DNA from: Candidatus Saccharimonadota bacterium
Lineage (GTDB): Bacteria; Patescibacteriota; Gracilibacteria; BD1-5; UBA6164
Assembly: GCA_004563595.2 (NCBI GenBank)
Contig: CP042461.1
Span: 1,200,001-1,232,000 of the forward strand
Direction of reading: 5' to 3'
DNA: 32,000 nucleotides
Shown here: piece after piece, positions 1 through 32,000 of the stretch
How positions within the stretch are numbered: the stretch's first letter is position 1
How the letters are laid out: each line of letters starts with the position of its first letter
Notes under the pieces: model-generated
What the model was told of the DNA's origin: nothing
The model's input: the letters and a program-made list of their open reading frames with translations, nothing else
Databases searched by the model: none
Translations under genes and position numbers: made by a program

Positions 1-577
1 CACTCCCATTAAATCATTCTTCAAGTAACGCTCTCAAACTCCACCCAGCACAATATCCACAAAACATATCAAGATCATGGATATGCATATCTCAGTTTCT
101 ATGTAGGTTTCAAACTTCAGCTGGGTATATGTGAGAGAGCCAATAGTTCGCTGTTACTTTTCATGATAGGTTTAATATCATTCAACCCAATGAATACCCA
201 GAGTTTGCATTTGCATTTACTCTCCAGTCTGATTTATCAAGGTATTCTTCCATACTTTGCCCTACTTCTATCACGACATTTCTATCTGATCTTTGTTCTG
301 ATCTTTTTTCTCTATATACGATATACTTTTTTACTACTTCATCATGTCATTCTTTTATAAGTGCTTCTTCTACAGCATCTTGTATAAGTTCAACTGATGG
401 GATTTCATTCCCTACTTCTGCCTCTATTAGAGCTATAGCAATATTTGTAATGGTTTTTACGGATTCAAAATTATCTCATCCAGCTGCTTTAATCGACTGA
501 ACTAATGCTTCTTCAATTTTTGTTCTATCAAAAGATATAATAGCTCAATTCCTTTTTTTTACTTTGTATATAGGCAT
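1..577 (-). CDS. nrdD: Anaerobic ribonucleoside-triphosphate reductase (class III), N-terminal part; the gene runs off the window
   Basis: ATG at 577 on the minus strand. The table-25 translation begins MPIYKVKKRNGAIISFDRTKIEEALVQSIKAAGG (ATP-cone). It continues ...DWRVNANANSGYSLGGMILNLSGKVTANYWLSHIYPAEVGNLHRNGDMHIHDLDMFCGYCAGWSLRALLEEGFNG, the conserved NrdD N-terminal core. There are 8 in-frame TGA codons and no TAA/TAG. Confidence 0.9.
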
Positions 578-642
578 AAGAGAACATGATAATTATCTAA
601 AATAAAAAGCAAGCACATGTAGTGTTTACATATTTTTATAAT

Positions 643-658
643 ATACAATATATAGTGT
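643..658 (-). promoter_or_regulatory. NrdR-box-like operator upstream of nrdD
   Basis: The minus strand reads ACACTATATATTGTAT. This matches 15 of 16 positions of the published NrdR palindrome acaCwAtATaTwGtgt. It lies 66-81 nt upstream of the nrdD ATG. Confidence 0.55.
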
Positions 659-773
659 TTTTACAAATTTTTTGAGGTATTTTAGATTGACTATTTTCAT
701 ATATATTTCAGTGGAATTTTAAGGTCTGAATTTATAGCGCAAAACTAGATCTAGATAAATTTAAATTTAAACA

Positions 774-789
774 ATACAATATATAGTGC
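774..789 (-). promoter_or_regulatory. Second NrdR-box-like site
   Basis: The minus strand reads GCACTATATATTGTAT (14/16 to the NrdR consensus). It shares an exact 15-mer, ATACAATATATAGTG (plus strand), with the site at 643-657, 131 bp away. Confidence 0.45.
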
Positions 790-926
790 TTTTCTGTTTT
801 AAATTTATTATTATCATAATAACAATAAATAACTTGCAATAACCTCCTAAATTCATACAATCCATGCACCTGGGCAAGGTGTCATATAATCTATGGCGAA
901 TTCTTAATTATATTAAGAGTTTAAAT

Positions 927-962
927 AAAACCCCATACATAATATATTATGTATGGGGTTTT
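927..962 (-). terminator. Intrinsic terminator after nrdA (symmetric, could act in both directions)
   Basis: A perfect 12-bp stem, ccccatacataa / ttatgtatgggg (931-942 / 947-958), with a 4-nt loop. It is flanked by AAAA and TTTT and starts 15 nt past the nrdA stop. Confidence 0.8.
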
Positions 963-976
963 ATGATTGGAGTTAT

Positions 977-3589
977 CTATCCACTACAACTTACACATTC
1001 TTTCACATCTAAACTCATTGATCTTACATAATACACTGTTTTAATCCCTTGTTTCCAAGATTTCATGTAGTATCTATATAAGTCAGCTGGAGATGTTTCT
1101 TGGGGGTTTATAATCCATTCAAATGATGCTGATTGGTCAATCCATTTGTAGACAACACTCATCATATCAATAACATCTTCCATATCCATGTTTACGTACT
1201 CTTTGTAATACCAGAAATTTTCAGAGTTTAGGTTGGGGGCAACTACAACTGTTGGAGCAACCTTATTTGTTTCTACGAAATATCTCTTATAAATCGGGAG
1301 CATAGCAGCTGTTGTTCAGACGACTCATGCTGTTGAAGTATTTGGAGCTGGAGCTAAGTGATATGCAAACCTCATACCATCTTTTTTGATATTATCAATA
1401 AGTTTACTCCACTTACCAGACATTTTAGAGTTATTTTTAAACCAATTTTTATCTTTTCAAATTATGATTCATTTTGACCATTCCGATCATTCATATATAT
1501 CATATGTACCTCTTTGTTTTGCTAATTCATTTGAAGCTTTAAATGTATGATATGCAAATAATTCCATAACTTCATCCATTTTATCTCTTGCTTCTTTTGT
1601 ATCATAAGCAAGCTTACTACATGCTAAGAATTCTGCTACTCATAAGAATCATACTCATACTGACCTATATTTTTTTGCTGTCAATTCAGCTTCTTTGATT
1701 GGATAATAATTCAAATCAATAACATTATCAAGAATCCTCATTACAACTGGAGTTACTTTTTCTATTTCCTCAGCTGTATTTACTTTCCCAATATTTATTG
1801 AAGCCAGATTACATACTACTGTATCTCAAGGAGTATATTTGATAACTATATTACCATCCTCAATTGCTTCTTCTACATATTTAGAAGCTGATGTATTTTG
1901 ACAAATCTCAGTACATAATTGTGTAGAATAAATATTTCAAGCATGTTTATTTGGATTGAGTTTGTTTACGGTATCACGATAGAATACATATGGCATTCCT
2001 GTTTCAACGGTAGATTTCATGAATTTTTTAAATAATTCTTTTGCATTTACTGTTCTTTTGAGTTCCAAACCTGCATTTTTTTCACATTCTAAGTAAAATG
2101 CTTCAAACTCTTCATTAAAACAATCTTGAATTACTTTCCCTGTTTTATCTTTTACTTCTTTTGGATCAAAAAGTGTCCAATCTCCATTTTCTTCTACCCT
2201 TTTCATAAATAAATCAGGAATTGAAACAGCTGGAAATACATCAAATGCTTTTGCTCTGATATCTCAAGTTTCTGTTTGAAGATCAAGAAAATCAAATATA
2301 TCTCTATGCCACATATCAAGAGTTACACTGATAGATCCCATTCTTGCTCAAAGTTGATTTACAGCAATAGCAGTATCATTAATAACCTTTATCCATGGAT
2401 TTACTCATCCTGAAACTCACTTAATTCCTCTGATAGTTCCCCCTCTTGATCTAATATTTCATAGATATACTCAAATTCATCCACCAAATTTTGAGATTTG
2501 AGCCATATTTTCAACATTATGATAAATTGCTCTTAAGTCATCATCTAAGTTTAATTTAAAACATGATGATAATTGATGATAATTTGTTCTTGAGTTTAAT
2601 AGTGTTGGAGTTGGAAGTGATATTTTCCCTGTAGAACAATATTCGTATATCTTAAGTGCTGTTGCGAGCCTTGTTTCTTTGGGTTCTGGAATTGCTAAAA
2701 ATAATGCTGCACTCATATACATTTCTTGTGGAAGCTCTTTTACTACTCCGTTTGGATTTAATAGGTATCTTTTTTTATACATCAACATTGTTGTATAATT
2801 ATAAGAAAGGTCTGTATGTTTATCTAGTTTTGATCATGCTTTTAAGATATCTTCATCACTATAATATTTATAATAATCTTTATAGTAGTGTCCAAGCTCT
2901 ATATATTCATCAAAGAGCTTTTTATAATGTTTTGCTTCATAGATTTTATGAATATCCATATTTCTATTGTATGAAGCTTCCTTGTATAAATCAATAAGTG
3001 AAAGCCTCCCCCCAATAAATTGCCATGAAGTATTTTCAACAGAAATCAAATCAACAGCTGATTTAATCATCATTTTTGTGATATCTGAAGTTTTCATATC
3101 TTCAACGATATATTTTTTCAAACTATCAGCTAATTCTTCAAATTTACAAACTCTTGCAAGTTTATACGATACTTTTTTATATGTTTCTTTTACCTTATCC
3201 ATATCAAAGGCTTCTTTTTTCCCATTTTTCTTTATTATCTTGAGAGTATTTGTTTCTATTTTTTTCTCTAATTTTTCTTTTTGCTTTTGTCTTTTTTTCC
3301 TTCTCTCATCTCTATAAATAATGAATTGTTTTGCCACATCAAAATATTTTTGCTCCATAAGCTCAACTTCAATTGCATCTTGAATATCTTCAATAGTAAT
3401 AACATTACCAGGTTCCGATGAAACGAGATTATCTTCTAATTTTTGGATTATATTATCAGTGATAGCATCAACAAAAGATATGTCTAATATATTACTTGCT
3501 TCAGCAGCTTTTTCGATTGCTCTTTCCACTCTACTTCTATCAAATAGAACAAGATCAGATTCCCTTGTTTTTATCACTTTTAATTTCAT
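977..3589 (-). CDS. nrdA: Ribonucleoside-diphosphate reductase alpha subunit, class Ia, with two N-terminal ATP-cones (870 aa)
   Basis: Four ORF-track fragments (977-1303, 1937-2206, 2477-2788, 2834-3589) share one frame. I scanned the gaps between them and found only TGA, no TAA/TAG. Supporting motifs:
- Two ATP-cones, MKLKVIKTRESDLVLFDRSRVERAIEKA... and LKIIKKNGKKEAFDMDKVKETY.
- ISLPTPTLLNSRTNYHQLSSCF.
- QLCTEI.
- C-terminal GIKTVYYVRS (class I Tyr-Tyr pair) and ECVSCSG. Confidence 0.9.
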
Positions 3590-3789
3590 ACAAAAATAGT
3601 TATTTACTAATATTTTCCTCTCCTTTAATCTAATGATTTTTCAAAATTTTGCTATAATTTTGTATACAGTTGTGTTAAAAAAAAGCAGGATAATGTTAAA
3701 AACTATAAATAGACCTCTCTATTAAATAATCTTATAAAAATTAAGTCAAAAAAATTTGCTTTTTTGTGGAAAATTATCTGAATTATTAA

Positions 3790-3825
3790 GAAAAAGTTTT
3801 TAACATTTTTGTTAAAAACTTTTTC
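3790..3825 (-). terminator. AT-rich hairpin immediately after the rmuC stop
   Basis: Inverted repeat gaaaaagtttttaac (3790-3804) / gttaaaaactttttc (3811-3825) with a 6-nt loop. The stem is AT-rich, so it is thermodynamically weak. Confidence 0.45.
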
Positions 3826-3826
3826 T

Positions 3827-4879
3827 CTATAGTTCTGGCTTATCAATCTGTAATACCTCTACTTTTCACCCGACTTCTCCATCTGTTATTTTTAGAACAT
3901 CTTTATCTATCAAATGGAACTTTTTATAGGTCTCATTATAATGTGAAACAGTTGTCCCCAAAGTCTTTCATAATTTCTCTAAATATTCTTCGTATGCATT
4001 TAAATGCTTTCATAACTTTGCTACATGCTTTTGAATATCTTTTGCAGCTTCTTCAATCTGCAAAGCTTTTAATCACTGTAATACCGTTTGTAAGTATGCA
4101 TAAAAACTTGTTGGAGAAACTATGATTACTTTTTTTTCTTTAAATGCATATTCTATTAAGTCTGCAGTGTTTATTTTCATATTTCATACTTTGTTTATGA
4201 GGAGATCATAATAGATTCCTTCACTTGGAATAAACATAAAAGCAAATTCCATTGTTCCTTCTTCGGGACGTATATATTTACTCGTTTCATCAATTCTCTT
4301 TTTGAGGTCATTTCTAAATTCTTTTTCATGCTTCTCTTTTTCATGTTTTGTTTCAGCCTCGAGTATTCTATTATAATTTTCTAAACTAAACTTTGAATCA
4401 ATTGGAATTATTTTATCTTTTACAAAGATCACAGCATCAACTGCTTCCCCATTTTTGAAACTATATTGCAATGAATAGTTATTAGGAGGAAGAATATTCT
4501 TTAATACACTTTCTAAAAAATATTCTCATAACACTCCTCTTTGTTTTGGGTTTTTTAAAATACTTTCAAGTCCCTCTAGTTGACCTCATATATCTTTAAT
4601 CTGTTTGTTTGTTTCCTCTAAACTAGTTAATTTTTCTGTTATTTCTTCTATCTTTTTTGTTGACTCAACATTTATTTTTGAACTCGTCTCAAAATTCTTC
4701 GAAACATTCCTGTTTGATTCTCAAAGTTTATAATCAATTGTTTTATTCAGGTTTAAAATTTGCTCTTGAAGCAATTTTAAGCTCGAAGTATCTGTCTGAG
4801 TATTTTGTTTATTTAATAGGTAAAATATAATTCCTATTAAGCCTGACACTAGAAGTATCAAAAAAATTTCTAAATTCAT
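3827..4879 (-). CDS. rmuC: DNA recombination protein RmuC (350 aa)
   Basis: One frame from ATG 4879 to TAG 3827-3829, hand-checked for TAA/TAG. It has an N-terminal TM segment (MNLEIFLILLVSGLIGIIFYLL) followed by a coiled-coil. The RmuC core reads GEAVDAVIFVKDKIIPIDSKFSLENY ... FAFMFIPSEGIYYDL. Confidence 0.8.
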
Positions 4880-4896
4880 ATTTTTACATTAAAAAT

Positions 4897-5490
4897 CTAA
4901 CTTAATTCCCTAATACAATACGGTAAAATATCTCCTGCACCTTTCATCTCTTCAGGAAGCCCTTCTAGTACTCTTTCTACATCTTTCCCCTGATATCACA
5001 TATTCACCAAGGTATCTTTGATCTGTTCAAATAAACTTCTGTCAATAAAGACTTTTGCAGTATTTGTTCATGATGAAGTATCCACCTGTACTTTAAATTC
5101 TTTATCTTTCAATTCTAAAATTATTTTTTCAGCCATCTTTTTTCAAATTCACTTGATCCCTTCTATTGTTTTATTATCAGCTGATTGAATTGCATGAATC
5201 AGTCTCTCTATTCAAAGAGAGAGTATTTGCATCGCAACCTTTCCTCATACTCATGAGATTTTAATAAGCTCAGTAAATACATCTTTATCCGATTTTTCTA
5301 GGAATCCGAATAAAGCTTCAGAATTTTCTGTCTTATGATGATATATAAATATCTCCGCATCATCATTTAAAACAAGGTTTGCAGAGATAATTTCATTAAT
5401 TACTACTGCGTACCCAACCCCTCCTGATGTCAAAATAGTAAGTGAATTAAAATCTAACTCTATTATTTCTCATTTTAGGTATGAAATCAT
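4897..5490 (-). CDS. ruvA: Holliday junction branch-migration complex subunit RuvA (197 aa)
   Basis: The N-terminus MISYLKGEIIELDFNSLTILTSGGVGYAVVIN matches the RuvA consensus (..L.G.......GGVGY.V), and the G of LKG is a TGA codon. The frame has no TAA/TAG. The stop lies 17 nt upstream of the rmuC start, so the two genes are probably an operon. Confidence 0.85.
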
Positions 5491-5656
5491 TTCTGGTACT
5501 GCTAAAAAATAATGTATATGAATAGTATATAAAAATTGAAATAAAATGCAATAATAGCAAAAATTATCCTCCTCCAATAAGTTTTTTTCTCTATTTTTTG
5601 AATTTTATTTCCATATATGGTACTCTTATTAATAATAATATTAACTTCTGACTCTC

Positions 5657-7561
5657 ATGAGTGAATCTTTCTTCGAAAATACAACTGAACATGGATATAA
5701 TGGTCCTGATATGTTTGATGAAATGAAAAAACCAAAAACAAAAGAAGCTATTGAAGATAGAGTTTTTTGTTTGGCTAGTAAAATTCCTGATATCATAGAT
5801 CAAAATATGAATCTTATGCCTCTAAAACCCAAGATAAGAAATGAAAAAATTGTTGAAAGTATATATAATTCAAAATTTGAAGGCACGTACCAAGGTACCC
5901 CTGAACAATTAGCCAGAGTTTTTTCATACCTTTTTATAAGAACAAGGGATACTCAAGAAATTCAAGGGAATTATGTACAAATCAAGTTAAACAATGAAAA
6001 TAGTACTATAAATGTTAGAAGTGAATGAGATTTAAATACAAAATTTTCCTCTATTAAGCATTGAGTAACCGTAAAAGACTTATGAGAAACAAAAATTTTT
6101 AAAGACCGTAATTATAAAAAAGTAGAGTTTTACTCAGTAGATCAAGGTGTAAAAATATGATTTATTGCTGAAAATTTAACAGAACCAGTAAAAACAAAAA
6201 GCCTCAAACAATTAGACGGATATATACGTTCGATATGACTCAACCCAACTATAGAATTAAAAAGAGCTGCATTTAATAGAGTATACCCATTCAAGGATTA
6301 TAGATGAGATTTAGATCCTTCAGATGCATTCAGTCCAGCCCATGAAAAAGAGATACGTGCCAGAATTTCAAGAGATAATAATGAAGTGTACCATAAACTT
6401 GCTCAAGAATATGAGCTCAGAAGACTTATTGATACCAATAAAATAAGACTCTATTGTCATGAATCAATAGAAGGATTCAAAAAAGAAATAACTGATACAA
6501 AAGAATCTAATGCAAGAATGGAAGAAGCAACACCTACAGAACTTAAAGAATTAAAAGAATCAGTTCAAGCTCCTTCAAAAATAACGAATCCAGACCTTCC
6601 TAAAAAGAAAACTCCTGAAAATACGATTCAAAGAAAACAAAAAGCAGCAACTATAGAAACAAAAAATAACCTTGTAGAATCTGTATTGAGCAAAATTGAA
6701 AACAACGAAAATATCCAAGATTACCTTCAAAATAAACATCCAGACCTTCCTCAAGAAAAACGTTTGGCAAAATTTAAAAGGAGTATATGAGCAGCAAAAG
6801 ATAATTTTGCAGATAACATAATGACTTTTACTTATCTCCTACAACATTCATATAAAAATTGAGAAAATATTCAGTTATGGGAATATTATCAAGAAAAAAC
6901 TTGAAAAAACTGGTCAGATCTTTGAAAATCAGGAGAAAATGCTCTTTTTAGAAAATATGCATGAGAAGTACAAGAAATCTATTCATGAAAGAAAATGTCA
7001 AACAACCTTACTATCATGCGTGGGCTTATTATTGAGCATGAACTTGGGACAAAATTTGAAAATGTTATAGAGGAAGAAAAAGAGAAATCTCTCTTTAATT
7101 TTAAAGAACATTGACTCGATCATTCTCAAATTCAATGAAGAAAAGCTGAGTTTGATGGAGATTGAAAGACTTATTGCTCAAAAACTGTACGTTTATATTT
7201 AAATAAATATTTAAATAAATATGGAATCGTAGCAGCTTGGCCAGCATCTGCACAAGCTTTCATAAATAAAGCTGAGAAAAACTGATCCCAAGCACTTAAT
7301 AGAGCAACTCTTGCACAGGAATTAAAATCCCGTTTTACAAAAAATTGAGAAACTATATTTGACGTATTTCCGAAAACATCTAATGGACATAGATGTATTT
7401 GTTTTATATGAAAAGATGCAAACGTATATGTACTTGATGATTATAATTATTCAAGAAAACCAGTACTCCTCACTCAATATTTAAACAATCCTAAATACCA
7501 AAATCTTACTTTCATATTAAACAAAGGATATAAAGTATCTCCAAATACTATGCAATCCTAA
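5657..7561 (+). CDS. Hypothetical protein (634 aa), no signal peptide; possible C-terminal papain-like Cys/His hydrolase fold
   Basis: ORF-track pieces 5657-6028 and 6386-6790 share one frame. I translated the whole frame by hand to TAA at 7559-7561 and it is interrupted only by TGA. It has a K/E-rich central region. The C-terminus reads GDGKTYCSKTVRLYLNKYLNKYGIVAAWPASAQ ... TSNGHRCICFIGKDANVYVLDDY, a Cys...His...Asp spacing reminiscent of NlpC/P60 or CHAP-type enzymes. Confidence 0.6.
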
Positions 7562-7570
7562 AACCACACC

Positions 7571-7600
7571 AAAGAAGCTCTCATCAAGCTTCTTTTTATT
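7571..7600 (+). terminator. Intrinsic terminator after the 634-aa gene
   Basis: Stem aaagaagct (7571-7579) / agcttcttt (7587-7595) with a 7-nt loop, followed by a T-rich tail. Confidence 0.6.
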
Positions 7601-7690
7601 TCCTTAAAAATACTCCAAAACTCATTTTGAAAAAATCCCTTTTTGAATATAATCTGGGCGTATTTTTTAAAGAAATAAACACATAAAAAC

Positions 7691-10333
7691 ATGATAGAAC
7701 AAATAATAAAGAGCATATTTGGAGATCCGAGTGAAAAAAGAGTAAAAGAAATCACAAAAGATATCAAAAAAATCCATGAAAATGAAGAAAGCTTCAAGAA
7801 TTATTCACTTGATGACGTTAAGAATAAAACAGCTGAATTCAAGGCTTTATTTGAAGGACTTGATTTCAAAAATGAAGAAGATTCTAAAAAAATGAGCTCT
7901 CTTCTTGATGATATCAAACTTGAAGCATTCGCACTTGTAAAAATAGCTTGTACACTTATTAATGGGCAAGACTTTAAGTTATCAGATGGGAGGTCATTCA
8001 CTTGGAATATGATTCCATATGACGTTCAACTTGTTTGAGGGCTTTCAATTCACTCAGGAAGTATTTCAGAAATGAAAACATGAGAATGAAAAACACTCGT
8101 TGCTACCCTTCCAGCATATTTAAATGCACTTACTGGAAATACTGTACAAATTGTTACCGTAAATGACTATCTTGCTACCAGAGATTCTGAAGAAATGTGA
8201 ATCTTATATAAATCCCTCGGACTTACCGTTTGAGTTATTTATAATTCTCAACCAAGAGATGAAAAGAAAAAAGCTTATGAATGTGACGTAGTATACGCTA
8301 CAAATAATGAGCTTGGATTTGATTACCTCAGAGATAACATGGTCTGAACTCTGGAAGATAAAGTTCAATCCCCTCTTTTCTTTGCTATCATTGATGAAGT
8401 AGATTCTATTTTAATAGATGAAGCAAGAACTCCACTGATTATCTCTATGCCTGATAACGAACCTACCAGTAAGTATGGGAAGTTTGCCACTCTCTCAAAA
8501 CACCTTGATAATGGGGTGCATTACAAAATAGATGAAAAACAAAAAACAGCCACTCTCACTGAAGACGGGATTAAAAAAATAGAAGAATTACTCAAAATAG
8601 ATAATATATATGTTTCTGCTCATTATAATGATCTCCATCATGTAGAAAATGCCCTCAAAGCAAAAGCAGTATATAACAAAGATAAAGATTACCTCGTAAA
8701 CAATGGAGAGGTCATGATTATTGATGAACATACTTGAAGAGTACTTGCAGGGAGAAGATATTCTGAATGACTTCACCAAGCATTGGAAGCAAAAGAAGGA
8801 GTAGAAATACAACAAGAATCAAAAACACTCGCATCAATTACATTTCAAAATTATTTTAGAATGTACTGGAAACTCTCAGGAATGACAGGTACTGCAAAAA
8901 CAGAGGAAGAGGAATTTTACAAAGTATATGGACTTGAAACTCTTAGCATCCCAACAAACAAACCTATTGCAAGAAAAGATGAAAAAGACCTCCTCTTCAA
9001 AAATGAAAAATGAAAATTTGATTATGTCATTGAGCTTATTAAAGAGCTTCATGAAAAAGGTCAACCTATCCTTGTTTGAACGGTTTCTGTTGAAAAATCT
9101 GAATATTTAAGTGAAAGACTCAAAAAAGAAGGAGTTTCTCATAATGTGCTGAATGCAAAACACCATGAAAGTGAAGCTGAGGTTGTAGCACATGCTTGAC
9201 AAAAATGAGCGATCACTATTGCAACAAATATGGCATGAAGATGAACAGATATCAAACTCTGAGAATGAGTAATTGAACTTGGATGACTTATTATCCTTGG
9301 GACTGAGAAGCATGAGACAAGAAGAATCGATAATCAATTAAGAGGACGTGCATGAAGACAATGAGACCCTTGAATGACTCAATTTCTTATCTCTCCAAAT
9401 GATGATGTTATGAGAATATTTGGATGAGATAAACTCTTTGGAGTCTTCAACTCTCCTATGTTTGCTTCCCTTCCTGACAATGAACCTCTTGCGCAAAGTG
9501 GAATGTTAACAAACAAAGTTACATGAGTACAAAAACAAGTAGAATGACATAATTTTGATATCAGAAAACATATACTTGAATATGATGATGTTATCAACAA
9601 ACATAGAACTATCATCTATGAAAGAAGAAATAAAATTCTTAATAGCGAAAACATTGATAGTGATATACATATGATGGTCAAAAATCAAATTCAACAGTTT
9701 GTAACTGCAGAATTAACAAAATCATGAGAAGAAATCAATAAAAAAATACTGAAAAAACATGTAAATGAATTTTTAGGTTTTGAGTTGATTGATGACACAA
9801 TCGAAAACGATGATATAAATGGAATTCAAGACAAAGAAGAATTAGCAACATATATAGCAAATACAGCATCAAATGAACTTACAAACCTGAAAGGAAAAGC
9901 TGCTGACATAGAACAGTTCTATACTTTAGAGAGAAGAATAGTTCTCCAATCAATTGATGAACTTTGGATGAGACATATCGATGCCATGAGTAGACTCAGA
10001 GAAGAAGTTGCTTTTGAAGGATACGCTCAAAGAAACCCTCTAGTCGTGTATAAAGAAAAAGCTTTTGAAAAATTTAATACTCTTATCTGAGAACTTGAAT
10101 ATAAAGTTATAAAAGCTATCTTCTCAGTAAAAACTATTTCTGAAGTTGATGAAGTTCAACTTAATAGCGAAGATTTTGAAATAAATGAAAACGAATTAGA
10201 AAATCTTCTTGATAGCTTTAGTAAAGATAAACAAGTAGATTCAACTCCTACTCAGAAAGGAAATCCATTATTTGCAAAACCTGGAAATACTCCAAAAGCA
10301 GTAAATAATAAAAAGACTAAAATTAGAGTATAA
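7691..10333 (+). CDS. secA: Preprotein translocase ATPase SecA (880 aa)
   Basis: ORF-track pieces 7691-8038, 8447-8737, 8783-9013 and 9785-10090 share one frame, and I hand-scanned the gaps. Supporting motifs:
- PYDVQLVGG, with TGA at 8036-8038.
- Walker [23 protein letters not shown], where both Gly codons are TGA (8081-8083 and 8087-8089).
- [22 protein letters not shown].
- IATNMAGRGTDIKLG.
- [18 protein letters not shown].
There is no C-terminal Zn-finger Cys cluster. Confidence 0.97.
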
Positions 10334-10341
10334 AAAAATAA

Positions 10342-10370
10342 AAAACGCTGATTCTTTTCAGCGTTTTTTC
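10342..10370. terminator. Intrinsic terminator after secA; possibly shared with the convergent small gene
   Basis: Stem aaaacgctga (10342-10351) / tcagcgtttt (10358-10367), loop ttcttt, then a T-run. Confidence 0.75.
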
Positions 10371-10434
10371 ATGTCAATTTTAAAGACAAATAGACTTCAA
10401 AATTGAGTATTCATAATCACTAATCTAGACTAGA

Positions 10435-10854
10435 CTAATCCTCTCTTTTTATAAAATTTATTTTATGTAAATTTAAAAGCATTTCAATTAATGTTAGCAT
10501 TCCGTAATCGCAACTCAAAACACTATAGAATAGTATATTATCTCGTTTTGGAGATTCAGAATAATTTACTTCTATGATTTTTATGTTTCCTGATGATAAT
10601 ATTTTTTCAATGCTAAAAGAAAACCTACCAAATTGGTTTTCTTTAATATCGAGACCTCTTCGTTCTACACCAGAACATTCATTCACAACTTTAAATTTGC
10701 TCGTGCCTATACCATTTTCAATTCCATTAACTATTTTCTCCAATAAGCTTTTAACGTCTTTTACTCCACCCTTTTTTTCTTCTCCTACATTAGATTCTTC
10801 CAAAATATACTTCTCCTTTTTACTTCTGAGATGATGTTCATAACCAAAGCACAT
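10435..10854 (-). CDS. Small hypothetical protein (139 aa), possibly a PUR-alpha-like (DUF3276-type) ssDNA/RNA-binding protein
   Basis: An intact ORF with no internal TGA. The segment SGVERRGLDIKENQFGRFSFSIEKI resembles the PUR repeat signature (..fDvKEN.rGrFl.I.E). This is recalled by eye only. Confidence 0.4.
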   Translation of the reverse strand: MCFGYEHHLRSKKEKYILEESNVGEEKKGGVKDVKSLLEKIVNGIENGIGTSKFKVVNECSGVERRGLDIKENQFGRFSFSIEKILSSGNIKIIEVNYSESPKRDNILFYSVLSCDYGMLTLIEMLLNLHKINFIKRED

Positions 10855-11023
10855 TCAAAATATGGAAAAACATATAAATTGCAAATTACTTTAAAATAAT
10901 ATGTCAAAAAGTAGGTTTTTTTTTAACAATGCTGGGGTTTTCCTATTCGTCAATCTATTTTTCTGTAAAATTATACTCAACTATGTTATTATAATAAAGA
11001 TATTTTAAATAACTTATAAGACT

Positions 11024-13912
11024 ATGTTTGACCCTTCAAAGCTTGATTTAGATTTAGAGAATCTTGATAGTAATAATGAAAAAAAGAAAGCTGAAATGGT
11101 GCAAAAACCAGAAATAAAATGATCAAATGAAACTACTTTAAAAAATAGTGATATATTAAAGGTGGAACAATGAGAAAAGATAGGAACTAATGAAGTCAAA
11201 GAACTAAAAAAATCAAAAAATATAACTCCCCCTGAAAAGAAAATACCAAGTGATTTATCAGATGAACAAGTAGTTGCTAAGAAAGAATATTGACCTGATG
11301 AGGCAGCTTATGAAAAAAAAGATGATAAAAGTTCAAAACCTGTAAATCAAGATATTTCCCCTAAACTTATTTTTGATGTAAATATATCATCTGTTACAGA
11401 TATCCTTACTATACTCGTTGAAAAAGAGTATGATTTTGTAGTGATTGAACCAACAGACGACCATGTAAAGATTAGCTATAGAAAAGATAAAATTGAAAAG
11501 GAAGTAAAGCTCATAAAATACCCTATTTATTCACAAATTTTAATAAAATCAAAGACTCTTACAAAGCTTAAAGTTGACGAATCATCAATAACTCAAGAAT
11601 GAAGTTGAGAAATAAGATTAAAAAACAAAAACTACAAACTTCTCAGTAAAACATCCCCTTCTAATCTATGAGAAAAACTATTCTTAAAAGTTGTAGAGGA
11701 TACGAACAAGCTCATAAAAAAAGTAACAAAAAAAACATCTCTTAACCAGATTTTATGATTCTTTACTGCAGGGATTTTCTCTCTCCTTCTTATTGGATGA
11801 GCATTTCTTGCTTTTATACTCTTCAACTCGAACAATGTAGCTGATCTTACATTCTTTAATAACCTGTGAGTTGATGTATGAAGTATAAAGGACTTTACAG
11901 CAAAACTTGTTGATGGAATATTTTTCTCAATTATCTTTATAGAAACTATTTTTCTTTTCATTTTTACTTTCAAAGCCCTCCTTACAAAAAAAGATTTTAA
12001 ACAAAAAAAGATTGCAAGAACAGTTTTATCGATATTTTTTCTTTTCCTTGTTCTTATTTCAAGTTTCATTTGGCTTACTCTGAGTACAAAAATAACGAGT
12101 CTAACAGGTTTAAACTACTGAAAAATAGAAACCTATGACAATTCAAAATTTTTAAGTAATATTTTTGATGAAAATTGATCAAAAATAAATTTAAATTCTA
12201 GGATTATAGGGCCTGTAACTATAAGATTTGATATAGAACCCTTTATCGACAAACTTATCGCTGATTGATTTACCCCTCAAAGTATTACATGGGTATTTGA
12301 AGATGAAGAAATTGAAAAACCAATTGAAGATTTCAAGCTCATGAAAGAATTTAATAAAAAAGGTCTATTTAATGTAAAACTACTTATCACTGGTTTAAAT
12401 TTAAAACAAGAAATCGAAACTTTAGAAAAAGAAATTGCAAAGGTAAATATAGCTAACATAGTGGAAATAAAGGAAAAAAAGATCGACAATGGAGGAAGTA
12501 TTTTTGATTTTGATGCAAGCGATCTTAAAAATTTATGAAAAATAAAATGGTACTATATTCCAGATCTCAATGGAAAAAGTGATAGTGAGCAAACTGAGCT
12601 TGTTAATAATGCATTAGCAAAAGAAGTATTAACTGGAGATCTATTCACCAGCAAAATTATTTTTGATCAGGAGGTTATTTTATGAATGAGAATAATTGAT
12701 ACAAATGATGAGTCAGATGGACTTGATAAAATATTTATTATATCAAAGGATGAATCTGATAATATCAATGGAGAAATTAGTTATACAAGGTGAATAGAAA
12801 ATGATTTAGAATATGAAATCAAAGTCAAAAATCCAGAAACAGCTTTTTGAAATTGATTTATAGAGGAGTTCAAATGGAAAATCTGAGATAAAGATATTAC
12901 AAAAGAGGTTGATTTAACAGATCTTGAAGGGTCCTCAACTATCAAATATGAATTTAAAGAATATGGAAAGCATAAGATTATCGTTTCCTTAACAGATTCT
13001 AGATGACAAGTAAAAGAACTCTCTACCATTATAGATATCCCTAAAAAGTTAAAATTAAGACAAGAACTCCTAATCAATAATGCTGGTGAAAAAATTGAAA
13101 ATCTAAACTATGAAAAACAATTAAACGAATATTATATAAATGAAATCTGAATACCAACTCAACTTGGACTTGATGCAAGGCTCATCAAAGCAGATAATCT
13201 CCTCTATACTCTAAAGAAAGTAGAGTGGGACTATAATTCAGATTGAGACATAGATGCGACATGAAAACTTGTACAATATGATATTAATTCAGAATGAAAC
13301 CATACCTTCACTGTTCATTACACATTTGTACATAGAAAGGTAGCAGATGATATAATAAAAATTACAGAAAAAATATATATAGAATCTGTCACGAAAGATG
13401 CCCAATTAAACCTGAACATCAAAAAAACAGGAAACTATGTCCCTATTATCGTTCAATTTGATGCTTCAACAAGTCAGGTAAAAAATGAAAATATTGTAAA
13501 ATTTATTTGGGATTATTGAGATTGAGTTGTTGAAGAAAGAGACTCTATCGTAAAATGACACAAATATACAACTCCTGGGGATTACGAAGTAAAACTTACT
13601 GTTGTAACAGAAAGTGGGGAAAAACATTCTATCTCTAAAAAACTTATCCTTATACCAAAACCTCAAGTAGTGCAAATATCATCAAGTATGAAAAAAGCAC
13701 CTATATGACAAGGTATAGACTTCTTATCTGATAAATCAGAAGGACAAATCACTTGATACTTCTGGGATTTCTGAGATGGATCAACTTCAATTGAGGCAAA
13801 TCCTACTCATTATTATACAAAAGCAGGTTCATATAAGATTAAACTCAAGTTAGACTTTGCCAATAATAACGTATTAGAAGATACTACTACAATAGATATA
13901 TTTGAAGAATAA
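11024..13912 (+). CDS. Membrane protein (962 aa): cytoplasmic PilB/GspE N2-like domain without ATPase core, 3 TM helices, extracellular PKD repeats
   Basis: The whole frame was hand-translated and contains only TGA interruptions.
- N-terminal region: ILTILVEKEYDFVVIEPTDDHVKISYRKDKIEKEV...KSKTLTKLKVDESSITQEGSGEIRLKNKNYKLLSKTSPSNLGEKLFLKV. This parallels the IHxEP...vRxRiDG...RiK...l...E.R.PQdG...RvSt.P...GEk.vlR segment that precedes the Walker A of T2SS/T4P ATPases. No Walker A follows it.
- TM helices: ILGFFTAGIFSLLLIGGAFLAFILF, LVDGIFFSIIFIETIFLFIFTF and VLSIFFLFLVLISSFIWLTL.
- PKD signatures: WDYGDGVVEERDSIVKGHKYTTPGDYEVKLTV and [28 protein letters not shown], plus about 3 degenerate copies. 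Confidence 0.75.
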
Positions 13913-13942
13913 AACTATTCACTCAACAAGGCAATAAAAAAC

Positions 13943-13971
13943 TCTCATCAATTCATGATGAGAATTTTTTT
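13943..13971 (+). terminator. Intrinsic terminator of the PKD-protein gene
   Basis: Stem tctcatca (13943-13950) / tgatgaga (13956-13963), 5-nt loop, followed by ATTTTTTT. Confidence 0.65.
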
Positions 13972-13995
13972 AGAGAAAATAACTAGCTTTAAATT

Positions 13996-14031
13996 AAAAA
14001 CAGATACTCATTTACGAGTATCTGTTTTTTT
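13996..14031 (-). terminator. Intrinsic terminator of giant gene A (A-run / T-run flanked, bidirectional shape)
   Basis: Stem cagatactc (14001-14009) / gagtatctg (14016-14024), flanked by AAAAA and TTTTTTT. It ends 4 nt from the TAA of gene A (14036-14038). A near-identical copy sits at 27530-27567. Confidence 0.75.
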
Positions 14032-16765
14032 GTAATTAAGACTTCAGACTTTTCAAGAAGATTAAATAAGTTTTTTCAATATTACTTTTTAATATCTTCA
14101 TCTTGATCTTGTAGTTAATTCCCTTCTCCTTGTTATTCTTTGTTAAGATATAAGAGTCTATATTCTTCAATAACTTTGTCTTGAAAAATAGTACCTTTAT
14201 ACTTTTCTCCTTCTTGTATTTAATAATAAGAGTATCTAATCTTGCTCAAAGTTTGTTCACTATATCATTCTCTGATAAGTATACTCACACACTACTTGCT
14301 GTTCCAGTTTCTGCTGTTACAGTTGTATTGGCTTCTCTTTTCAATGCTTTTGCAAACAGTTTGAACGTTGCGAGTATCTTCACTTTGTGTTCTCTTGTAC
14401 TTTGTTTCGCTTGTCTGGCTAATATATAATTCTCTACGTCTTTGATAAAAGTATTTCTGTATTCTATTACTTTCTCATCATTATCTTTCTGCTTTTGTTC
14501 GATTACTTTGTCGACTCTCTTCTCTATCAATTGAAGGATTGTCATTTCTGAATGGTATTTCTTCAATGTTCATCATCATGTACTGTCTGTACTACTTCAT
14601 GTTCATGTTCATCCACTATTCAACTCTACTACATCTTCTTCTCAACAGAGACTTCATAGTTTCCCATATTTACATGATACTTCGTCTTGGACATACCATT
14701 TGTAAGTCGTTGTTGATCATGGGATCAGTTTACATGTGAGTTGTTCGTCTTTACAGGTTGGAATATAACTTCATCAACCTCAACCTCCTCATCAGCCTCC
14801 TCAACCTCAGCTTGAACTTGAACTTCATCAGCTACTTGTACTTGCTGTGGCTACTGAAAAGTTAATCGTATAATCACTTACATTTTCATTTGAATCAGTG
14901 TCCATACATCTTACATAGTAAGCATAACTTGTTCAGTCTGTAAGTCATGTTATGTTTGCTGTATGTGTGATTCCTCATGTTGCTGTTGTAAATATGTCTG
15001 TCATTGACGCATATGTTGTATTTACTACTGTTGAGTATTTACATGTTCATATTTCATCTGTATTTAATGTCAGATTCACAGCTGTCGTTCCTGATACTTG
15101 TTCTCAATTTGGTAATCCATTTGAGAGTATTGGAGCGGTTACATCAACGAGAGTGGCTACTGAAAAGTTCAGTGTGTAATCTGTTGTTGTTTCATTACTT
15201 GATCCATCTATACATCTTACATAGTATGTGTGTGATGTTCCATTGGTAAGTCATGTTATATTTGCTGTATGTGTAATTCCTCAGGTTCCTGTTGTAAATA
15301 TGTCTGTCATTGATGCATATGTTGTATTTACTACCGTTGAGTATTTACAAGTAGAGTTTTCATTGGTATCTAATGTCAGATTCACAGCTGTTGTTCCTGA
15401 AGCTTGTTCTCCGTTTGGAAGTCCATTACTAAGGATTGGTGCTGTTGCATCAACTACGTTTGCTACTGAAAAATTCAGTACGTAATCTGATGTGTTTTCA
15501 TTACTTGATCCATCTATACATCTTACATAATACGTATATGATGCTCAGTCTGTAAGTCATGTTACATTTGTTGTATGACTTGTATTTCATGTCGTTGTAA
15601 AGGTATCTGTCATTGATGTATATGTTGTATTTACTACTGTTGAGTATTTACATGTTGATGCTTCATTGGTATCTAATGTTAGATTCACATTTGTTGTTCC
15701 TGAGGCTTGTTCTCCGTTTGGAAGTCCATTACTAAGGATCGGTGCTGTTGCATCAACTACGTTCGCTACTGAAAAGTTCAGTGTGTAATCTGTGGTTGTT
15801 TCATTATTTGATCCATCTATACATCTTACATAATACGTATATGATGTTCCATCTGTCAGTCATGTTACATTTGTAGAATGACTTGTATTTCATGTCGTTG
15901 TAAAGGTATCTGTCATTGATGCATACGTTGTATTTACTACTGTTGAGTATTTACATGTTGATGCTTCATTCGTATCTAGTGTCAGATTCACATTTGTTGT
16001 TCCTGAGGCTTGTTCTCAGTTTGGAAGTCCATTACTTAAAAATGGTGCTCATGTGTCTGGAGTATTTGCTACTGAGAAGTTTAATGTATAATCTGTTGTG
16101 GTTGCATTAGAGTTTCCATCCATACATCTTACATAATACGTATGTGATGTTCCATCTGTAAGTCATGTTATGTTGGTTGTATGGTTTGTATTTCATGTCG
16201 TTGTAAATGTGTTTCACATTGCTCAATATGATGTGTTTGCATTTGGAGAGTATCTACAAGTTGCATTCTCATCGGTATCTAATGTCAGATTTACATTTGT
16301 TGTTCCTGAGGCTTGCTCTCCACTTGGAGTTCCGTTCGATAGAATCGGTGCTGTTGTGTCTGGAGTATTTGCTACTGAGAAATTCAGTGTGTAGTCTGTT
16401 GTATTTACATTTGATACTGAGTCGATACATCTTACGTAGTACGTATATGATATTCCATCTATCAGTCATGTTATGTTGGTACTATGTGTTGTATTTCAGG
16501 TTGTTGTAAATGTATTCCCTATTCATGCGTATGTAGTATTTGAATTTATTCAATATTTACAGGTTGCATTTTCGTCTGTGTCTAATGTGAGATTCACATT
16601 TGTTGTTCCTGAGGCTTGTTCTCCACTTGGTGTTCCATTCGAAAGTACTGGAGCTGTTGTGTCTGGAGTTACGGCTACAGAAAAGTTTAATGTGTAATCT
16701 GCTGTTGTTGCATTACTTGATCCATCTATACATCTTACATAATACGTATGTGATGTTGCATCTGT
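13996..16765 (-). repeat. Segmental duplication, copy 1 (terminator + tail + linker + first ~6.3 Ig repeats of gene A)
   Basis: It is colinear with 27532-30310. The offset is 13536 bp, becoming 13545 after a 9-bp indel near 14815/28350. In the 60-nt blocks I compared I saw 0-2 mismatches per block. Identity collapses after about 16765/30310. Confidence 0.9.
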
Positions 16766-19700
16766 AAGTCCTCATATACTCACACTATGTGTTTGTGATC
16801 ATGTTGTAGCAAAGTTGTTTATCATTGATCCATAAGCTACACTTGCAGTTGTAGAATATTTACAAAATGCATCCTCATCTGTAGATATACTGAGTGTTAT
16901 ATTTGTTGTTCCTGCAGCTTGTTCTCCACTTGGGGTTCCGTTCGAAAGAATTGGAGCTGCAGTATCCGGTGTATTTGCTACAGAGAAATTGAGTGTGTAA
17001 TCTGCTGTGTTTTCATTACTTGATCCATCCATACATCTTACATAGTAAGTATATGATGTTGCATCTGTCAGTCATGTTATGTTGGTTGTATGACTTGTAT
17101 TTCATGTTGTTGCAAAGGTATTTATCATACTTGAATATGCTGTATTTGCACTTGTTGCATATCTACAGGTTGCATTTTCAACAGTGTCTAATGTCAGATT
17201 CACATTCGTTGTTCCTGAAGCTTGTTCTCCACTTGGTGTTCCATTCGAAAGTACTGGAGCTGTTGTGTCTGGAGTGTTCGCTACAGAAAAATTTAATGTG
17301 TAATCTGTTGTTGTTTCATTACTTGATCAGTCGATACATCTTACATAGTACGTATATGAATTCCCATCTGTTAATCATGTTACATTTGTAGAATGTGATG
17401 TTATTCATGTAGTAGTAAATGTATTTGTCATACTTGTGAATACTGTATTTGCAACTGTAGAGTATTTACAAGTTGCATTCTCATCTGTATCGAGTGAGAG
17501 ATTTATATTTGTTGTTCCTCAGGCTTGTTCTCCACTTGGAGTTCCGTTTGATAATACTGGAACCGTTATGTCTGTCGAAGTAGTTGATCCTGTTGAAAAT
17601 TTATAAGCAGCAATAACAGGTGGATTCGTACCAGTTGCTTGATTATAATCAGCTTTATAAATAGATACAAATAACGTACCTGATACAGGGTCGAATGTTC
17701 CTCCACTGATTTGATTCACTTTACTTATTTGGAAAGGAGCATCGAAAATACCAACATCATAAGGAGTCACATCATATGCATTCATTATACCATTTTTGAC
17801 ATCTACAAGATCATTCACATCATACATCCAATAATAAGGGTATGTATCATACTCATCTATTATATAGTGACCTTGAATACCAGTATGAGGAGAGACTCCA
17901 TATGACATACCACTTTCATGACCTCCTGACATTCACAGTACTAAATATGTACTTGTTCATGGAACTATCATACCAAATGATCCTTCTGATGCATGAGTCC
18001 ATAAATCATTTGTACCACTACTATTGTATAAGTCTTCTAGAGGTACTAGGCCGTTTGGTAAAGTATACTTTAACAACTCAGTTGTCGGAATATCACTAAT
18101 AGAAGCTGAATTATCAAGTACATCGGTAGCATTAAATGCAAATGCAGCAGGACCAACACTCGTACTGTATATCAATGCCCTTGCTGTACTATTAGTAAAA
18201 CCTCCTATATGTGTTCCACCAAGAGCACTTTGCCATTCAACAGGAGTAGGTGAGATCCATCCAGCCGCATACGATTGTCCCTCCATAGTGAAATAACCAT
18301 CAACTTCTGATGTAGCAAGGTTATTTGAATCACGAAGAATAAGTGTATTTGTTGAACTGTATGGACTTTGATCATAAAAATCATAATGATTTACGAGTAA
18401 GTGCCCATTTTCGGCATAGATACCATTTATACGACTTTGTCCATTAACTTTATGAACTGCTTTATCAAGTACATTCGTAAAGTTTTGAAGAGGTGCCTCA
18501 GCAGTATTTAGTGCTGTTATATCAGTACTATTTACAAGTTCAGGAATTGAAAATTCAGCAATAGACTTACCATATTCGTGTCCAGCAACAAATAATGAAT
18601 TATTATCAGCATTGAATCATATAGCTCCATATGAAAAACTAGCATTCGCATAGTCACCAACTCAAAAATTACCTGACGGTAAACGAAAAGCTCCCTGATA
18701 ACTAATGTTATCTAAAGTAAGGAGTGGGAACGTAGATCATGAAGATGAAGTTATCGAATCTGTAACGTTGAAATTTATAACAAAATCTAGATTATTTTCA
18801 TTACTTGATCCATCGATACATCTTACATAATATGTATATGATACTCCATTTGTAAGTCCTCATATACTCACACTATGTGATTGTGATCATGTTGTTGCAA
18901 ATGTATTTATCATTGATCCATACGCTGTGTCTGCAGTTGTTGAATATTTACAAAATGCATTCTCATCGGTAGAAACGCTCAGTGTTGTATTTGTTGTTCC
19001 TGATGCTTGTTCTCCTGTAGGAGTTCCATTTGAAAGTATTGGAGCTGTAGTATCAACGACAACAATAGTTCCATCAACATATTCATATGCTCAGATATCA
19101 TATGTCCCTTGTCTCATGATCCCATTTAAATCTCTTGCAATTGGAGCAAAGCTTGGTAAAGCTTTATCAAAAACAAGTGAATTTTTTCATGAATCAACTG
19201 CGGGGCTTCATGATTCTATGTTTAAATTATCACTCGATGTATTTACAAATAATGGATCTAGATTATCTACATTATTTACATCAGCAATACAATCAGTACA
19301 ACTATCGTAGTTTCCTATACCGTAATATAAATTATTTGAGAGGTTCACTGTTGATGCTTCTCATATGCTCATATAATGATTCCCTGTAGGACCTGGGAAA
19401 TCCGATGTCATGTGTACTATATTATTATCAAACTTTGTATCAAATGTTGTTCCAGCAGATGTAGAAAATCAAATATATCCTGAATTATAAAATGTATTAT
19501 TATAAAAATATCCTGCTCAATTAATACTATTATGTTTCGATGTTGGTGCATATCAAGTATGATATGAATCAGCAGCATCATAGGTTCCACAATTCAAAAT
19601 TAAATTATTATACACATATGTTGGTTCTGGGATAACTTCCCCAGGGTCATAACTCAAATCGTATACATTTAATGCAGTTGCTCTTTGATAATCACAACTT

Positions 19701-22700
19701 ATTATGTTATTAAATATGAAATGTGACTTTACAACTTGTGTTGATAAACAACGATTTTGTTGATGATTCACTGTGATTTCTGGTCATCTCCCATAATCAT
19801 TATCATAAATATAATTCCATCATAGAGAATTCCCTTCAGTGTCAGCACATCAAGCTATATAAATACCATGATCAAAACGATTTGCACTTCTTGCCCCATG
19901 AATAGCATTCCCAAGAACAATATTCCCATTTCATAAATGAGTAGAATTATTTCAGACATTAATATGCCCAGCTCATTGACCAAAATACTCTTTGAGTCAT
20001 TGAACATCATTTCATATAAATCTATGGTAATCTCCTGCTAATCTTACAGAAGCATATGGTGTATCAAAAGCAAATCATGACATAACCATATAATTGTTTT
20101 CAAAAAATACTCCATTTTGAAAACTATTTGAATATGTTGGGTAAGTAAAATTTGCTAACTCTCATGGGTAACTAATAAGTGCTATAGGATTTCCTTGTGT
20201 CCCACTTATTTCACTCGTTCTAATCCATAAAATAGAATTTCATCCATTTGTTTTTTCTGAATATGTTCCTCCTCTAAAATAAAGAATATCTCCAGGTTGA
20301 ATATTTTCTAAATATCAACTTCATCCACTTGCTTGCTTATAACTAAATGGTGATGTAAATGATCCATCTCAAAAAGTATCTGTAGAGTTTACAAAATATA
20401 TATCCCCATCTCTAATAGTAAATGGGAGAGTATTTGATTCTTGTCCACCTATGTGAAGCTTGATATCAAGGTCTCATACTCACATTGAACTATTTAAGTA
20501 AAATGTAATTCTTTGTTGCTGTGGTGTTGGCCAAGCATCTCACCACTGTTCATAGTCTGAATCTGAAGTGAGGTCTACTCAACCTACACTTATATAGCTT
20601 GATCCTCTTGATGATCAAAAATTCTTTCACCATACGGTTACAGCTACTCATTTATCTGATTCAGATGTACTCCAACCACTCTTTGGTCAGCTTTCAAGAT
20701 CTGAATATAACAATACTGGAGCCGTTACGTCTGATGAACCAGTACTTGTTGGTTCTCCAATAACGTAGTCTGCTGGTAATCTCCCATCTTTTGGTGATTC
20801 ATCCCATAATGGATGTGATGAATCTATTGGAGTATATACTACAACATCATCGATTGCATACCATTGTTCTGCTTGATTACTAGGGTCTGAAAACCAATTA
20901 TATGTATTTCATCCTATTCAAAATGTATTAAATTTATCACTCAGCGAACTTCACGCACTTCTCCATGGAATATCACTCAAAGAGAATTCTTCTACTCCAT
21001 CAAGCCAGTATTGAGCAGTTCCATCTGCTACTCATAACGCAGAATTCATTCATACTTTTATTTCTAAATGATGCCATCCTCCATCATCAAAGGGGTCAGT
21101 AAATGTCGTTGAGGCATTTGTACCCCCCCATGGAGAATCGTAAGTATCCGGATATGCACCACAATAATATTCACTTTCTTGTGGATCACATCTTAAAGCA
21201 GCTACTGATCTATATCCATAGGTTGGAGAGCTCTTAATATCAAGTAAAAATATTGGAGCACTATCACCATTACTAAAGAAATTCCATGGACTATTTACTC
21301 CATCAGGTCCATCAAAATTATAAATTCTAGCCAGTTTAAAAAATGCATCTGCCCATTGCCAGTCTGGATCAACTTTAACCCAGAAACTCATATTAATTTC
21401 ATCATAACTTCCACTAAGACTCTTTATCAGCATAGTGTCATCACCCCAAGCTTGTTCTCATACAGCTTTACTTGACTCTTGGTATTTTATCCAAGATTTT
21501 CCACTCGCTCATCTAAATTGTTCGTTAGTAATTGATTGTCCTGGTTTCTTAGTTGGAAATCCATTATCTGGGTGCCAGTATTCAGTATTTCTTAGGTAAT
21601 TCCATCCTTCAGGAATAGTACTATCACATGCTGCAATACCATCACACTCTTCACTCCCATCAGCAACATACCAATCTGGATGATCATCAAAATTATCTTC
21701 AAAAAGGATATTTCCTCCACTCGATATAGGAGTACTTGCTACTGAAAAACTAATAGTATAGTCTGATGTATTTTCATTACTACTTCCATCTTCACACCTT
21801 ACATAGTAGGTATACGAATTTCCATCCGTTAATCATGTGATATTTACTGAATGTGATGTACTATTTGTTATTGTAAATACATTACTCATTCATGCATATG
21901 TTGTATTTACTGTTGATGAATACTTACACGTCGCTGTTTCATCTGTTGAAACACTCAAAGTTGTGTTTGTAGTTCCCAACGAAAGTTCTCCTGTTGGAGT
22001 TCCATTTGATAATATAGGTGCTGTAGTATCAGTTGATCCACTGTTAGAAGTACCAATAACATAACTTTCTGGCAATCTCCCATCTTTTGGTGATGCATCC
22101 CATAATGGATGTGATGAATCTATTGGTGTATATGTTACTACATCATCTACGGCATACCATTCTTCATCTTGATTGGAAATATCTGAATACCAGTTATTCC
22201 AATTTCCACCAATAGATATAAAGTTCCAACCTGTTCCTTCAGGAGATCCTACTTGTCTAAATGGCATATCTGTTACTGAATGTTCCAACAGACCATCTAA
22301 CCAAAATTGGAAAATTCCATCTTCTACTCCAGGAGTAGAGTTCATTTTCACTCTTAGCTCTATATGATGCCACTCACCATCTCCAAAGTTTTCTTCAAAA
22401 GTTGGGTGTGTAACTCCATCTACTGAAGTTGTAAACCCTGTACATGGTTCTCCATCTAAACATGTGAAATAATCTGTTGTTGTCCATTTATTATAATAAC
22501 TTGGACCACCACAACTAAGATAACCTGATTCTTGAGGATCACACCTCGGAGCATGACTCGATGTCCAACCATAAGTTGATGAGTTATTCAAATCAAAGAT
22601 ATAAAGAGGACCATTCACTCCAGCTGAACCGAGTTTAAAAGGATCAACTGATCCTGACGGACCATCAAAATGTCAGAGTCTAAATAATTTCAATTGTTTT

Positions 22701-25528
22701 GTTCCTGCTTGCCATTGCCATCCTGGTTGCATAAGAACCCACGCACTAAAGTACACCTCATCATACTCTTGATCTAAGCTTTTCATCAAAATAGAATCCG
22801 AATAGTAATTTGCCTCGTCTGATGTATGATTCGATTCACTTGTTTTAATCCACGACTTTCCTTCCGTCCCTCTTTTTACATCACCTGAAATTCTTTGACC
22901 TGCCTTCTTTGTTGAATAACCATTATCAGGGTGCCAATTATCATCGGAATTACGATAAAATGTCCAATCTTGAGGTACATCATCATCACATATACCTGTT
23001 ACTCCTGCACCTGTACAGACAGTTGAAGTAGGAGAAGGATACCAATCTGGGTGATCATCAAAATTATCTTCAAAAAGAATATTTCCTCCACTCGATATAG
23101 GAGTACTTGCTACTGAAAAACTAATAGTATAGTCTGATGTATTTTCATTACTACTTTCATCTTCACATCTTACATAGTAGGTATATGAATTCCCATTTGT
23201 TAACCCTGCTATATTTACTGAATGTGACGTACTACTTATTACAATAAAAGTGTCACTCATTCATGCATAGGTTGCATTCGCTGTTGGTGAATATTTACAC
23301 GTCGCTGTTTCATCTGTTGAAACACTCAAAGTTGTATTTGTAGTTCCTGATGAAAGTTCTCCTGTTGGACCCCCATTTGATAATACGGGTGCGGTAGTAT
23401 CTGATGGTAATGCCCCTGACCCAATAACATAATTTATTGGTAATCTCCCATCTTTTGGTGATTCATCCCATAACGGATGTGATGAATCAATTGGTGTATA
23501 TGCCACAAAATCATCTATTGCATACGAAAGTTCTTTGTTATTTGAAGGGTCTGAAAAGAAATTGTTCCAGTTTCAGCCAATAGATACAAAATTAAATCCT
23601 AGATCTGCCGGTGATCATGCATATCTCCATTGAGCATCACTACGAGAATATTGTTCTACTCCATCAATCCACATACTAAATTCTCCATCAGCAATACCTG
23701 GAGTTGAATTATTCTTTACATAAAGTTCTAGTTTATGCCATGAACCATCTCACATTGTTTCTTTAAATGTTGGGTTCCCCGCAGGAGTATAATCTATTTC
23801 ACCGGTACATGTCATTCCCTCTGGACATACAAATACTGGATCATATCATATTTCATTATCGCAATAATAATTATCTTCTTGATTATCACACCTCGGTTCA
23901 TGATGACCTCTCCATCCCCATTGAGTAGAATTTTTTAATTGAAGCAAGTACATAGGTCCTGTATTTCCAGCACCTCAAAGTTGAAATACATTCACTCCAG
24001 TACCACTATCAACATGTCCCATACGTGTTAGTTTCAATTCTCCATTTCAAGGGCTTACCCATTCCCATTCTGCAGGAAATTTAATCCAAAAACTTGTATG
24101 GATTTCATCATAATCTTCTTCCAAAACTTTCATCAAGATTGCATCTGAATAATAGTTTGATTCACCAATTGAGTGGTCTGATTCACTTGATTTAATCCAT
24201 GCTTTTCAACTTGCTCATCTAAACTCATCACTTGAAATCCTTTGCCCATAGTTATGACTTGGATATCAAGTTGATGGATTCCATTGATCTGTATGACGAT
24301 ACCATGTCCAACCTAATGGAATATCATCATCAGGACATTTTTCAGCCCAGAATCATCCACACTCTGATCATGTTGGTGTCCATTCATTATGACCATCAAA
24401 ATCATCTTCAAAAAGAATATTTCCTCCGGTAGGTTCTACTAAATTTGCTACCGAAAAATTAATAAGGTAGTCTGATATATTTTCATTTGAATCTCCATCT
24501 ATACATCTGACATAGTATCTATATAAATTTCCATCTGTAAGTCATCACACACTTACAGTATGTGATTGAGCTCATGTAGTCGAAAAACTATTTGTCATTA
24601 ATCCATATGCTATGTTTGCAGTTGTTGAATATTTACAAAATGCATTTTCATCTGTTGAAACACTCAAAATTACATTTGTTGTTCCTGATGATTGCTCACC
24701 ACTTGGAGCTCCATTTGAAAGAATTGGAGCTATTGCAGGTGGAGTATATCATGAAGTAGCTATATCATCGTTATAATCAGTAAGTATCTCTGCCGCACTC
24801 AATGCTTCATTATATATTTTTAATTCATCAATAGCTCCATCAAAAGTACGTGATCCATCTGGATTCGCTCATATACTAACTGGCACTGCAGAACTTTGTG
24901 CCACTGGTCAATTTGCTCATGTAGATGATCCAGCTTCAACACCATTTACATAGATTCTCATCGTTGTTTGATCATATGTAGCTGTTATTTGTTGCCATAC
25001 TCAAGCTTGAAGTTCTACATTATTTCATACTAGCGTTACTGTCTCTTGATCAGATTTTAAACGAAAACGAGGATAATATTTTCCACCTTCATCCATAGTA
25101 CTTATCATCCAGTAATGATCAGCTCCAGAGGAGCTTGTTGTTTTTGAAATGATTCTTGCATCTGGAATACCAAAAGTATCTGGTTTTATCCATGCTGAAA
25201 TAGTAAGTCCATTTCATGTTATATCCATATTTCAAAGTGAAATATTTGTATTATTAAAATCAATAGCTGAGTTTATAAGACCTGGAGACCAAGCCCCATT
25301 TGTAATAGTTCATTGGCTCCCATAAACATCTCAAAGTACTGTTCAGGTATTTTCATCAAATGAATAATAATGTATTTGGCTTGCAGGGGCTGCATATATT
25401 AATTGGAAATTATATATATATAACAATAAAGTCATTGTTAGTAACACCAAAAATGATGATATTTTTTTTCTGTAAACAGATATTTGCATAATAAATAATC
25501 CTTTAAAAAATATTAGGTATATTAACAT
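14036..25528 (-). CDS. Giant secreted modular surface protein A (3830 aa): putative adhesin / polysaccharide-binding or -degrading protein
   Basis: All minus-strand ORF-track fragments share one frame (14285-14566, 16799-17032, 17519-17932, 17957-18286, 19553-19771, 21050-21433, 21890-22618, 22673-23260, 23261-23506, 25343-25528). I scanned every codon between them and found no TAA/TAG, only TGA.
- Start: the N-terminus is MLIYLIFFKGLFIMQISVYRKKISSFLVLLTMTLLLYIYNFQLIYAAPASQ. It looks like a signal peptide, and the true start may be the second ATG at 25489.
- Stop: TAA at 14036-14038. Confidence 0.85.
14851..17584 (-). repeat. Tandem array of 9 coding repeats (303-306 bp each, ~101-aa Ig-like units) in gene A
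   Basis: The FSVA-encoding marker (ctactga/ctacaga on the plus strand) recurs at 14851, 15157, 15463, 15766, 16069, 16372, 16675, 16978 and 17281. The unit consensus is DTTAPxLSNGxPSGEQxxGTTNxxLxxxTDExAxC(K/R)YSxxxxxxYxxMxxxFxxTGxxxHxxxxTGLTDGxxYxYYVRCxDxxGNxNxxDYxxxFSVA. Four more dispersed copies lie at about 18765-19060, 21745-22030, 23105-23400 and 24450-24745. Confidence 0.9.
17585..18740 (-). other. Domain of gene A: ~385-aa domain of unknown function, shared with giant gene B
   Basis: LTLDNISYQGAFRLPSGNFGVGDYANASFSYGAIGFNADNNSLFVAGHEYGKSIAEFSIP ... LGMSGGHESGMSYG ... YYWMYDVNDLVDVKNG ... IAAYKF. The C-terminal ~190 aa align to gene B residues encoded at 31432-32000 (GMSGMHESGGGYK...YIWLWDVNDFLDVKNG...ILAYKI). 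Confidence 0.5.
19078..20404 (-). other. Domain of gene A: right-handed parallel beta-helix (pectate-lyase fold)
   Basis: The entry motif is IYFVNSTDTFGDGSFTSPFSYKQA...IQPGDILYFRGGTYSE. It is followed by repeated N-rich rungs (NIVLGNAIHG, NNTFYNSGY, FDNNIVH, NLSNNLYYG). The characteristic ending is LDPLFVNTSSDNLNIESGSPAVDSG...ARDLNGIMRQGTYDIGAYEY. Confidence 0.7.
20405..20700 (-). other. Domain of gene A: IPT/TIG-like Ig domain
   Basis: GVAVTVWGKNFGSSRGSSYISVGGVDLTSDSDYEQWGD...ITFYLNSSMGVGDLDIKLHIGGQESNTLPFTIRDG follows the typical G..vti.G.NFG...g.v.vGG pattern. Confidence 0.55.
20822..21721 (-). other. Domain of gene A: beta-jelly-roll module 3
   Basis: Starts GGNILFEDNFDDHPDWYVADGSEECDG. 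Continues ...GGWHHLEIKVGMNSALGVADGTAQYWLDGVEE...FGIGGNTYNWFSD...WYAIDDVVVYTPID. Confidence 0.55.
22118..23092 (-). other. Domain of gene A: beta-jelly-roll module 2
   Basis: Starts GGNILFEDNFDDHPDWYPSP. Continues ...GEWHHIELRVKMNSTPGVEDGIFQFWLDGLLE...FISIGGNWNNWYSD...WYAVDDVVTYTPID. Confidence 0.55.
23485..24427 (-). other. Domain of gene A: beta-jelly-roll module 1 (ConA-like lectin/glucanase/polysaccharide-lyase-like)
   Basis: Starts GGNILFEDDFDGHNEW. Continues ...DGSWHKLELYVKNNSTPGIADGEFSMWIDGVEQ...FVSIGGNWNNFFSD...YAIDDFVAYTPID. It is homologous to modules 2 and 3. Confidence 0.55.
24785..25370 (-). other. Domain of gene A: LamG / concanavalin-A-like (Laminin_G_3-type)
   Basis: ISAWIKPDTFG...RIISK...VELQAGVWQQITATYDQTTMRIYVNGVEAG...VSIGANPDGSRTFDGAIDELKIYNEALSAAEIL is the classic Laminin_G_3 ending. 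Confidence 0.75.
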
Positions 25529-25532
25529 ATAA

Positions 25533-25562
25533 ATTTTATCATATTTTATAGTTTAGAGTCAA
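25533..25562 (-). promoter_or_regulatory. Candidate sigma70-type promoter for giant gene A
   Basis: The minus strand reads TTGACT (25562-25557), an 18-nt spacer, then TAAAAT (25538-25533). The -10 element ends 4 nt before ATG 25528, so either the mRNA is nearly leaderless or the real start is ATG 25489. Confidence 0.3.
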
Positions 25563-25572
25563 TAAAGATCTG

Positions 25573-25601
25573 TTGACAATGTAGCCATTAGTTTGAATAA
25601 T
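25573..25601 (+). promoter_or_regulatory. Candidate sigma70-type promoter for the pilin gene
   Basis: TTGACA (25573-25578), a 17-nt spacer, then AATAAT (25596-25601). This is about 105 nt upstream of ATG 25708. Confidence 0.35.
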
Positions 25602-25707
25602 ATTTTTTTATTACCAACAAGTAAAAAAAACTTTAAAATCATATTTTTTCAAGTATATTAAAAAAAAAGAAAATCTATTTTTATTCCTTTAAAATCATAT
25701 TACAAAG

Positions 25708-27516
25708 ATGAATATACAAAAAAAATGATTTACCCTTGTAGAACTTATCGTTGTTATCACAATACTTGCAATACTCTGAACCATAGCTTTTTTATCATTT
25801 CAATGATATAGTCGACAAGCAAGAGACAGTGTAAGAATATCTAATTATTCAAATATAAATACGACGCTTGAAGTCTATGAAGTACGAGCATGAAAATATC
25901 CAAAACCTGAAAACACTGACACCATTAGTTATGCAGGAGTAAATATTTGGCAGCAATGAGTGATATGAGAGAGAATACAATCTCTCCTAAGAATTGCATG
26001 AGATTTAAACGATACAAAATTTGGAAGTGAAATATCATACTCCGTAACTACTTCATGAAAAGATTATGAAATTGCTTGATTATTTGAATGATCTGAACTA
26101 ACCCAAAATGTTACAAATCAAACATATGCATCAACTGATGTGATTGCCTATGTCTGATGAAGTTATAACTCAAAATATTTAAAAACAAGTACTGGGTGAG
26201 AAACTCATATTATTTCCATCCCAAGTTTAATACTTAATACAAGGTGAGTTGATCAAGAAATCCAAGTCTGAGTTCAAAGTAATAATTTTGTTATAGGAAA
26301 TAAAAAAACTATTCCATGAAGTTTTATTTGATGAGATTTCAATTCCGAAGAAATAGTATTTACTTCTAGGTTGTTATACCAATGAACTGATTGTTCACCT
26401 CTCAATGAAATGGCCTATTATAATCTTGAAGTGGGGTTAAAACAATCTTACTGAACAGGTACTTTCCAAACTATAGAAAAATATGATCAATATCAAACAT
26501 GATATATTCATCCGTTCTATTTAGAAGAAAATGCATTACTACTTGGAAAAGAATTAAGATGTTCAAGTAACCCTATTTTTCTAAAGTCAGATGAGGTGTT
26601 ACCTCTTAGTTGTGTAAATGAAGATGGTACTTTTGAATGATTTTCATCTTGAGATCTTATAAGTGATAGTTGTTTACATACTTATGAATGAGATTCCGAT
26701 TGGATCGTTGAAAATTGAAGTTGAAACTGAGGGTGAAATGCTGTAAGAAACATTCCTGCTTTAGGAGGTAACAAAACAACATCACTTATATATAATATGG
26801 TCTTAAATAAGACGGCTAATCTTAAATTTGATTATAAGTTAGATTTTGATTATTGAGAAGTAACCTTTTATATTAATTGAGTAAAGTATGAGAAATGGGG
26901 GTATGAAACTTGAGGTATAACAAATGGAGTTGGTGCTTACCAAACCTATACTACGTCACTCCTACCACCATGACAATATGAATTTAAATTTGAAGCGTAT
27001 ACAAAATCACCTCCTAATGCATATGCAAATTTATATATAGATAATATTGTTATAGACGAGACTTGTATTGATGGATGACCTACATGTGGATGGACTCTAT
27101 GATTTGAAGATGGGAGCACTAATCCATATGATTTATTTTCTTTCTCTTGAGTTTCAACAACACCTTGGACAAGAATAACTGACTCTTCAGAATGAACTTA
27201 TGCTCTAAAAAATCCTATACTTGGACAAAACGAAAGTACATATTTAACTTATGAGAAGACTCTTACACAAACGGGGGCTCTCAACTTTGATTATAAATTG
27301 TCACAAAGCACTGCAATCGTTTACTTTTCTATTAATTGAGCTACAGACGATTCATGGTGATATTCAAAATCCTATACCTGATCCACAAACTATCAATCAT
27401 ACACCACCTCTAGCTTGCCCCCTTGAACATATCAATTTCAATTTCAAGTACGTACTCTGAGTTATAGTAATCCATATGCGAATTTTTATCTTGATAATAT
27501 AACTATAACTCCATAG
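25708..27516 (+). CDS. Large type IV pilin / pseudopilin-like protein (602 aa) with two C-terminal beta-sandwich (MAM/CBM-like) modules
   Basis: The whole frame was hand-translated and contains only TGA interruptions.
- N-terminus: MNIQKKGFTLVELIVVITILAILGTIAFLSF is a canonical prepilin signal (G|FTLxE, Glu5). The cleavage-site Gly is a TGA codon (25726-25728).
- C-terminus: two related modules end in ...YTTSLLPPGQYEFKFEAYTKSPPNAYANLYIDNIVID (about 26690-27075) and ...YTTSSLPPGTYQFQFQVRTLSYSNPYANFYLDNITIT (about 27076-27513). Confidence 0.85.
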
Positions 27517-27529
27517 TAAACAATCACAC

Positions 27530-27567
27530 AAAAAAACAGATACTCATTTGCGAGTATCTGTTTTTTT
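27530..27567. terminator. Bidirectional intrinsic terminator shared by the convergent pilin gene and giant gene B
   Basis: Stem cagatactc (27537-27545) / gagtatctg (27552-27560), flanked by an A-run and a T-run. It lies 14 nt after the pilin TAG and 4 nt before the gene B TAA. It is a paralog of the terminator at 13996-14031, with one loop substitution. Confidence 0.8.
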
Positions 27568-30310
27568 GTAATTAAGACTTCAGACTTTTCAAGAAGATTA
27601 AATAAGTTTTTTCAATATTACTTTTTAATATCTTCATCTTGATCTTGTAGTTAATTCCCTTCTCCTTGTTATTCTTTGTTAAGATATAAGAGTCTATATT
27701 TTTCAATAACTTTGTCTTGAAGAATAGTACCTTTATACTTTTCTCCTTCTTGTATTTAATAATAAGAGTATCTAATCTTGCTCAAAGTTTGTTCACTATA
27801 TCATTCTCTGATAAGTATACTCACACATTACTTGCTGTTCCAGTTTCTACTGTTACAGTTGTATTGGCTTCTCTTTTCAATGCTTTTGCAAAGAGTTTGA
27901 ACGTTGCCAGTATCTTCACTTTGTGTTCTCTTGTACTTTGTTTCGCTTGTCTGGCTAATATATAATTCTCTACGTCTTTGATAAAAGTATTTCTGTATTC
28001 TATTACTTTGTCATCATTATCTTTCTTCTTTTGTTCGATTACTTTGTCCACTCTCTTCTCTATCAATTGAAGGATTGTCATTTCTGAATGGTATTTCTTC
28101 AATGTTCATCATCATGTACTGTCTGTACTACTTCATGTTCATGTTCATCCACTATTCAACTCTACTACATCTTCTTCTCAACAGAGACTTCATAGTTTCC
28201 CATATTTACATGATACTTCGTCTTGTACATACCATTTGTACGTTGTTGTTGATCATGGAGTTAATTTACATGTGAGTTGTTCGTCTTTACAGGTTGGAAT
28301 ATAACTTCATCAACCTCAACCTCCTCATCAGCCTCCTCAACCTCAGCTTGAACTTCAGCCTGATGAACTTCATCAGCTATTTGTACTTGCTGTGGCTACT
28401 GAAAAGTTAATTGTATAGTCTGTTGTTGTTTCATTTGAATCAGTGTCCATACATCTTACATAGTAAGTGTGTGATGTTCCATCTGTCAGTCATGTTATGT
28501 TTGCTGTATGTGTGATTCCTCAGGTTGCTGTTGTAAATATGTCTGTCATTGATCCATATGTTGTATTTACTACTGTTGAGTATTTACATGTTCATATTTC
28601 ATCTGTATTTAATGTCAGATTCACAGCTGTTGTTCCTGATACTTGTTCTCAGTTTGGTAATCCATTTGAGAGTATTGGAGCGGTTACATCAACGAGAGTG
28701 GCTACTGAAAAGTTCAGTGTGTAATCTGTTGTTGTTTCATTACTTGATCCATCCATACATCTTACATAGTATGCATAACTTGTTCCGTTGGTAAGTCATG
28801 TAATATTTGCACTATGTGTGATTCCTCATGTTCCTGTTGTAAGTATGTCTGTCATTGACGCATATGTTGTATTTACTACCGTTGAGTATTTACATGTTCA
28901 TATTTCATCTGTATTTAGTGTCAGATTCACAGCTGTCGTTCCGGATACTTGTTCTCAGTTTGGTAATCCATTTGAGAGTATTGGAGCGGTTACATCAACG
29001 AGAGTGGCTACTGAAAAGTTCAGTACGTAATCTGTTGTTGTTTCGTTTGAACTTGTATCCATACATTTCACATAGTATGTATAACTTGTTCAGTCTATCA
29101 GTCATGTTACATTCGTAGAATGTCCTGTATTTCATGTCGTAGTAAATGTATCTGTCATTGATGCATACGTTGTATTTACTACGGTTGAGTATTTACATGT
29201 TCATGCTTCATTCGTATCTAATGTCAGATTCACGTTTGTTGTTCCTGAAGCTTGTTCTCCGTTTGGAAGTCCATTACTAAGGATCGGTGCTGTTGCATCA
29301 ACTACGTTCGCTACTGAAAAGTTCAGTGTGTAATCTGTGGTTGTTTCATTATTTGATCCATCTATACATCTTACATAATACGTATATGATGTTCCATCTG
29401 TCAGTCATGTTACATTTGTAGAATGACTTGTATTTCATGTCGTTGTAAAGGTATCTGTCATTGATGCATACGTTGTATTTACTACTGTTGAGTATTTACA
29501 TGTTGATGCTTCATTCGTATCTAGTGTCAGATTCACATTTGTTGTTCCTGAGGCTTGTTCTCAGTTTGGAAGTCCATTACTTAAAAATGGTGCTCATGTA
29601 TCTGGAGTATTGGCTACTGAGAAGTTTAATGTATAATCTGTTGTGGTTGCATTAGAGTTTCCATCCATACATCTTATATAATACGTATGTGATGTTCCAT
29701 CTGTAAGTCATGTTATGTTGGTTGTATGGTTTGTATTTCATGTCGTTGTAAATGTGTTTCACATTGCTCAATATGATGTATTTGCATTTGGAGAGTATCT
29801 ACATGTTGCATTTTCATCGGTATCGAGTATCAGATTCACGTTACTTGTTCCTGAGGCTTGTTCTCCACTTGGGGTTCCGTTCGAAAGAATCGGTGCTGTT
29901 GTGTCTGGAGTATTTGCTACTGAGAAATTCAGTGTGTAGTCTGTTGTATTTACATTTGATACTGAGTCGATACATCTTACGTAATACGTATATGATATTC
30001 CATCTATCAGTCATGTTATGTTGGTACTATGTGTTGTATTTCAGGTTGTTGTAAATGTATTCCCTATTCATGCGTATGTAGTATTTGAATTTATTCAATA
30101 TTTACAGGTTGCATTTTCGTCTGTGTCTAATGTGAGATTCACATTTGTTGTTCCTGAGGCTTGTTCTCCACTTGGTGTTCCGTTCGAAAGTACTGGAGCT
30201 GTTGTGTCTGGAGTTACGGCTACAGAAAAGTTTAATGTATAATCTGTTGTTGTTGCATTACTTGATCCATCTATACATCTTACATAATATGTATATGATG
30301 TTGCATCTGC
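27532..30310 (-). repeat. Segmental duplication, copy 2 (partner of 13996-16765)
   Basis: See copy 1. The plus-strand shadow ORFs 30018-30242 and 16473-16697 translate to identical 74-aa strings. Shadow ORFs 29461-29655 and 15916-16110 differ at 2 of 64 positions. Confidence 0.9.
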
Positions 30311-32000
30311 TAATCATGTTATGTTGGTTGTATGACTTGTATTTCAGGTTGTTGTAAAGGTATCTGTCATTGATGCATACGTTGTATTTACTGCTGTTGA
30401 GTATTTACAGGTTGCATTTTCATCTGTATCTAATGTCAGGTTCACATTCGTTGTTCCTGAGGCTTGTTCTCCACTTGGAGTTCAGTTCGAAAGAATTGGT
30501 GCCGTTGTGTCTGGAGTGTTCGCTACAGAAAAATTTAATGTGTAGTCTGTTGTGTTTTCATTACTTGATCAGTCGATACATCTTACATAATACGTATATG
30601 ATGTTGCATCTGTGAGTCATGTTATGTTGGTTGTATGACTTGTATTTCATGTCGTTGCAAAGGTATTTATCATACTTGCATATGCTGTATTTGCACTTGT
30701 TGAATATCTACAAGTAGAGTTCTCATCAGTATCTAATGTCAGGTTCACATTCGTTGTTCCTGATGCTTGTTCTCCACTTGGAGTTCCGTTCGAAAGAATT
30801 GGAGCTGTGGTATCTGGAGTGTTCGCTACTGAGAAACTTAATGTGTAATTTGTTGTGTTTACGTTTGATACGGTATCGATACATCTTACATAATATGTAT
30901 ATGATGTTGCATCTGTGAGTCATGTAATATTTGTAGTGTGTGTTGTATTCCCTGTTGTAGCAAAAGTGTTTATCATACTTGCATATGCTGTATTTGCACT
31001 TGTTGAATATCTACAAGTAGAGTTCTCATCAGTATCTAATGTCAGATTTACATTTGTTGTTCCTGATGTTTGTTCTCCACTAGGAGTTCCATTTGAAAGA
31101 ATCGGAGCTGTTGTATCTGGAGTGTTCGCTACTGAAAAATTGAGTGTGTAATCTATTGTTGTTTCATTCAAATACCCATCTATACATCTTACATAATATG
31201 TATATGAATTCCCTTCTGTTAATCATGTTACATTTGTAGAATGTGATGTATTTCACGTCGTAGTAAATGTATTTGTCATACTTGTGAATACTGTATTTGC
31301 AACGGTAGAATATTTACATGTTGCATTCTCATCTGTATCTAATGTGAGATTTACATTCGTTGTTCCTCAGGCTTGTTCTCCAGTTGGAGTTCCGTTTGAA
31401 AGTATAGCTGCTGTAGTATCTACTACCGCATTTATCTTGTAGGCAAGGATTACTGGTCAAGCAGCATGATTCTCTCCATCTGCTCTGTTTAAATTCAAAT
31501 ACAATGTGTTTGATACATCATCATATGATCAACCAGCAATTAAGTTTTTTCTTGTTCCATTGAGTCTATATTCAAATGGAGTATTAAATTTTCCATATTG
31601 GTATGGTTTTACTTCGTATGATTGTTTTAATCCATTTTTTACATCTAAGAAATCATTTACATCCCATAACCATATATAGTTATACATATCAAGTGGATCA
31701 TAGGCACATGGTCATCAACATGCTTCTGTTGCACCTGATTGAGTAATCTTGTATCATCCTCCACTTTCATGCATTCATGACATTCAGATCGTTGCATAGG
31801 TTCTGGTTCATGGAATTATAAATCCATATTCTGCTCAAGAATCTTCCGTCCATAAATCATTATCTCCATTTGCATTATATAGATCCCAGTCTCAATATTC
31901 TGCCCACCCTGAAGGTGTCTTTGCTAATACATTACTTAAACCAAAATCTAATAATTTAGTAGTCGGTATAGTTACATTTGTATCGGTTGCATTCAAAAGA
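27572..32000 (-). CDS. Giant surface protein B, C-terminal 1476 codons; the 5' part lies beyond the window
   Basis: It uses the same frame class as gene A. I scanned every codon from 27572 to 32000 and found no TAA/TAG. From the window edge the order is: the unknown-domain homolog (31432-32000), 10 Ig-like repeats, the Gly/Ser linker, the 4-Cys segment and the basic tail. The stop is TAA at 27572-27574. Confidence 0.85.
28396..31432 (-). repeat. Tandem array of 10 coding repeats (303-306 bp) in gene B
   Basis: The FSVA marker recurs at 28396, 28702, 29008, 29311, 29614, 29917, 30220, 30523, 30826 and 31129. Confidence 0.9.

Follow-up and report, generated by a model that had tools for sequence, protein, structure and literature searches.

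A conserved N2/PKD membrane protein gene beside a probable lineage-specific island of giant surface proteins and a modular pilin in a Gracilibacteria genome

The 21 kb between positions 11024 and 32000 of a 32,000-nucleotide stretch of DNA (hereafter the window) from Candidatus Gracilibacteria bacterium 28_42_T64 are best read as a conserved membrane protein gene of the housekeeping backbone lying beside an unlinked, lineage-specific and variable surface island, a reading to which we give a probability of roughly 0.6. The membrane protein gene (TM/PKD) would belong to a backbone ordered RNR-RmuC-RuvA-SecA-TM/PKD-...-RNaseHII/QueH, and the island, composed of two of at least three paralogous giant genes and one modular pilin gene, would have been inserted directly after it, with giants, pilin and TM/PKD protein as independently transcribed and independently inherited components. 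All these parts probably serve contact with the surface of a host, a prey or a substrate. The initial annotation had proposed an attachment locus working as one integrated system; all four genes encode cell-surface proteins, which could plausibly act in attachment, but the integration did not stand.

Translation with table 11 yields just 7 ORFs longer than 150 aa, and reading through TGA yields long ORFs. In the SecA motifs EMKT-G-E-G-KT and TNMA-G-R-G-TD the invariant glycines are encoded by TGA, so TGA is read as Gly (code 25), as the initial annotation had assumed. The ORFs also agree with the order and strands that it gave for the four surface genes: the TM/PKD gene (11024-13912, +, 962 aa), giant A (14036-25528, -, 3830 aa), a modular type IV pilin (25708-27516, +, 602 aa; QFR39677.1) and giant B (27572 to beyond 32000, -), of which at least 1475 aa, the C-terminal part, lie in the window, its N-terminus falling outside and its head being represented by about 196 aa only. 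No further credible gene lies among these four in 11024-32000. In public databases the proteins appear with TGA translated as Trp, which lowers apparent identity, and two matches of 97% and 93% identity, considered as a related strain, were rejected because they are the same organism translated in that way.

The TM/PKD protein starts with a disordered segment (residues 1-114), followed by a cytoplasmic N2-like domain related to PilB/GspE (residues 120-226; 11381-11701, +), three TM helices placed by the predicted model at about residues 240-268, 285-320 and 326-358, and an Ig-like/PKD ectodomain (residues 369-962) modelled as a chain of beta-sandwich domains. A profile of residues 108-245 matched GspE (1p9r, E=3.6e-5) and PilB (3jc8, E=2.2e-4) in the PDB, with 3jc8, 5zfr and 5tsg at E=2-4e-4, and the NCBIfam models of GspE, PilB and ComGA align to residues 102-244. 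PKD_4 scores 111.4 bits in two stretches (cutoff 27), so that the N2-like and PKD domains named by the initial annotation are well founded. Pfam T2SSE reaches 24.7 bits against a cutoff of 24.9, covering only profile positions 12-117 of 370, and the RecA-like ATPase domain, with its Walker A/B, Asp and His boxes, is absent from the protein, which continues beyond residue 240 with TM helices and then beta-sandwiches. The protein is thus outside the GspE/PilB/PilT ATPase family and is a homolog of N2 alone. In the hexamers formed by those ATPases (1p9r, 3jc8, 5tsg) the N2 domain, homologous to residues ~120-226 here, is packed onto the ATPase domain; in the TM/PKD protein, by contrast, it has no Walker domain and leads into the three TM helices and the Ig/PKD chain. 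About 100 full-length homologs, 40-55% identical, all come from Gracilibacteria, and a literature search found no description of a fusion of an N2-like domain with three TM helices and an Ig/PKD chain; this family of orphan-N2 membrane proteins is uncharacterised. The Pam pili of Saccharimonadia and Microgenomatia (bioRxiv 10.64898/2026.03.03.709456), which are likewise surface filaments specific to CPR bacteria and have Ig-like folds, were considered as relatives and rejected as unrelated, the sole link being a non-significant match of NCBIfam PamR to the PKD region (E=0.015, 14 bits against a cutoff of 300).

Part of the evidence for our reading comes from the relatives. In four loci obtained by exact-protein look-up (L003, L005, L006 and L012) the TM/PKD ortholog sits inside the conserved RNR-RmuC-RuvA-SecA backbone, and in a fifth (L004) its surroundings differ. 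Within 10 kb downstream of this gene all five lack any ORF longer than 1200 aa, so the conserved synteny to which the initial annotation had tied its integrated system is missing (0/5). Synteny was limited to these five loci because a scan of genome contigs with the TM-family alignment, dominated by generic PKD matches from Bacteroidota and others, gave no usable Gracilibacteria set. The TM proteins of the relatives are 44-78% identical, and these genomes may be too distant to keep a young system. In the closest relative (L012) nucleotide homology ends at the TM stop codon (window 13912), beyond which lie a lipoprotein-like gene and one for a pilin whose head is fibrinogen-like.

The four genes alternate in strand. 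A terminator-like hairpin with a T-run follows the TM gene (13943-13971, +), and a bidirectional terminator hairpin lies 3' of giant A (13996-14029), inside a segment duplicated with 99% identity at 27527-27570, where the copy of this hairpin, also bidirectional, lies 3' of giant B. Hairpins therefore end the TM gene and both giants; no hairpin was listed after the pilin gene, which runs towards the bidirectional hairpin of giant B. Giant A and the pilin diverge from a 179-bp intergenic region (25529-25707) with back-to-back promoter-like sites, TTGACA-17-AATAAT for the pilin (25573-25601, +) and TTGACT-18-TAAAAT for giant A (25562-25533, -).

Giant A is a mosaic of modules on the reverse strand. 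Translation probably begins at M14 (25489), so that the protein opens with a signal-peptide-like segment, and this is followed by a LamG (Laminin_G_3) domain (24785-25252, -; 110 bits against a cutoff of 27.6) and by three ConA-like modules, here called X, of about 335 aa each (20756-24427, -; aa 368-703, 814-1159 and 1271-1591), about 50% identical to one another and with FN3-like repeats in between. Next comes a module (19055-20731, -; aa 1600-2158) that combines an IPT-like part with what may be a right-handed beta-helix; N-x-I-x-N-N motifs are visible in the putative helix, which matches NCBIfam choice_anch_Q (28.7 bits, cutoff 25) and, weakly, DUF5123. The adjacent domain, called Y (17594-18736, -; aa 2265-2645), belongs to a widespread, uncharacterised family whose members are secreted and about 420 aa long (999 clusters at E<1e-3), and the gene neighbourhood of one stand-alone member was uninformative. 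The stalk (14834-17563, -; Pur_ac_phosph_N, E=1.9e-24) is built from an FN3-like unit of 101 aa (303 nt) that occurs 9 times in tandem, with two conserved Cys per copy, and the C-terminal anchor (14039-14833, -) comprises a linker of Gly/Ser type, a knot with four Cys and a basic, putatively helical domain (about 177 aa, pI 9.9), with no TM segment, LPXTG motif or Pfam hit. The giants are probably exported through the N-terminal signal peptide and held at the wall by the basic helical domain, and the disulfide-containing stalk would project outward a head made of modules of glycan-binding or glycan-cleaving type (LamG, three ConA-like, putative beta-helix and Y). Harvesting of sugars is an unlikely role for such modules, because the organism has no glycolysis, pentose phosphate or Entner-Doudoroff pathway (PMC6851277).

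The same anchor and stalk recur in giant B (anchor, 27575-28378, -; stalk of 10 repeats, 28379-31411, -), followed by a partial Y-type domain (31412-32000, -). At the nucleotide level 13996-17551 aligns with 27532-31096 with 91.5% identity; protein identity is 87-100% over stalk and anchor, with patches of 100%, and falls abruptly to 37-47% in the adjacent head domain. The homogenised stalk and anchor of the initial annotation are thus borne out, and a third copy of the anchor, 85% identical in protein, exists elsewhere in the genome. From this pattern of identity, recombination and gene conversion may keep stalks and anchors nearly identical while heads diverge. A word-indexed protein search with the anchor (244 aa) returned no relative, even the self-match being missing, and GTDB genome contigs and JGI metagenome contigs, from both of which the source genome is apparently absent, held none; since no anchor homolog was found, the giant family looks lineage-restricted.

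Each part of the island is of a known kind, modular pilins or giant CPR surface proteins. Large extracellular proteins were noted in the paper on the source genome itself (PMC6851277), and the giant surface proteins of CPR predators or episymbionts, for which host recognition and attachment have been proposed, are exemplified by Vampirococcus lugosii (PMC8080830), with which the giants share multi-kb genes, a secreted or membrane location and PKD/FN3/LamG-type interaction domains. Unlike them, the present giants have a stalk and an anchor of their own, the latter with no homolog found in our searches, occur in at least three copies and appear to keep their stalks in concert. Their layout resembles that of MSCRAMM/LPXTG adhesins (N-terminal signal peptide, distal binding region, repeat stalk and C-terminal wall-proximal region), and their repeats resemble those of surface protein paralogs homogenised by recombination. 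In contrast to Gram-positive adhesins, however, they have no LPXTG, no SLH/LysM/GW-type domain (Pfam) and no RTX, and the basic helical domain at the C-terminus is novel. The motif LP.[TSA]G is absent from giants A and B and peak hydrophobicity of the anchor is 0.69, which places them outside the LPXTG/sortase class; GGXGXD is absent as well, which places them outside the RTX class (LapA/SiiE type T1SS), and giant A carries an N-terminal signal-peptide-like segment in place of the C-terminal T1SS signal of RTX adhesins. Identity with the hypervariable gene of PTD repeats described for this genome (PMC6851277) was considered and rejected, no PTD repeat being present here.

The pilin has a class III signal peptide, MNIQKKG/FTLVELIVV (G-1, hydrophobic +1, E+5), and matches Pfam N_methyl (30.9 bits, cutoff 21.2) and TIGR02532 (29.8, cutoff 16.3). 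Its predicted model, of low to moderate confidence, has residues 10-61 in a helix, then beta strands and, with low confidence, two tandem C-terminal jelly-roll (beta-sandwich) modules (aa 332-450 and 488-601), for which Foldseek returned tandem CBM51, SGBP-B and the meprin MAM domain, a resemblance of CBM/MAM/CUB type; the carbohydrate-binding-like modules of the initial annotation are in agreement with this model. On the model the protein would be a modular pilin in the sense of Raynaud et al. 2021, with non-pilin modules grafted at the C-terminus. A published survey counted over 1,200 modular pilins in 264 architectures; examples of the kind are Streptococcus sanguinis PilB (vWA module) and PilC (ConA-like lectin module) (PMC8179133, PMC9934059). 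Such pilins are expected at the pilus tip, where they would mediate adhesion; by likeness of sequence and model, including the class III signal peptide with E5 and an N-terminal pilin module with grafted modules, this one would display its two lectin-like jelly-rolls there as well. Unlike PilB and PilC, it has an unusually large pilin module (about 300 aa), its jelly-rolls are in tandem and without a strong family match, and it comes from a very large Gracilibacteria radiation with swapped heads, in which more than 500 pilins share the N-terminal ~200 aa and carry interchangeable heads. A paralog of 750 aa (pilin-750), 71% identical, has three jelly-rolls instead of two and matches X25_BaPul_like (E=2.4e-7) and AMPK1_CBM.

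That all four proteins form one attachment machine, in which the TM/PKD protein couples the pilus motor outward, the pilin targets a host glycan and the giants join the pili at the contact zone, is very improbable. Contiguity of four surface proteins, the N2-like domain that ties the TM protein to type IV pilus ATPases, the divergent promoter region common to giant A and the pilin, and the recurrence of a pilin-giant pair at a second locus would all fit such a machine, but the TM/PKD gene is kept with neither adjacent giants nor a large pilin in 5/5 relatives, strands alternate with hairpins closing three of the genes, and the only other full-length relative of the pilin outside its paralogs (P0111, 32% identical) has no giant nearby. 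Moreover, a pilin near a large surface gene is unsurprising, because the genome encodes about 15 large pilins (PMC6851277). An unlikely alternative is a two-gene module of a large modular pilin convergent with an anchor-bearing giant, duplicated in the genome and with the TM/PKD gene as a mere neighbour. The second locus (L009) shows this arrangement, pilin-750 being convergent with the third anchor copy (giant C), as the 602-aa pilin is with giant B, and homology between the two loci starts inside the pilin 3' end (window 27481 = L009 12217). A plain segmental duplication could explain this pairing, however, and the anchor of giant A faces the TM gene and not a pilin; besides P0111, a pilin-like ORF was found near only 5 of the 79 stalk-type repeat loci in metagenomes (a crude test). 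Some association of pilins with giants or with this site is possible, because of the convergence of pilin-750 with anchor C and the modular pilin at the same position in the closest relative.

The contiguity itself could be in part an assembly artefact, with the curated genome joining the wrong head to the anchor next to the TM gene, which we regard as quite improbable. The three giants share a stalk/anchor of ~3 kb, so a wrong pairing of head and anchor may have occurred, and gene adjacency here may hinge on short-read assembly across these repeats. Indeed, mismatches between independent short-read assemblies and the window are confined to the stalk/anchor repeats, all within 14000-16500, which makes the head-to-anchor pairing uncertain; the draft contig NODE_16 links pilin-750 and anchor C with the stalk and head of giant A, and NODE_17 stops 1.9 kb into the TM-adjacent anchor. 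Against an artefact, paired reads were used in manual curation of the genome and GC skew served as a check (PMC6851277), and the junctions of TM gene with anchor (L001) and of pilin with anchor B (L007) are each backed by independent contigs. With regard to function, it is distinctly unlikely that the giants are mainly polysaccharide depolymerases that breach a host capsule, EPS or cell wall, and not adhesins. The giant proteins of putative predators have been tied to cell-wall degradation (bioRxiv 10.1101/2023.11.21.568195). The X modules of giant A have weak matches to PL14 (PF21294; 18.3 bits, cutoff 27) and to 3keto-disac_hyd (also sub-threshold or weak), and the parallel beta-helix-like repeats with their choice_anch_Q match also suggest such an activity. 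All the enzyme-family matches are nevertheless below curated cutoffs, so that the X modules fall outside polysaccharide lyase family 14, and no catalytic residues were identified; sequence and profile searches of the PDB with beta-helix, X and Y modules gave nothing useful, and PHROGs gave zero matches. ConA-like and LamG folds are, furthermore, equally often lectins.

The preferred reading, of a backbone gene beside a variable island, sets apart two things, a core membrane protein that is found across the class and has a pilus-motor-like domain, and attachment hardware specific to the strain, and it makes the core protein a good experimental target. Gracilibacteria are uncultivated. Host range is expected to be set by loci of this kind, in which giants with concerted stalks and diverging heads stand together with a pilin that varies in its number of lectin-like modules. 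It is a long shot that the conserved N2-3TM-PKD protein is an unrecognised accessory of Gracilibacteria type IV pili and the site downstream of it a landing pad for attachment cassettes; were it so, the orphan N2 would bind the PilB/PilT hexamer or compete for a place in it, coupling contact at the extracellular Ig/PKD chain to pilus extension or retraction, and the interchangeable cassettes would be the giants here and, in the closest relative, the pilin whose head is fibrinogen-like.

Under translation table 11, only seven ORFs longer than 150 aa are present in the window, and long ORFs become dense once TGA is read as a sense codon. In the SecA gene, TGA codons fall at the invariant glycines of the motifs EMKT-G-E-G-KT and TNMA-G-R-G-TD, and TGA therefore codes for glycine (code 25). 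ORF calls made in this way confirmed the gene order and strands proposed in the initial annotation: a transmembrane protein of 962 aa (TM/PKD; 11024-13912, + strand), giant A (14036-25528, - strand, 3830 aa), a 602-aa pilin (pilin-602; 25708-27516, + strand) and giant B (27572 to beyond 32000, - strand), of which at least 1475 aa lie inside the window. The region 5' of the TM/PKD gene contains two RNR genes, RmuC, RuvA, a 634-aa gene, SecA and a 139-aa gene (the 634-aa and 139-aa products are unassigned). The TM/PKD sequence matches a Candidatus Gracilibacteria bacterium 28_42_T64 protein at 100% identity, and the closed genome of this organism was described by Sieber et al. 2019 (PMC6851277); the hypervariable PTD-repeat gene of that paper is a separate locus, the PTD repeat being absent here.

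By the synteny test that the initial annotation itself named, the five-part arrangement was not found in relatives. TM/PKD orthologs with 44-78% identity were located on five contigs (L003, L004, L005, L006 and L012, the last from the closest relative), and in none of the loci examined was there an ORF longer than 1200 aa within 10 kb of the ortholog, so that the giants are not its neighbours there. Three of these loci (L003, L005 and L006) keep the order RNR-RmuC-RuvA-SecA-small gene-TM/PKD, followed by small genes, RNaseHII/QueH, a radical SAM gene, LspA, a small pilin, YbeY and PrgI/TraC-like genes; in L004 the ortholog lies in another gene context. The L012 backbone is 80-88% identical to the window at the nucleotide level, with homology stopping at 13912, the TM/PKD stop codon, after which L012 carries, in this order, a 323-aa lipoprotein-like gene, a pilin gene (439 aa, fibrinogen-like head), HSP90 and RNaseHII/QueH. 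Backbone synteny without the giants, together with this break, indicates that the TM/PKD gene belongs to the core backbone; the giants and pilin-602 form a variable island at the site that follows it. Two further observations concern the same loci. The 634-aa ORF between RuvA and SecA (5645-7558, + strand), which has no Pfam match, has a 662-aa counterpart in the closest relative (L012:2454-4442) and is missing from L003 and L006, suggesting a further lineage-specific insertion in the backbone. In L003, L005 and L006, the type IV secretion-like PrgI-like and TraC-like genes and the small N_methyl pilin lie about 8-10 kb downstream of TM/PKD.

An operon across the four genes is impossible, because their strands alternate (TM/PKD and giant A are convergent, giant A and the pilin divergent, the pilin and giant B convergent) and terminator-like hairpins are found 3' of the TM/PKD gene, giant A and giant B, the bidirectional hairpin of giant B facing the 3' end of the pilin gene. 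Promoter-like sites stand back to back in the 179-bp intergenic region between giant A and the pilin. A link between pilin and giant is seen on draft contigs of the same organism, where a third copy of the anchor (the basic C-terminal domain of the giants), with 85% protein identity to that of giant A, is convergent with pilin-750, a 750-aa paralogous pilin. The "large pilin convergent with giant" unit is thus present twice, which may reflect either function or plain segmental duplication; homology of the pilin-750 locus to the window starts within the pilin 3' end. On this contig (L009, or NODE_16; L009:7037-22253), a 434-aa T2SSE-family ATPase (- strand) and a 316-aa gene without assignment (+ strand) accompany pilin-750 (+ strand), and the anchor copy beside it is more diverged, the contig continuing into the giant A stalk, the array of 101-aa repeats.

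The draft contigs share 99.8-99.9% nucleotide identity with the window, and their proteins look 93-97% identical only because TGA was read as Trp. Public collections also store Gracilibacteria proteins (P0002 and P0109) under both TGA=Trp and TGA=Gly; with such mixed translation one and the same protein passes for a "relative" of 93-97% identity, and W replaces the correct G in family consensus sequences. All mismatches of the independent drafts against the curated window (12, 30 and 132 in the comparisons with L001, L007 and L009) fall within 14000-16500, in the stalk/anchor repeats, with none in the heads, the pilin, the TM/PKD gene or the backbone. L009 passes from the third anchor into the giant A stalk. 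The mismatches represent either chimeric assembly of the three paralogous stalks or genuine variants that arose by recombination within the population, and head-to-anchor pairing is not firmly fixed by short reads.

The surface/attachment theme of the initial annotation is plausible and consistent with the giant proteins and pili reported for CPR predators (PMC8080830), whereas its integrated five-part system found no support. The parts of the region belong to kinds already known, and the pieces most worth pursuing are the membrane protein family with the orphan N2 domain and the giants, with their diverging heads and homogenised stalks.

The pilin belongs with the modular pilins, a class already described (PMC8179133, PMC9934059), and 15 "GspG" proteins (mean 528 aa) were previously recorded in this genome (PMC6851277). 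It has a canonical prepilin motif at the N-terminus, and its N-terminal ~200 aa are common to more than 500 Gracilibacteria pilins, whose C-terminal heads vary (FISUMP, InlB-B, fibrinogen-like, LamG, LRR/BspA, discoidin, SBBP). The low-confidence model of the pilin (pLDDT 57) contains two beta-sandwich modules (pLDDT 65-80), for which Foldseek returned tandem CBM51, SGBP-B, Vip3A, ColG and the meprin MAM domain at low TM-scores. Pilin-750 is 71% identical to it, has three such modules and matches X25_BaPul_like and AMPK1_CBM. The only non-paralogous full-length relative of pilin-602 is flanked by genes for EamA and DNA ligase.

Giant A probably starts at M14, giving a signal-peptide-like N-terminus, followed by Laminin_G_3 (110 bits), three units of an FN3-like repeat and a ConA-like X module (~335 aa), an IPT-like part with a putative beta-helix module (aa 1600-2158), a further FN3-like repeat, the Y domain (~380 aa), nine tandem 101-aa repeats and, finally, a Gly-rich linker, a 4-Cys knot and a 177-aa basic helical domain. 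Enzyme-type matches (PL14, 18.3 bits; 3keto-disac_hyd; DUF5123) were all under curated cutoffs, and the modules of the giants gave no match against PDB sequences and PHROGs. The C-terminal domain (pI 9.9) has no TM segment, LPXTG motif, RTX motif or family match.

The two giants share the segment 13996-17551/27532-31096 at 91.5% nucleotide identity, which begins 43 nt past their stop codons and takes in the bidirectional terminator hairpin. The stalk comprises 9 repeats in giant A and 10 in giant B, and the two arrays are largely in register apart from repeat indels; certain repeat pairs are 100% identical. Protein identity is 87-100% over stalk and anchor and 37-47% in the Y domain, dropping abruptly at giant A residue 2654, a pattern that fits gene conversion limited to stalk and anchor. 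Of the "two swappable heads on a homogenised stalk/anchor" proposed initially, the homogenised part holds, and different heads are seen in part, ~196 aa of giant B's head lying in the window. The stalk-type FN3-like repeat (motif YYVRC.D) also occurs in 79 metagenomic loci (L093-L171; 33-61% identity, GC 0.30-0.70) and is thus a widespread module, not specific to Gracilibacteria. When 219 aa of the Y domain served as query, 999 representative clusters were matched, from a family without Pfam model or PDB relative composed mostly of stand-alone secreted proteins (~420 aa); in larger proteins the domain is joined to fn3, PKD, LamG, Big_9 and cadherin-like domains. The family of this domain (17594-18736 in giant A; proteins P0231-P0380) comprises about 1000 clusters at 50% identity, at least some members coming from outside Gracilibacteria, and its strongly conserved motifs are GAFR.P, AAGWISPIP.EWQ and SGGH.SG.GYK.

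The description of the TM protein as a PilB-N2/PKD membrane protein was borne out by several analyses. Pfam detects PKD_4 (111 bits) and T2SSE just under its cutoff (24.7 versus 24.9 bits), the latter confined to profile positions 12-117. A profile of residues 108-245 built on 22 family members matched GspE (1p9r, E=3.6e-5) and PilB (3jc8, 5zfr and 5tsg, E=2-4e-4) in the PDB, in each case at the N2 domain, and the NCBIfam GspE, PilB and ComGA models fall on the same stretch. The AlphaFold model (pLDDT 75) comprises a disordered segment (1-114), an alpha/beta domain (120-226), TM helices at 240-268, 285-320 and 326-358 (three are also predicted by hydropathy) and a chain of beta-sandwich domains (369-960), for which Foldseek returned generic Ig-like chains. 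The protein has no ATPase domain. In a Candidatus Peregrinibacteria locus (GW2011_GWF2_39_17; L015:5343-13578), three neighbouring genes code for a 319-aa T4SS_pilin/TrbC-like protein, a 1571-aa fusion of a T4SS-pilin-like N-terminus with long PKD arrays, and a 754-aa protein that combines PKD arrays with a membrane segment at its N-terminus but lacks a T4SS_pilin match; the PKD-array region of this locus is 23% identical to the TM-plus-ectodomain part of the TM protein.

What the first reader, a model, noticed from the sequence alone, without database searches (positions are those of the whole stretch)
11024..13912. PilB/GspE N2-like domain severed from its ATPase and fused to a TM anchor and PKD ectodomain
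Residues ~125-225 match, motif by motif, the segment that immediately precedes the Walker A in T2SS/T4P assembly ATPases (D-x-V-IEP ... V-K-I-x-YR ... K-x-K-x-L-x-x-L-x-V-D-E ... Q-E-G ... S-x-T-S-P-x-x-x-GEK-x-F-L-K). The protein then goes straight into three TM helices and about five PKD-like repeats, with no P-loop.

With the N-terminus inside and the C-terminus outside, the topology would put the ATPase-like domain in the cytoplasm. There it could dock onto a pilus motor hexamer or mimic one of its subunits, while the PKD array is displayed outside. That would be a possible transmembrane coupler between pilus activity and the surface.

Its terminator sits back to back with the terminator of giant gene A.
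Basis: partly seen in the sequence, partly recalled or inferred. Interest (0 to 1): 0.65.

Follow-up and report, generated by a model that had tools for sequence, protein, structure and literature searches.

The report
Pilus-ATPase N2 domain on membrane stalk
A candidate-phylum (Gracilibacteria) bacterium encodes a conserved membrane protein that carries, on its cytoplasmic side, a stand-alone copy of one domain of the type IV pilus assembly motor without the motor's ATPase, and, on the outside, a stalk of six immunoglobulin-like domains; the architecture is real and undescribed, but what it does is still a guess.

Summary
The window uses genetic code 25 (TGA=Gly). Read that way, 11024-13912(+) is one 962-aa ORF.

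Residues 124-229 match the N2 region of T2SS/T4P extension ATPases:
- Pfam T2SSE positions 12-117 of 370, E 1e-5 to 4e-7.
- NCBIfam GspE, E 6e-8.
- An AlphaFold model of a 48%-identical homolog: its top 26 Foldseek PDB hits are all PilB/PilF/GspE/BfpD.

There is no Walker A or ATPase core. Three TM helices follow, with positive-inside charges giving N-in/C-out. The ectodomain has about six beta-sandwich domains, of which only the last two are significant PKD domains.

The family is confined to code-25 Gracilibacteria: about 26 full-length 50%-identity clusters and 14 distinct loci. It sits directly downstream of secA in 13 of those 14. No pilus ATPase lies within 10 kb. A sister clade of 750-790 aa shares the TM and ectodomain but lacks N2, so N2 was gained or lost once.

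Two of the three N2 arginines that sense nucleotide in PilB are lost.

That the domain docks onto the pilus machine (PilC platform or PilB/PilT) is plausible but untested. I rate it a new domain architecture built from known parts, of moderate interest.

The parts
11024..13912 (+). Whole gene, 962 aa under genetic code 25 (30 in-frame TGA=Gly, TAA stop)
   Evidence: orthologs of 922-983 aa in other Gracilibacteria
11024..11056 (+). Conserved N-terminal peptide MFDPSKLDLDL (short linear motif, cytoplasmic)
   Evidence: Invariant M1 F2 D3 P4 K6 L7 L11. Present at the start of every ortholog. Related acidic-hydrophobic motifs (sLLDEIL) occur in the N2-less clade
11057..11368 (+). About 100-aa K/E/D-rich variable linker, predicted disordered
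   Evidence: Composition. pLDDT below 50 for the equivalent residues 13-104 of P0002. Poorly aligned among homologs
11369..11710 (+). N2-like domain of T2SS/T4P extension ATPases (residues ~116-229; helix-3 strands-helix-3 strands), no ATPase core
   Evidence: Pfam T2SSE 124-229 to profile 12-117/370; NCBIfam GspE/PilB/ComGA; PDB sequence hits; AF2 pLDDT >90 and Foldseek E 1e-7 to PilB/PilF/GspE/BfpD; residue mapping
11753..11824 (+). TM helix 1 (residues 244-267), preceded by a K-rich tether of about 12-15 residues (+5/-2)
11909..11977 (+). TM helix 2 (residues 296-318)
11978..12019 (+). Conserved basic cytoplasmic loop LTKKDFKQKKIAR (+6/-1), shared with the N2-less clade
   Evidence: T311 K312 K313 nearly invariant in A4
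12020..12088 (+). TM helix 3 (residues 333-355)
12125..13393 (+). Four beta-sandwich (Ig-like) ectodomains D1-D4 (residues ~368-479, 481-576, 582-675, 683-790). No significant Pfam match; D3 is weakly PKD-like
   Evidence: AF2 of P0005, mean pLDDT 90.5; boundaries mapped; Pfam per domain; Foldseek multi-Ig matches
13415..13657 (+). PKD domain 1 (D5, residues 798-878; WDYGDG motif)
   Evidence: PKD_4 E 7.6e-14
13694..13903 (+). PKD domain 2 (D6, residues 891-960; WDFGDG motif)
   Evidence: PKD_4 E 2.4e-14
13943..13971 (+). Terminator-like hairpin plus T-run, 31 nt after the stop codon
13996..14029 (.). 14-bp palindromic hairpin flanked by an A-run and a T-run; likely serves the convergent giant gene (stop at 14036)

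Best explanation
Shown:
- The gene encodes a conserved Gracilibacteria cytoplasmic-membrane protein.
- In order, it has an N-terminal peptide motif, a disordered linker of about 100 aa, a stand-alone homolog of the N2 domain of pilus/T2SS extension ATPases, and a tether of about 12-15 residues.
- Three TM helices follow, then an external stalk of about six beta-sandwich domains ending in two PKD domains.
- The N2 copy sits in one clade of an older '3TM + Ig/PKD stalk' family, and its sister clade lacks it.
- It has lost two of the three arginines with which PilB's N2 senses nucleotide, so it is a non-catalytic binding module.

Inferred:
- Because the domain is specifically of the extension-ATPase type and is held just under the membrane, where the N2 ring of PilB/GspE faces the platform protein, it most likely acts as an adaptor or decoy for the type IV pilus machine.
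- It would bind either the cytoplasmic domains of the PilC-type platform protein, using the alpha2 face that PulE N2D uses in the PulE:PulF model, or the C-terminal domain of a PilB/PilT subunit, as in the N2D(n):CTD(n+1) packing unit.
- Either way, the external stalk would be positioned at the pilus base, or motor access would be linked to what the stalk contacts.
For: Architecture and homology.

Conservation as a single ORF in at least 14 distinct code-25 loci, and about 26 full-length clusters at 50% identity.

A single N2 gain or loss event: the NJ tree on the shared region splits cleanly into an N2+ clade and an N2- clade.

Extension-ATPase specificity: PilB/PilF/GspE/BfpD fill the top 26 Foldseek ranks, while PilT, DotB and VirB11 come only at E above 3e-3. 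The NCBIfam hits are GspE, PilB, ComGA and TfpB.

Arginine mapping: PilB-Gm R257/R271/R286 align with target S194/L207/K222. Across 33 family members these positions are variable, hydrophobic, and Lys in 30 of 33. The roles of these arginines are from PMC5424180.

Two of the four invariant N2 residues (Y169, K177) lie in helix alpha2. That helix is the PulF-binding face of PulE N2D in the AF2-multimer model of PMC10790770.

Gracilibacteria genomes do encode PilB, PilC, two PilT, GspE and PilD (PMC6851277). The window itself carries a 602-aa type IV pilin-like gene.
Against: - There is no direct evidence of any interaction.
- No T2SSE ATPase Walker A motif lies within +/-10 kb in the window or in any of the 19 fetched loci.
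- The only conserved same-strand neighbour is secA.
- Loss of the arginine fingers removes part of the canonical N2:CTD/nucleotide interface.
- In an assembled hexamer every CTD already carries a neighbour's N2D, so docking would have to be competitive or occur before assembly.
- The N2-less sister clade shows that the TM and stalk function without N2.
- The invariant alpha2 residues could be purely structural.
Confidence: 0.4

Rival explanations
1. This is a surface stalk or adhesin whose cytoplasmic N2-like domain has been co-opted for something unrelated to pili. Examples would be self-association or clustering of the protein, or binding another cytoplasmic partner together with the conserved N-terminal peptide motif. 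The resemblance to PilB would then be purely historical.
For: - The N2-less sister clade keeps the TM helices, the basic loop, the stalk and an N-terminal peptide motif, so the core function does not need N2.
- Nucleotide-sensing arginines are lost.
- There is no pilus motor gene nearby.
- The ectodomain resembles generic multi-Ig adhesin, S-layer or receptor stalks.
- CPR predators are known to carry many large PKD/Ig surface proteins for host attachment (PMC8080830).
Against: The domain has stayed recognisably of the extension-ATPase type in sequence (EP, Q-E-G, P-x3-G-E-K) and fold across a deep clade. That suggests selection on ATPase-like surfaces. No alternative partner is indicated by any data.
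Confidence: 0.35
2. This is a Sec-linked membrane protein. The gene forms a functional pair with secA, and the cytoplasmic module interacts with SecA or the translocon, for example to drive export of its own 600-aa ectodomain or of the neighbouring giant surface proteins.
For: secA lies directly upstream on the same strand in 13 of 14 distinct N2+ loci, even where the downstream genes differ: a giant gene here, HSP90 in L017-19, RNase HII/QueH in L001 and L020. Spacers are usually about 90-140 bp.
Against: - The whole RNR-RmuC-RuvA-SecA block is syntenic in this lineage, so the adjacency may be inherited order rather than function.
- In the window the spacer is 690 bp, with a terminator-like hairpin right after secA.
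- L002 and L010 have insertions at the junction, and L004 has secA elsewhere.
- N2-less relatives are not next to secA.
- No N2-SecA relationship is known.
Confidence: 0.1
3. This is a split ATPase: the protein supplies an N2 domain in trans to a pilus or secretion ATPase that lacks its own.
For: In PilB/GspE hexamers the N2D of one chain and the CTD of the next form a rigid packing unit (PMC5424180), so complementation in trans is sterically conceivable.
Against: - The equivalents of arginine fingers R257 and R271 are lost, which should cripple catalysis-coupled closure.
- No N2-less ATPase was seen in any held locus.
- The published Gracilibacteria genome reports ordinary PilB/PilT/GspE (PMC6851277).
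Confidence: 0.05
4. This is an artefact: a chance similarity, a mis-assembled chimera or a pseudogene.
For: The full-protein Pfam score (24.7 bits) is just under the gathering score of 24.9. The copies in L001/L005 and L002 are frameshifted.
Against: Pfam, NCBIfam, PDB sequence search and fold search all converge on the same region of the same family. Intact ORFs of 886-983 aa occur in many independent assemblies.
Confidence: 0.02

Closest known systems
N2 domain (N2D) of type II secretion / type IV pilus extension ATPases (GspE/EpsE, PilB, PilF, BfpD; Pfam T2SSE PF00437, N-terminal ~120 positions)
   Same: - Same fold: helix-3 strands-helix-3 strands, rmsd 1.4-2.5 A over about 100 residues.
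- Same core motifs: EP, Q-[DE]-G and P-x3-G-E-K.
- Cytoplasmic and membrane-proximal location.
   Different: - There is no C-terminal RecA-like ATPase domain (Walker A/B, Asp box, His box, Zn-tetracysteine) and no N1/MshEN domain.
- Two of the three N2 arginines that sense nucleotide or the Asp box are replaced.
- It is covalently tethered to three TM helices instead of to a CTD.
N2-less '3TM + Ig/PKD stalk' proteins of CPR bacteria (e.g. HRI36523.1 = P0083, annotated only as 'PKD domain-containing protein')
   Same: - 28-31% identity from TM1 to the C-terminus.
- Same three TM helices, the same basic TKKE[FY]K.KK loop, the same YDN.KL.S / LIGPIT.RFD juxtamembrane motifs and the same two terminal PKD domains.
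- An acidic-hydrophobic peptide motif near the N-terminus.
   Different: - Their cytoplasmic tail is only 40-75 residues, with no N2 domain.
- They include standard-code organisms.
- They are not adjacent to secA. Two of the four loci are next to a Mur-ligase-family gene.
Bitopic/polytopic inner-membrane pilus assembly partners that tether the motor (GspL, PilM-PilN, BfpC)
   Same: They are membrane proteins with a cytoplasmic module that contacts the ATPase, and they have an extracytoplasmic part. This is the closest functional analogy for the proposed adaptor role (established knowledge; PMC10790770 for PulL-PulE N1D).
   Different: - Those proteins use actin-like (GspL/PilM) folds that bind the ATPase N1D, or a PilN INLLP peptide.
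- They have one TM helix and small ferredoxin-like periplasmic domains.
- No Pfam match to any of them was found here at E<=1.
Multi-Ig/PKD surface stalks and adhesins (e.g. Aureispira grappling-hook protein GhpA fragments, RTX adhesin repeats, S-layer PKD proteins)
   Same: The ectodomain is a string of tandem beta-sandwich domains, with Foldseek E 1e-13 to 1e-7.
   Different: These are generic fold matches (TM-scores 0.15-0.2, rmsd above 17 A overall). None has an N-terminal cytoplasmic N2 domain or this 3-TM anchor.

Membership tests
T2SSE / PilB-GspE secretion ATPase family (PF00437) | N2 domain preceding the ATPase core | tested here: met
   Pfam profile positions 12-117 matched, E 1e-5 to 4e-7. 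Foldseek top 26 hits are extension ATPases. NCBIfam GspE 6e-8
T2SSE / PilB-GspE secretion ATPase family (PF00437) | RecA-like C-terminal domain with Walker A (GxxGSGKT), Walker B, Asp box and His box | tested here: not met
   No [AG]xxxxGK[ST] anywhere in the 962 aa. The Pfam match stops at profile position 117 of 370 and TM helices follow. NCBIfam scores of 20-32 bits compare with cut-offs of 300-850
T2SSE / PilB-GspE secretion ATPase family (PF00437) | Conserved N2 arginines that contact nucleotide or the Asp box (PilB-Gm R257, R271, R286; PMC5424180) | tested here: not met
   They align with S194, L207 and K222 in the target. Across 33 family members these positions are variable, hydrophobic, and Lys in 30 of 33
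T2SSE / PilB-GspE secretion ATPase family (PF00437) | N1 / MshEN (T2SSE_N, PF05157) domain in many members | tested here: not met
   No PF05157 hit at E<=1. Residues 12-115 are predicted disordered
PKD domain proteins (PF00801 / PF18911) | PKD beta-sandwich with the WDFGDG-type motif, above the Pfam gathering score | tested here: met
   Two domains, 798-878 and 891-960: PKD_4 at 52 and 53.6 bits against a cut-off of 27. The other four beta-sandwich domains do not reach significance
Unnamed CPR '3TM + Ig/PKD stalk' family (N2+ and N2- clades) | Three TM helices with the conserved basic loop 2, juxtamembrane YDNxK / IGPxTxRFD motifs, about six beta-sandwich domains and two terminal PKD domains | tested here: met
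   Profile search: 211 hits at E<=1e-3. Alignments. 28-31% identity to N2- members over residues 236-950. Tree
PilN / PilO / GspL / PilM alignment-complex proteins | Single TM helix with a PilN/PilO/GspL Pfam domain; PilN N-terminal INLLP peptide | tested here: not met
   No such Pfam family at E<=1. There are three TM helices. The N-terminal motif is MFDPSKLDLDL, not INLLP
CPR Pam pilus system (NCBIfam NF058578 PamR) | Score above the 300-bit equivalog cut-off | tested here: not met
   14.2 bits, E 0.015, confined to 20 residues of the last PKD domain. Pam pili are reported in Saccharimonadia and Microgenomatia (bioRxiv 10.64898/2026.03.03.709456)
   Supporting evidence:
- Positive-inside rule: the pre-TM1 tether is +5/-2, loop 2 is +6/-1 and loop 1 is +2/-3.
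- The number of TM helices is odd.
- There is no N-terminal signal peptide.
This is a hand calculation, not a trained predictor or an experiment

The most novel reading that the evidence does not exclude
The N2-like domain is a membrane-tethered decoy or adaptor for the type IV pilus machine. By occupying the N2-binding face of the PilC platform, or a PilB/PilT C-terminal domain, it would gate or localise pilus extension according to what the external Ig/PKD stalk touches, such as a host or prey cell. That would be a new class of transmembrane regulator coupling surface contact to a pilus motor in code-25 CPR epibionts.
Probability: 0.2. Interest if true: 0.75.

Novelty: new variant of a known kind. 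Interest (0 to 1): 0.5.

Why it matters
N2 domains are known only as integral parts of PilB/GspE-type hexameric motors. There they form the packing unit with a neighbouring ATPase domain and, in current models, the face that turns the platform protein.

A conserved, ATPase-less, membrane-tethered N2 copy is a natural dissection of that domain. If it binds PilC or PilB/PilT, it would show which N2 surface is enough for docking. It would also point to a previously unrecognised way of regulating or positioning type IV pili in Gracilibacteria, organisms whose host attachment is thought to depend on pili and large surface proteins.

There is a practical point too. Databases call these proteins only 'PKD domain-containing protein'. 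Fragments produced by the wrong genetic code are labelled 'GspE/PilB-like ATPase' or 'microbial collagenase'. That can inflate counts of pilus ATPases in CPR genomes.

Tried and rejected
- Table-11 ORF listing and translation gave only fragments. I re-translated with code 25 in Python.
- A profile of the whole N-terminal half (alignment A1) against PDB found no ATPase. The long low-complexity and TM columns probably swamped the signal. The N2-only profile (A3) recovered GspE/PilB, but no better than the single sequence.
I therefore used the database homologs for that search and for both structure predictions (P0002 and P0005). These were translated by their sources with TGA=Trp, so some Gly positions read as Trp.
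- The representative search returned no ATPase among its top 150, so the origin of the N2 copy, meaning which ATPase lineage donated it, could not be traced.
- My first regex for calling N2 presence was unreliable. I replaced it with an HMM.
- Rfam found nothing in the window.
- The PamR hit led to a CPR pilus paper that is unrelated to this protein.
- Literature searches found no description of a stand-alone N2 domain or of this architecture.
Full report
**Genetic code and gene model**

With the standard bacterial code the interval has no ORF longer than about 145 aa. The + frame from 11024 is interrupted 30 times, always by TGA, and ends in TAA. Reading TGA as glycine (code 25) restores textbook PKD motifs (WDY*D*V becomes WDYGDGV; FWDF*DG becomes FWDFGDG). 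It also turns the whole 32-kb window into long ORFs:
- ribonucleotide reductase, RmuC and RuvA;
- an unknown 634-aa protein;
- SecA;
- the target;
- a 3838-aa giant protein on the opposite strand;
- a 602-aa type IV pilin-like protein;
- a second giant protein.

G+C is 27-37%. The window therefore comes from a code-25 CPR bacterium, Gracilibacteria in the broad sense. The gene is 11024-13912(+) and encodes 962 aa.

**The N2-like domain is real**

Sequence evidence:
- Pfam places residues 124-229 on positions 12-117 of the 370-position T2SSE model. E is 1.1e-5 in the full protein (24.7 bits against a gathering score of 24.9) and 3.8e-7 (29.5 bits) for the excised segment.
- Four of five family members hit the same model.
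- NCBIfam gives GspE 6e-8, PilB 6e-6, GspE-TIGR 6e-6, ComGA 7e-5 and TfpB 2e-4, all on the same residues.
- phmmer against PDB returns GspE/EpsE and PilB as its top eight hits, aligned without gaps over 88-107 residues of their N2 regions.

Structural evidence:
- The tools would not accept my code-25 translation, so I modelled the 48%-identical homolog P0002, whose N2 segment has no TGA artefacts, with a 32-sequence alignment.
- The N2 segment is predicted at pLDDT above 90 with a helix-3 strands-helix-3 strands topology.
- Foldseek against PDB gives 26 hits at E<=1e-3, and all are extension ATPases: PilB of two Geobacter species, Thermus PilB/PilF, Vibrio EpsE/GspE and EPEC BfpD. The best E is 1e-7, with rmsd 1.4-2.5 A over about 100 columns.
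- PilT4, DotB and VirB11 follow only at E above 3e-3.

Nothing in the protein matches a Walker A motif or the rest of the T2SSE model.

**Rest of the anatomy**

- Residues 1-11 (MFDPSKLDLDL) are nearly invariant among orthologs.
- Residues 12-115 are K/E/D-rich, variable and predicted disordered.
- After N2 comes a K-rich tether of about 12-15 residues, then three hydrophobic helices (244-267, 298-316, 333-351).
- Flanking charges are +5/-2 before TM1, +2/-3 in loop 1 and +6/-1 in loop 2. There is no N-terminal signal peptide, so the orientation is N-in/C-out.
- The three helices are predicted with pLDDT 85-98.
- The ectodomain was modelled from homolog P0005 (50% identical over residues 366-962) with 49 sequences. 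Mean pLDDT is 90.5 and the fold is almost all beta, parsing into about six sandwich domains.
- Only the last two domains are significant PKD domains. D3 is marginal (E 0.07) and D1, D2 and D4 have no Pfam match.
- Foldseek finds only generic multi-Ig stalks: GhpA grappling-hook fragments, mastigoneme proteins, cytokine-receptor ectodomains, RTX adhesin repeats and S-layer proteins.
- Two terminator-like hairpins separate the gene from the convergent giant gene.

**Family and distribution**

- The word-indexed search found only five clusters, all translated by their sources with TGA=Trp.
- A full HMMER pass over 1.84 billion representatives found 211 proteins at E<=1e-3 and 58 at E<=1e-30. About 26 are full-length (847-1034 aa) with N2, and many others are fragments. 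No ATPase appears in the top 150.
- A scan of GTDB species representatives found 10 loci, all MAGs labelled Gracilibacteria, 'Peribacteria' or Patescibacteria.
- Under code 25 the locus ORFs run 922-982 aa with 19-47 in-frame TGA.
- Public names are only 'PKD domain-containing protein'. JGI labels one N-terminal fragment a GspE/PilB-like ATPase.

**A sister clade without N2**

About 17 representatives of 750-790 aa match only from TM1 onward, at 28-31% identity to the target over residues 236-950. They share:
- the three TM helices;
- the TKKE[FY]K.KK loop;
- the juxtamembrane YDN.KL.S and IGPIT.RFD motifs;
- the two terminal PKD domains.

Their cytoplasmic tail is 40-75 residues with a conserved sLLDEIL-type peptide and no N2.

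An NJ tree on the shared region separates the N2+ and N2- sequences into two clean clades. The only 'N2-' labels inside the N2+ clade are sequences that begin inside TM1, most likely N-terminally truncated gene calls. The N2- clade includes a standard-code organism (L013, 53% G+C, no in-frame TGA) as well as code-25 organisms. The simplest reading is that an N2 copy was inserted once, between the N-terminal peptide and TM1 of a pre-existing 3TM-stalk protein. A single loss cannot be excluded.

**Genomic context**

- In 13 of 14 distinct N2+ loci, secA lies directly upstream on the same strand. This holds even where the downstream neighbours differ.
- The whole RNR-RmuC-RuvA-SecA block is syntenic in this lineage.
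- In the window the spacer is 690 bp, with a hairpin right after secA.
- L002 and L010 carry insertions at the junction.
- N2- genes are not near secA.
- No T2SSE-type Walker A (G[PS]TGSGK[ST]) occurs in any frame of the window or of any of the 19 other loci.

Context therefore gives no positive support for a pilus link, and only weak, lineage-confounded support for a Sec link.

**What the N2 copy can and cannot do**

McCallum et al. (PMC5424180) show two things about PilB:
- The N2D of one chain and the CTD of the next form a rigid packing unit (they report about 1,600 A of buried surface).
- N2 arginines R257, R271 and R286 contact the Asp-box glutamate or the nucleotide phosphates of the adjacent unit.

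The tagged PilB chains in PDB are offset by 20 residues (QDGR = 277, YRVS = 291, VLRLL = 306). With that offset, the three arginines align with S194, L207 and K222 of the target. Across 33 family members these columns are variable, hydrophobic (I/L/T), and Lys in 30 of 33. The domain has therefore lost most of its nucleotide-sensing apparatus and is a non-catalytic module.

The four absolutely invariant N2 residues are P143, Y169, K177 and Q191, and Y169 and K177 lie in helix alpha2. In the AF2-multimer model of PulE6:PulF3, alpha2 and the alpha2-beta4 loop of N2D form the interface with each cytoplasmic domain of the platform protein (PMC10790770). With its short tether, the N2 copy sits exactly where the N2 ring of a docked motor would face PilC. 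Gracilibacteria do encode PilB, PilC, two PilT, GspE and PilD (PMC6851277).

**Interpretation**

I consider the architecture established (confidence about 0.9). The mechanism is inferred.

The most likely role (0.4) is a non-catalytic adaptor or decoy for the type IV pilus machine. It would bind the PilC platform or a PilB/PilT C-terminal domain, and so place the Ig/PKD stalk at the pilus base or link motor access to what the stalk contacts.

The rivals are:
- a surface stalk or adhesin whose N2 module has been co-opted for an unrelated interaction (0.35). This is nearly as likely, because the N2-less clade shows that the TM and stalk work without N2;
- a Sec-linked role (0.1);
- a split ATPase (0.05);
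- an artefact (0.02).

**Comparison with known systems and novelty**

The protein is not a member of the T2SSE ATPase family, because the defining ATPase core and arginine fingers were tested and are absent. It contains a homolog of one of that family's domains. It is also not a PilN, PilO or GspL-type protein and not part of the Pam pilus system.

I found no description of a stand-alone N2 domain or of this fusion. I rate it a new variant (a new domain architecture) built from known parts, confined to a poorly studied lineage. Interest is 0.5.

Noticed in passing
window 1-32000: The whole window is coded with TGA=Gly (code 25). Table-11 tools show only three ORFs over 150 aa, while code 25 gives RNR, RmuC, RuvA, SecA, the target, two giant proteins and a pilin-like protein.
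   Followed up: yes
window 14036-25552 (-) and 27572-32000 (-): There are two giant genes (3838 aa, and at least 1475 aa cut by the window end). They share a 91%-identical C-terminal stretch of about 1180 aa and contain internal repeats of about 100-110 aa at 55-65% identity, so this looks like a recent duplication.
   Followed up: partly
window 25708-27516 (+): A 602-aa type IV pilin-like protein lies between the two giant genes. It has an N_methyl motif (E 1.8e-7; KGFTLVELIVV) and a large, duplicated C-terminal globular part. Large pseudopilins were noted for a Gracilibacteria genome in PMC6851277.
   Followed up: partly
window 10334-11023: The secA-target spacer is 690 bp here, against about 90-140 bp in most relatives. 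It holds a minus-strand ORF of 139-151 aa with no Pfam match (10435-10890) and a hairpin directly after secA (10340-10369). L010 has a 1.4-kb spacer and L002 has a 487-aa gene at the same junction, so this may be an insertion-prone spot.
   Followed up: partly
window 5657-7561 (+): A 634-aa protein lies between ruvA and secA with no Pfam match at E<=0.01. Relatives carry different unknown genes at this position, such as a 431-aa minus-strand gene in L017 and L018.
   Followed up: no
window 11024-11056; N-termini of P0083, P0089, P0132, P0137, P0151-P0153: Both clades of the family keep a short acidic-hydrophobic peptide near the N-terminus: MFDPSKLDLDL in most N2+ proteins and s[LF]LDEI[LI] in N2- proteins. 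This suggests a conserved cytoplasmic partner independent of N2. The partner is unknown.
   Followed up: partly
L001/L005 6804-9681; L002 2028-4849: The orthologs in these two assemblies are split by a frameshift into two overlapping ORFs. This could be sequencing error in A/T-rich DNA or genuine pseudogenes; it was not resolved.
   Followed up: no
L013 2845-6486; L015 370-4016; L016 1-5321 and 8894-9748: N2-less relatives sit next to a Mur-ligase-family gene in two loci. In L016 the relative is preceded, after a 9-bp gap, by a PKD-like protein of at least 1003 aa, with a prepilin-peptidase-like gene (A24_N_bact) 3.5 kb away.
   Followed up: no
P0004, P0155, P0156 (database fragments of the family): Fragments produced by wrong-code gene calling are annotated 'type II secretory ATPase GspE/PulE/PilB-like' (N-terminal piece) or 'microbial collagenase' (PKD pieces). 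This is a source of false pilus-ATPase counts in CPR bins.
   Followed up: partly
L001 16646-18141; L020 19536-21037: About 7-10 kb downstream of the target's orthologs there is a conserved PrgI / TraC-like / T4SS_pilin cluster, the monoderm-type T4SS genes described for Patescibacteria. A small N_methyl pilin gene lies about 5-6 kb downstream in most loci.
   Followed up: no

What the first reader, a model, noticed from the sequence alone, without database searches (positions are those of the whole stretch)
13996..16765. ~2.8-kb near-identical 3' block (terminator, tail, linker, first six repeats) shared by the two giant genes while their heads diverge
Segment 13996-16765 is colinear with 27532-30310. 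I saw 0-2 mismatches per 60-nt block in the blocks I compared, plus one 9-bp in-frame indel. Identity drops abruptly inside repeat 7. The non-coding terminator hairpin is included.

This pattern suggests gene conversion or concerted evolution of the stalk and anchor, with diversification of the distal functional part.

The copies are direct repeats 13.5 kb apart. Homologous recombination between them could delete or duplicate the head of giant A together with the pilin gene, which is a possible switching mechanism.

The block is also an assembly hazard for short-read MAGs.
Basis: seen in the sequence. Interest (0 to 1): 0.65.

Follow-up and report, generated by a model that had tools for sequence, protein, structure and literature searches.

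The report
Shared recombining tail of two giant genes
Two neighbouring giant surface-protein genes of an uncultured bacterium that reads TGA as glycine carry the same repeat stalk, linker, basic tail and terminator; recombination has kept these similar while the enzyme-like heads stayed very different, which is a familiar pattern seen here in an unfamiliar organism.

Summary
The block is real. 13996-16765 aligns colinearly with 27532-30310. It includes a bidirectional terminator hairpin and one 9-nt in-frame indel, and identity breaks sharply at 16765/16766.

It is a mosaic, not uniformly near-identical: 139 mismatches in 2767 aligned bases (94.5% counting gaps). Tracts of 98-100% alternate with patches of 84-87%. 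Similarity resumes at 86-89% and ends only where the repeat array meets the head (~17572 / ~31420).

The genes can only be read under genetic code 25 (TGA = Gly). Giant A (3817 aa) has a signal peptide, LamG, three PL14-like modules, a beta-helix-like region and a beta-propeller domain. These are followed by nine 101-aa FN3-like units, a poly-Gly linker, a 4-Cys mini-domain and two basic helical repeats.

Synonymous divergence ranges from 0.014 to 0.46 between neighbouring units, and several units are chimeras. The adjacent head domains are only 44% identical and belong to different subfamilies. This supports repeated gene conversion, both between and within the genes.

The same C-terminal module sits on unrelated heads in other TGA-recoded contigs. 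Its role as an anchor, and any deletion "switch", remain untested. This is a new member of a known kind; interest is moderate.

The parts
13996..16765 (-). Copy 1 of the shared 3' block as claimed: terminator, tail, linkers, and units A13 to A8 plus the 3' third of A7
   Evidence: Global alignment gives 2628 identical of 2782 columns, with 139 mismatches and indels of 9, 3 and 3 nt.
27532..30310 (-). Copy 2 of the shared 3' block, belonging to giant B
   Evidence: Same alignment as copy 1. Offset is 13536, then 13545 after the 9-nt indel.
13996..14033 (.). Bidirectional intrinsic-terminator hairpin downstream of giant A. Stem CAGATACTC / GAGTATCTG, with an A-run on one side and a T-run on the other.
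   Evidence: Folding gives dG -18.1 kcal/mol, z -7.2. Found by the terminator scan. Read directly.
27527..27570 (.). The same hairpin downstream of giant B. It also follows the convergent pilin-like gene. It differs from copy A by one loop base.
   Evidence: Folding gives dG -24.8 kcal/mol, z -9.6. Found by the terminator scan. Read directly.
14036..25489 (-). Giant gene A, 3817 codons under code 25. Order: signal peptide, LamG, three PL14-like modules, beta-helix-like region and domain Y, with single FN3-like units interspersed, then the 3' array and tail.
   Evidence: Open reading frame only when TGA is read as sense. Pfam Laminin_G_3 1.7e-32. Pfam Polysacc_lyase_14 1e-6, 29 bits against a cut-off of 27. 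The only hydrophobic segment is aa 10-32.
27572..31999 (-). Giant gene B. Only the 3' 1475 codons are visible; the 5' end lies beyond the window.
   Evidence: ORF is open to the window end under code 25.
14039..14569 (-). C-terminal tail of A: two Lys-rich helical repeats of about 75 aa, pI 9.9, net charge about +19. The B copy is 27575-28105.
   Evidence: 97.5-99.2% nt identity to the B copy. An AF2 single-sequence model of the first repeat is a 3-helix bundle, pLDDT 78. Charge. Only 6 homologues among 1.84 billion representatives.
14612..14770 (-). 4-Cys mini-domain (…TCKDEQLTCKLIPGSTTTYKWYVQDEVSCKYGKLGSLC…). The B copy is 28148-28306.
   Evidence: Conserved in L020, L022-L026, but not seen in L021. 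The 14570-14770 segment that contains it is 96.5% identical between A and B.
14771..14842 (-). Gly/Ser linker, written largely with TGA codons. The B copy (28307-28387) is 9 nt longer.
   Evidence: Nucleotide alignment printed; table-11 fragments.
14843..17572 (-). Tandem array of nine 303-nt (101-aa) FN3-like units, A13 to A5
   Evidence: TRF reports 8.7 copies of period 303. Unit table and identity matrix. Only weak FN3-type matches, below cut-off.
28388..31420 (-). Tandem array of ten units, B10 to B1. B2 has no in-register partner in A.
   Evidence: TRF reports 10.0 copies. Unit matrix.
16664..16966 (-). Unit A7, a chimera. Its 3' 102 nt match B4, and its middle matches the head-embedded unit A4.
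   Evidence: In 51-nt windows, A7 against B4 scores 28-35 in the middle and 47-49 at the 3' end. A7 against A4 scores 42-47 in the middle.
28691..28996 (-). Unit B9, a chimera. Its 5' two thirds are of the A13/B10 type and its 3' third is of the A12 type. This is an out-of-register exchange.
   Evidence: Scores of 49-51/51 against A13 or B10 at the 5' end, and 50-51/51 against A12 at the 3' end. Painting.
17573..18745 (-). Domain Y of A, the beta-propeller-type head domain that adjoins the array. The partial B counterpart is 31421-31999.
   Evidence: A and B are 43-44% identical at the protein level. 185 homologues, mostly stand-alone proteins of about 420 aa. AF2 model has pLDDT 90 and matches only generic propellers.
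25708..27516 (+). Large type IV pilin-like gene lying between the two giants. It is divergent from A and convergent with B.
   Evidence: Pfam N_methyl 30.9 bits against a cut-off of 21.2. TIGR02532 29.8 bits against 16.3. No similarity to the giants.
11024..13912 (+). PKD-domain membrane protein convergent with giant A. It has its own hairpin terminator at 13943-13963.
   Evidence: Pfam PKD_4 2.2e-32. Hairpin. Orthologues in L012-L018 have no giant gene nearby.

Best explanation
Two paralogous genes for giant secreted surface proteins lie in the same orientation, 13.5 kb apart, in a TGA=Gly (code 25) Candidate Phyla Radiation bacterium of the Gracilibacteria/Absconditabacteria type.

Both genes end in the same C-terminal cassette: a tandem array of 101-aa FN3-like units, a poly-Gly linker, a 4-Cys mini-domain, two basic three-helix repeats, and a bidirectional terminator.

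Repeated homologous recombination keeps this cassette similar at the DNA level. Short non-reciprocal exchanges (gene conversion) occur in register between the two genes. Out-of-register exchanges and unequal crossing-over occur among the 303-nt units within each gene. The result is a mosaic of tracts of different ages.

Homology ends where the repeat array meets the head. Beyond that point the heads have no substrate for exchange, so they keep their separate and much older identities. The heads are made of carbohydrate-binding or carbohydrate-cleaving fold types: LamG, PL14-like, beta-helix and beta-propeller.

What is shown: the mosaic, the chimeric units, the incongruence between head and tail, and the recurrence of the cassette on other heads.

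What is inferred: that the cassette is the common stalk and cell-surface attachment part, with the basic tail binding an anionic envelope component; that the heads act on host or prey envelope polysaccharide; and that a crossover between the two direct repeats can delete A's head together with the pilin-like gene.
For: **Reading frame and code**
- No long ORFs exist under table 11, but ORFs of 3838 and at least 1475 codons appear when TGA is read as sense.
- In SecA, 20 of 23 in-frame TGA codons align with Gly of B. subtilis SecA and none with Trp.

**Block identity**
- 94.5% identity over 2782 alignment columns, with exact runs of 350, 197, 176 and 150 nt.
- The 40 nt of 3' non-coding DNA match at 39 of 40 positions.

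**Heterogeneous age**
- dS is 0.014 (A10/B7) and 0.028 (A8/B5), against 0.33-0.35 (A12/B9, A11/B8) and 0.44-0.46 (A7/B4, A6/B3). The tail has dS 0.074 and dN 0.009.
- Mismatches are clustered. The variance-to-mean ratio per 100 nt is 7.5, and 0 of 10,000 permutations reached the observed maximum run.

**Chimeric units**
- A7 combines an A4-like middle with a B4-like 3' end.
- B9 combines an A13/B10-type 5' part with an A12-type 3' part.
- The middle of B4 is of the unit-10 type, and the 5' part of A12 is of the A11/B8 type.
- Copy number differs: 9 units in A and 10 in B.

**Incongruence between head and tail**
- In domain Y, A and B are 44% identical. A is 60% identical to P0001, and B is 50% identical to P0045.
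- The tails are 97.5-99% identical between A and B, but only 71% (nt) and 66-68% (aa) identical to the closest external tail, in L020.

**The cassette is a module**
- The same poly-Gly, 4-Cys and two-basic-helical-repeat end occurs on beta-helix-like (faint Pel9A-like Pfam hit), DUF285 and cadherin-like proteins in other TGA-recoded contigs.
- All of these tails have pI about 10 and net charge +17 to +32.

**Recombination genes**
- RuvA and RmuC are encoded in the window itself.
Against: - There is no read-level or population evidence. The source contig is in none of the searchable collections, so neither the two-copy state nor ongoing exchange could be verified independently.
- No sister genome with orthologous giants was found. 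Relatives that share the SecA-PKD neighbourhood lack the giants. The classical test for concerted evolution, within-genome against between-genome trees, could not be run.
- Part of the apparent in-register divergence comes from out-of-register exchange, so the dS values are not clean ages.
- The anchor role of the tail rests only on position, charge and recurrence. Structure and profile searches gave nothing.
- If the N-terminal hydrophobic segment is not cleaved, the C-terminus would be the distal end and not the anchor.
Confidence: 0.75

Rival explanations
1. A single recent graft. One recombination or duplication event placed a copy of one gene's whole stalk-tail cassette behind a different head. 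Everything since then is ordinary point mutation plus shuffling among repeat units within each gene. There is no continuing exchange between the genes.
For: - The distal edge of the block is sharp, at the terminator.
- The proximal end of similarity coincides with a domain junction.
- The cassette is clearly modular, because it occurs on unrelated heads elsewhere.
- Several of the dips are explained by out-of-register exchange within a gene.
Against: - In-register pairs with no better donor elsewhere in the window still differ about 30-fold in dS. A10/B7 has 0.014 and A6/B3 has 0.46, and the painting shows A6 as the best match for B3.
- The tail has dS 0.074, which is neither the youngest nor the oldest class.
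- A single event predicts one age for all in-register segments.
Confidence: 0.15
2. Assembly artefact. One real cassette, or strain variants of it, was assembled twice or was phased chimerically across the repeat arrays.
For: - Exact repeats of up to 350 nt, and 303-nt tandem units at 70-100% identity, are hard for short-read assemblers.
- Other contigs with this module are mostly shorter than 2.1 kb and break in the linker or the stalk.
Against: - Each copy is flanked on both sides by unique sequence: PKD gene and A head for one, pilin-like gene and B head for the other.
- Both reading frames run uninterrupted through the junctions, for 3817 and at least 1475 codons.
- The copies differ at 139 positions, in linker length and in unit number.
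- Each head needs a 3' end.
- An in-register phase switch by the assembler would swap differences between the copies, but it would not change the identity profile.
Confidence: 0.05
3. A programmed variation system. The shared block would be a dedicated recombination substrate, used to switch or swap heads (cassette-type phase or antigenic variation) or to excise A's head together with the pilin-like gene.
For: - The repeats are direct, so the geometry allows a deletion.
- The genes encode surface proteins in a probable episymbiont or predator lineage, where giant proteins are thought to mediate host attachment (PMC8080830).
- Exchange has clearly happened repeatedly.
Against: - No silent or truncated cassettes, site-specific recombinase, invertible promoter or DGR was seen in the window. 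Pfam scans of the large ORFs found none.
- Gene A is full length, and both genes have their own terminator.
- A deletion between direct repeats is irreversible.
- No variant alleles could be retrieved.
Confidence: 0.05

Closest known systems
Helicobacter pylori babA/babB/babC adhesin paralogues
   Same: - Paralogous surface-protein genes in one genome share a C-terminal homologous region of more than 90% identity, while the functional part differs.
- Intragenomic homologous recombination (gene conversion) produces chimeras (PMC4552749).
   Different: - Bab proteins are outer-membrane beta-barrel proteins of about 700 aa, at dispersed loci, and their 5' ends are also homologous.
- Chimeric alleles have been observed in isolates, and CT-repeat phase variation is attached.
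- Here the genes are about five times longer and adjacent. The shared part is a tandem-repeat stalk plus a novel tail, and no allelic variants have been seen.
Ectopic recombination among repeat-containing adhesin genes (yeast FLO family)
   Same: Cell-surface gene duplicates with internal tandem repeats recombine with one another and yield chimeric alleles (PMC3512402, abstract seen).
   Different: The FLO genes are eukaryotic and subtelomeric, and the effect was demonstrated experimentally. Here it is only inferred from one sequence.
Giant surface proteins of Absconditabacteria (Vampirococcus lugosii)
   Same: A code-25 CPR lineage with several proteins of 1392-4163 aa. These carry PKD, fibronectin and other adhesion domains, occur alongside type IV pili, and are proposed to mediate host attachment (PMC8080830).
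   Different: In the passages of that paper that I searched, I found no mention of paralogue pairs with homogenised 3' blocks or of this C-terminal module. Homology to those proteins was not tested here.
Cassette-type antigenic variation (Neisseria pilE/pilS, Borrelia vlsE, Mycoplasma MgPa repeats)
   Same: Gene conversion between repeated surface-protein sequences. This rests on my own knowledge; a review (PMC4534519) appeared.
   Different: Those systems have one expression site plus silent partial cassettes, and it is the variable part that is exchanged. Here both genes look complete, and it is the constant part that is homogenised.
Gram-positive stalk-and-anchor adhesins (SasG/Aap, Alp/Rib family; LPXTG proteins)
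   Same: The layout is an N-terminal signal peptide, a functional head, a highly identical tandem-repeat stalk prone to copy-number change, and a C-terminal wall-attachment element (my own knowledge).
   Different: Giant A has no LPXTG motif, no C-terminal hydrophobic segment and no charged-tail sorting signal. The C-terminus is instead a folded basic helical module of unknown function.

Membership tests
Paralogous surface-protein genes homogenised by gene conversion (bab-type) | Two or more paralogues in one genome with segmental near-identity that includes synonymous and non-coding sites | tested here: met
   dS falls to 0.014 in places. The 3' non-coding DNA matches at 39 of 40 positions. 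Exact runs reach 350 nt.
Paralogous surface-protein genes homogenised by gene conversion (bab-type) | Mosaic structure with discrete breakpoints and non-random clustering of differences | tested here: met
   Permutation test gave 0 of 10,000. Units A7, B9, B4 and A12 are chimeric.
Paralogous surface-protein genes homogenised by gene conversion (bab-type) | Different gene segments have incongruent histories | tested here: met
   In domain Y, A and B are 44% identical, yet A is 60% identical to P0001 and B is 50% identical to P0045. The tails are 97.5-99% identical.
Paralogous surface-protein genes homogenised by gene conversion (bab-type) | Paralogues within a genome are more alike than orthologues between genomes, or chimeric alleles are seen in populations | not testable with these tools
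   No orthologous giants and no source reads were found. The only calibration is one external tail at 71% nt identity.
Cassette-type programmed antigenic or phase variation | One expression locus plus promoterless or truncated donor cassettes, or a dedicated recombinase or invertible element | tested here: not met
   Gene A is full length, with a signal peptide and promoter-like sites. Both genes have terminators. No partial cassettes were found in the window. No recombinase appeared among the Pfam hits. The 5' end of B was not seen.
Known C-terminal cell-surface sorting or anchor signals (LPXTG, PEP-CTERM, GlyGly-CTERM, T9SS CTD, SLH and others) | A signature motif followed by a hydrophobic helix and a basic tail, or a match to the family profile | tested here: not met
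   No LPXTG motif. The maximum Kyte-Doolittle score over 19 aa in the last 250 aa is 0.69. No hit for the tail in Pfam, NCBIfam or PDB sequences. Foldseek best E-value is 0.8.
Fibronectin type III-like repeat | A profile match above the curated threshold, or a confident fold match | tested here: inconclusive
   Only sub-threshold matches: Pur_ac_phosph_N 21.7-25 bits against a cut-off of 30, DUF7800 and Y_Y_Y, and PDB FN3con at E 0.1. The unit type recurs in CPR and DPANN proteins. No structure model was made.
Type IV pilin / pseudopilin (the intervening gene) | Prepilin-type N-terminal cleavage/methylation motif followed by a hydrophobic helix | tested here: met
   PF07963 scores 30.9 bits against a cut-off of 21.2. 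TIGR02532 scores 29.8 bits against 16.3.
Rho-independent terminator | A stable GC-containing hairpin followed by a U-run | tested here: met
   An A-run lies upstream and a T-run downstream, so the signal reads in both directions. Function was not tested.
Genetic code 25 (TGA = Gly) | In-frame TGA codons at conserved glycine positions of universal proteins | tested here: met
   In SecA, 20 of 23 TGA codons align with Gly of 3jv2, including the GEGKT, AGRGTD and GRQGDPG motifs. None align with Trp.

The most novel reading that the evidence does not exclude
The cassette of poly-Gly linker, 4-Cys mini-domain and two basic three-helix repeats is a previously undescribed cell-surface attachment or sorting module, specific to TGA-recoded CPR bacteria. 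Because several giant surface proteins in one genome share it at the DNA level, it could also serve as a recombination platform. Enzyme or adhesin heads could then be exchanged, lost or duplicated, giving these episymbionts a way to vary their host-contact repertoire.
Probability: 0.15. Interest if true: 0.7.

Novelty: new member of a known kind. Interest (0 to 1): 0.4.

Why it matters
Giant surface proteins are thought to be how code-25 CPR bacteria recognise and attack their hosts, yet almost nothing is known about how they are built, attached or varied.

- **Modular build.** This locus shows a variable head made of carbohydrate-active fold types on a constant stalk and tail cassette. Recombination keeps the cassette uniform between paralogues.
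- **A testable domain.** The locus points to a small, lineage-restricted C-terminal module that could be tested as a surface anchor.
- **Annotation risk.** Standard-code gene calling shatters these genes, and code-4 calling writes Trp where the protein has Gly.
- **Assembly risk.** Short-read assemblies break inside the stalk. Databases therefore under-represent these genes, and MAG-based counts of them are unreliable.

The recombination phenomenon itself is textbook biology.

Tried and rejected
**Finding the source contig**
- The one table-11 ORF I tried (window:2834-3589, minus strand) was not on record.

**Searching for the tail**
- No hits in the 5.8-billion-protein index.
- No tail hits in GTDB genomes, only FN3-like hits in Saccharibacteria, Parcubacteria and DPANN.
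- No hits in JGI metagenomes.
- Only the exhaustive HMMER scan with a TGA-free 94-aa piece found relatives, six in all.
- A profile search with the tail alignment returned only two of the already known sequences, because the candidate cap was filled by Lys-rich sequences.

**Function of the tail**
- Pfam, NCBIfam and PDB sequence searches gave nothing.
- Foldseek with an AF2 model gave only generic helical bundles.

**Orthologous loci**
- Seven TGA-recoded contigs share the SecA-PKD neighbourhood. None has any giant-gene domain within the flanks held.

**Other checks**
- No tRNA or Rfam family lies in the window.
- The pilin-like and PKD proteins show no similarity to the giants.

**Explanations rejected**
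- Purifying selection alone cannot explain identity at synonymous and non-coding sites, nor a 30-fold range in dS.
- A uniformly recent whole-gene duplication is ruled out by heads that are 44% identical and fall in different subfamilies.
Full report
**1. Reading the window**

Under the standard bacterial code no ORF in the window exceeds 251 aa. If TGA is read as sense, long ORFs appear:
- ribonucleotide reductase
- RmuC and RuvA
- SecA
- a PKD-domain membrane protein (11009-13912, + strand)
- a 3838-codon ORF on the minus strand (14036-25552, giant A)
- a 607-codon ORF on the plus strand (25693-27516)
- a minus-strand ORF open to the window end (27572-31999, giant B, at least 1475 codons)

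In SecA, 20 of 23 in-frame TGA codons align with glycines of B. subtilis SecA, including the GEGKT, AGRGTD and GRQGDPG motifs. None aligns with tryptophan. The organism therefore uses genetic code 25. To my knowledge this is the hallmark of Gracilibacteria and Absconditabacteria. G+C content is 32%.

All protein work used my own code-25 translations.

**2. The observation**

A global alignment shows that 13996-16765 is colinear with 27532-30310:
- 2628 identical of 2782 columns (94.5%)
- 139 mismatches
- one 9-nt in-frame indel in the Gly/Ser linker, and a local 3+3-nt offset
- a longest exact run of 350 nt (15705-16054)

The block starts 40 nt downstream of the two stop codons. It contains the same hairpin flanked by an A-run and a T-run, which is a bidirectional intrinsic-terminator shape. 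Folding gives dG -18.1 and -24.8 kcal/mol, z -7.2 and -9.6. Upstream of 13996 and 27532 the sequences are unrelated.

The stated coordinates, the terminator, the indel and the sharp drop inside "repeat 7" are all correct. At that drop, 16664-16765 is 95% identical and 16766-16966 is 66%.

Two points need correcting.

First, the block is a mosaic:

| Segment | nt identity |
|---|---|
| Tail and terminator | 96.5-99% |
| A13/B10 | 93% |
| A12/B9 | 87% |
| A11/B8 | 86% |
| A10/B7 | 99.7% |
| A9/B6 | 95% |
| A8/B5 | 99% |

Only 30 of 46 60-nt blocks have 2 or fewer mismatches.

Second, similarity does not end at 16765. A6/B3 is 89% and A5/B1 is 86-87% identical, and B carries one extra unit. Homology stops at the junction between the repeat array and the next domain, about 17572 in A and 31420 in B. 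Tandem Repeats Finder reports 8.7 and 10.0 copies of a 303-nt unit.

**3. What the genes are**

Giant A, starting from the likely start MQISVY…, is 3817 aa. Its parts in order are:
- An N-terminal hydrophobic segment with an A-x-A-like site. It is the only hydrophobic stretch in the protein.
- A LamG domain (Laminin_G_3, 1.7e-32).
- Three modules of about 330 aa that match polysaccharide lyase family 14 just above threshold (1e-6, 29 bits against a cut-off of 27).
- A beta-helix-like region.
- A roughly 390-aa "domain Y".
- Single 101-aa units interspersed among these head parts.
- Nine tandem 101-aa units.
- A poly-Gly linker written largely with TGA codons.
- A 4-Cys mini-domain.
- Two Lys-rich helical repeats of about 75 aa.

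The 101-aa unit gives only sub-threshold FN3-type matches. It recurs in surface proteins of other CPR bacteria and DPANN archaea.

Domain Y belongs to a large family with no Pfam model. The family consists mostly of stand-alone secreted proteins of about 420 aa (185 hits). An AlphaFold model of one member (pLDDT 90) matches only generic beta-propellers.

The gene between the giants encodes a 602-aa protein with a genuine prepilin N-terminus. It has no similarity to the giants.

**4. Evidence for recombination rather than selection or simple duplication**

- **Synonymous divergence.** dS between in-register segments ranges from 0.014 and 0.028 (A10/B7, A8/B5), through 0.074 (tail) and 0.16-0.18 (A9/B6, A13/B10), to 0.33-0.46 (A12/B9, A11/B8, A7/B4, A6/B3). 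Adjacent, structurally equivalent units cannot differ 30-fold in synonymous divergence under constraint alone. Non-coding DNA is also shared.
- **Clustering.** Mismatches are strongly clustered. The variance-to-mean ratio is 7.5, and no permutation out of 10,000 reached the 350-nt run.
- **Chimeric units.**
- The middle of A7 matches the head-embedded unit A4 (42-47 of 51) and not B4 (28-35 of 51). Its 3' end matches B4 (47-49 of 51).
  - B9 combines an A13/B10-type 5' part with an A12-type 3' part.
  - B4 carries a tract of the unit-10 type.
  - The 5' part of A12 is of the A11/B8 type.
- **Incongruent heads.** Where both can be compared, A and B are 44% identical in domain Y. A's domain is 60% identical to a stand-alone protein (P0001), and B's is closest (50%) to a different subfamily (P0045). 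The heads are therefore old and distinct, while the tails are 97.5-99% identical.
- **External calibration.** The closest external tail (L020) is only 71% identical in nucleotides and 66-68% in amino acids.
- **Recombination genes.** RuvA and RmuC are encoded in the window.

**5. The C-terminal cassette as a module**

An exhaustive HMMER scan of 1.84 billion representatives with a TGA-free piece of the tail found only six relatives. Their contigs are all low in G+C and TGA-recoded. Where the 3' end lies on the contig (L024 and L025 break off earlier), each gene ends with a poly-Gly (or Gly/Ser) linker, two basic helical repeats and …FLKxLK(S)-stop. All but L021 also carry the 4-Cys domain.

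The module sits behind different stalks: FN3-like in most, cadherin-like in L026. It also sits behind different heads: beta-helix-like (a faint Pel9A-like Pfam hit) in L020 and DUF285 in L021. All tails have pI about 10 and net charge +17 to +32.

No known sorting or anchor family matches the tail. It has no transmembrane segment and no LPXTG motif. An AF2 single-sequence model of one repeat is a three-helix bundle with pLDDT 78.

My inference is that this is a common surface-attachment or interaction module. Whether it is the anchor or the distal tip depends on whether the N-terminal signal is cleaved.

**6. Context**

Seven TGA-recoded metagenome contigs keep the neighbourhood of RNR, RmuC, SecA and the PKD protein. 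None has any domain of the giants within the flanks held. The segment with giant A, the pilin-like gene and giant B is therefore lineage-specific. No orthologous pair was available for a between-genome test.

Five of the seven external contigs that carry the module are shorter than 2.1 kb. Four of them begin in the poly-Gly linker or the last stalk unit, and the fifth has an N-run gap in its stalk.

For the window itself, a duplication artefact is unlikely:
- Each copy has unique flanks on both sides.
- Both reading frames run through the junctions.
- The copies differ in 139 positions, in linker length and in unit number.

The internal phasing of variants could still be wrong.

**7. Comparison with known systems, and verdict**

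The pattern is that of paralogous surface-protein genes homogenised by gene conversion. The H. pylori bab paralogues are an example. Their C-terminal region is more than 90% identical, and chimeric alleles have been seen in isolates (PMC4552749). Repeat-containing adhesin families that recombine ectopically are another example (PMC3512402).

The pattern does not fit cassette-type programmed variation. There are no silent cassettes, and it is the constant part that is exchanged, not the variable part.

Giant surface proteins next to type IV pili are known from the code-25 predator Vampirococcus (PMC8080830).

A crossover between the two direct repeats would delete A's head and the pilin-like gene. 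That geometry is correct, but a deletion is irreversible and no variants were seen.

I rate this a new member of a known kind, of moderate interest. The one part that may be new is the lineage-restricted C-terminal module.

Noticed in passing
window 7679-10333 (SecA), and the whole window: The window can only be read under genetic code 25. In SecA, 20 of 23 in-frame TGA codons align with conserved Gly. TGA makes up 3-7% of codons in the large genes. Database copies of related genes are either broken into table-11 fragments or carry Trp in place of Gly (P0121, P0124).
   Followed up: yes
window 14771-14842 and 28307-28387: The poly-Gly linker is written with TGA codons interleaved with GGN (…TGA GGT TGA GGA GGC TGA TGA…). 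The only length difference in the tail region (9 nt) lies here. In other assemblies, contigs often start exactly in this linker.
   Followed up: partly
window 17573-18745 (domain Y of giant A); P0001-P0120: Domain Y belongs to a large uncharacterised family of secreted proteins of about 420 aa with no Pfam model. Members are found in Planctomycetes, Sumerlaeota and a Deltaproteobacteria MAG, and some carry a T9SS tail (PF18962). The predicted fold is a beta-propeller with no specific structural relative. The domains in A and B belong to different subfamilies.
   Followed up: partly
window 20.7-24.4 kb (giant A aa ~390-1590): Three tandem modules of about 450 aa, each a PL14-like jelly-roll domain followed by one FN3-like unit. 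Units A2 and A3 are 88% identical in nucleotides, so the head is internally duplicated as well.
   Followed up: partly
window 11024-13912; L012-L018: A roughly 960-aa membrane protein has a borderline T2SSE-like N-terminal stretch (24.7 bits against a cut-off of 24.9), transmembrane segments and C-terminal PKD domains. It is conserved immediately after SecA in seven TGA-recoded metagenome contigs. Those relatives lack the giant genes, so the region with the two giants and the pilin-like gene looks like a lineage-specific insertion.
   Followed up: partly
window 25708-27516: An unusually large (602-aa) type IV pilin-like protein. Its C-terminal half appears by eye to contain two similar beta-rich repeats (…YQ[TS]YTTS.LPPG.Y.F.F…NPYAN.Y.DNI.I). 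A self-BLAST did not detect them.
   Followed up: no
window 13943-13963: A second, separate hairpin followed by a T-run ends the PKD gene, just before the shared terminator. In copy B, the pilin-like gene instead shares the bidirectional hairpin with giant B.
   Followed up: yes
window 25533-25601: Back-to-back promoter-like sites lie in the roughly 200-nt gap between giant A and the pilin-like gene. The plus-strand site is TTGACA-17-AATAAT (11/12). The minus-strand site is TTGACT-18-TAAAAT with an upstream TG. These are consensus matches only.
   Followed up: no
window 5657-7561: A 634-aa ORF between RuvA and SecA has no Pfam match.
   Followed up: no
window 16235-16340: A roughly 105-nt patch with 14 mismatches sits inside otherwise near-identical tracts of A9/B6. 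No better donor for it exists anywhere in the window, which may point to a third paralogue outside the window.
   Followed up: partly

What the first reader, a model, noticed from the sequence alone, without database searches (positions are those of the whole stretch)
14036..25528. A single uninterrupted 3830-codon gene with an unusual modular order
Hand scanning shows no TAA/TAG in 11,493 nt. The domain order is:
1. signal peptide
2. LamG
3. Ig-like repeat + jelly-roll + conserved linker, three times
4. IPT
5. parallel beta-helix
6. Ig-like repeat
7. unknown ~385-aa domain
8. nine Ig-like repeats
9. 13-Gly linker
10. 4-Cys segment
11. ~200-aa basic tail

The protein combines lectin-like and lyase-like folds (LamG, three ConA-like jelly-rolls, a pectate-lyase-type beta-helix) with a long Ig stalk. 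This suggests it reaches out and binds or cuts a polysaccharide surface. Such a gene would take a substantial fraction of a small CPR genome.
Basis: partly seen in the sequence, partly recalled or inferred. Interest (0 to 1): 0.7.

Follow-up and report, generated by a model that had tools for sequence, protein, structure and literature searches.

The report
Giant glycan-targeting surface protein, Gracilibacteria
This is a real 11.5-kb gene of a tiny bacterium that reads the stop codon TGA as glycine, and it encodes a 413-kDa surface fibre carrying five sugar-chain-binding or sugar-chain-cutting modules on a long stalk, probably used to grip or digest the coat of a host cell; giant surface proteins are already known in these bacteria, but this combination of modules is new.

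Summary
The open frame at 14036-25528 lies on the minus strand and exists only if TGA is a sense codon (122 in-frame TGAs). TGA=Gly (code 25) is shown by TGA at invariant glycines of SecA, RuvA and a prepilin. This places the window in Gracilibacteria/Absconditabacteria.

- signal peptide, then LamG;
- three copies of an FN3-like repeat plus a jelly-roll whose fold matches PL14/PL20/PL36 lyases;
- one conserved IPT + right-handed beta-helix unit (Pel9A-like/DUF5123);
- an FN3-like repeat, then the "unknown" 385-aa domain, which is a beta-propeller of a widespread unannotated family;
- nine FN3-like repeats, Gly13, a 4-Cys segment and a basic two-repeat helical tail.

Each head module exists elsewhere as a stand-alone secreted protein. 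Jelly-roll relatives sit in exopolysaccharide gene clusters and phage tail or structural modules. The stalk-and-tail cassette is nearly orphan (6 relatives in 1.84 billion proteins) and recurs behind different heads, including a paralog in this window. Cutting versus binding is unproven.

Verdict: a new variant of a known kind (giant host-interaction surface proteins of ultra-small episymbionts). Interest is moderate.

The parts
14036..25528 (-). Whole CDS: 3830 aa plus stop from the first ATG. The likely true start is the ATG at 25489, giving 3817 aa. 413 kDa, pI 4.4, 122 TGA(Gly) codons.
25388..25528 (-). N-terminal signal peptide region (aa 1-47). It is the only TM-like hydrophobic segment in the protein. 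Motif: MQISVYRKK + hydrophobic core + IYA|AP.
   Evidence: read from the sequence; no signal-peptide predictor was available
24743..25378 (-). LamG / ConA-like domain (aa ~51-262).
   Evidence: Pfam Laminin_G_3, 1.4e-31, 110 bits
24443..24742 (-). FN3-like repeat R1 (aa 263-362).
23414..24442 (-). Jelly-roll module JR1 (aa 363-705), including the conserved C-terminal extension TPIDSSHPLWDESPKDGRLPxNYVIG.
   Evidence: PF21294 at E 2e-3; family alignment A3; nearest subclade P0125/P0126
23105..23413 (-). FN3-like repeat R2 (aa 706-808).
22034..23104 (-). Jelly-roll module JR2 (aa 809-1165). Only 1 of its 38 Gly codons is TGA.
   Evidence: PF21294, 29 bits against a cutoff of 27. Model of the 55%-identical homolog matches PL20, PL36 and PL14 lyases. 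TGA depletion p = 6e-10.
21728..22033 (-). FN3-like repeat R3 (aa 1166-1267).
20729..21727 (-). Jelly-roll module JR3 (aa 1268-1600), the most divergent copy.
19064..20728 (-). IPT/TIG (aa 1601-1705) plus right-handed parallel beta-helix (aa 1706-2155). Together they form one conserved unit, ending in a choice-of-anchor-Q-like DIGAYEY motif.
   Evidence: TIG 20.7 bits; choice_anch_Q at 8e-7; 53% identity over aa 1599-2152 to the 616-aa Sulfidibacter protein; family profile hits 9rx2, PL9 5olq and 1ru4
18755..19063 (-). FN3-like repeat R4 (aa 2156-2258).
17579..18754 (-).
   Evidence: At least 185 homologs at 38-61% identity with no Pfam match to this domain. AF2 model of the 61%-identical homolog has pLDDT 90. 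Only generic propeller matches were found. TGA depleted, p = 4e-6.
14849..17578 (-). Stalk of nine FN3-like repeats R5-R13 (aa 2651-3560, period 101 aa, one conserved Cys pair per repeat).
   Evidence: mosaic 75-100% nucleotide identity to the paralog
14771..14848 (-). Ser/Gly linker with the Gly13 run (aa 3561-3586). Seven of the 13 Gly codons are TGA.
   Evidence: the relative P0199, called with code 4, reads GWGGWGGWGWWWGGW at the same place
14570..14770 (-). 4-Cys segment (C3592, C3599, C3619, C3628) plus a G/S/T linker (aa 3587-3653).
   Evidence: conserved in P0199
14039..14569 (-). Basic helical tail (aa 3654-3830, pI 9.9), made of two repeats of about 78 aa. Putative envelope anchor.
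13996..14029 (.). Perfect 14-bp hairpin flanked by A and T runs, 7 nt after the stop codon. It looks like a bidirectional terminator between the convergent genes.
25533..25562 (-). Promoter-like site TTGACT-18-TG-TAAAAT upstream of the gene.
   Evidence: consensus match only
27572..32000 (-). Paralogous giant gene, 5' end outside the window. It has a divergent propeller (43% identity), 10 FN3-like repeats and the same Gly-run / 4-Cys / tail cassette (98% identity).

Best explanation
The gene encodes a Sec-exported, cell-surface giant protein of a code-25 CPR bacterium (Gracilibacteria/Absconditabacteria).

Proposed arrangement (inferred):
- The C-terminal basic two-repeat helical tail, preceded by a Gly13 hinge and a small 4-Cys knot, holds the protein on the acidic cell envelope non-covalently.
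- The nine FN3-like repeats form a rigid stalk tens of nanometres long.
- The N-terminal two thirds present six glycan-directed heads: LamG, three different PL14/PL20-like jelly-rolls, an IPT + pectate-lyase-type beta-helix, and a novel beta-propeller. Single FN3 spacers separate most of these heads.

Proposed function (inferred): the heads recognise, and at least some of them depolymerise, capsule, EPS or wall polysaccharide of the host or prey cell. That would make the fibre a cell-anchored counterpart of an array of phage tailspikes.

Shown here: the ORF, the genetic code, the fold assignments, the modular homologies and the shared cassette.

Inferred: the topology (which end is anchored), the substrate and catalysis.

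The heads appear to have been recruited from stand-alone secreted proteins of standard-code bacteria or phages. They were grafted onto a lineage-specific stalk/anchor cassette that paralogs share while their heads diverge.
For: 1. The ORF and the code are established.

2. Fold evidence.
- LamG: 110 bits.
- Jelly-rolls: PF21294 hits in 9 of 17 family members; the model (pTM 0.82) has PL20 2zzj, PL36 6kzk and PL14 5gmt/3gne among its top matches.
- Beta-helix: homologs carry Pel9A-like_beta_helix, DUF5123, Disaggr_assoc and Beta_helix domains; the family profile hits 9rx2 (6e-16), PL9 5olq (8.5e-10) and 1ru4 (1.6e-7).
- Propeller: model pLDDT 90.

3. Context of stand-alone homologs.
- Jelly-roll relatives lie inside EPS clusters in two unrelated lineages.
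- One lies in the tail-fibre slot of a Mu-like prophage, and one in a viral structural module.
- Propeller relatives lie next to Pel9A-like beta-helix genes and glycosyltransferases in 2 of 4 contexts, one of them an EPS cluster.

4. All three jelly-rolls and the propeller keep every family-invariant residue, including charged ones.

5. The cassette (FN3 repeats, poly-Gly, tail) recurs behind unrelated heads: P0199, P0204 (a Gracilibacteria DUF285 protein) and the in-window paralog.

6. The tail has pI 9.9 against 4.2 for the body, and there is no C-terminal TM segment or known sorting motif.

7. TGA-Gly codons are depleted in JR2 (3%) and the propeller (13%), against 52% in neighbouring genes.

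8. Literature. Giant surface proteins of 1392-4163 aa in the predatory absconditabacterium Vampirococcus are proposed host-attachment factors (PMC8080830). Pectin-lyase-like and lectin-like Ig-fold surface proteins are proposed for the DPANN ectosymbiont Nanobdella.
Against: - No catalytic residues were verified for any module.
- PL14 Pfam matches cover only the last third of the model. Two of the three copies fall below the gathering score.
- PL9 matches cover only N-terminal helix turns.
- X122, a top structural match, showed no activity or glycan binding in experiments.
- The propeller has no informative structural relative: TM 0.41 or lower.
- Both sampled beta-helix contexts and half of the propeller contexts were uninformative.
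- EPS-cluster context could equally mean action on the cell's own polymer.
- The anchoring role of the tail is inferred only from charge, position and recurrence.
- No expression data exist, and the host is unknown.
Confidence: 0.55

Rival explanations
1. It is a pure adhesin. All heads are non-catalytic lectin-like binding modules, the lyase folds having been co-opted for binding. The fibre only tethers the episymbiont to host glycans, working together with type IV pili.
For: - LamG is typically a binding module.
- X122, with the same fold class, lacks activity.
- The literature frames CPR giant proteins as attachment factors.
- A pilin-like gene lies between the two paralogs.
- PL14 and PL9 matches are partial.
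Against: - The jelly-roll and beta-helix families occur as stand-alone secreted proteins in EPS clusters and phage tail modules. Proteins in those positions are usually depolymerases (established knowledge of phage tailspikes and EPS-locus lyases; contexts).
- The modules show strong cross-phylum conservation (40-60% identity) and invariant charged residues, which is more typical of enzymes.
Confidence: 0.25
2. It acts on the bacterium's own envelope. It would be either a structural, S-layer-like fibre or a processing enzyme array for self-made EPS or wall glycans, rather than a host-directed tool.
For: - Stand-alone homologs sit within EPS biosynthesis clusters, where such enzymes trim the producer's own polymer.
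- Vampirococcus giant proteins are credited with its fibrous surface.
Against: - The window holds no EPS biosynthesis genes. The neighbours are RNR, RmuC, RuvA, SecA, a PKD protein and a pilin.
- Three different jelly-roll subfamilies, a beta-helix and a propeller on one chain, together with a paralog carrying a divergent head, fit variable external targets better than a single self polymer.
Confidence: 0.12
3. It is an assembly artefact or pseudogene. The ORF would be a chimera of the two paralogs, or would have a mis-assembled repeat number.
For: - The paralog 2 kb away shares 3.5 kb at 91.5% nucleotide identity with the 3' end of the giant gene.
- Within that stretch, identity is mosaic, with 99-100% tracts and a 350-bp exact run.
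- No reads were available to check.
Against: - The frame is intact over 11.5 kb with consistent codon use.
- Internal repeats are only 46-91% identical at the DNA level, and the longest exact internal repeat is 78 bp.
- Both genes end in complete cassettes with proper stops, and the giant gene is followed by a terminator-like hairpin.
- The unique 7.9 kb of heads has no repeat problem.
- At worst, the stalk repeat number or some stalk segments could be swapped between the paralogs.
Confidence: 0.05

Closest known systems
Giant membrane/surface proteins of Vampirococcus lugosii (Absconditabacteria; PMC8080830)
   Same: Both are code-25 CPR lineages. Sizes are similar (1392-4163 aa there, 3830 aa here). 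Both are predicted surface proteins with adhesion-type repeats, and both genomes carry type IV pilus genes. The proposed role is host recognition and attachment.
   Different: The domains reported there are WD40, TPR, PKD, saposin, DUF11, integrin and fibronectin. Lyase-like jelly-rolls, a beta-helix, this propeller or this C-terminal cassette are not described.
Pectin-lyase-like and lectin-like Ig-fold surface proteins of the DPANN ectosymbiont Nanobdella aerobiophila (bioRxiv 10.1101/2023.10.27.564410)
   Same: Both combine Ig/FN3-type folds with a parallel beta-helix or a ConA-like lectin on the surface of an ultra-small ectosymbiont, with a proposed role in degrading or recognising the glycosylated host wall. 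The FN3-like repeat type found here is itself shared by CPR and DPANN genomes.
   Different: The Nanobdella proteins are 908-1320 aa and carry one head each. Here six heads are fused on one 3830-aa chain with a distinct anchor cassette, and the organism is a bacterium rather than an archaeon.
Beta-jelly-roll polysaccharide lyases PL14 (vAL-1 3gne, AkAly30 5gmt), PL20 (TrGL 2zzj), PL36 (Aly36B 6kzk)
   Same: The fold is shared, as the top Foldseek matches with TMt 0.5-0.6. There is Pfam PL14 similarity over the C-terminal third.
   Different: Sequence identity is 9-13%. The modules here are about 100 aa longer, with Cys-rich insertions. A family profile finds no PDB sequence. Catalytic residues were not verified. 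The family is rare: 14 homologs in 5.8 billion proteins.
CAZy X122 domain (TtX122A/B, 8q28/8q2a; PMC10916295)
   Same: It has the same jelly-roll fold class and ranks equally high in the fold search. It is also a module of large extracellular multidomain proteins.
   Different: X122 showed no enzymatic activity or plant-glycan binding and occurs with cytochrome domains. No sequence-level relationship was shown.
PL9 pectate/rhamnogalacturonan lyases (Pel9A 1ru4, 5olq) and DUF5123/disaggregatase-related beta-helix proteins
   Same: Both are right-handed parallel beta-helices. The family profile hits PL9 structures. Homologs carry PF22842, PF17161 and PF08480.
   Different: The matches cover only the N-terminal turns, and the PL9 Ca-site and catalytic Lys were not aligned. 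The closest relatives (about 50% identity) are uncharacterised IPT + beta-helix proteins, many with T9SS tails.
Phage tailspike/tail-fibre depolymerases
   Same: The module repertoire matches: beta-helix, propeller and jelly-roll lyase. Jelly-roll relatives are physically located in a prophage tail-fibre slot and a viral structural module. The propeller model's best viral matches are tail fibres and tailspikes.
   Different: The window is cellular chromosome (SecA, RuvA, RmuC, RNR). The protein is a single secreted chain with a stalk and anchor, not a trimeric virion protein. The structural similarities are weak (TM 0.41 or lower).

Membership tests
Genetic code 25 lineage (Gracilibacteria/Absconditabacteria) | UGA decoded as Gly: in-frame TGA at universally conserved Gly positions | tested here: met
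   TGA falls at both Gly of the SecA Walker A motif MKTGEGKT, at AGRGTD and GRAGRQGDPG, at the RuvA HhH motifs GVG and GIG, and at the prepilin G|FTLVE. TGA codons are mixed with GGN codons in the Gly13 run.
Genetic code 25 lineage (Gracilibacteria/Absconditabacteria) | Phylogenetic placement by marker genes | not tested
   No named close relative was retrieved. The only support is that tail-bearing relative P0204 comes from a Ca. Gracilibacteria MAG.
Laminin_G_3 / ConA-like (PF13385) | Score above the Pfam gathering cutoff over the full domain | tested here: met
   110.2 bits against a cutoff of 27.6, covering profile positions 4-150 of 151.
Polysaccharide lyase family 14 (PF21294 / CAZy PL14) | Full-length Pfam match above the gathering score | tested here: inconclusive
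   JR2 scores 29.0 bits against a cutoff of 27, but only over profile positions 136-205 of 215. JR1 (18.2) and JR3 (21.5) are below the cutoff.
Polysaccharide lyase family 14 (PF21294 / CAZy PL14) | Beta-jelly-roll fold superposable on PL14 structures | tested here: met
   The model of the 55%-identical homolog matches 5gmt and 3gne at E 3e-7 to 4e-7 with TMt about 0.5. PL20 and PL36 rank higher.
Polysaccharide lyase family 14 (PF21294 / CAZy PL14) | Catalytic cleft residues (Lys/Tyr/Arg/Ser set of vAL-1; from my own knowledge of the family) and beta-elimination activity | not testable with these tools
   No coordinates or residue-level superposition were available. Family-invariant R, K, K, E and D residues exist in all three copies, but they were not mapped to a cleft.
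PL9 pectate lyase-type right-handed beta-helix | Parallel beta-helix homology | tested here: met
   Family profile A6 hits 9rx2 (6e-16), 5olq (8.5e-10) and 1ru4 (1.6e-7). Homologs carry PF22842 and PF13229.
PL9 pectate lyase-type right-handed beta-helix | Ca2+-binding Asp cluster and catalytic Lys aligned | tested here: inconclusive
   The alignments to 1ru4 and 5olq stop at chain residues ~167-175, before the catalytic region.
IPT/TIG (PF01833) | Pfam score at or above the gathering cutoff | tested here: inconclusive
   20.7 bits against a cutoff of 20.9. More distant homologs of the unit carry PF01833, and UniRef names P0147 'IPT/TIG domain-containing'.
FN3-like repeats (Pur_ac_phosph_N / fn3 / DUF7800) | Significant match to FN3-type Pfam families | tested here: met
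   Whole protein: PF16656 86.4 bits (cutoff 30) and DUF7800 48 bits (cutoff 27). A single repeat scores 26.4 bits.
Known C-terminal surface anchors (LPXTG sortase signal, SLH, T9SS CTD, PEP-CTERM, TM anchor) | Recognisable anchor motif or domain at the C-terminus | tested here: not met
   There are no credible Pfam or NCBIfam hits for aa 3555-3830. There is no hydrophobic segment outside the N-terminus.
Giant host-interaction surface proteins of CPR episymbionts (Vampirococcus type) | More than 1000 aa, export signal, adhesion-type repeats, CPR genome | tested here: met
   Surface localisation and a role in host interaction are not testable here.

The most novel reading that the evidence does not exclude
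The protein is a cell-anchored 'multi-depolymerase'. A predatory or episymbiotic Gracilibacterium would have captured stand-alone capsule/EPS-degrading enzymes from standard-code bacteria or phages. These comprise three different PL14/20-like lyases, a PL9-like beta-helix and a previously unrecognised propeller glycanase family. It would have grafted them onto a lineage-specific stalk and electrostatic anchor.

Paralogs would swap heads while gene conversion keeps the stalks alike, so that the set of heads defines host range, as it does for phage tailspikes. The low TGA-Gly content of JR2 and the propeller would be a molecular record of those captures across a genetic-code boundary.
Probability: 0.3. 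Interest if true: 0.75.

Novelty: new variant of a known kind. Interest (0 to 1): 0.5.

Why it matters
How code-25 CPR bacteria recognise and breach their hosts is unknown, and only two predatory Absconditabacteria have been cultivated. This gene offers concrete, separable modules that can be expressed (with TGA recoded to GGA) and tested on host capsule or EPS.

The analysis also brings out four further points:
1. A conserved beta-propeller family of at least 185 members across many phyla, often next to beta-helix and glycosyltransferase genes, has no annotation or solved relative.
2. A rare PL14-like family occurs in EPS clusters and phage tails.
3. A nearly orphan stalk/anchor cassette carries exchangeable heads in Gracilibacteria.
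4. Codon evidence (TGA depletion) suggests that modules crossed a genetic-code boundary.

There is a practical consequence too. Public protein sets mis-translate such genes with table 11 or table 4, so these proteins are fragmented or garbled and largely invisible to homology searches.

Tried and rejected
- **Table-11 tools** (ORF listing, translate) give no gene here. All proteins had to be translated in Python with table 25.
I modelled the closest homologs instead (61% and 55% identity).
- **Single-sequence and profile searches of PDB sequences** for the jelly-roll and propeller found nothing meaningful.
- **Tail searches** in GTDB species representatives and JGI metagenomes found nothing.
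- **No close relative or ortholog** of the whole architecture was found. All module hits were stand-alone proteins of 751 aa or fewer.
- **Contexts of beta-helix homologs** and of two propeller homologs were uninformative. One look-up failed.
- **Neighbouring Pel9A-like genes** are not detectably similar to the giant's beta-helix, so that link is at family level only.
- **The locus of the tail-bearing relative P0199** is not syntenic.
- **Phage origin of the window** was rejected, because SecA, RuvA, RmuC and RNR are present.
- **Code 4 (TGA=Trp)** was rejected, because TGA sits at invariant Gly positions.
- **No RNA genes** were found in the window.
Full report
**1. Observation**

Under the standard bacterial code the window looks almost non-coding. 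The longest stop-to-stop frame is 269 codons and only 7% of the sequence is coding. Reading TGA as sense raises the coding density to 95% and gives ten long frames. One of them is a minus-strand frame at 14036..25552. The frame contains 122 TGA codons.

TGA is Gly, not Trp. It occupies universally conserved glycines: both Gly of the SecA Walker A motif (MKTGEGKT), AGRGTD and GRAGRQGDPG in SecA, the RuvA helix-hairpin-helix GVG and GIG motifs, and the Gly at the prepilin cleavage site. Seven of the 13 codons in the Gly13 run are TGA. A public relative that was translated with code 4 reads GWGGWGGWGWWWGGW at the same position.

Code 25 is known only from Gracilibacteria and Absconditabacteria (established knowledge; restated in PMC11452946). 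The neighbouring genes are cellular: NrdD fragment, RNR, RmuC, RuvA, SecA.

The likely true start is the second ATG (25489), giving 3817 aa. It has an AAGGA motif 9 nt upstream and produces a canonical signal peptide. A promoter-like TTGACT-18-TG-TAAAAT site ending at 25533 would put the transcript start at about the first ATG. A perfect 14-bp hairpin with A/T flanks follows the stop codon.

**2. Anatomy**

| Residues | Module | Main evidence |
|---|---|---|
| 1-47 | Signal peptide; the only hydrophobic segment | |
| 51-262 | LamG | PF13385, 110 bits |
| 263-1600 | Three copies of FN3-like repeat + ~340-aa jelly-roll | |
| 1601-2155 | IPT/TIG + right-handed beta-helix | |
| 2156-2258 | FN3-like repeat | |
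| 2259-2650 | The 'unknown' domain, a beta-propeller | |
| 2651-3560 | Nine FN3-like repeats, period 101 aa | |
| 3561-3586 | Ser/Gly linker with Gly13 | |
| 3587-3630 | 4-Cys segment | |
| 3654-3830 | Basic tail | |

The repeats match FN3-type families: Pur_ac_phosph_N, DUF7800 and Y_Y_Y. Each has a conserved Cys pair.

The tail has pI 9.9 against 4.2 for the body. It is an internal duplication of two units of about 78 aa (29% identity, E 7e-12).

'Ig-like' is better described as FN3-like.

**3. The jelly-rolls**

Each copy hits Pfam Polysacc_lyase_14, but only over the last third of the model. Only JR2 exceeds the gathering score.

The family is rare, with 14 homologs among 5.8 billion proteins. 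Almost all are stand-alone secreted proteins of 335-424 aa.

An AlphaFold model of the 55%-identical P0121 (pLDDT 77, pTM 0.82) has beta-jelly-roll lyases as its best PDB matches: PL20 glucuronan lyase 2zzj, PL36 Aly36B, and PL14 AkAly30 and vAL-1. The X122 domain ranks alongside them. X122 showed no activity or binding in experiments (PMC10916295), so fold alone does not prove catalysis.

The 'conserved linker' TPIDSSHPLWDxSPKDGRLPxxYVIG also ends two stand-alone relatives, so it belongs to the module.

The three copies are not recent duplicates. JR1 groups with P0125/P0126 (55-56% identity), JR2 groups with P0121-P0124 (50-56%), and JR3 is divergent. The copies are 48-52% identical to each other (crude NJ tree). 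All three retain every family-invariant residue.

**4. IPT + beta-helix**

The segment has 64 homologs. The best are about 50% identical over the full length. They are 520-750 aa, and many have T9SS sorting tails. They carry Pel9A-like_beta_helix, DUF5123, Disaggr_assoc, TIG and, in the distant ones, Beta_helix and NosD domains.

A 616-aa Sulfidibacter protein aligns to aa 1599-2152 at 53% identity, so IPT and helix form one conserved unit.

A family profile hits a 'parallel beta-helix repeat protein' (9rx2, 6e-16), PL9 rhamnogalacturonan lyase (5olq, 8.5e-10), Pel9A (1ru4, 1.6e-7) and a GH120 xylosidase. The PL9 matches cover only N-terminal turns. The C-terminal end matches the choice-of-anchor-Q motif.

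**5. The 'unknown' domain**

It has at least 185 homologs at 38-61% identity. Most are stand-alone proteins of about 420 aa named 'hypothetical protein', from Planctomycetes, Sumerlaeota, Deltaproteobacteria, Eisenbacteria and Caldilineaceae. Some have T9SS tails. None has a Pfam match to the domain itself.

The model of the 61%-identical P0001 is confident (pLDDT 90, pTM 0.88) and all-beta. Foldseek returns only generic propellers from PDB (WD40, sialidase, GH43, BtuG; TMq at most 0.37). From the viral library it returns phage tail fibres and tailspikes, including the K1E endosialidase (TM at most 0.41).

It is a beta-propeller of an uncharacterised family.

**6. Context of the stand-alone relatives**

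| Module | Locus | Context |
|---|---|---|
| Jelly-roll | Tara marine contig | EPS/capsule cluster (Wzy, flippase, GT2/GT4, acyltransferases, PGA_cap, CapK); a second paralog and a Disaggr_repeat/CBM96/PL14 protein nearby |
| Jelly-roll | Marinobacter salsuginis | A similar EPS cluster |
| Jelly-roll | Mu-like prophage | Tail-fibre slot, right after Baseplate_J/Gp48 |
| Jelly-roll | Viral contig L055 | Structural module, between major head and tail proteins |
| Propeller | L004/L005 | EPS cluster, adjacent to a Pel9A-like beta-helix gene |
| Propeller | L049 | Adjacent to two Pel9A-like beta-helix genes plus a GT2 |
| Propeller | L047, L050 | Uninformative |
| Beta-helix | L001, L048 | Uninformative |

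The adjacent beta-helix genes share only the Pfam family with the giant's helix.

The association with bacterial surface polysaccharides is therefore good for the jelly-roll, partial for the propeller and absent for the helix.

**7. Stalk and anchor cassette**

The tail has no relatives in GTDB representatives or JGI metagenomes. It has only six relatives among 1.84 billion representative proteins.
- P0199 (1473 aa, TGA-recoded contig) has beta-helix-like heads, then an FN3-like repeat, poly-Gly, the same 4-Cys segment and the tail.
- P0204 (Ca. Gracilibacteria MAG) has a DUF285 head, two FN3-like repeats, poly-Gly and the tail.

The in-window paralog (27572..>32000) has a propeller only 43% identical to the giant's. 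Its stalk, however, is about 91% identical and its Cys+tail cassette 98% identical. At the DNA level the shared 3.5 kb is a mosaic of 75-80% and 99-100% tracts, which suggests gene conversion.

No known anchor motif or C-terminal TM segment is present. I infer that the basic tail holds the protein on the envelope and that the heads are distal. This is inference.

The FN3-like repeat type (motif YTYYVRC-D) occurs in 38 GTDB loci. Most are CPR (Saccharibacteria, Parcubacteria, Kazan, Moranbacteria and others) or DPANN archaea. It often sits beside LamG or IPT-beta-helix modules.

**8. Codon footprint**

| Region | TGA share of Gly codons |
|---|---|
| Seven neighbouring genes | 52% |
| LamG, helix, stalk, IPT, linker | 40-69% |
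| JR1 | 28% |
| JR3 | 22% |
| Propeller | 13% (p = 4e-6) |
| JR2 | 3%, 1 of 38 (p = 6e-10) |

Heterogeneity between modules is significant (chi-square p = 3e-8). This fits later acquisition of those modules from standard-code donors, in which in-frame TGA is impossible. It is an inference, and other codon-choice pressures are not excluded.

**9. Assembly**

Internal repeats are 46-91% identical at the DNA level, and the longest exact internal repeat is 78 bp. The only real risk is the set of identical tracts shared with the paralog, up to 350 bp. These could affect the stalk segments or repeat number, but not the 7.9 kb of unique heads.

**10. Comparison and verdict**

Giant surface proteins of 1392-4163 aa are already described in the predatory absconditabacterium Vampirococcus, as host-attachment factors (PMC8080830). 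Ig-fold proteins with pectin-lyase-like or lectin-like heads are proposed to attack or recognise the host wall in the DPANN ectosymbiont Nanobdella. Giant genes of predatory Omnitrophota are implicated in cell-wall degradation.

The present gene is a new variant of this kind. It fuses six glycan-directed heads, three of them from distinct subfamilies of a rare lyase-like family and one from an unannotated propeller family. They sit on a nearly orphan stalk/anchor cassette with exchangeable heads.

No ortholog of the whole architecture was found. Code-25 genes are poorly represented in public protein sets, so this absence is weak evidence.

Whether the protein cuts or only binds polysaccharide remains open. 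Interest is moderate (0.5).

Noticed in passing
window 1-32000: The entire window uses genetic code 25. Table-11 gene calling yields no gene longer than 269 codons. Public collections hold relatives mis-translated with code 4 (P0199: the poly-Gly run reads as a G/W mix) or cut into fragments (P0200 and P0201, 88-107 aa).
   Followed up: yes
window 27572-32000 (-): A second giant paralog runs off the window. It has a divergent propeller head (43% identity), 10 FN3-like repeats and an almost identical Gly-run/4-Cys/tail cassette. Nucleotide identity to the first gene is mosaic (75-100%), which suggests gene conversion of the stalk while the heads diverge.
   Followed up: partly
window 25708-27516 (+): A 602-aa type IV pilin-like protein (N_methyl motif, KGFTLVELIVV) with two C-terminal beta-rich repeat domains of about 120 aa lies between the two giant genes. 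It is transcribed divergently from the first. It may be a tip adhesin or minor pilin linked to the same host-contact function.
   Followed up: partly
window 11024-13912 (+): A 962-aa protein with a weak N-terminal T2SSE-like region, several TM helices and two C-terminal PKD domains lies convergent with the giant gene. It is another envelope or pilus-associated candidate.
   Followed up: partly
window 5657-7561 (+): A 634-aa protein between RuvA and SecA has no Pfam or NCBIfam match at all.
   Followed up: partly
window 10334-11008: A 675-bp gap lies after SecA. It begins with a terminator-like hairpin (AAAAACGCTGATTCTTTTCAGCGTTTTTT). A 139-aa minus-strand ORF (10435-10854, no TGA codons) fits inside it. 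No Rfam or tRNA hit was found.
   Followed up: no
window 1-3589 (-): Two ribonucleotide reductase genes lie side by side: the N-terminal part of an anaerobic NrdD-type enzyme (ATP-cone + NRDD), cut by the window edge, and a complete 870-aa ATP-cone + barrel RNR.
   Followed up: partly
window 22034-23104 and 17579-18754 (-): TGA-Gly codons are almost absent from JR2 (1 of 38) and rare in the propeller (5 of 39), against 52% in neighbouring genes. This may be a footprint of module capture from standard-code donors.
   Followed up: yes
L004, L005, L049 (homolog loci); proteins P0001-P0120: The propeller belongs to a widespread family of at least 185 members across many phyla, 38-61% identical to the window's copy, unannotated and without a solved relative. 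Members are repeatedly encoded next to Pel9A-like beta-helix and glycosyltransferase genes. The family would merit characterisation in its own right.
   Followed up: partly
L008-L045: The FN3-like repeat with the YTYYVRC-D motif is found mostly in CPR bacteria and DPANN archaea, the two groups of ultra-small episymbionts. This hints at a surface-protein building block shared across domains, or exchanged between them.
   Followed up: partly
L051 8001-9143; L055 7872-9008: Relatives of the jelly-roll module are encoded in a Mu-like prophage tail-fibre region and in a viral structural module. This suggests they serve as virion-associated glycan-targeting proteins.
   Followed up: partly

Follow-up and report, generated by a model that had tools for sequence, protein, structure and literature searches.

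The gene analysed here lies within a 32,000-nucleotide stretch of DNA (hereafter the window), and we consider it fairly likely that its product is a modular type IV pilin of Gracilibacteria, members of the candidate phyla radiation, that acts as a pilus-borne adhesin with putative outward-displayed binding modules. A pilin module of about 300 aa is followed by two tandem modules of ~150 aa, which belong to an uncatalogued domain family missed by current signature databases and which, judging from the model of a closely related paralog, have a fold like those of carbohydrate-binding modules (CBMs) and the MAM domain. Both modules probably serve to take hold of a host cell. As a class, modular pilins were established by Raynaud et al. 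in 2021 (PNAS; PMC8179133), who defined them by the presence of a pilin module and at least one separately folding module that is not specific to pilus biology. Both parts are found in the window protein, which thus adds a further example to the class and does not represent a new kind of system. The class is also marked by a direct part of the extra module in a pilus-mediated function such as adhesion, which is putative for the window protein.

The coordinates of the gene (Table 1) are exact, but only if the DNA is read with genetic code 25 (TGA = Gly), which yields a protein of 602 aa with a mature length of 595 aa. The gene comes from a tiny, presumably host-dependent member of the Gracilibacteria, in which TGA is read as glycine. 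When the same stretch is translated with table 11, 41 stops appear and the gene is missed in mechanical ORF lists; 40 of these stops are in-frame TGA codons, and the remaining one is the terminal TAG. TGA accounts for 40 of the 60 glycine codons, including that of Gly-1 at the cleavage site (codon 7). A pseudogene full of stops was considered and rejected because all 40 internal stops are TGA codons located where correctly translated homologs have glycine. In GenBank, the same protein (100% identity; Candidatus Gracilibacteria bacterium 28_42_T64) bears the product name 'type II secretion system protein'.

Table 1. Positions in the window of the pilin gene, its parts and the flanking elements
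Feature	Position	Strand	Basis or remark
Modular pilin CDS (putative assignment), complete, 602 aa + TAG stop	25708..27516	+	Genetic code 25; identical to QFR39677.1
Class III (prepilin) leader peptide MNIQKKG	25708..25728	+	Cleavage predicted after TGA-encoded Gly7
Alpha-1 helix, residues 8 to ~61	25729..25890	+	Matches to alpha-1 of solved pilins/pseudopilins; P0002 model
Rest of pilin module, residues ~62-305	25891..26622	+	Homolog alignment; P0002 model
Beta-sandwich module 1 (predicted), residues ~306-452	26623..27063	+	hmmsearch envelope 300-452; modelled P0002 counterpart
Beta-sandwich module 2 (predicted), residues 453-602	27064..27513	+	hmmsearch envelope 453-602; modelled P0002 counterpart
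Giant gene A	14036-25528	-	Divergent from pilin gene
Giant gene B	27572 to beyond 32000	-	Convergent with pilin gene
Promoter-like site, TTGACA-17-AATAAT, 11/12	25573..25601	+	107 nt 5' of start codon
Second promoter-like site, TTGACT-18-TAAAAT	25562-25533	-	Consensus hexamers; faces giant gene A
Perfect 18-bp hairpin with A-/T-run flanks	27528..27569	.	Between convergent stops of pilin gene and giant gene B

The N-terminus carries a canonical class III signal, in which the leader MNIQKKG precedes the mature start FTLVELIVVITILAIL, with Phe at +1 and Glu at +5; these two residues lie in the hydrophobic N-terminal half of alpha-1, the second half of which is amphipathic. Both Pfam PF07963 (N_methyl; 30.9 bits against a cut-off of 21.2) and NCBIfam TIGR02532 (29.8 bits against 16.3) were passed, in agreement with an earlier note that had recognized a textbook class III signal and hydrophobic pilin helix from the letters of the DNA. 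When an N-terminal profile was compared with PDB sequences, all 22 matches at E < 0.2 were pilins, pseudopilins, or pilus-like subunits, with geopilin (4e-14), GspG (7.7e-9), and PilE (2.6e-7) at the top and only alpha-1 covered.

The remainder of the pilin module was examined through a full-length AlphaFold2 model (mean pLDDT 82.8) of P0002, which is a paralog from the same genome and not the window protein itself; the two share 81% identity over the N-terminal 305 residues, and several rows of the alignment used in the modelling are database mistranslations with Trp instead of Gly. The model contains a helix at residues 10-61, seven strands within 68-174, and helices at 238-286, followed by discrete beta-sandwiches. 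Residues ~62-305 of the window protein are accordingly predicted to form a beta-sheet head and then a helical subdomain, and this stretch includes Cys229, Cys285, and Cys302; Cys322 falls just inside module 1. The Cys-containing middle region of the earlier note does hold its cysteines but appears to be the tail of the ~300-aa pilin module, not a separate element. In a Foldseek comparison of the full-length P0002 model with the PDB, no pilins were present in the top 50, because arrays of beta-sandwiches (tandem CBM, Cry, Vip3, and reelin structures) dominated the matches.

The GenBank product name would make the protein a type II secretion pseudopilin, GspG. TIGR01710 does match residues 6-68, and Pfam T2SSG is found in some relatives. 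However, the TIGR01710 equivalog score of 29.5 bits fails the cut-off of 88.85 with alpha-1 only matched, and the length of 602 aa is roughly four times that of GspG (~140 aa). Furthermore, the cited part of the genome description reports no PilQ in 28_42_T64 and infers that an outer membrane is absent (PMC6851277), which would leave no periplasm to secrete from. The GspG identity is therefore highly improbable: the equivalog cut-off that was missed and the lack of PilQ reported in that part of the source effectively refute it.

The two C-terminal modules share 47-48% identity (48% over 110 aligned residues, E = 1e-27), which places their duplication far beyond chance. Module 2 begins with CIDGGPTC and finishes at the C-terminus with LDNITITP. 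The earlier note had described duplicated, related C-terminal modules and had quoted a series of motifs, and both points were confirmed: FDYKL, (Y/S)ING...W, YTTSxLPPGxYxFxF, and N(A/P)YANxY(I/L)DNIxI are all present in both modules. No Pfam family reached its cut-off on either module. DUF5013 (PF16405; 20.1 bits against 28.5) and Y_Y_Y (PF07495; 20.9 bits against 26.6) remained below their gathering cut-offs, and in each case only the vicinity of the LPPGxYxF strand pair (~35-45 residues) was matched. In a comparison of the module profile with PDB sequences, the single match was a marginal one to the Bacteroides surface glycan-binding protein SGBP-B (E 0.11). The module family is rare, with 28 matches among 1.84 billion representatives, and the module is nearly always preceded by the same pilin module and repeated in tandem, with 2 to 9 copies per array, in proteins of up to 1,868 aa; P0133 contains the same module without a prepilin N-terminus.

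The MAM domain is found essentially in extracellular proteins of eukaryotes, and its pattern comprises a Cys at the N-terminus, an early FE motif, and, at the last strand, a motif of the D(D/N)I type. The modules share this pattern, and residues 459-601 align weakly with nearly the full length of the MAM profile (PF00629; positions 8-153 of 158), but the scores of 12.8 bits for the whole protein and 15.9 bits for module 2 alone are below the gathering score of 26.4, and MAM matches in only 1 of 38 family modules.

There is also a likeness at the level of fold. The equivalent module of P0002, which was modelled as a beta-sandwich that folds alone (pLDDT 93, pTM 0.87), stands in for those of the window protein at 56-71% identity (71% for the module 1 pair). 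Its Foldseek neighbours among solved structures are CBM61, CBM35, CBM4, and MAM domains with TM values of about 0.6. The top neighbour is TmCBM61 (E 2.9e-6; TM 0.59-0.62; about 133 of 147 residues), and the others include a mannanase CBM, CBM35, CBM4-2, and the MAM domains of neuropilin-1, PTPRK, and meprin (TM up to 0.63). Phage tail-fibre and receptor-binding domains are also structurally similar. The beta-sandwich likeness comes with 10-20% identity (9-19% for the CBMs) at a TM of about 0.6, a level that is no proof of binding. The modules thus share a predicted beta-sandwich fold with the beta-jelly-roll CBMs, such as CBM61 of Thermotoga maritima (PDB 2xom/2xon), CBM35, CBM4, CBM6, and CBM36, but they differ from these in lacking a sequence-level family match, so that the likeness is one of fold only, and in being joined to a pilin instead of a glycoside hydrolase. 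The MAM/CBM-type beta-sandwich that the earlier note had guessed therefore corresponds to the fold class found for the paralog, and the modelled fold resembles carbohydrate- and protein-binding domains, not the non-binding structural repeats without such similarity that the note had named as the opposite outcome.

It is improbable that the two modules are ligand-free, stalk-like spacers that lengthen or stiffen the subunit in the manner of the Ig-like repeats of long adhesins. Copy numbers of 2 to 9 in the relatives are typical for spacer repeats, the best-conserved module residues look like core beta-strand positions, and the window protein has nothing beyond the modules to present. The last point also weighs the other way, since a terminal module without distal cargo makes little sense as a pure spacer, and binding domains overwhelmingly make up the nearest structural neighbours.

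Gracilibacteria homologs numbered more than 500 among the matches listed, and the best 120 range from 331 to 1003 aa. Only the N-terminal module is common to the family: residues 1 to ~180 occur in essentially all of the 119 listed homologs, with similarity tailing off by ~260. Other members carry different binding domains, i.e. FISUMP, InlB B-repeat, fibrinogen-like, LamG, LRR, and discoidin domains. The same 1.34-Mb replicon also encodes the paralogs P0002 (750 aa), P0006 (438 aa), and P0101 (476 aa). In the part of their genome description cited here, Sieber et al. (2019; PMC6851277) counted 15 large 'GspG' proteins with a mean of 528 aa and labelled them pseudopilins. The window protein comes from that genome and has the same kind of GenBank name; that part of the account states how many of them there are, how long they are on average, and what they are called, and the present analysis adds the C-terminal module with its fold and its tandem-array subfamily. 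The 'unusually large' size remarked on in the earlier note therefore holds in comparison with classical pilins but is normal in this lineage.

According to the same part of that description, genome 28_42_T64 encodes PilB, PilC, PilD, PilV, PilW, GspE, and two PilT (PMC6851277). The pilus biogenesis genes on which the earlier reading had been made to depend are thus reported (PilD, PilB, PilC, and the two PilT); neither pilus assembly genes nor a prepilin peptidase gene were found within the 32-kb window. In the mechanism that we propose, the hydrophobic alpha-1 helix would insert the protein in the membrane, the PilD of this genome would cut after Gly7 and methylate Phe8, and the PilB/PilC machinery would incorporate the protein in a type IV pilus via its pilin module, most likely as a low-abundance or tip subunit. 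Both C-terminal modules would be exposed to the outside, where they would bind a glycan or protein on the surface of a host or prey bacterium, and PilT-driven retraction would draw the cells together. The lectin activity and the tip or minor position in the pilus are both parts of this scheme that we infer. The ~15 paralogs of this genome would combine a common pilin module with differing C-terminal binding modules, suggesting a repertoire of pilus-borne adhesins.

A position along the shaft, as a major subunit, is an unlikely alternative to a minor or tip position. The pili would then consist largely of pilins of at least 330 aa with binding modules along the whole length, as in a bottle-brush, and the ~15 paralogs would replace one another as shaft subunits or co-polymerize. 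Consistent with this, every listed member of the pilin family has at least ~331 aa (the shortest among the matches listed are ~331-338 aa), alpha-1 is closest to those of geopilin, GspG, PilE, and PilA, which are major pilins or pseudopilins, and the cited part of PMC6851277 names only PilV and PilW as pilins besides the 15 large GspG-like proteins. Raynaud et al. also left room for a place within the body of the filament, given a flexible linker (PMC8179133). However, the modular pilins examined so far (Streptococcus sanguinis PilB and ETEC CofB) are minor or proposed to be tip-located (PMC8179133), and subunits of 600-1,868 aa at each position of a type IV filament are sterically demanding. 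In a form of this reading that we likewise regard as doubtful, Gracilibacteria would have no small major pilin, their pili would be polymers of modular pilins of at least 330 aa, and the shaft would be lined with a multivalent 'brush' for glycan binding, made up of the subfamily with 2-9 tandem CBM/MAM-like modules (proteins of up to 1,868 aa). If so, the number of modules and the choice of paralog would set the host range, and the pilus architecture would be one unseen in any characterized type IV filament.

Archaeal 'bindosomes', in which sugar-binding proteins bear class III signal peptides, provide an analogue for another arrangement, which we consider rather improbable here. The protein would act outside a long retractile pilus, as a surface-displayed pilin-like binder. 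It would belong to a short pseudopilus, or to an assembly anchored in the membrane, by which glycans or detritus would be captured and then taken up. The gene lies outside any pilus operon, the predicted fold of the modules is nearest to surface glycan-binding proteins and to the CBMs of enzymes that degrade glycans, and the organism is predicted, in the cited part of PMC6851277, to feed on compounds from its host and on the detritus of cells. Against this stand the full retractile machinery with two PilT reported in that part of the source and the presence in paralogs of typical adhesin domains (InlB, LRR, and fibrinogen-like) instead of solute-binding domains.

For the preferred reading, a pilus-borne adhesin, the closest precedents are PilB and PilC of S. 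sanguinis, which combine a pilin with a vWA module and a concanavalin A-like lectin module, respectively (PMC8179133). These likewise consist of a class III signal, a pilin module, and a bulky C-terminal binding-type fold in a monoderm-type envelope. They differ from the window protein in their small pilin module (~300 aa here) and in the appended module, which is here an uncatalogued, predicted beta-sandwich in two copies and in up to nine copies in relatives. Furthermore, the adhesin role of PilB was shown by experiment (PMC8179133), whereas binding by the window protein is putative. ETEC CofB, a type IVb minor pilin proposed to be located at the pilus tip, has a pilin module followed by beta-repeat and beta-sandwich domains (PMC8179133); as in the window protein, these beta-rich domains are unrecognized by current signatures. 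CofB is reported to belong to a diderm type IVb system and to act there as a trimer that serves a secreted protein as an adapter, whereas the window protein has two homologous, predicted jelly-roll modules in a system reported, in the cited part of PMC6851277, to lack the secretin. No sequence similarity to CofB was detected.

Candidate phyla radiation bacteria were among the commonest carriers of modular pilin architectures in the survey of Raynaud et al. (PMC8179133). Because no Pfam cut-off was reached on the modules, a survey by domain signatures of this kind may have missed them, and the existence of a module family absent from signature databases lends support to the suspicion, already published, that counts of modular pilins are too low. 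Pilins that combine one polymerization module with varied binding modules are a plausible toolkit for host recognition. Members of the radiation such as Gracilibacteria do not make their own lipids or many building blocks and are therefore predicted to depend on other cells. The C-terminal fragment of ~300 residues, with two beta-sandwich domains predicted at high confidence, is a compact candidate for binding glycans or the suspected Colwellia host.

Under code 25, the window is made up of long genes, including those for ribonucleotide reductase, RmuC, RuvA, and SecA and the two giant genes, between which the pilin gene is located as the earlier note had placed it. A phage or mobile-element origin was rejected because the neighbours (Nrd, RmuC, RuvA, and SecA) are housekeeping genes. 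The PTD hypervariable repeat (PMC6851277) is absent from all six frames of the window. The back-to-back promoter proposed to be shared with giant gene A is represented by consensus hexamers on both strands, but promoter-like sites are not enriched in this AT-rich region compared with shuffled sequences (21 against 17.0 +/- 3.5). The hairpin downstream of the pilin gene has a folding energy of -24 kcal/mol (z = -6.9), and none of 200 shuffled sequences folds as well. It is probably a bidirectional intrinsic terminator, given which the pilin gene appears to be monocistronic. Standard ORF callers are blind to the genes of code-25 genomes, of which the pilin gene is a reminder, and several public protein sets mistranslate such genomes, with Trp in place of Gly.

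Read in the standard bacterial code (table 11), the gene that the earlier note had called a large type IV pilin contains 41 stop codons (40 TGA and the terminal TAG), and the largest table-11 ORF listed for the whole window does not exceed 251 aa. The ORF was borne out in code 25 only, in which TGA encodes Gly. Used throughout the window, this code yields genes of 914, 885, 968, 3,830, and >1,475 aa, and the window (G+C content, ~30%) is then a compact chromosome segment, as listed in the table. TGA encodes 40 of the 60 Gly residues of the window protein. One of these is the Gly at -1 of the predicted prepilin cleavage site, where the first internal TGA coincides with the invariant prepilin Gly (MNIQKK*FTLVEL), and the TGA positions correspond to Gly in correctly translated homologs.

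Genes, repeats, and regulatory features identified in the window under code 25
Feature	Position	Strand	Remarks
Ribonucleotide reductase	977-3718	-	
RmuC	3827-4888	-	
RuvA	4897-5604	-	
Predicted protein	5645-7561	+	634 aa
SecA	7679-10333	+	
Predicted protein	10435-10890	-	139 aa
PKD-domain membrane protein	11009-13912	+	about 962-968 aa
Giant gene A	14036-25528	-	3,830 aa
Direct repeat, 3' end of giant gene A	14036-17551	-	
Sigma-70-like site	25562-25533	-	good site in spacer
Sigma-70-like site	25573-25601	+	good site in spacer
Modular pilin gene	25708-27516	+	602 aa; 595 aa once cleaved as predicted
Perfect 18-bp hairpin	27528-27569		between convergent stop codons of pilin gene and giant gene B; -24 kcal/mol, z = -6.9
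Giant gene B	27572 to beyond 32000	-	
Direct repeat, 3' end of giant gene B	27572-31096	-	

The code-25 translation is identical at every residue to GenBank QFR39677.1 (homolog P0146), and the window therefore most probably derives from the closed genome of Sieber et al. 2019 (PMC6851277). P0146 shares a 90% cluster with P0001, the best database match, which is the same protein translated in code 4 (Trp replacing Gly). Such code-4 copies are common in public metagenome protein sets (P0001, P0003, P0121-P0129, and P0142), have a Trp content of 6-10%, and bring noise into alignments and structure prediction. The mistranslation also depresses apparent identity, the window protein being 93% identical to its own database copy.

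The class III prepilin signal proposed from the sequence was recognized by both Pfam N_methyl (30.9 bits; curated cut-off, 21.2) and TIGR02532 (29.8 bits; curated cut-off, 16.3). A single-sequence search matched alpha-1 of solved pilins, with one alignment to N. meningitidis PilE covering residues 8-150. A profile built from 24 correctly translated family members and covering their N-terminal ~240-250 residues was compared with PDB sequences. Its 22 matches with E < 0.2 were all to pilins of type IV, pseudopilins of type II, or pilus-like subunits, headed by geopilin (4e-14), GspG (7.7e-9), and PilE (2.6e-7), and all were confined to alpha-1. More than 500 proteins match the window protein; their sources, where named, are Ca. 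Gracilibacteria and one member of Peribacteria. The stretch common to the homologs extends from residue 1 to ~180 of the window protein and fades by ~260, and the best 120 of them are 331-1003 aa long. Other C-terminal domains found in homologs include FISUMP, InlB B-repeat, fibrinogen-like, LamG, LRR, BspA, and discoidin domains. Because the shortest family members among the matches listed are ~331-338 aa, a size of ~300 aa is suggested for the family's basic pilin module. The Cys-containing middle region described in the earlier note is present, but rather than a separate element it is suggested to be the C-terminal subdomain of this module. P0002, a 750-aa paralog encoded by the same genome, is 81% identical to the window protein over the first 305 residues. 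Its AlphaFold2 model (mean pLDDT, 82.8) contains a helix (10-61), seven strands within 68-174, further helices (238-286), and, beyond these, three discrete beta-sandwiches, and as a prediction it agrees with a ~300-aa pilin module; a structure search with the full-length model was dominated by tandem beta-sandwich proteins and gave no confirmation of the head fold. In classical prepilins, Gly at -1 is near-invariant. Many relatives (e.g., P0003, P0122, P0124, P0125, P0127, P0129, P0137, and P0142) are predicted to be cleaved after Ala (KKAFTLVEL), and the Gracilibacteria prepilin peptidase may thus have a relaxed -1 specificity.

The window protein has already been deposited and is counted in PMC6851277, without description, among '15 large GspG'. 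This annotated role, that of a T2SS pseudopilin, is effectively excluded, since the protein failed the GspG equivalog cut-off and PilQ is reported as not found in the genome, in keeping with the lack of an outer membrane. The pilin reading depended on pilus biogenesis genes being encoded elsewhere in the genome, and the published annotation lists GspE, PilB, PilC, PilV, PilW, two PilT, and PilD.

The duplication of the C-terminal modules (residues ~306-452 and 453-602) was verified (48% identity, E = 1e-27), and the motifs quoted in the earlier note were all found in the protein. Conservation in the module is highest in its opening pattern, CxxGxxxC(G/W)...FE(D/N)G, and in the LDN of the last strand; by analogy with many jelly-roll CBMs, a disulfide between modules and a structural metal site are suspected. 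Both AlphaFold2 models represent P0002, and their alignments contained some rows with Trp in place of Gly. Module 2 of P0002, modelled from a 36-sequence module alignment, is an all-beta sandwich (pLDDT 93, pTM 0.87). Its nearest solved structures include galactotriose-bound TmCBM61 (E 2.9e-6, TM 0.59-0.62) and, with TM values of up to 0.63, MAM domains from neuropilin-1, PTPRK, and meprin. Further solved neighbours are a mannanase carbohydrate-binding module, CBM4-2, CBM6, CBM36, the CBM35 of cycloisomaltooligosaccharide glucanotransferase, and a Cry5B toxin domain; among predicted viral structures, similar domains occur in tail fibres, tailspikes, and host-specificity proteins. The paralog model and its CBM and MAM neighbours thus support the proposed MAM/CBM-type beta-sandwich as a fold but not as membership of a named family, because identity to the solved neighbours is 9-19% and sequence cut-offs were unmet. 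That the two modules are purely structural repeats seems improbable.

Neither the whole window protein nor any of 38 modules searched individually reached the cut-off of a Pfam family; sub-threshold partial matches were to DUF5013, pullulanase X25, Y_Y_Y, AMPK1_CBM, and MAM. When 1.84 billion representative proteins were scanned exhaustively by HMMER with the three C-terminal modules of P0002, just 28 module-bearing proteins were detected at E <= 1e-3. Nearly all full-length members consist of a prepilin signal, the same pilin module, and a tandem module array, with two copies in the window protein and P0003 (602 and 596 aa), three in P0002 and P0129 (750 aa each), four in P0124, P0126, and P0127 (904-930 aa), six in P0125 (1,196 aa), seven in P0122 (1,357 aa), eight in P0121 (1,541 aa), and nine in P0128 (1,868 aa). 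Judged from its sequence contexts, the module is an independent, portable unit extending beyond pilins, because P0133 (843 aa; 323-kb JGI contig) carries five copies without the pilin module, together with a lipoprotein-like signal and a normal Trp content.

With its prepilin signal, the pilin module found across the family, and a pair of CBM/MAM-like modules, the window protein fits the 'modular pilin' as conceived by Raynaud et al. 2021 (PMC8179133), who showed that S. sanguinis PilB acts as an adhesin. Their survey recorded >1,200 modular pilins in 264 architectures, and several phyla of the candidate phyla radiation ranked among the commonest; the authors argued that modules lacking signatures cause many to be overlooked. 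The design principle is therefore already published. As far as searchable libraries and papers show, two features appear to be new: the appended module, which belongs to a rare and uncatalogued family of beta-sandwiches similar in fold to CBM and MAM domains, and its arrays of two to nine tandem copies on pilins of up to 1,868 aa, compared with 860 residues in the most extreme multi-domain case of that survey. After cleavage by PilD following Gly7, alpha-1 would allow the subunit to be built into a type IV pilus by the PilB/PilC machinery; the C-terminal modules would face outward, most likely at the tip or as a sparse subunit, and would attach to a glycan or protein on the surface of another bacterium before PilT-driven retraction. 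It is unlikely that the large modular pilins are instead the shaft (major) subunits, and a bindosome-like, non-filamentous surface display capturing nutrients is a little less probable still. Pilus-borne binding to another bacterium fits the predicted host dependence of Gracilibacteria and the predation shown for relatives, in which attachment is thought to depend on pili and giant surface proteins.

An AT-rich spacer of ~180 bp separates the pilin gene from the divergently oriented giant gene A. A promoter region shared back-to-back had been proposed, and each strand has one good sigma-70-like site; because such sites are no more numerous in this region than in shuffled sequence, a shared promoter is a plausible but weak proposal. 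A hairpin follows the pilin gene, which is probably monocistronic. The 32-kb window contains no genes for pilus assembly. The predicted PKD-domain membrane protein has two PKD domains at its C-terminus (111 bits), and its N-terminal cytoplasmic part resembles the first ~105 positions of Pfam T2SSE (type II/IV secretion ATPase; 24.7 bits, cut-off 24.9); it may be an accessory pilus-system component. Its gene and those for RuvA and SecA are interspersed with two orphan genes, whose products (634 and 139 aa) had no Pfam match at E <= 0.01.

The secreted product of giant gene A has a LamG/concanavalin A-like domain (Pfam, 110.6 bits) at its N-terminus and a tail at its C-terminus that is basic and helical. 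It also contains three repeated units of ~430 aa, a region that by eye resembles a beta-helix, numerous FN3/Ig-like repeats of ~100 aa (APILSNGTPSGEQ...YYVRC), and a poly-Gly tract, and it is probably a surface adhesin, by analogy with Vampirococcus giant proteins. The repeats and tail are common to giant gene B. The 3' 3.5 kb of the two genes form direct repeats (91.5% identical) that flank the pilin gene, and there are many more internal matches of ~300 bp. Recombination between the 3.5-kb copies would remove the pilin gene and most of giant gene A. The JGI and ENA metagenome contigs carrying P0001 (417-419 kb) terminate inside giant gene B, ~1.9 kb past the pilin gene, apparently because the assembly broke at this repeat.
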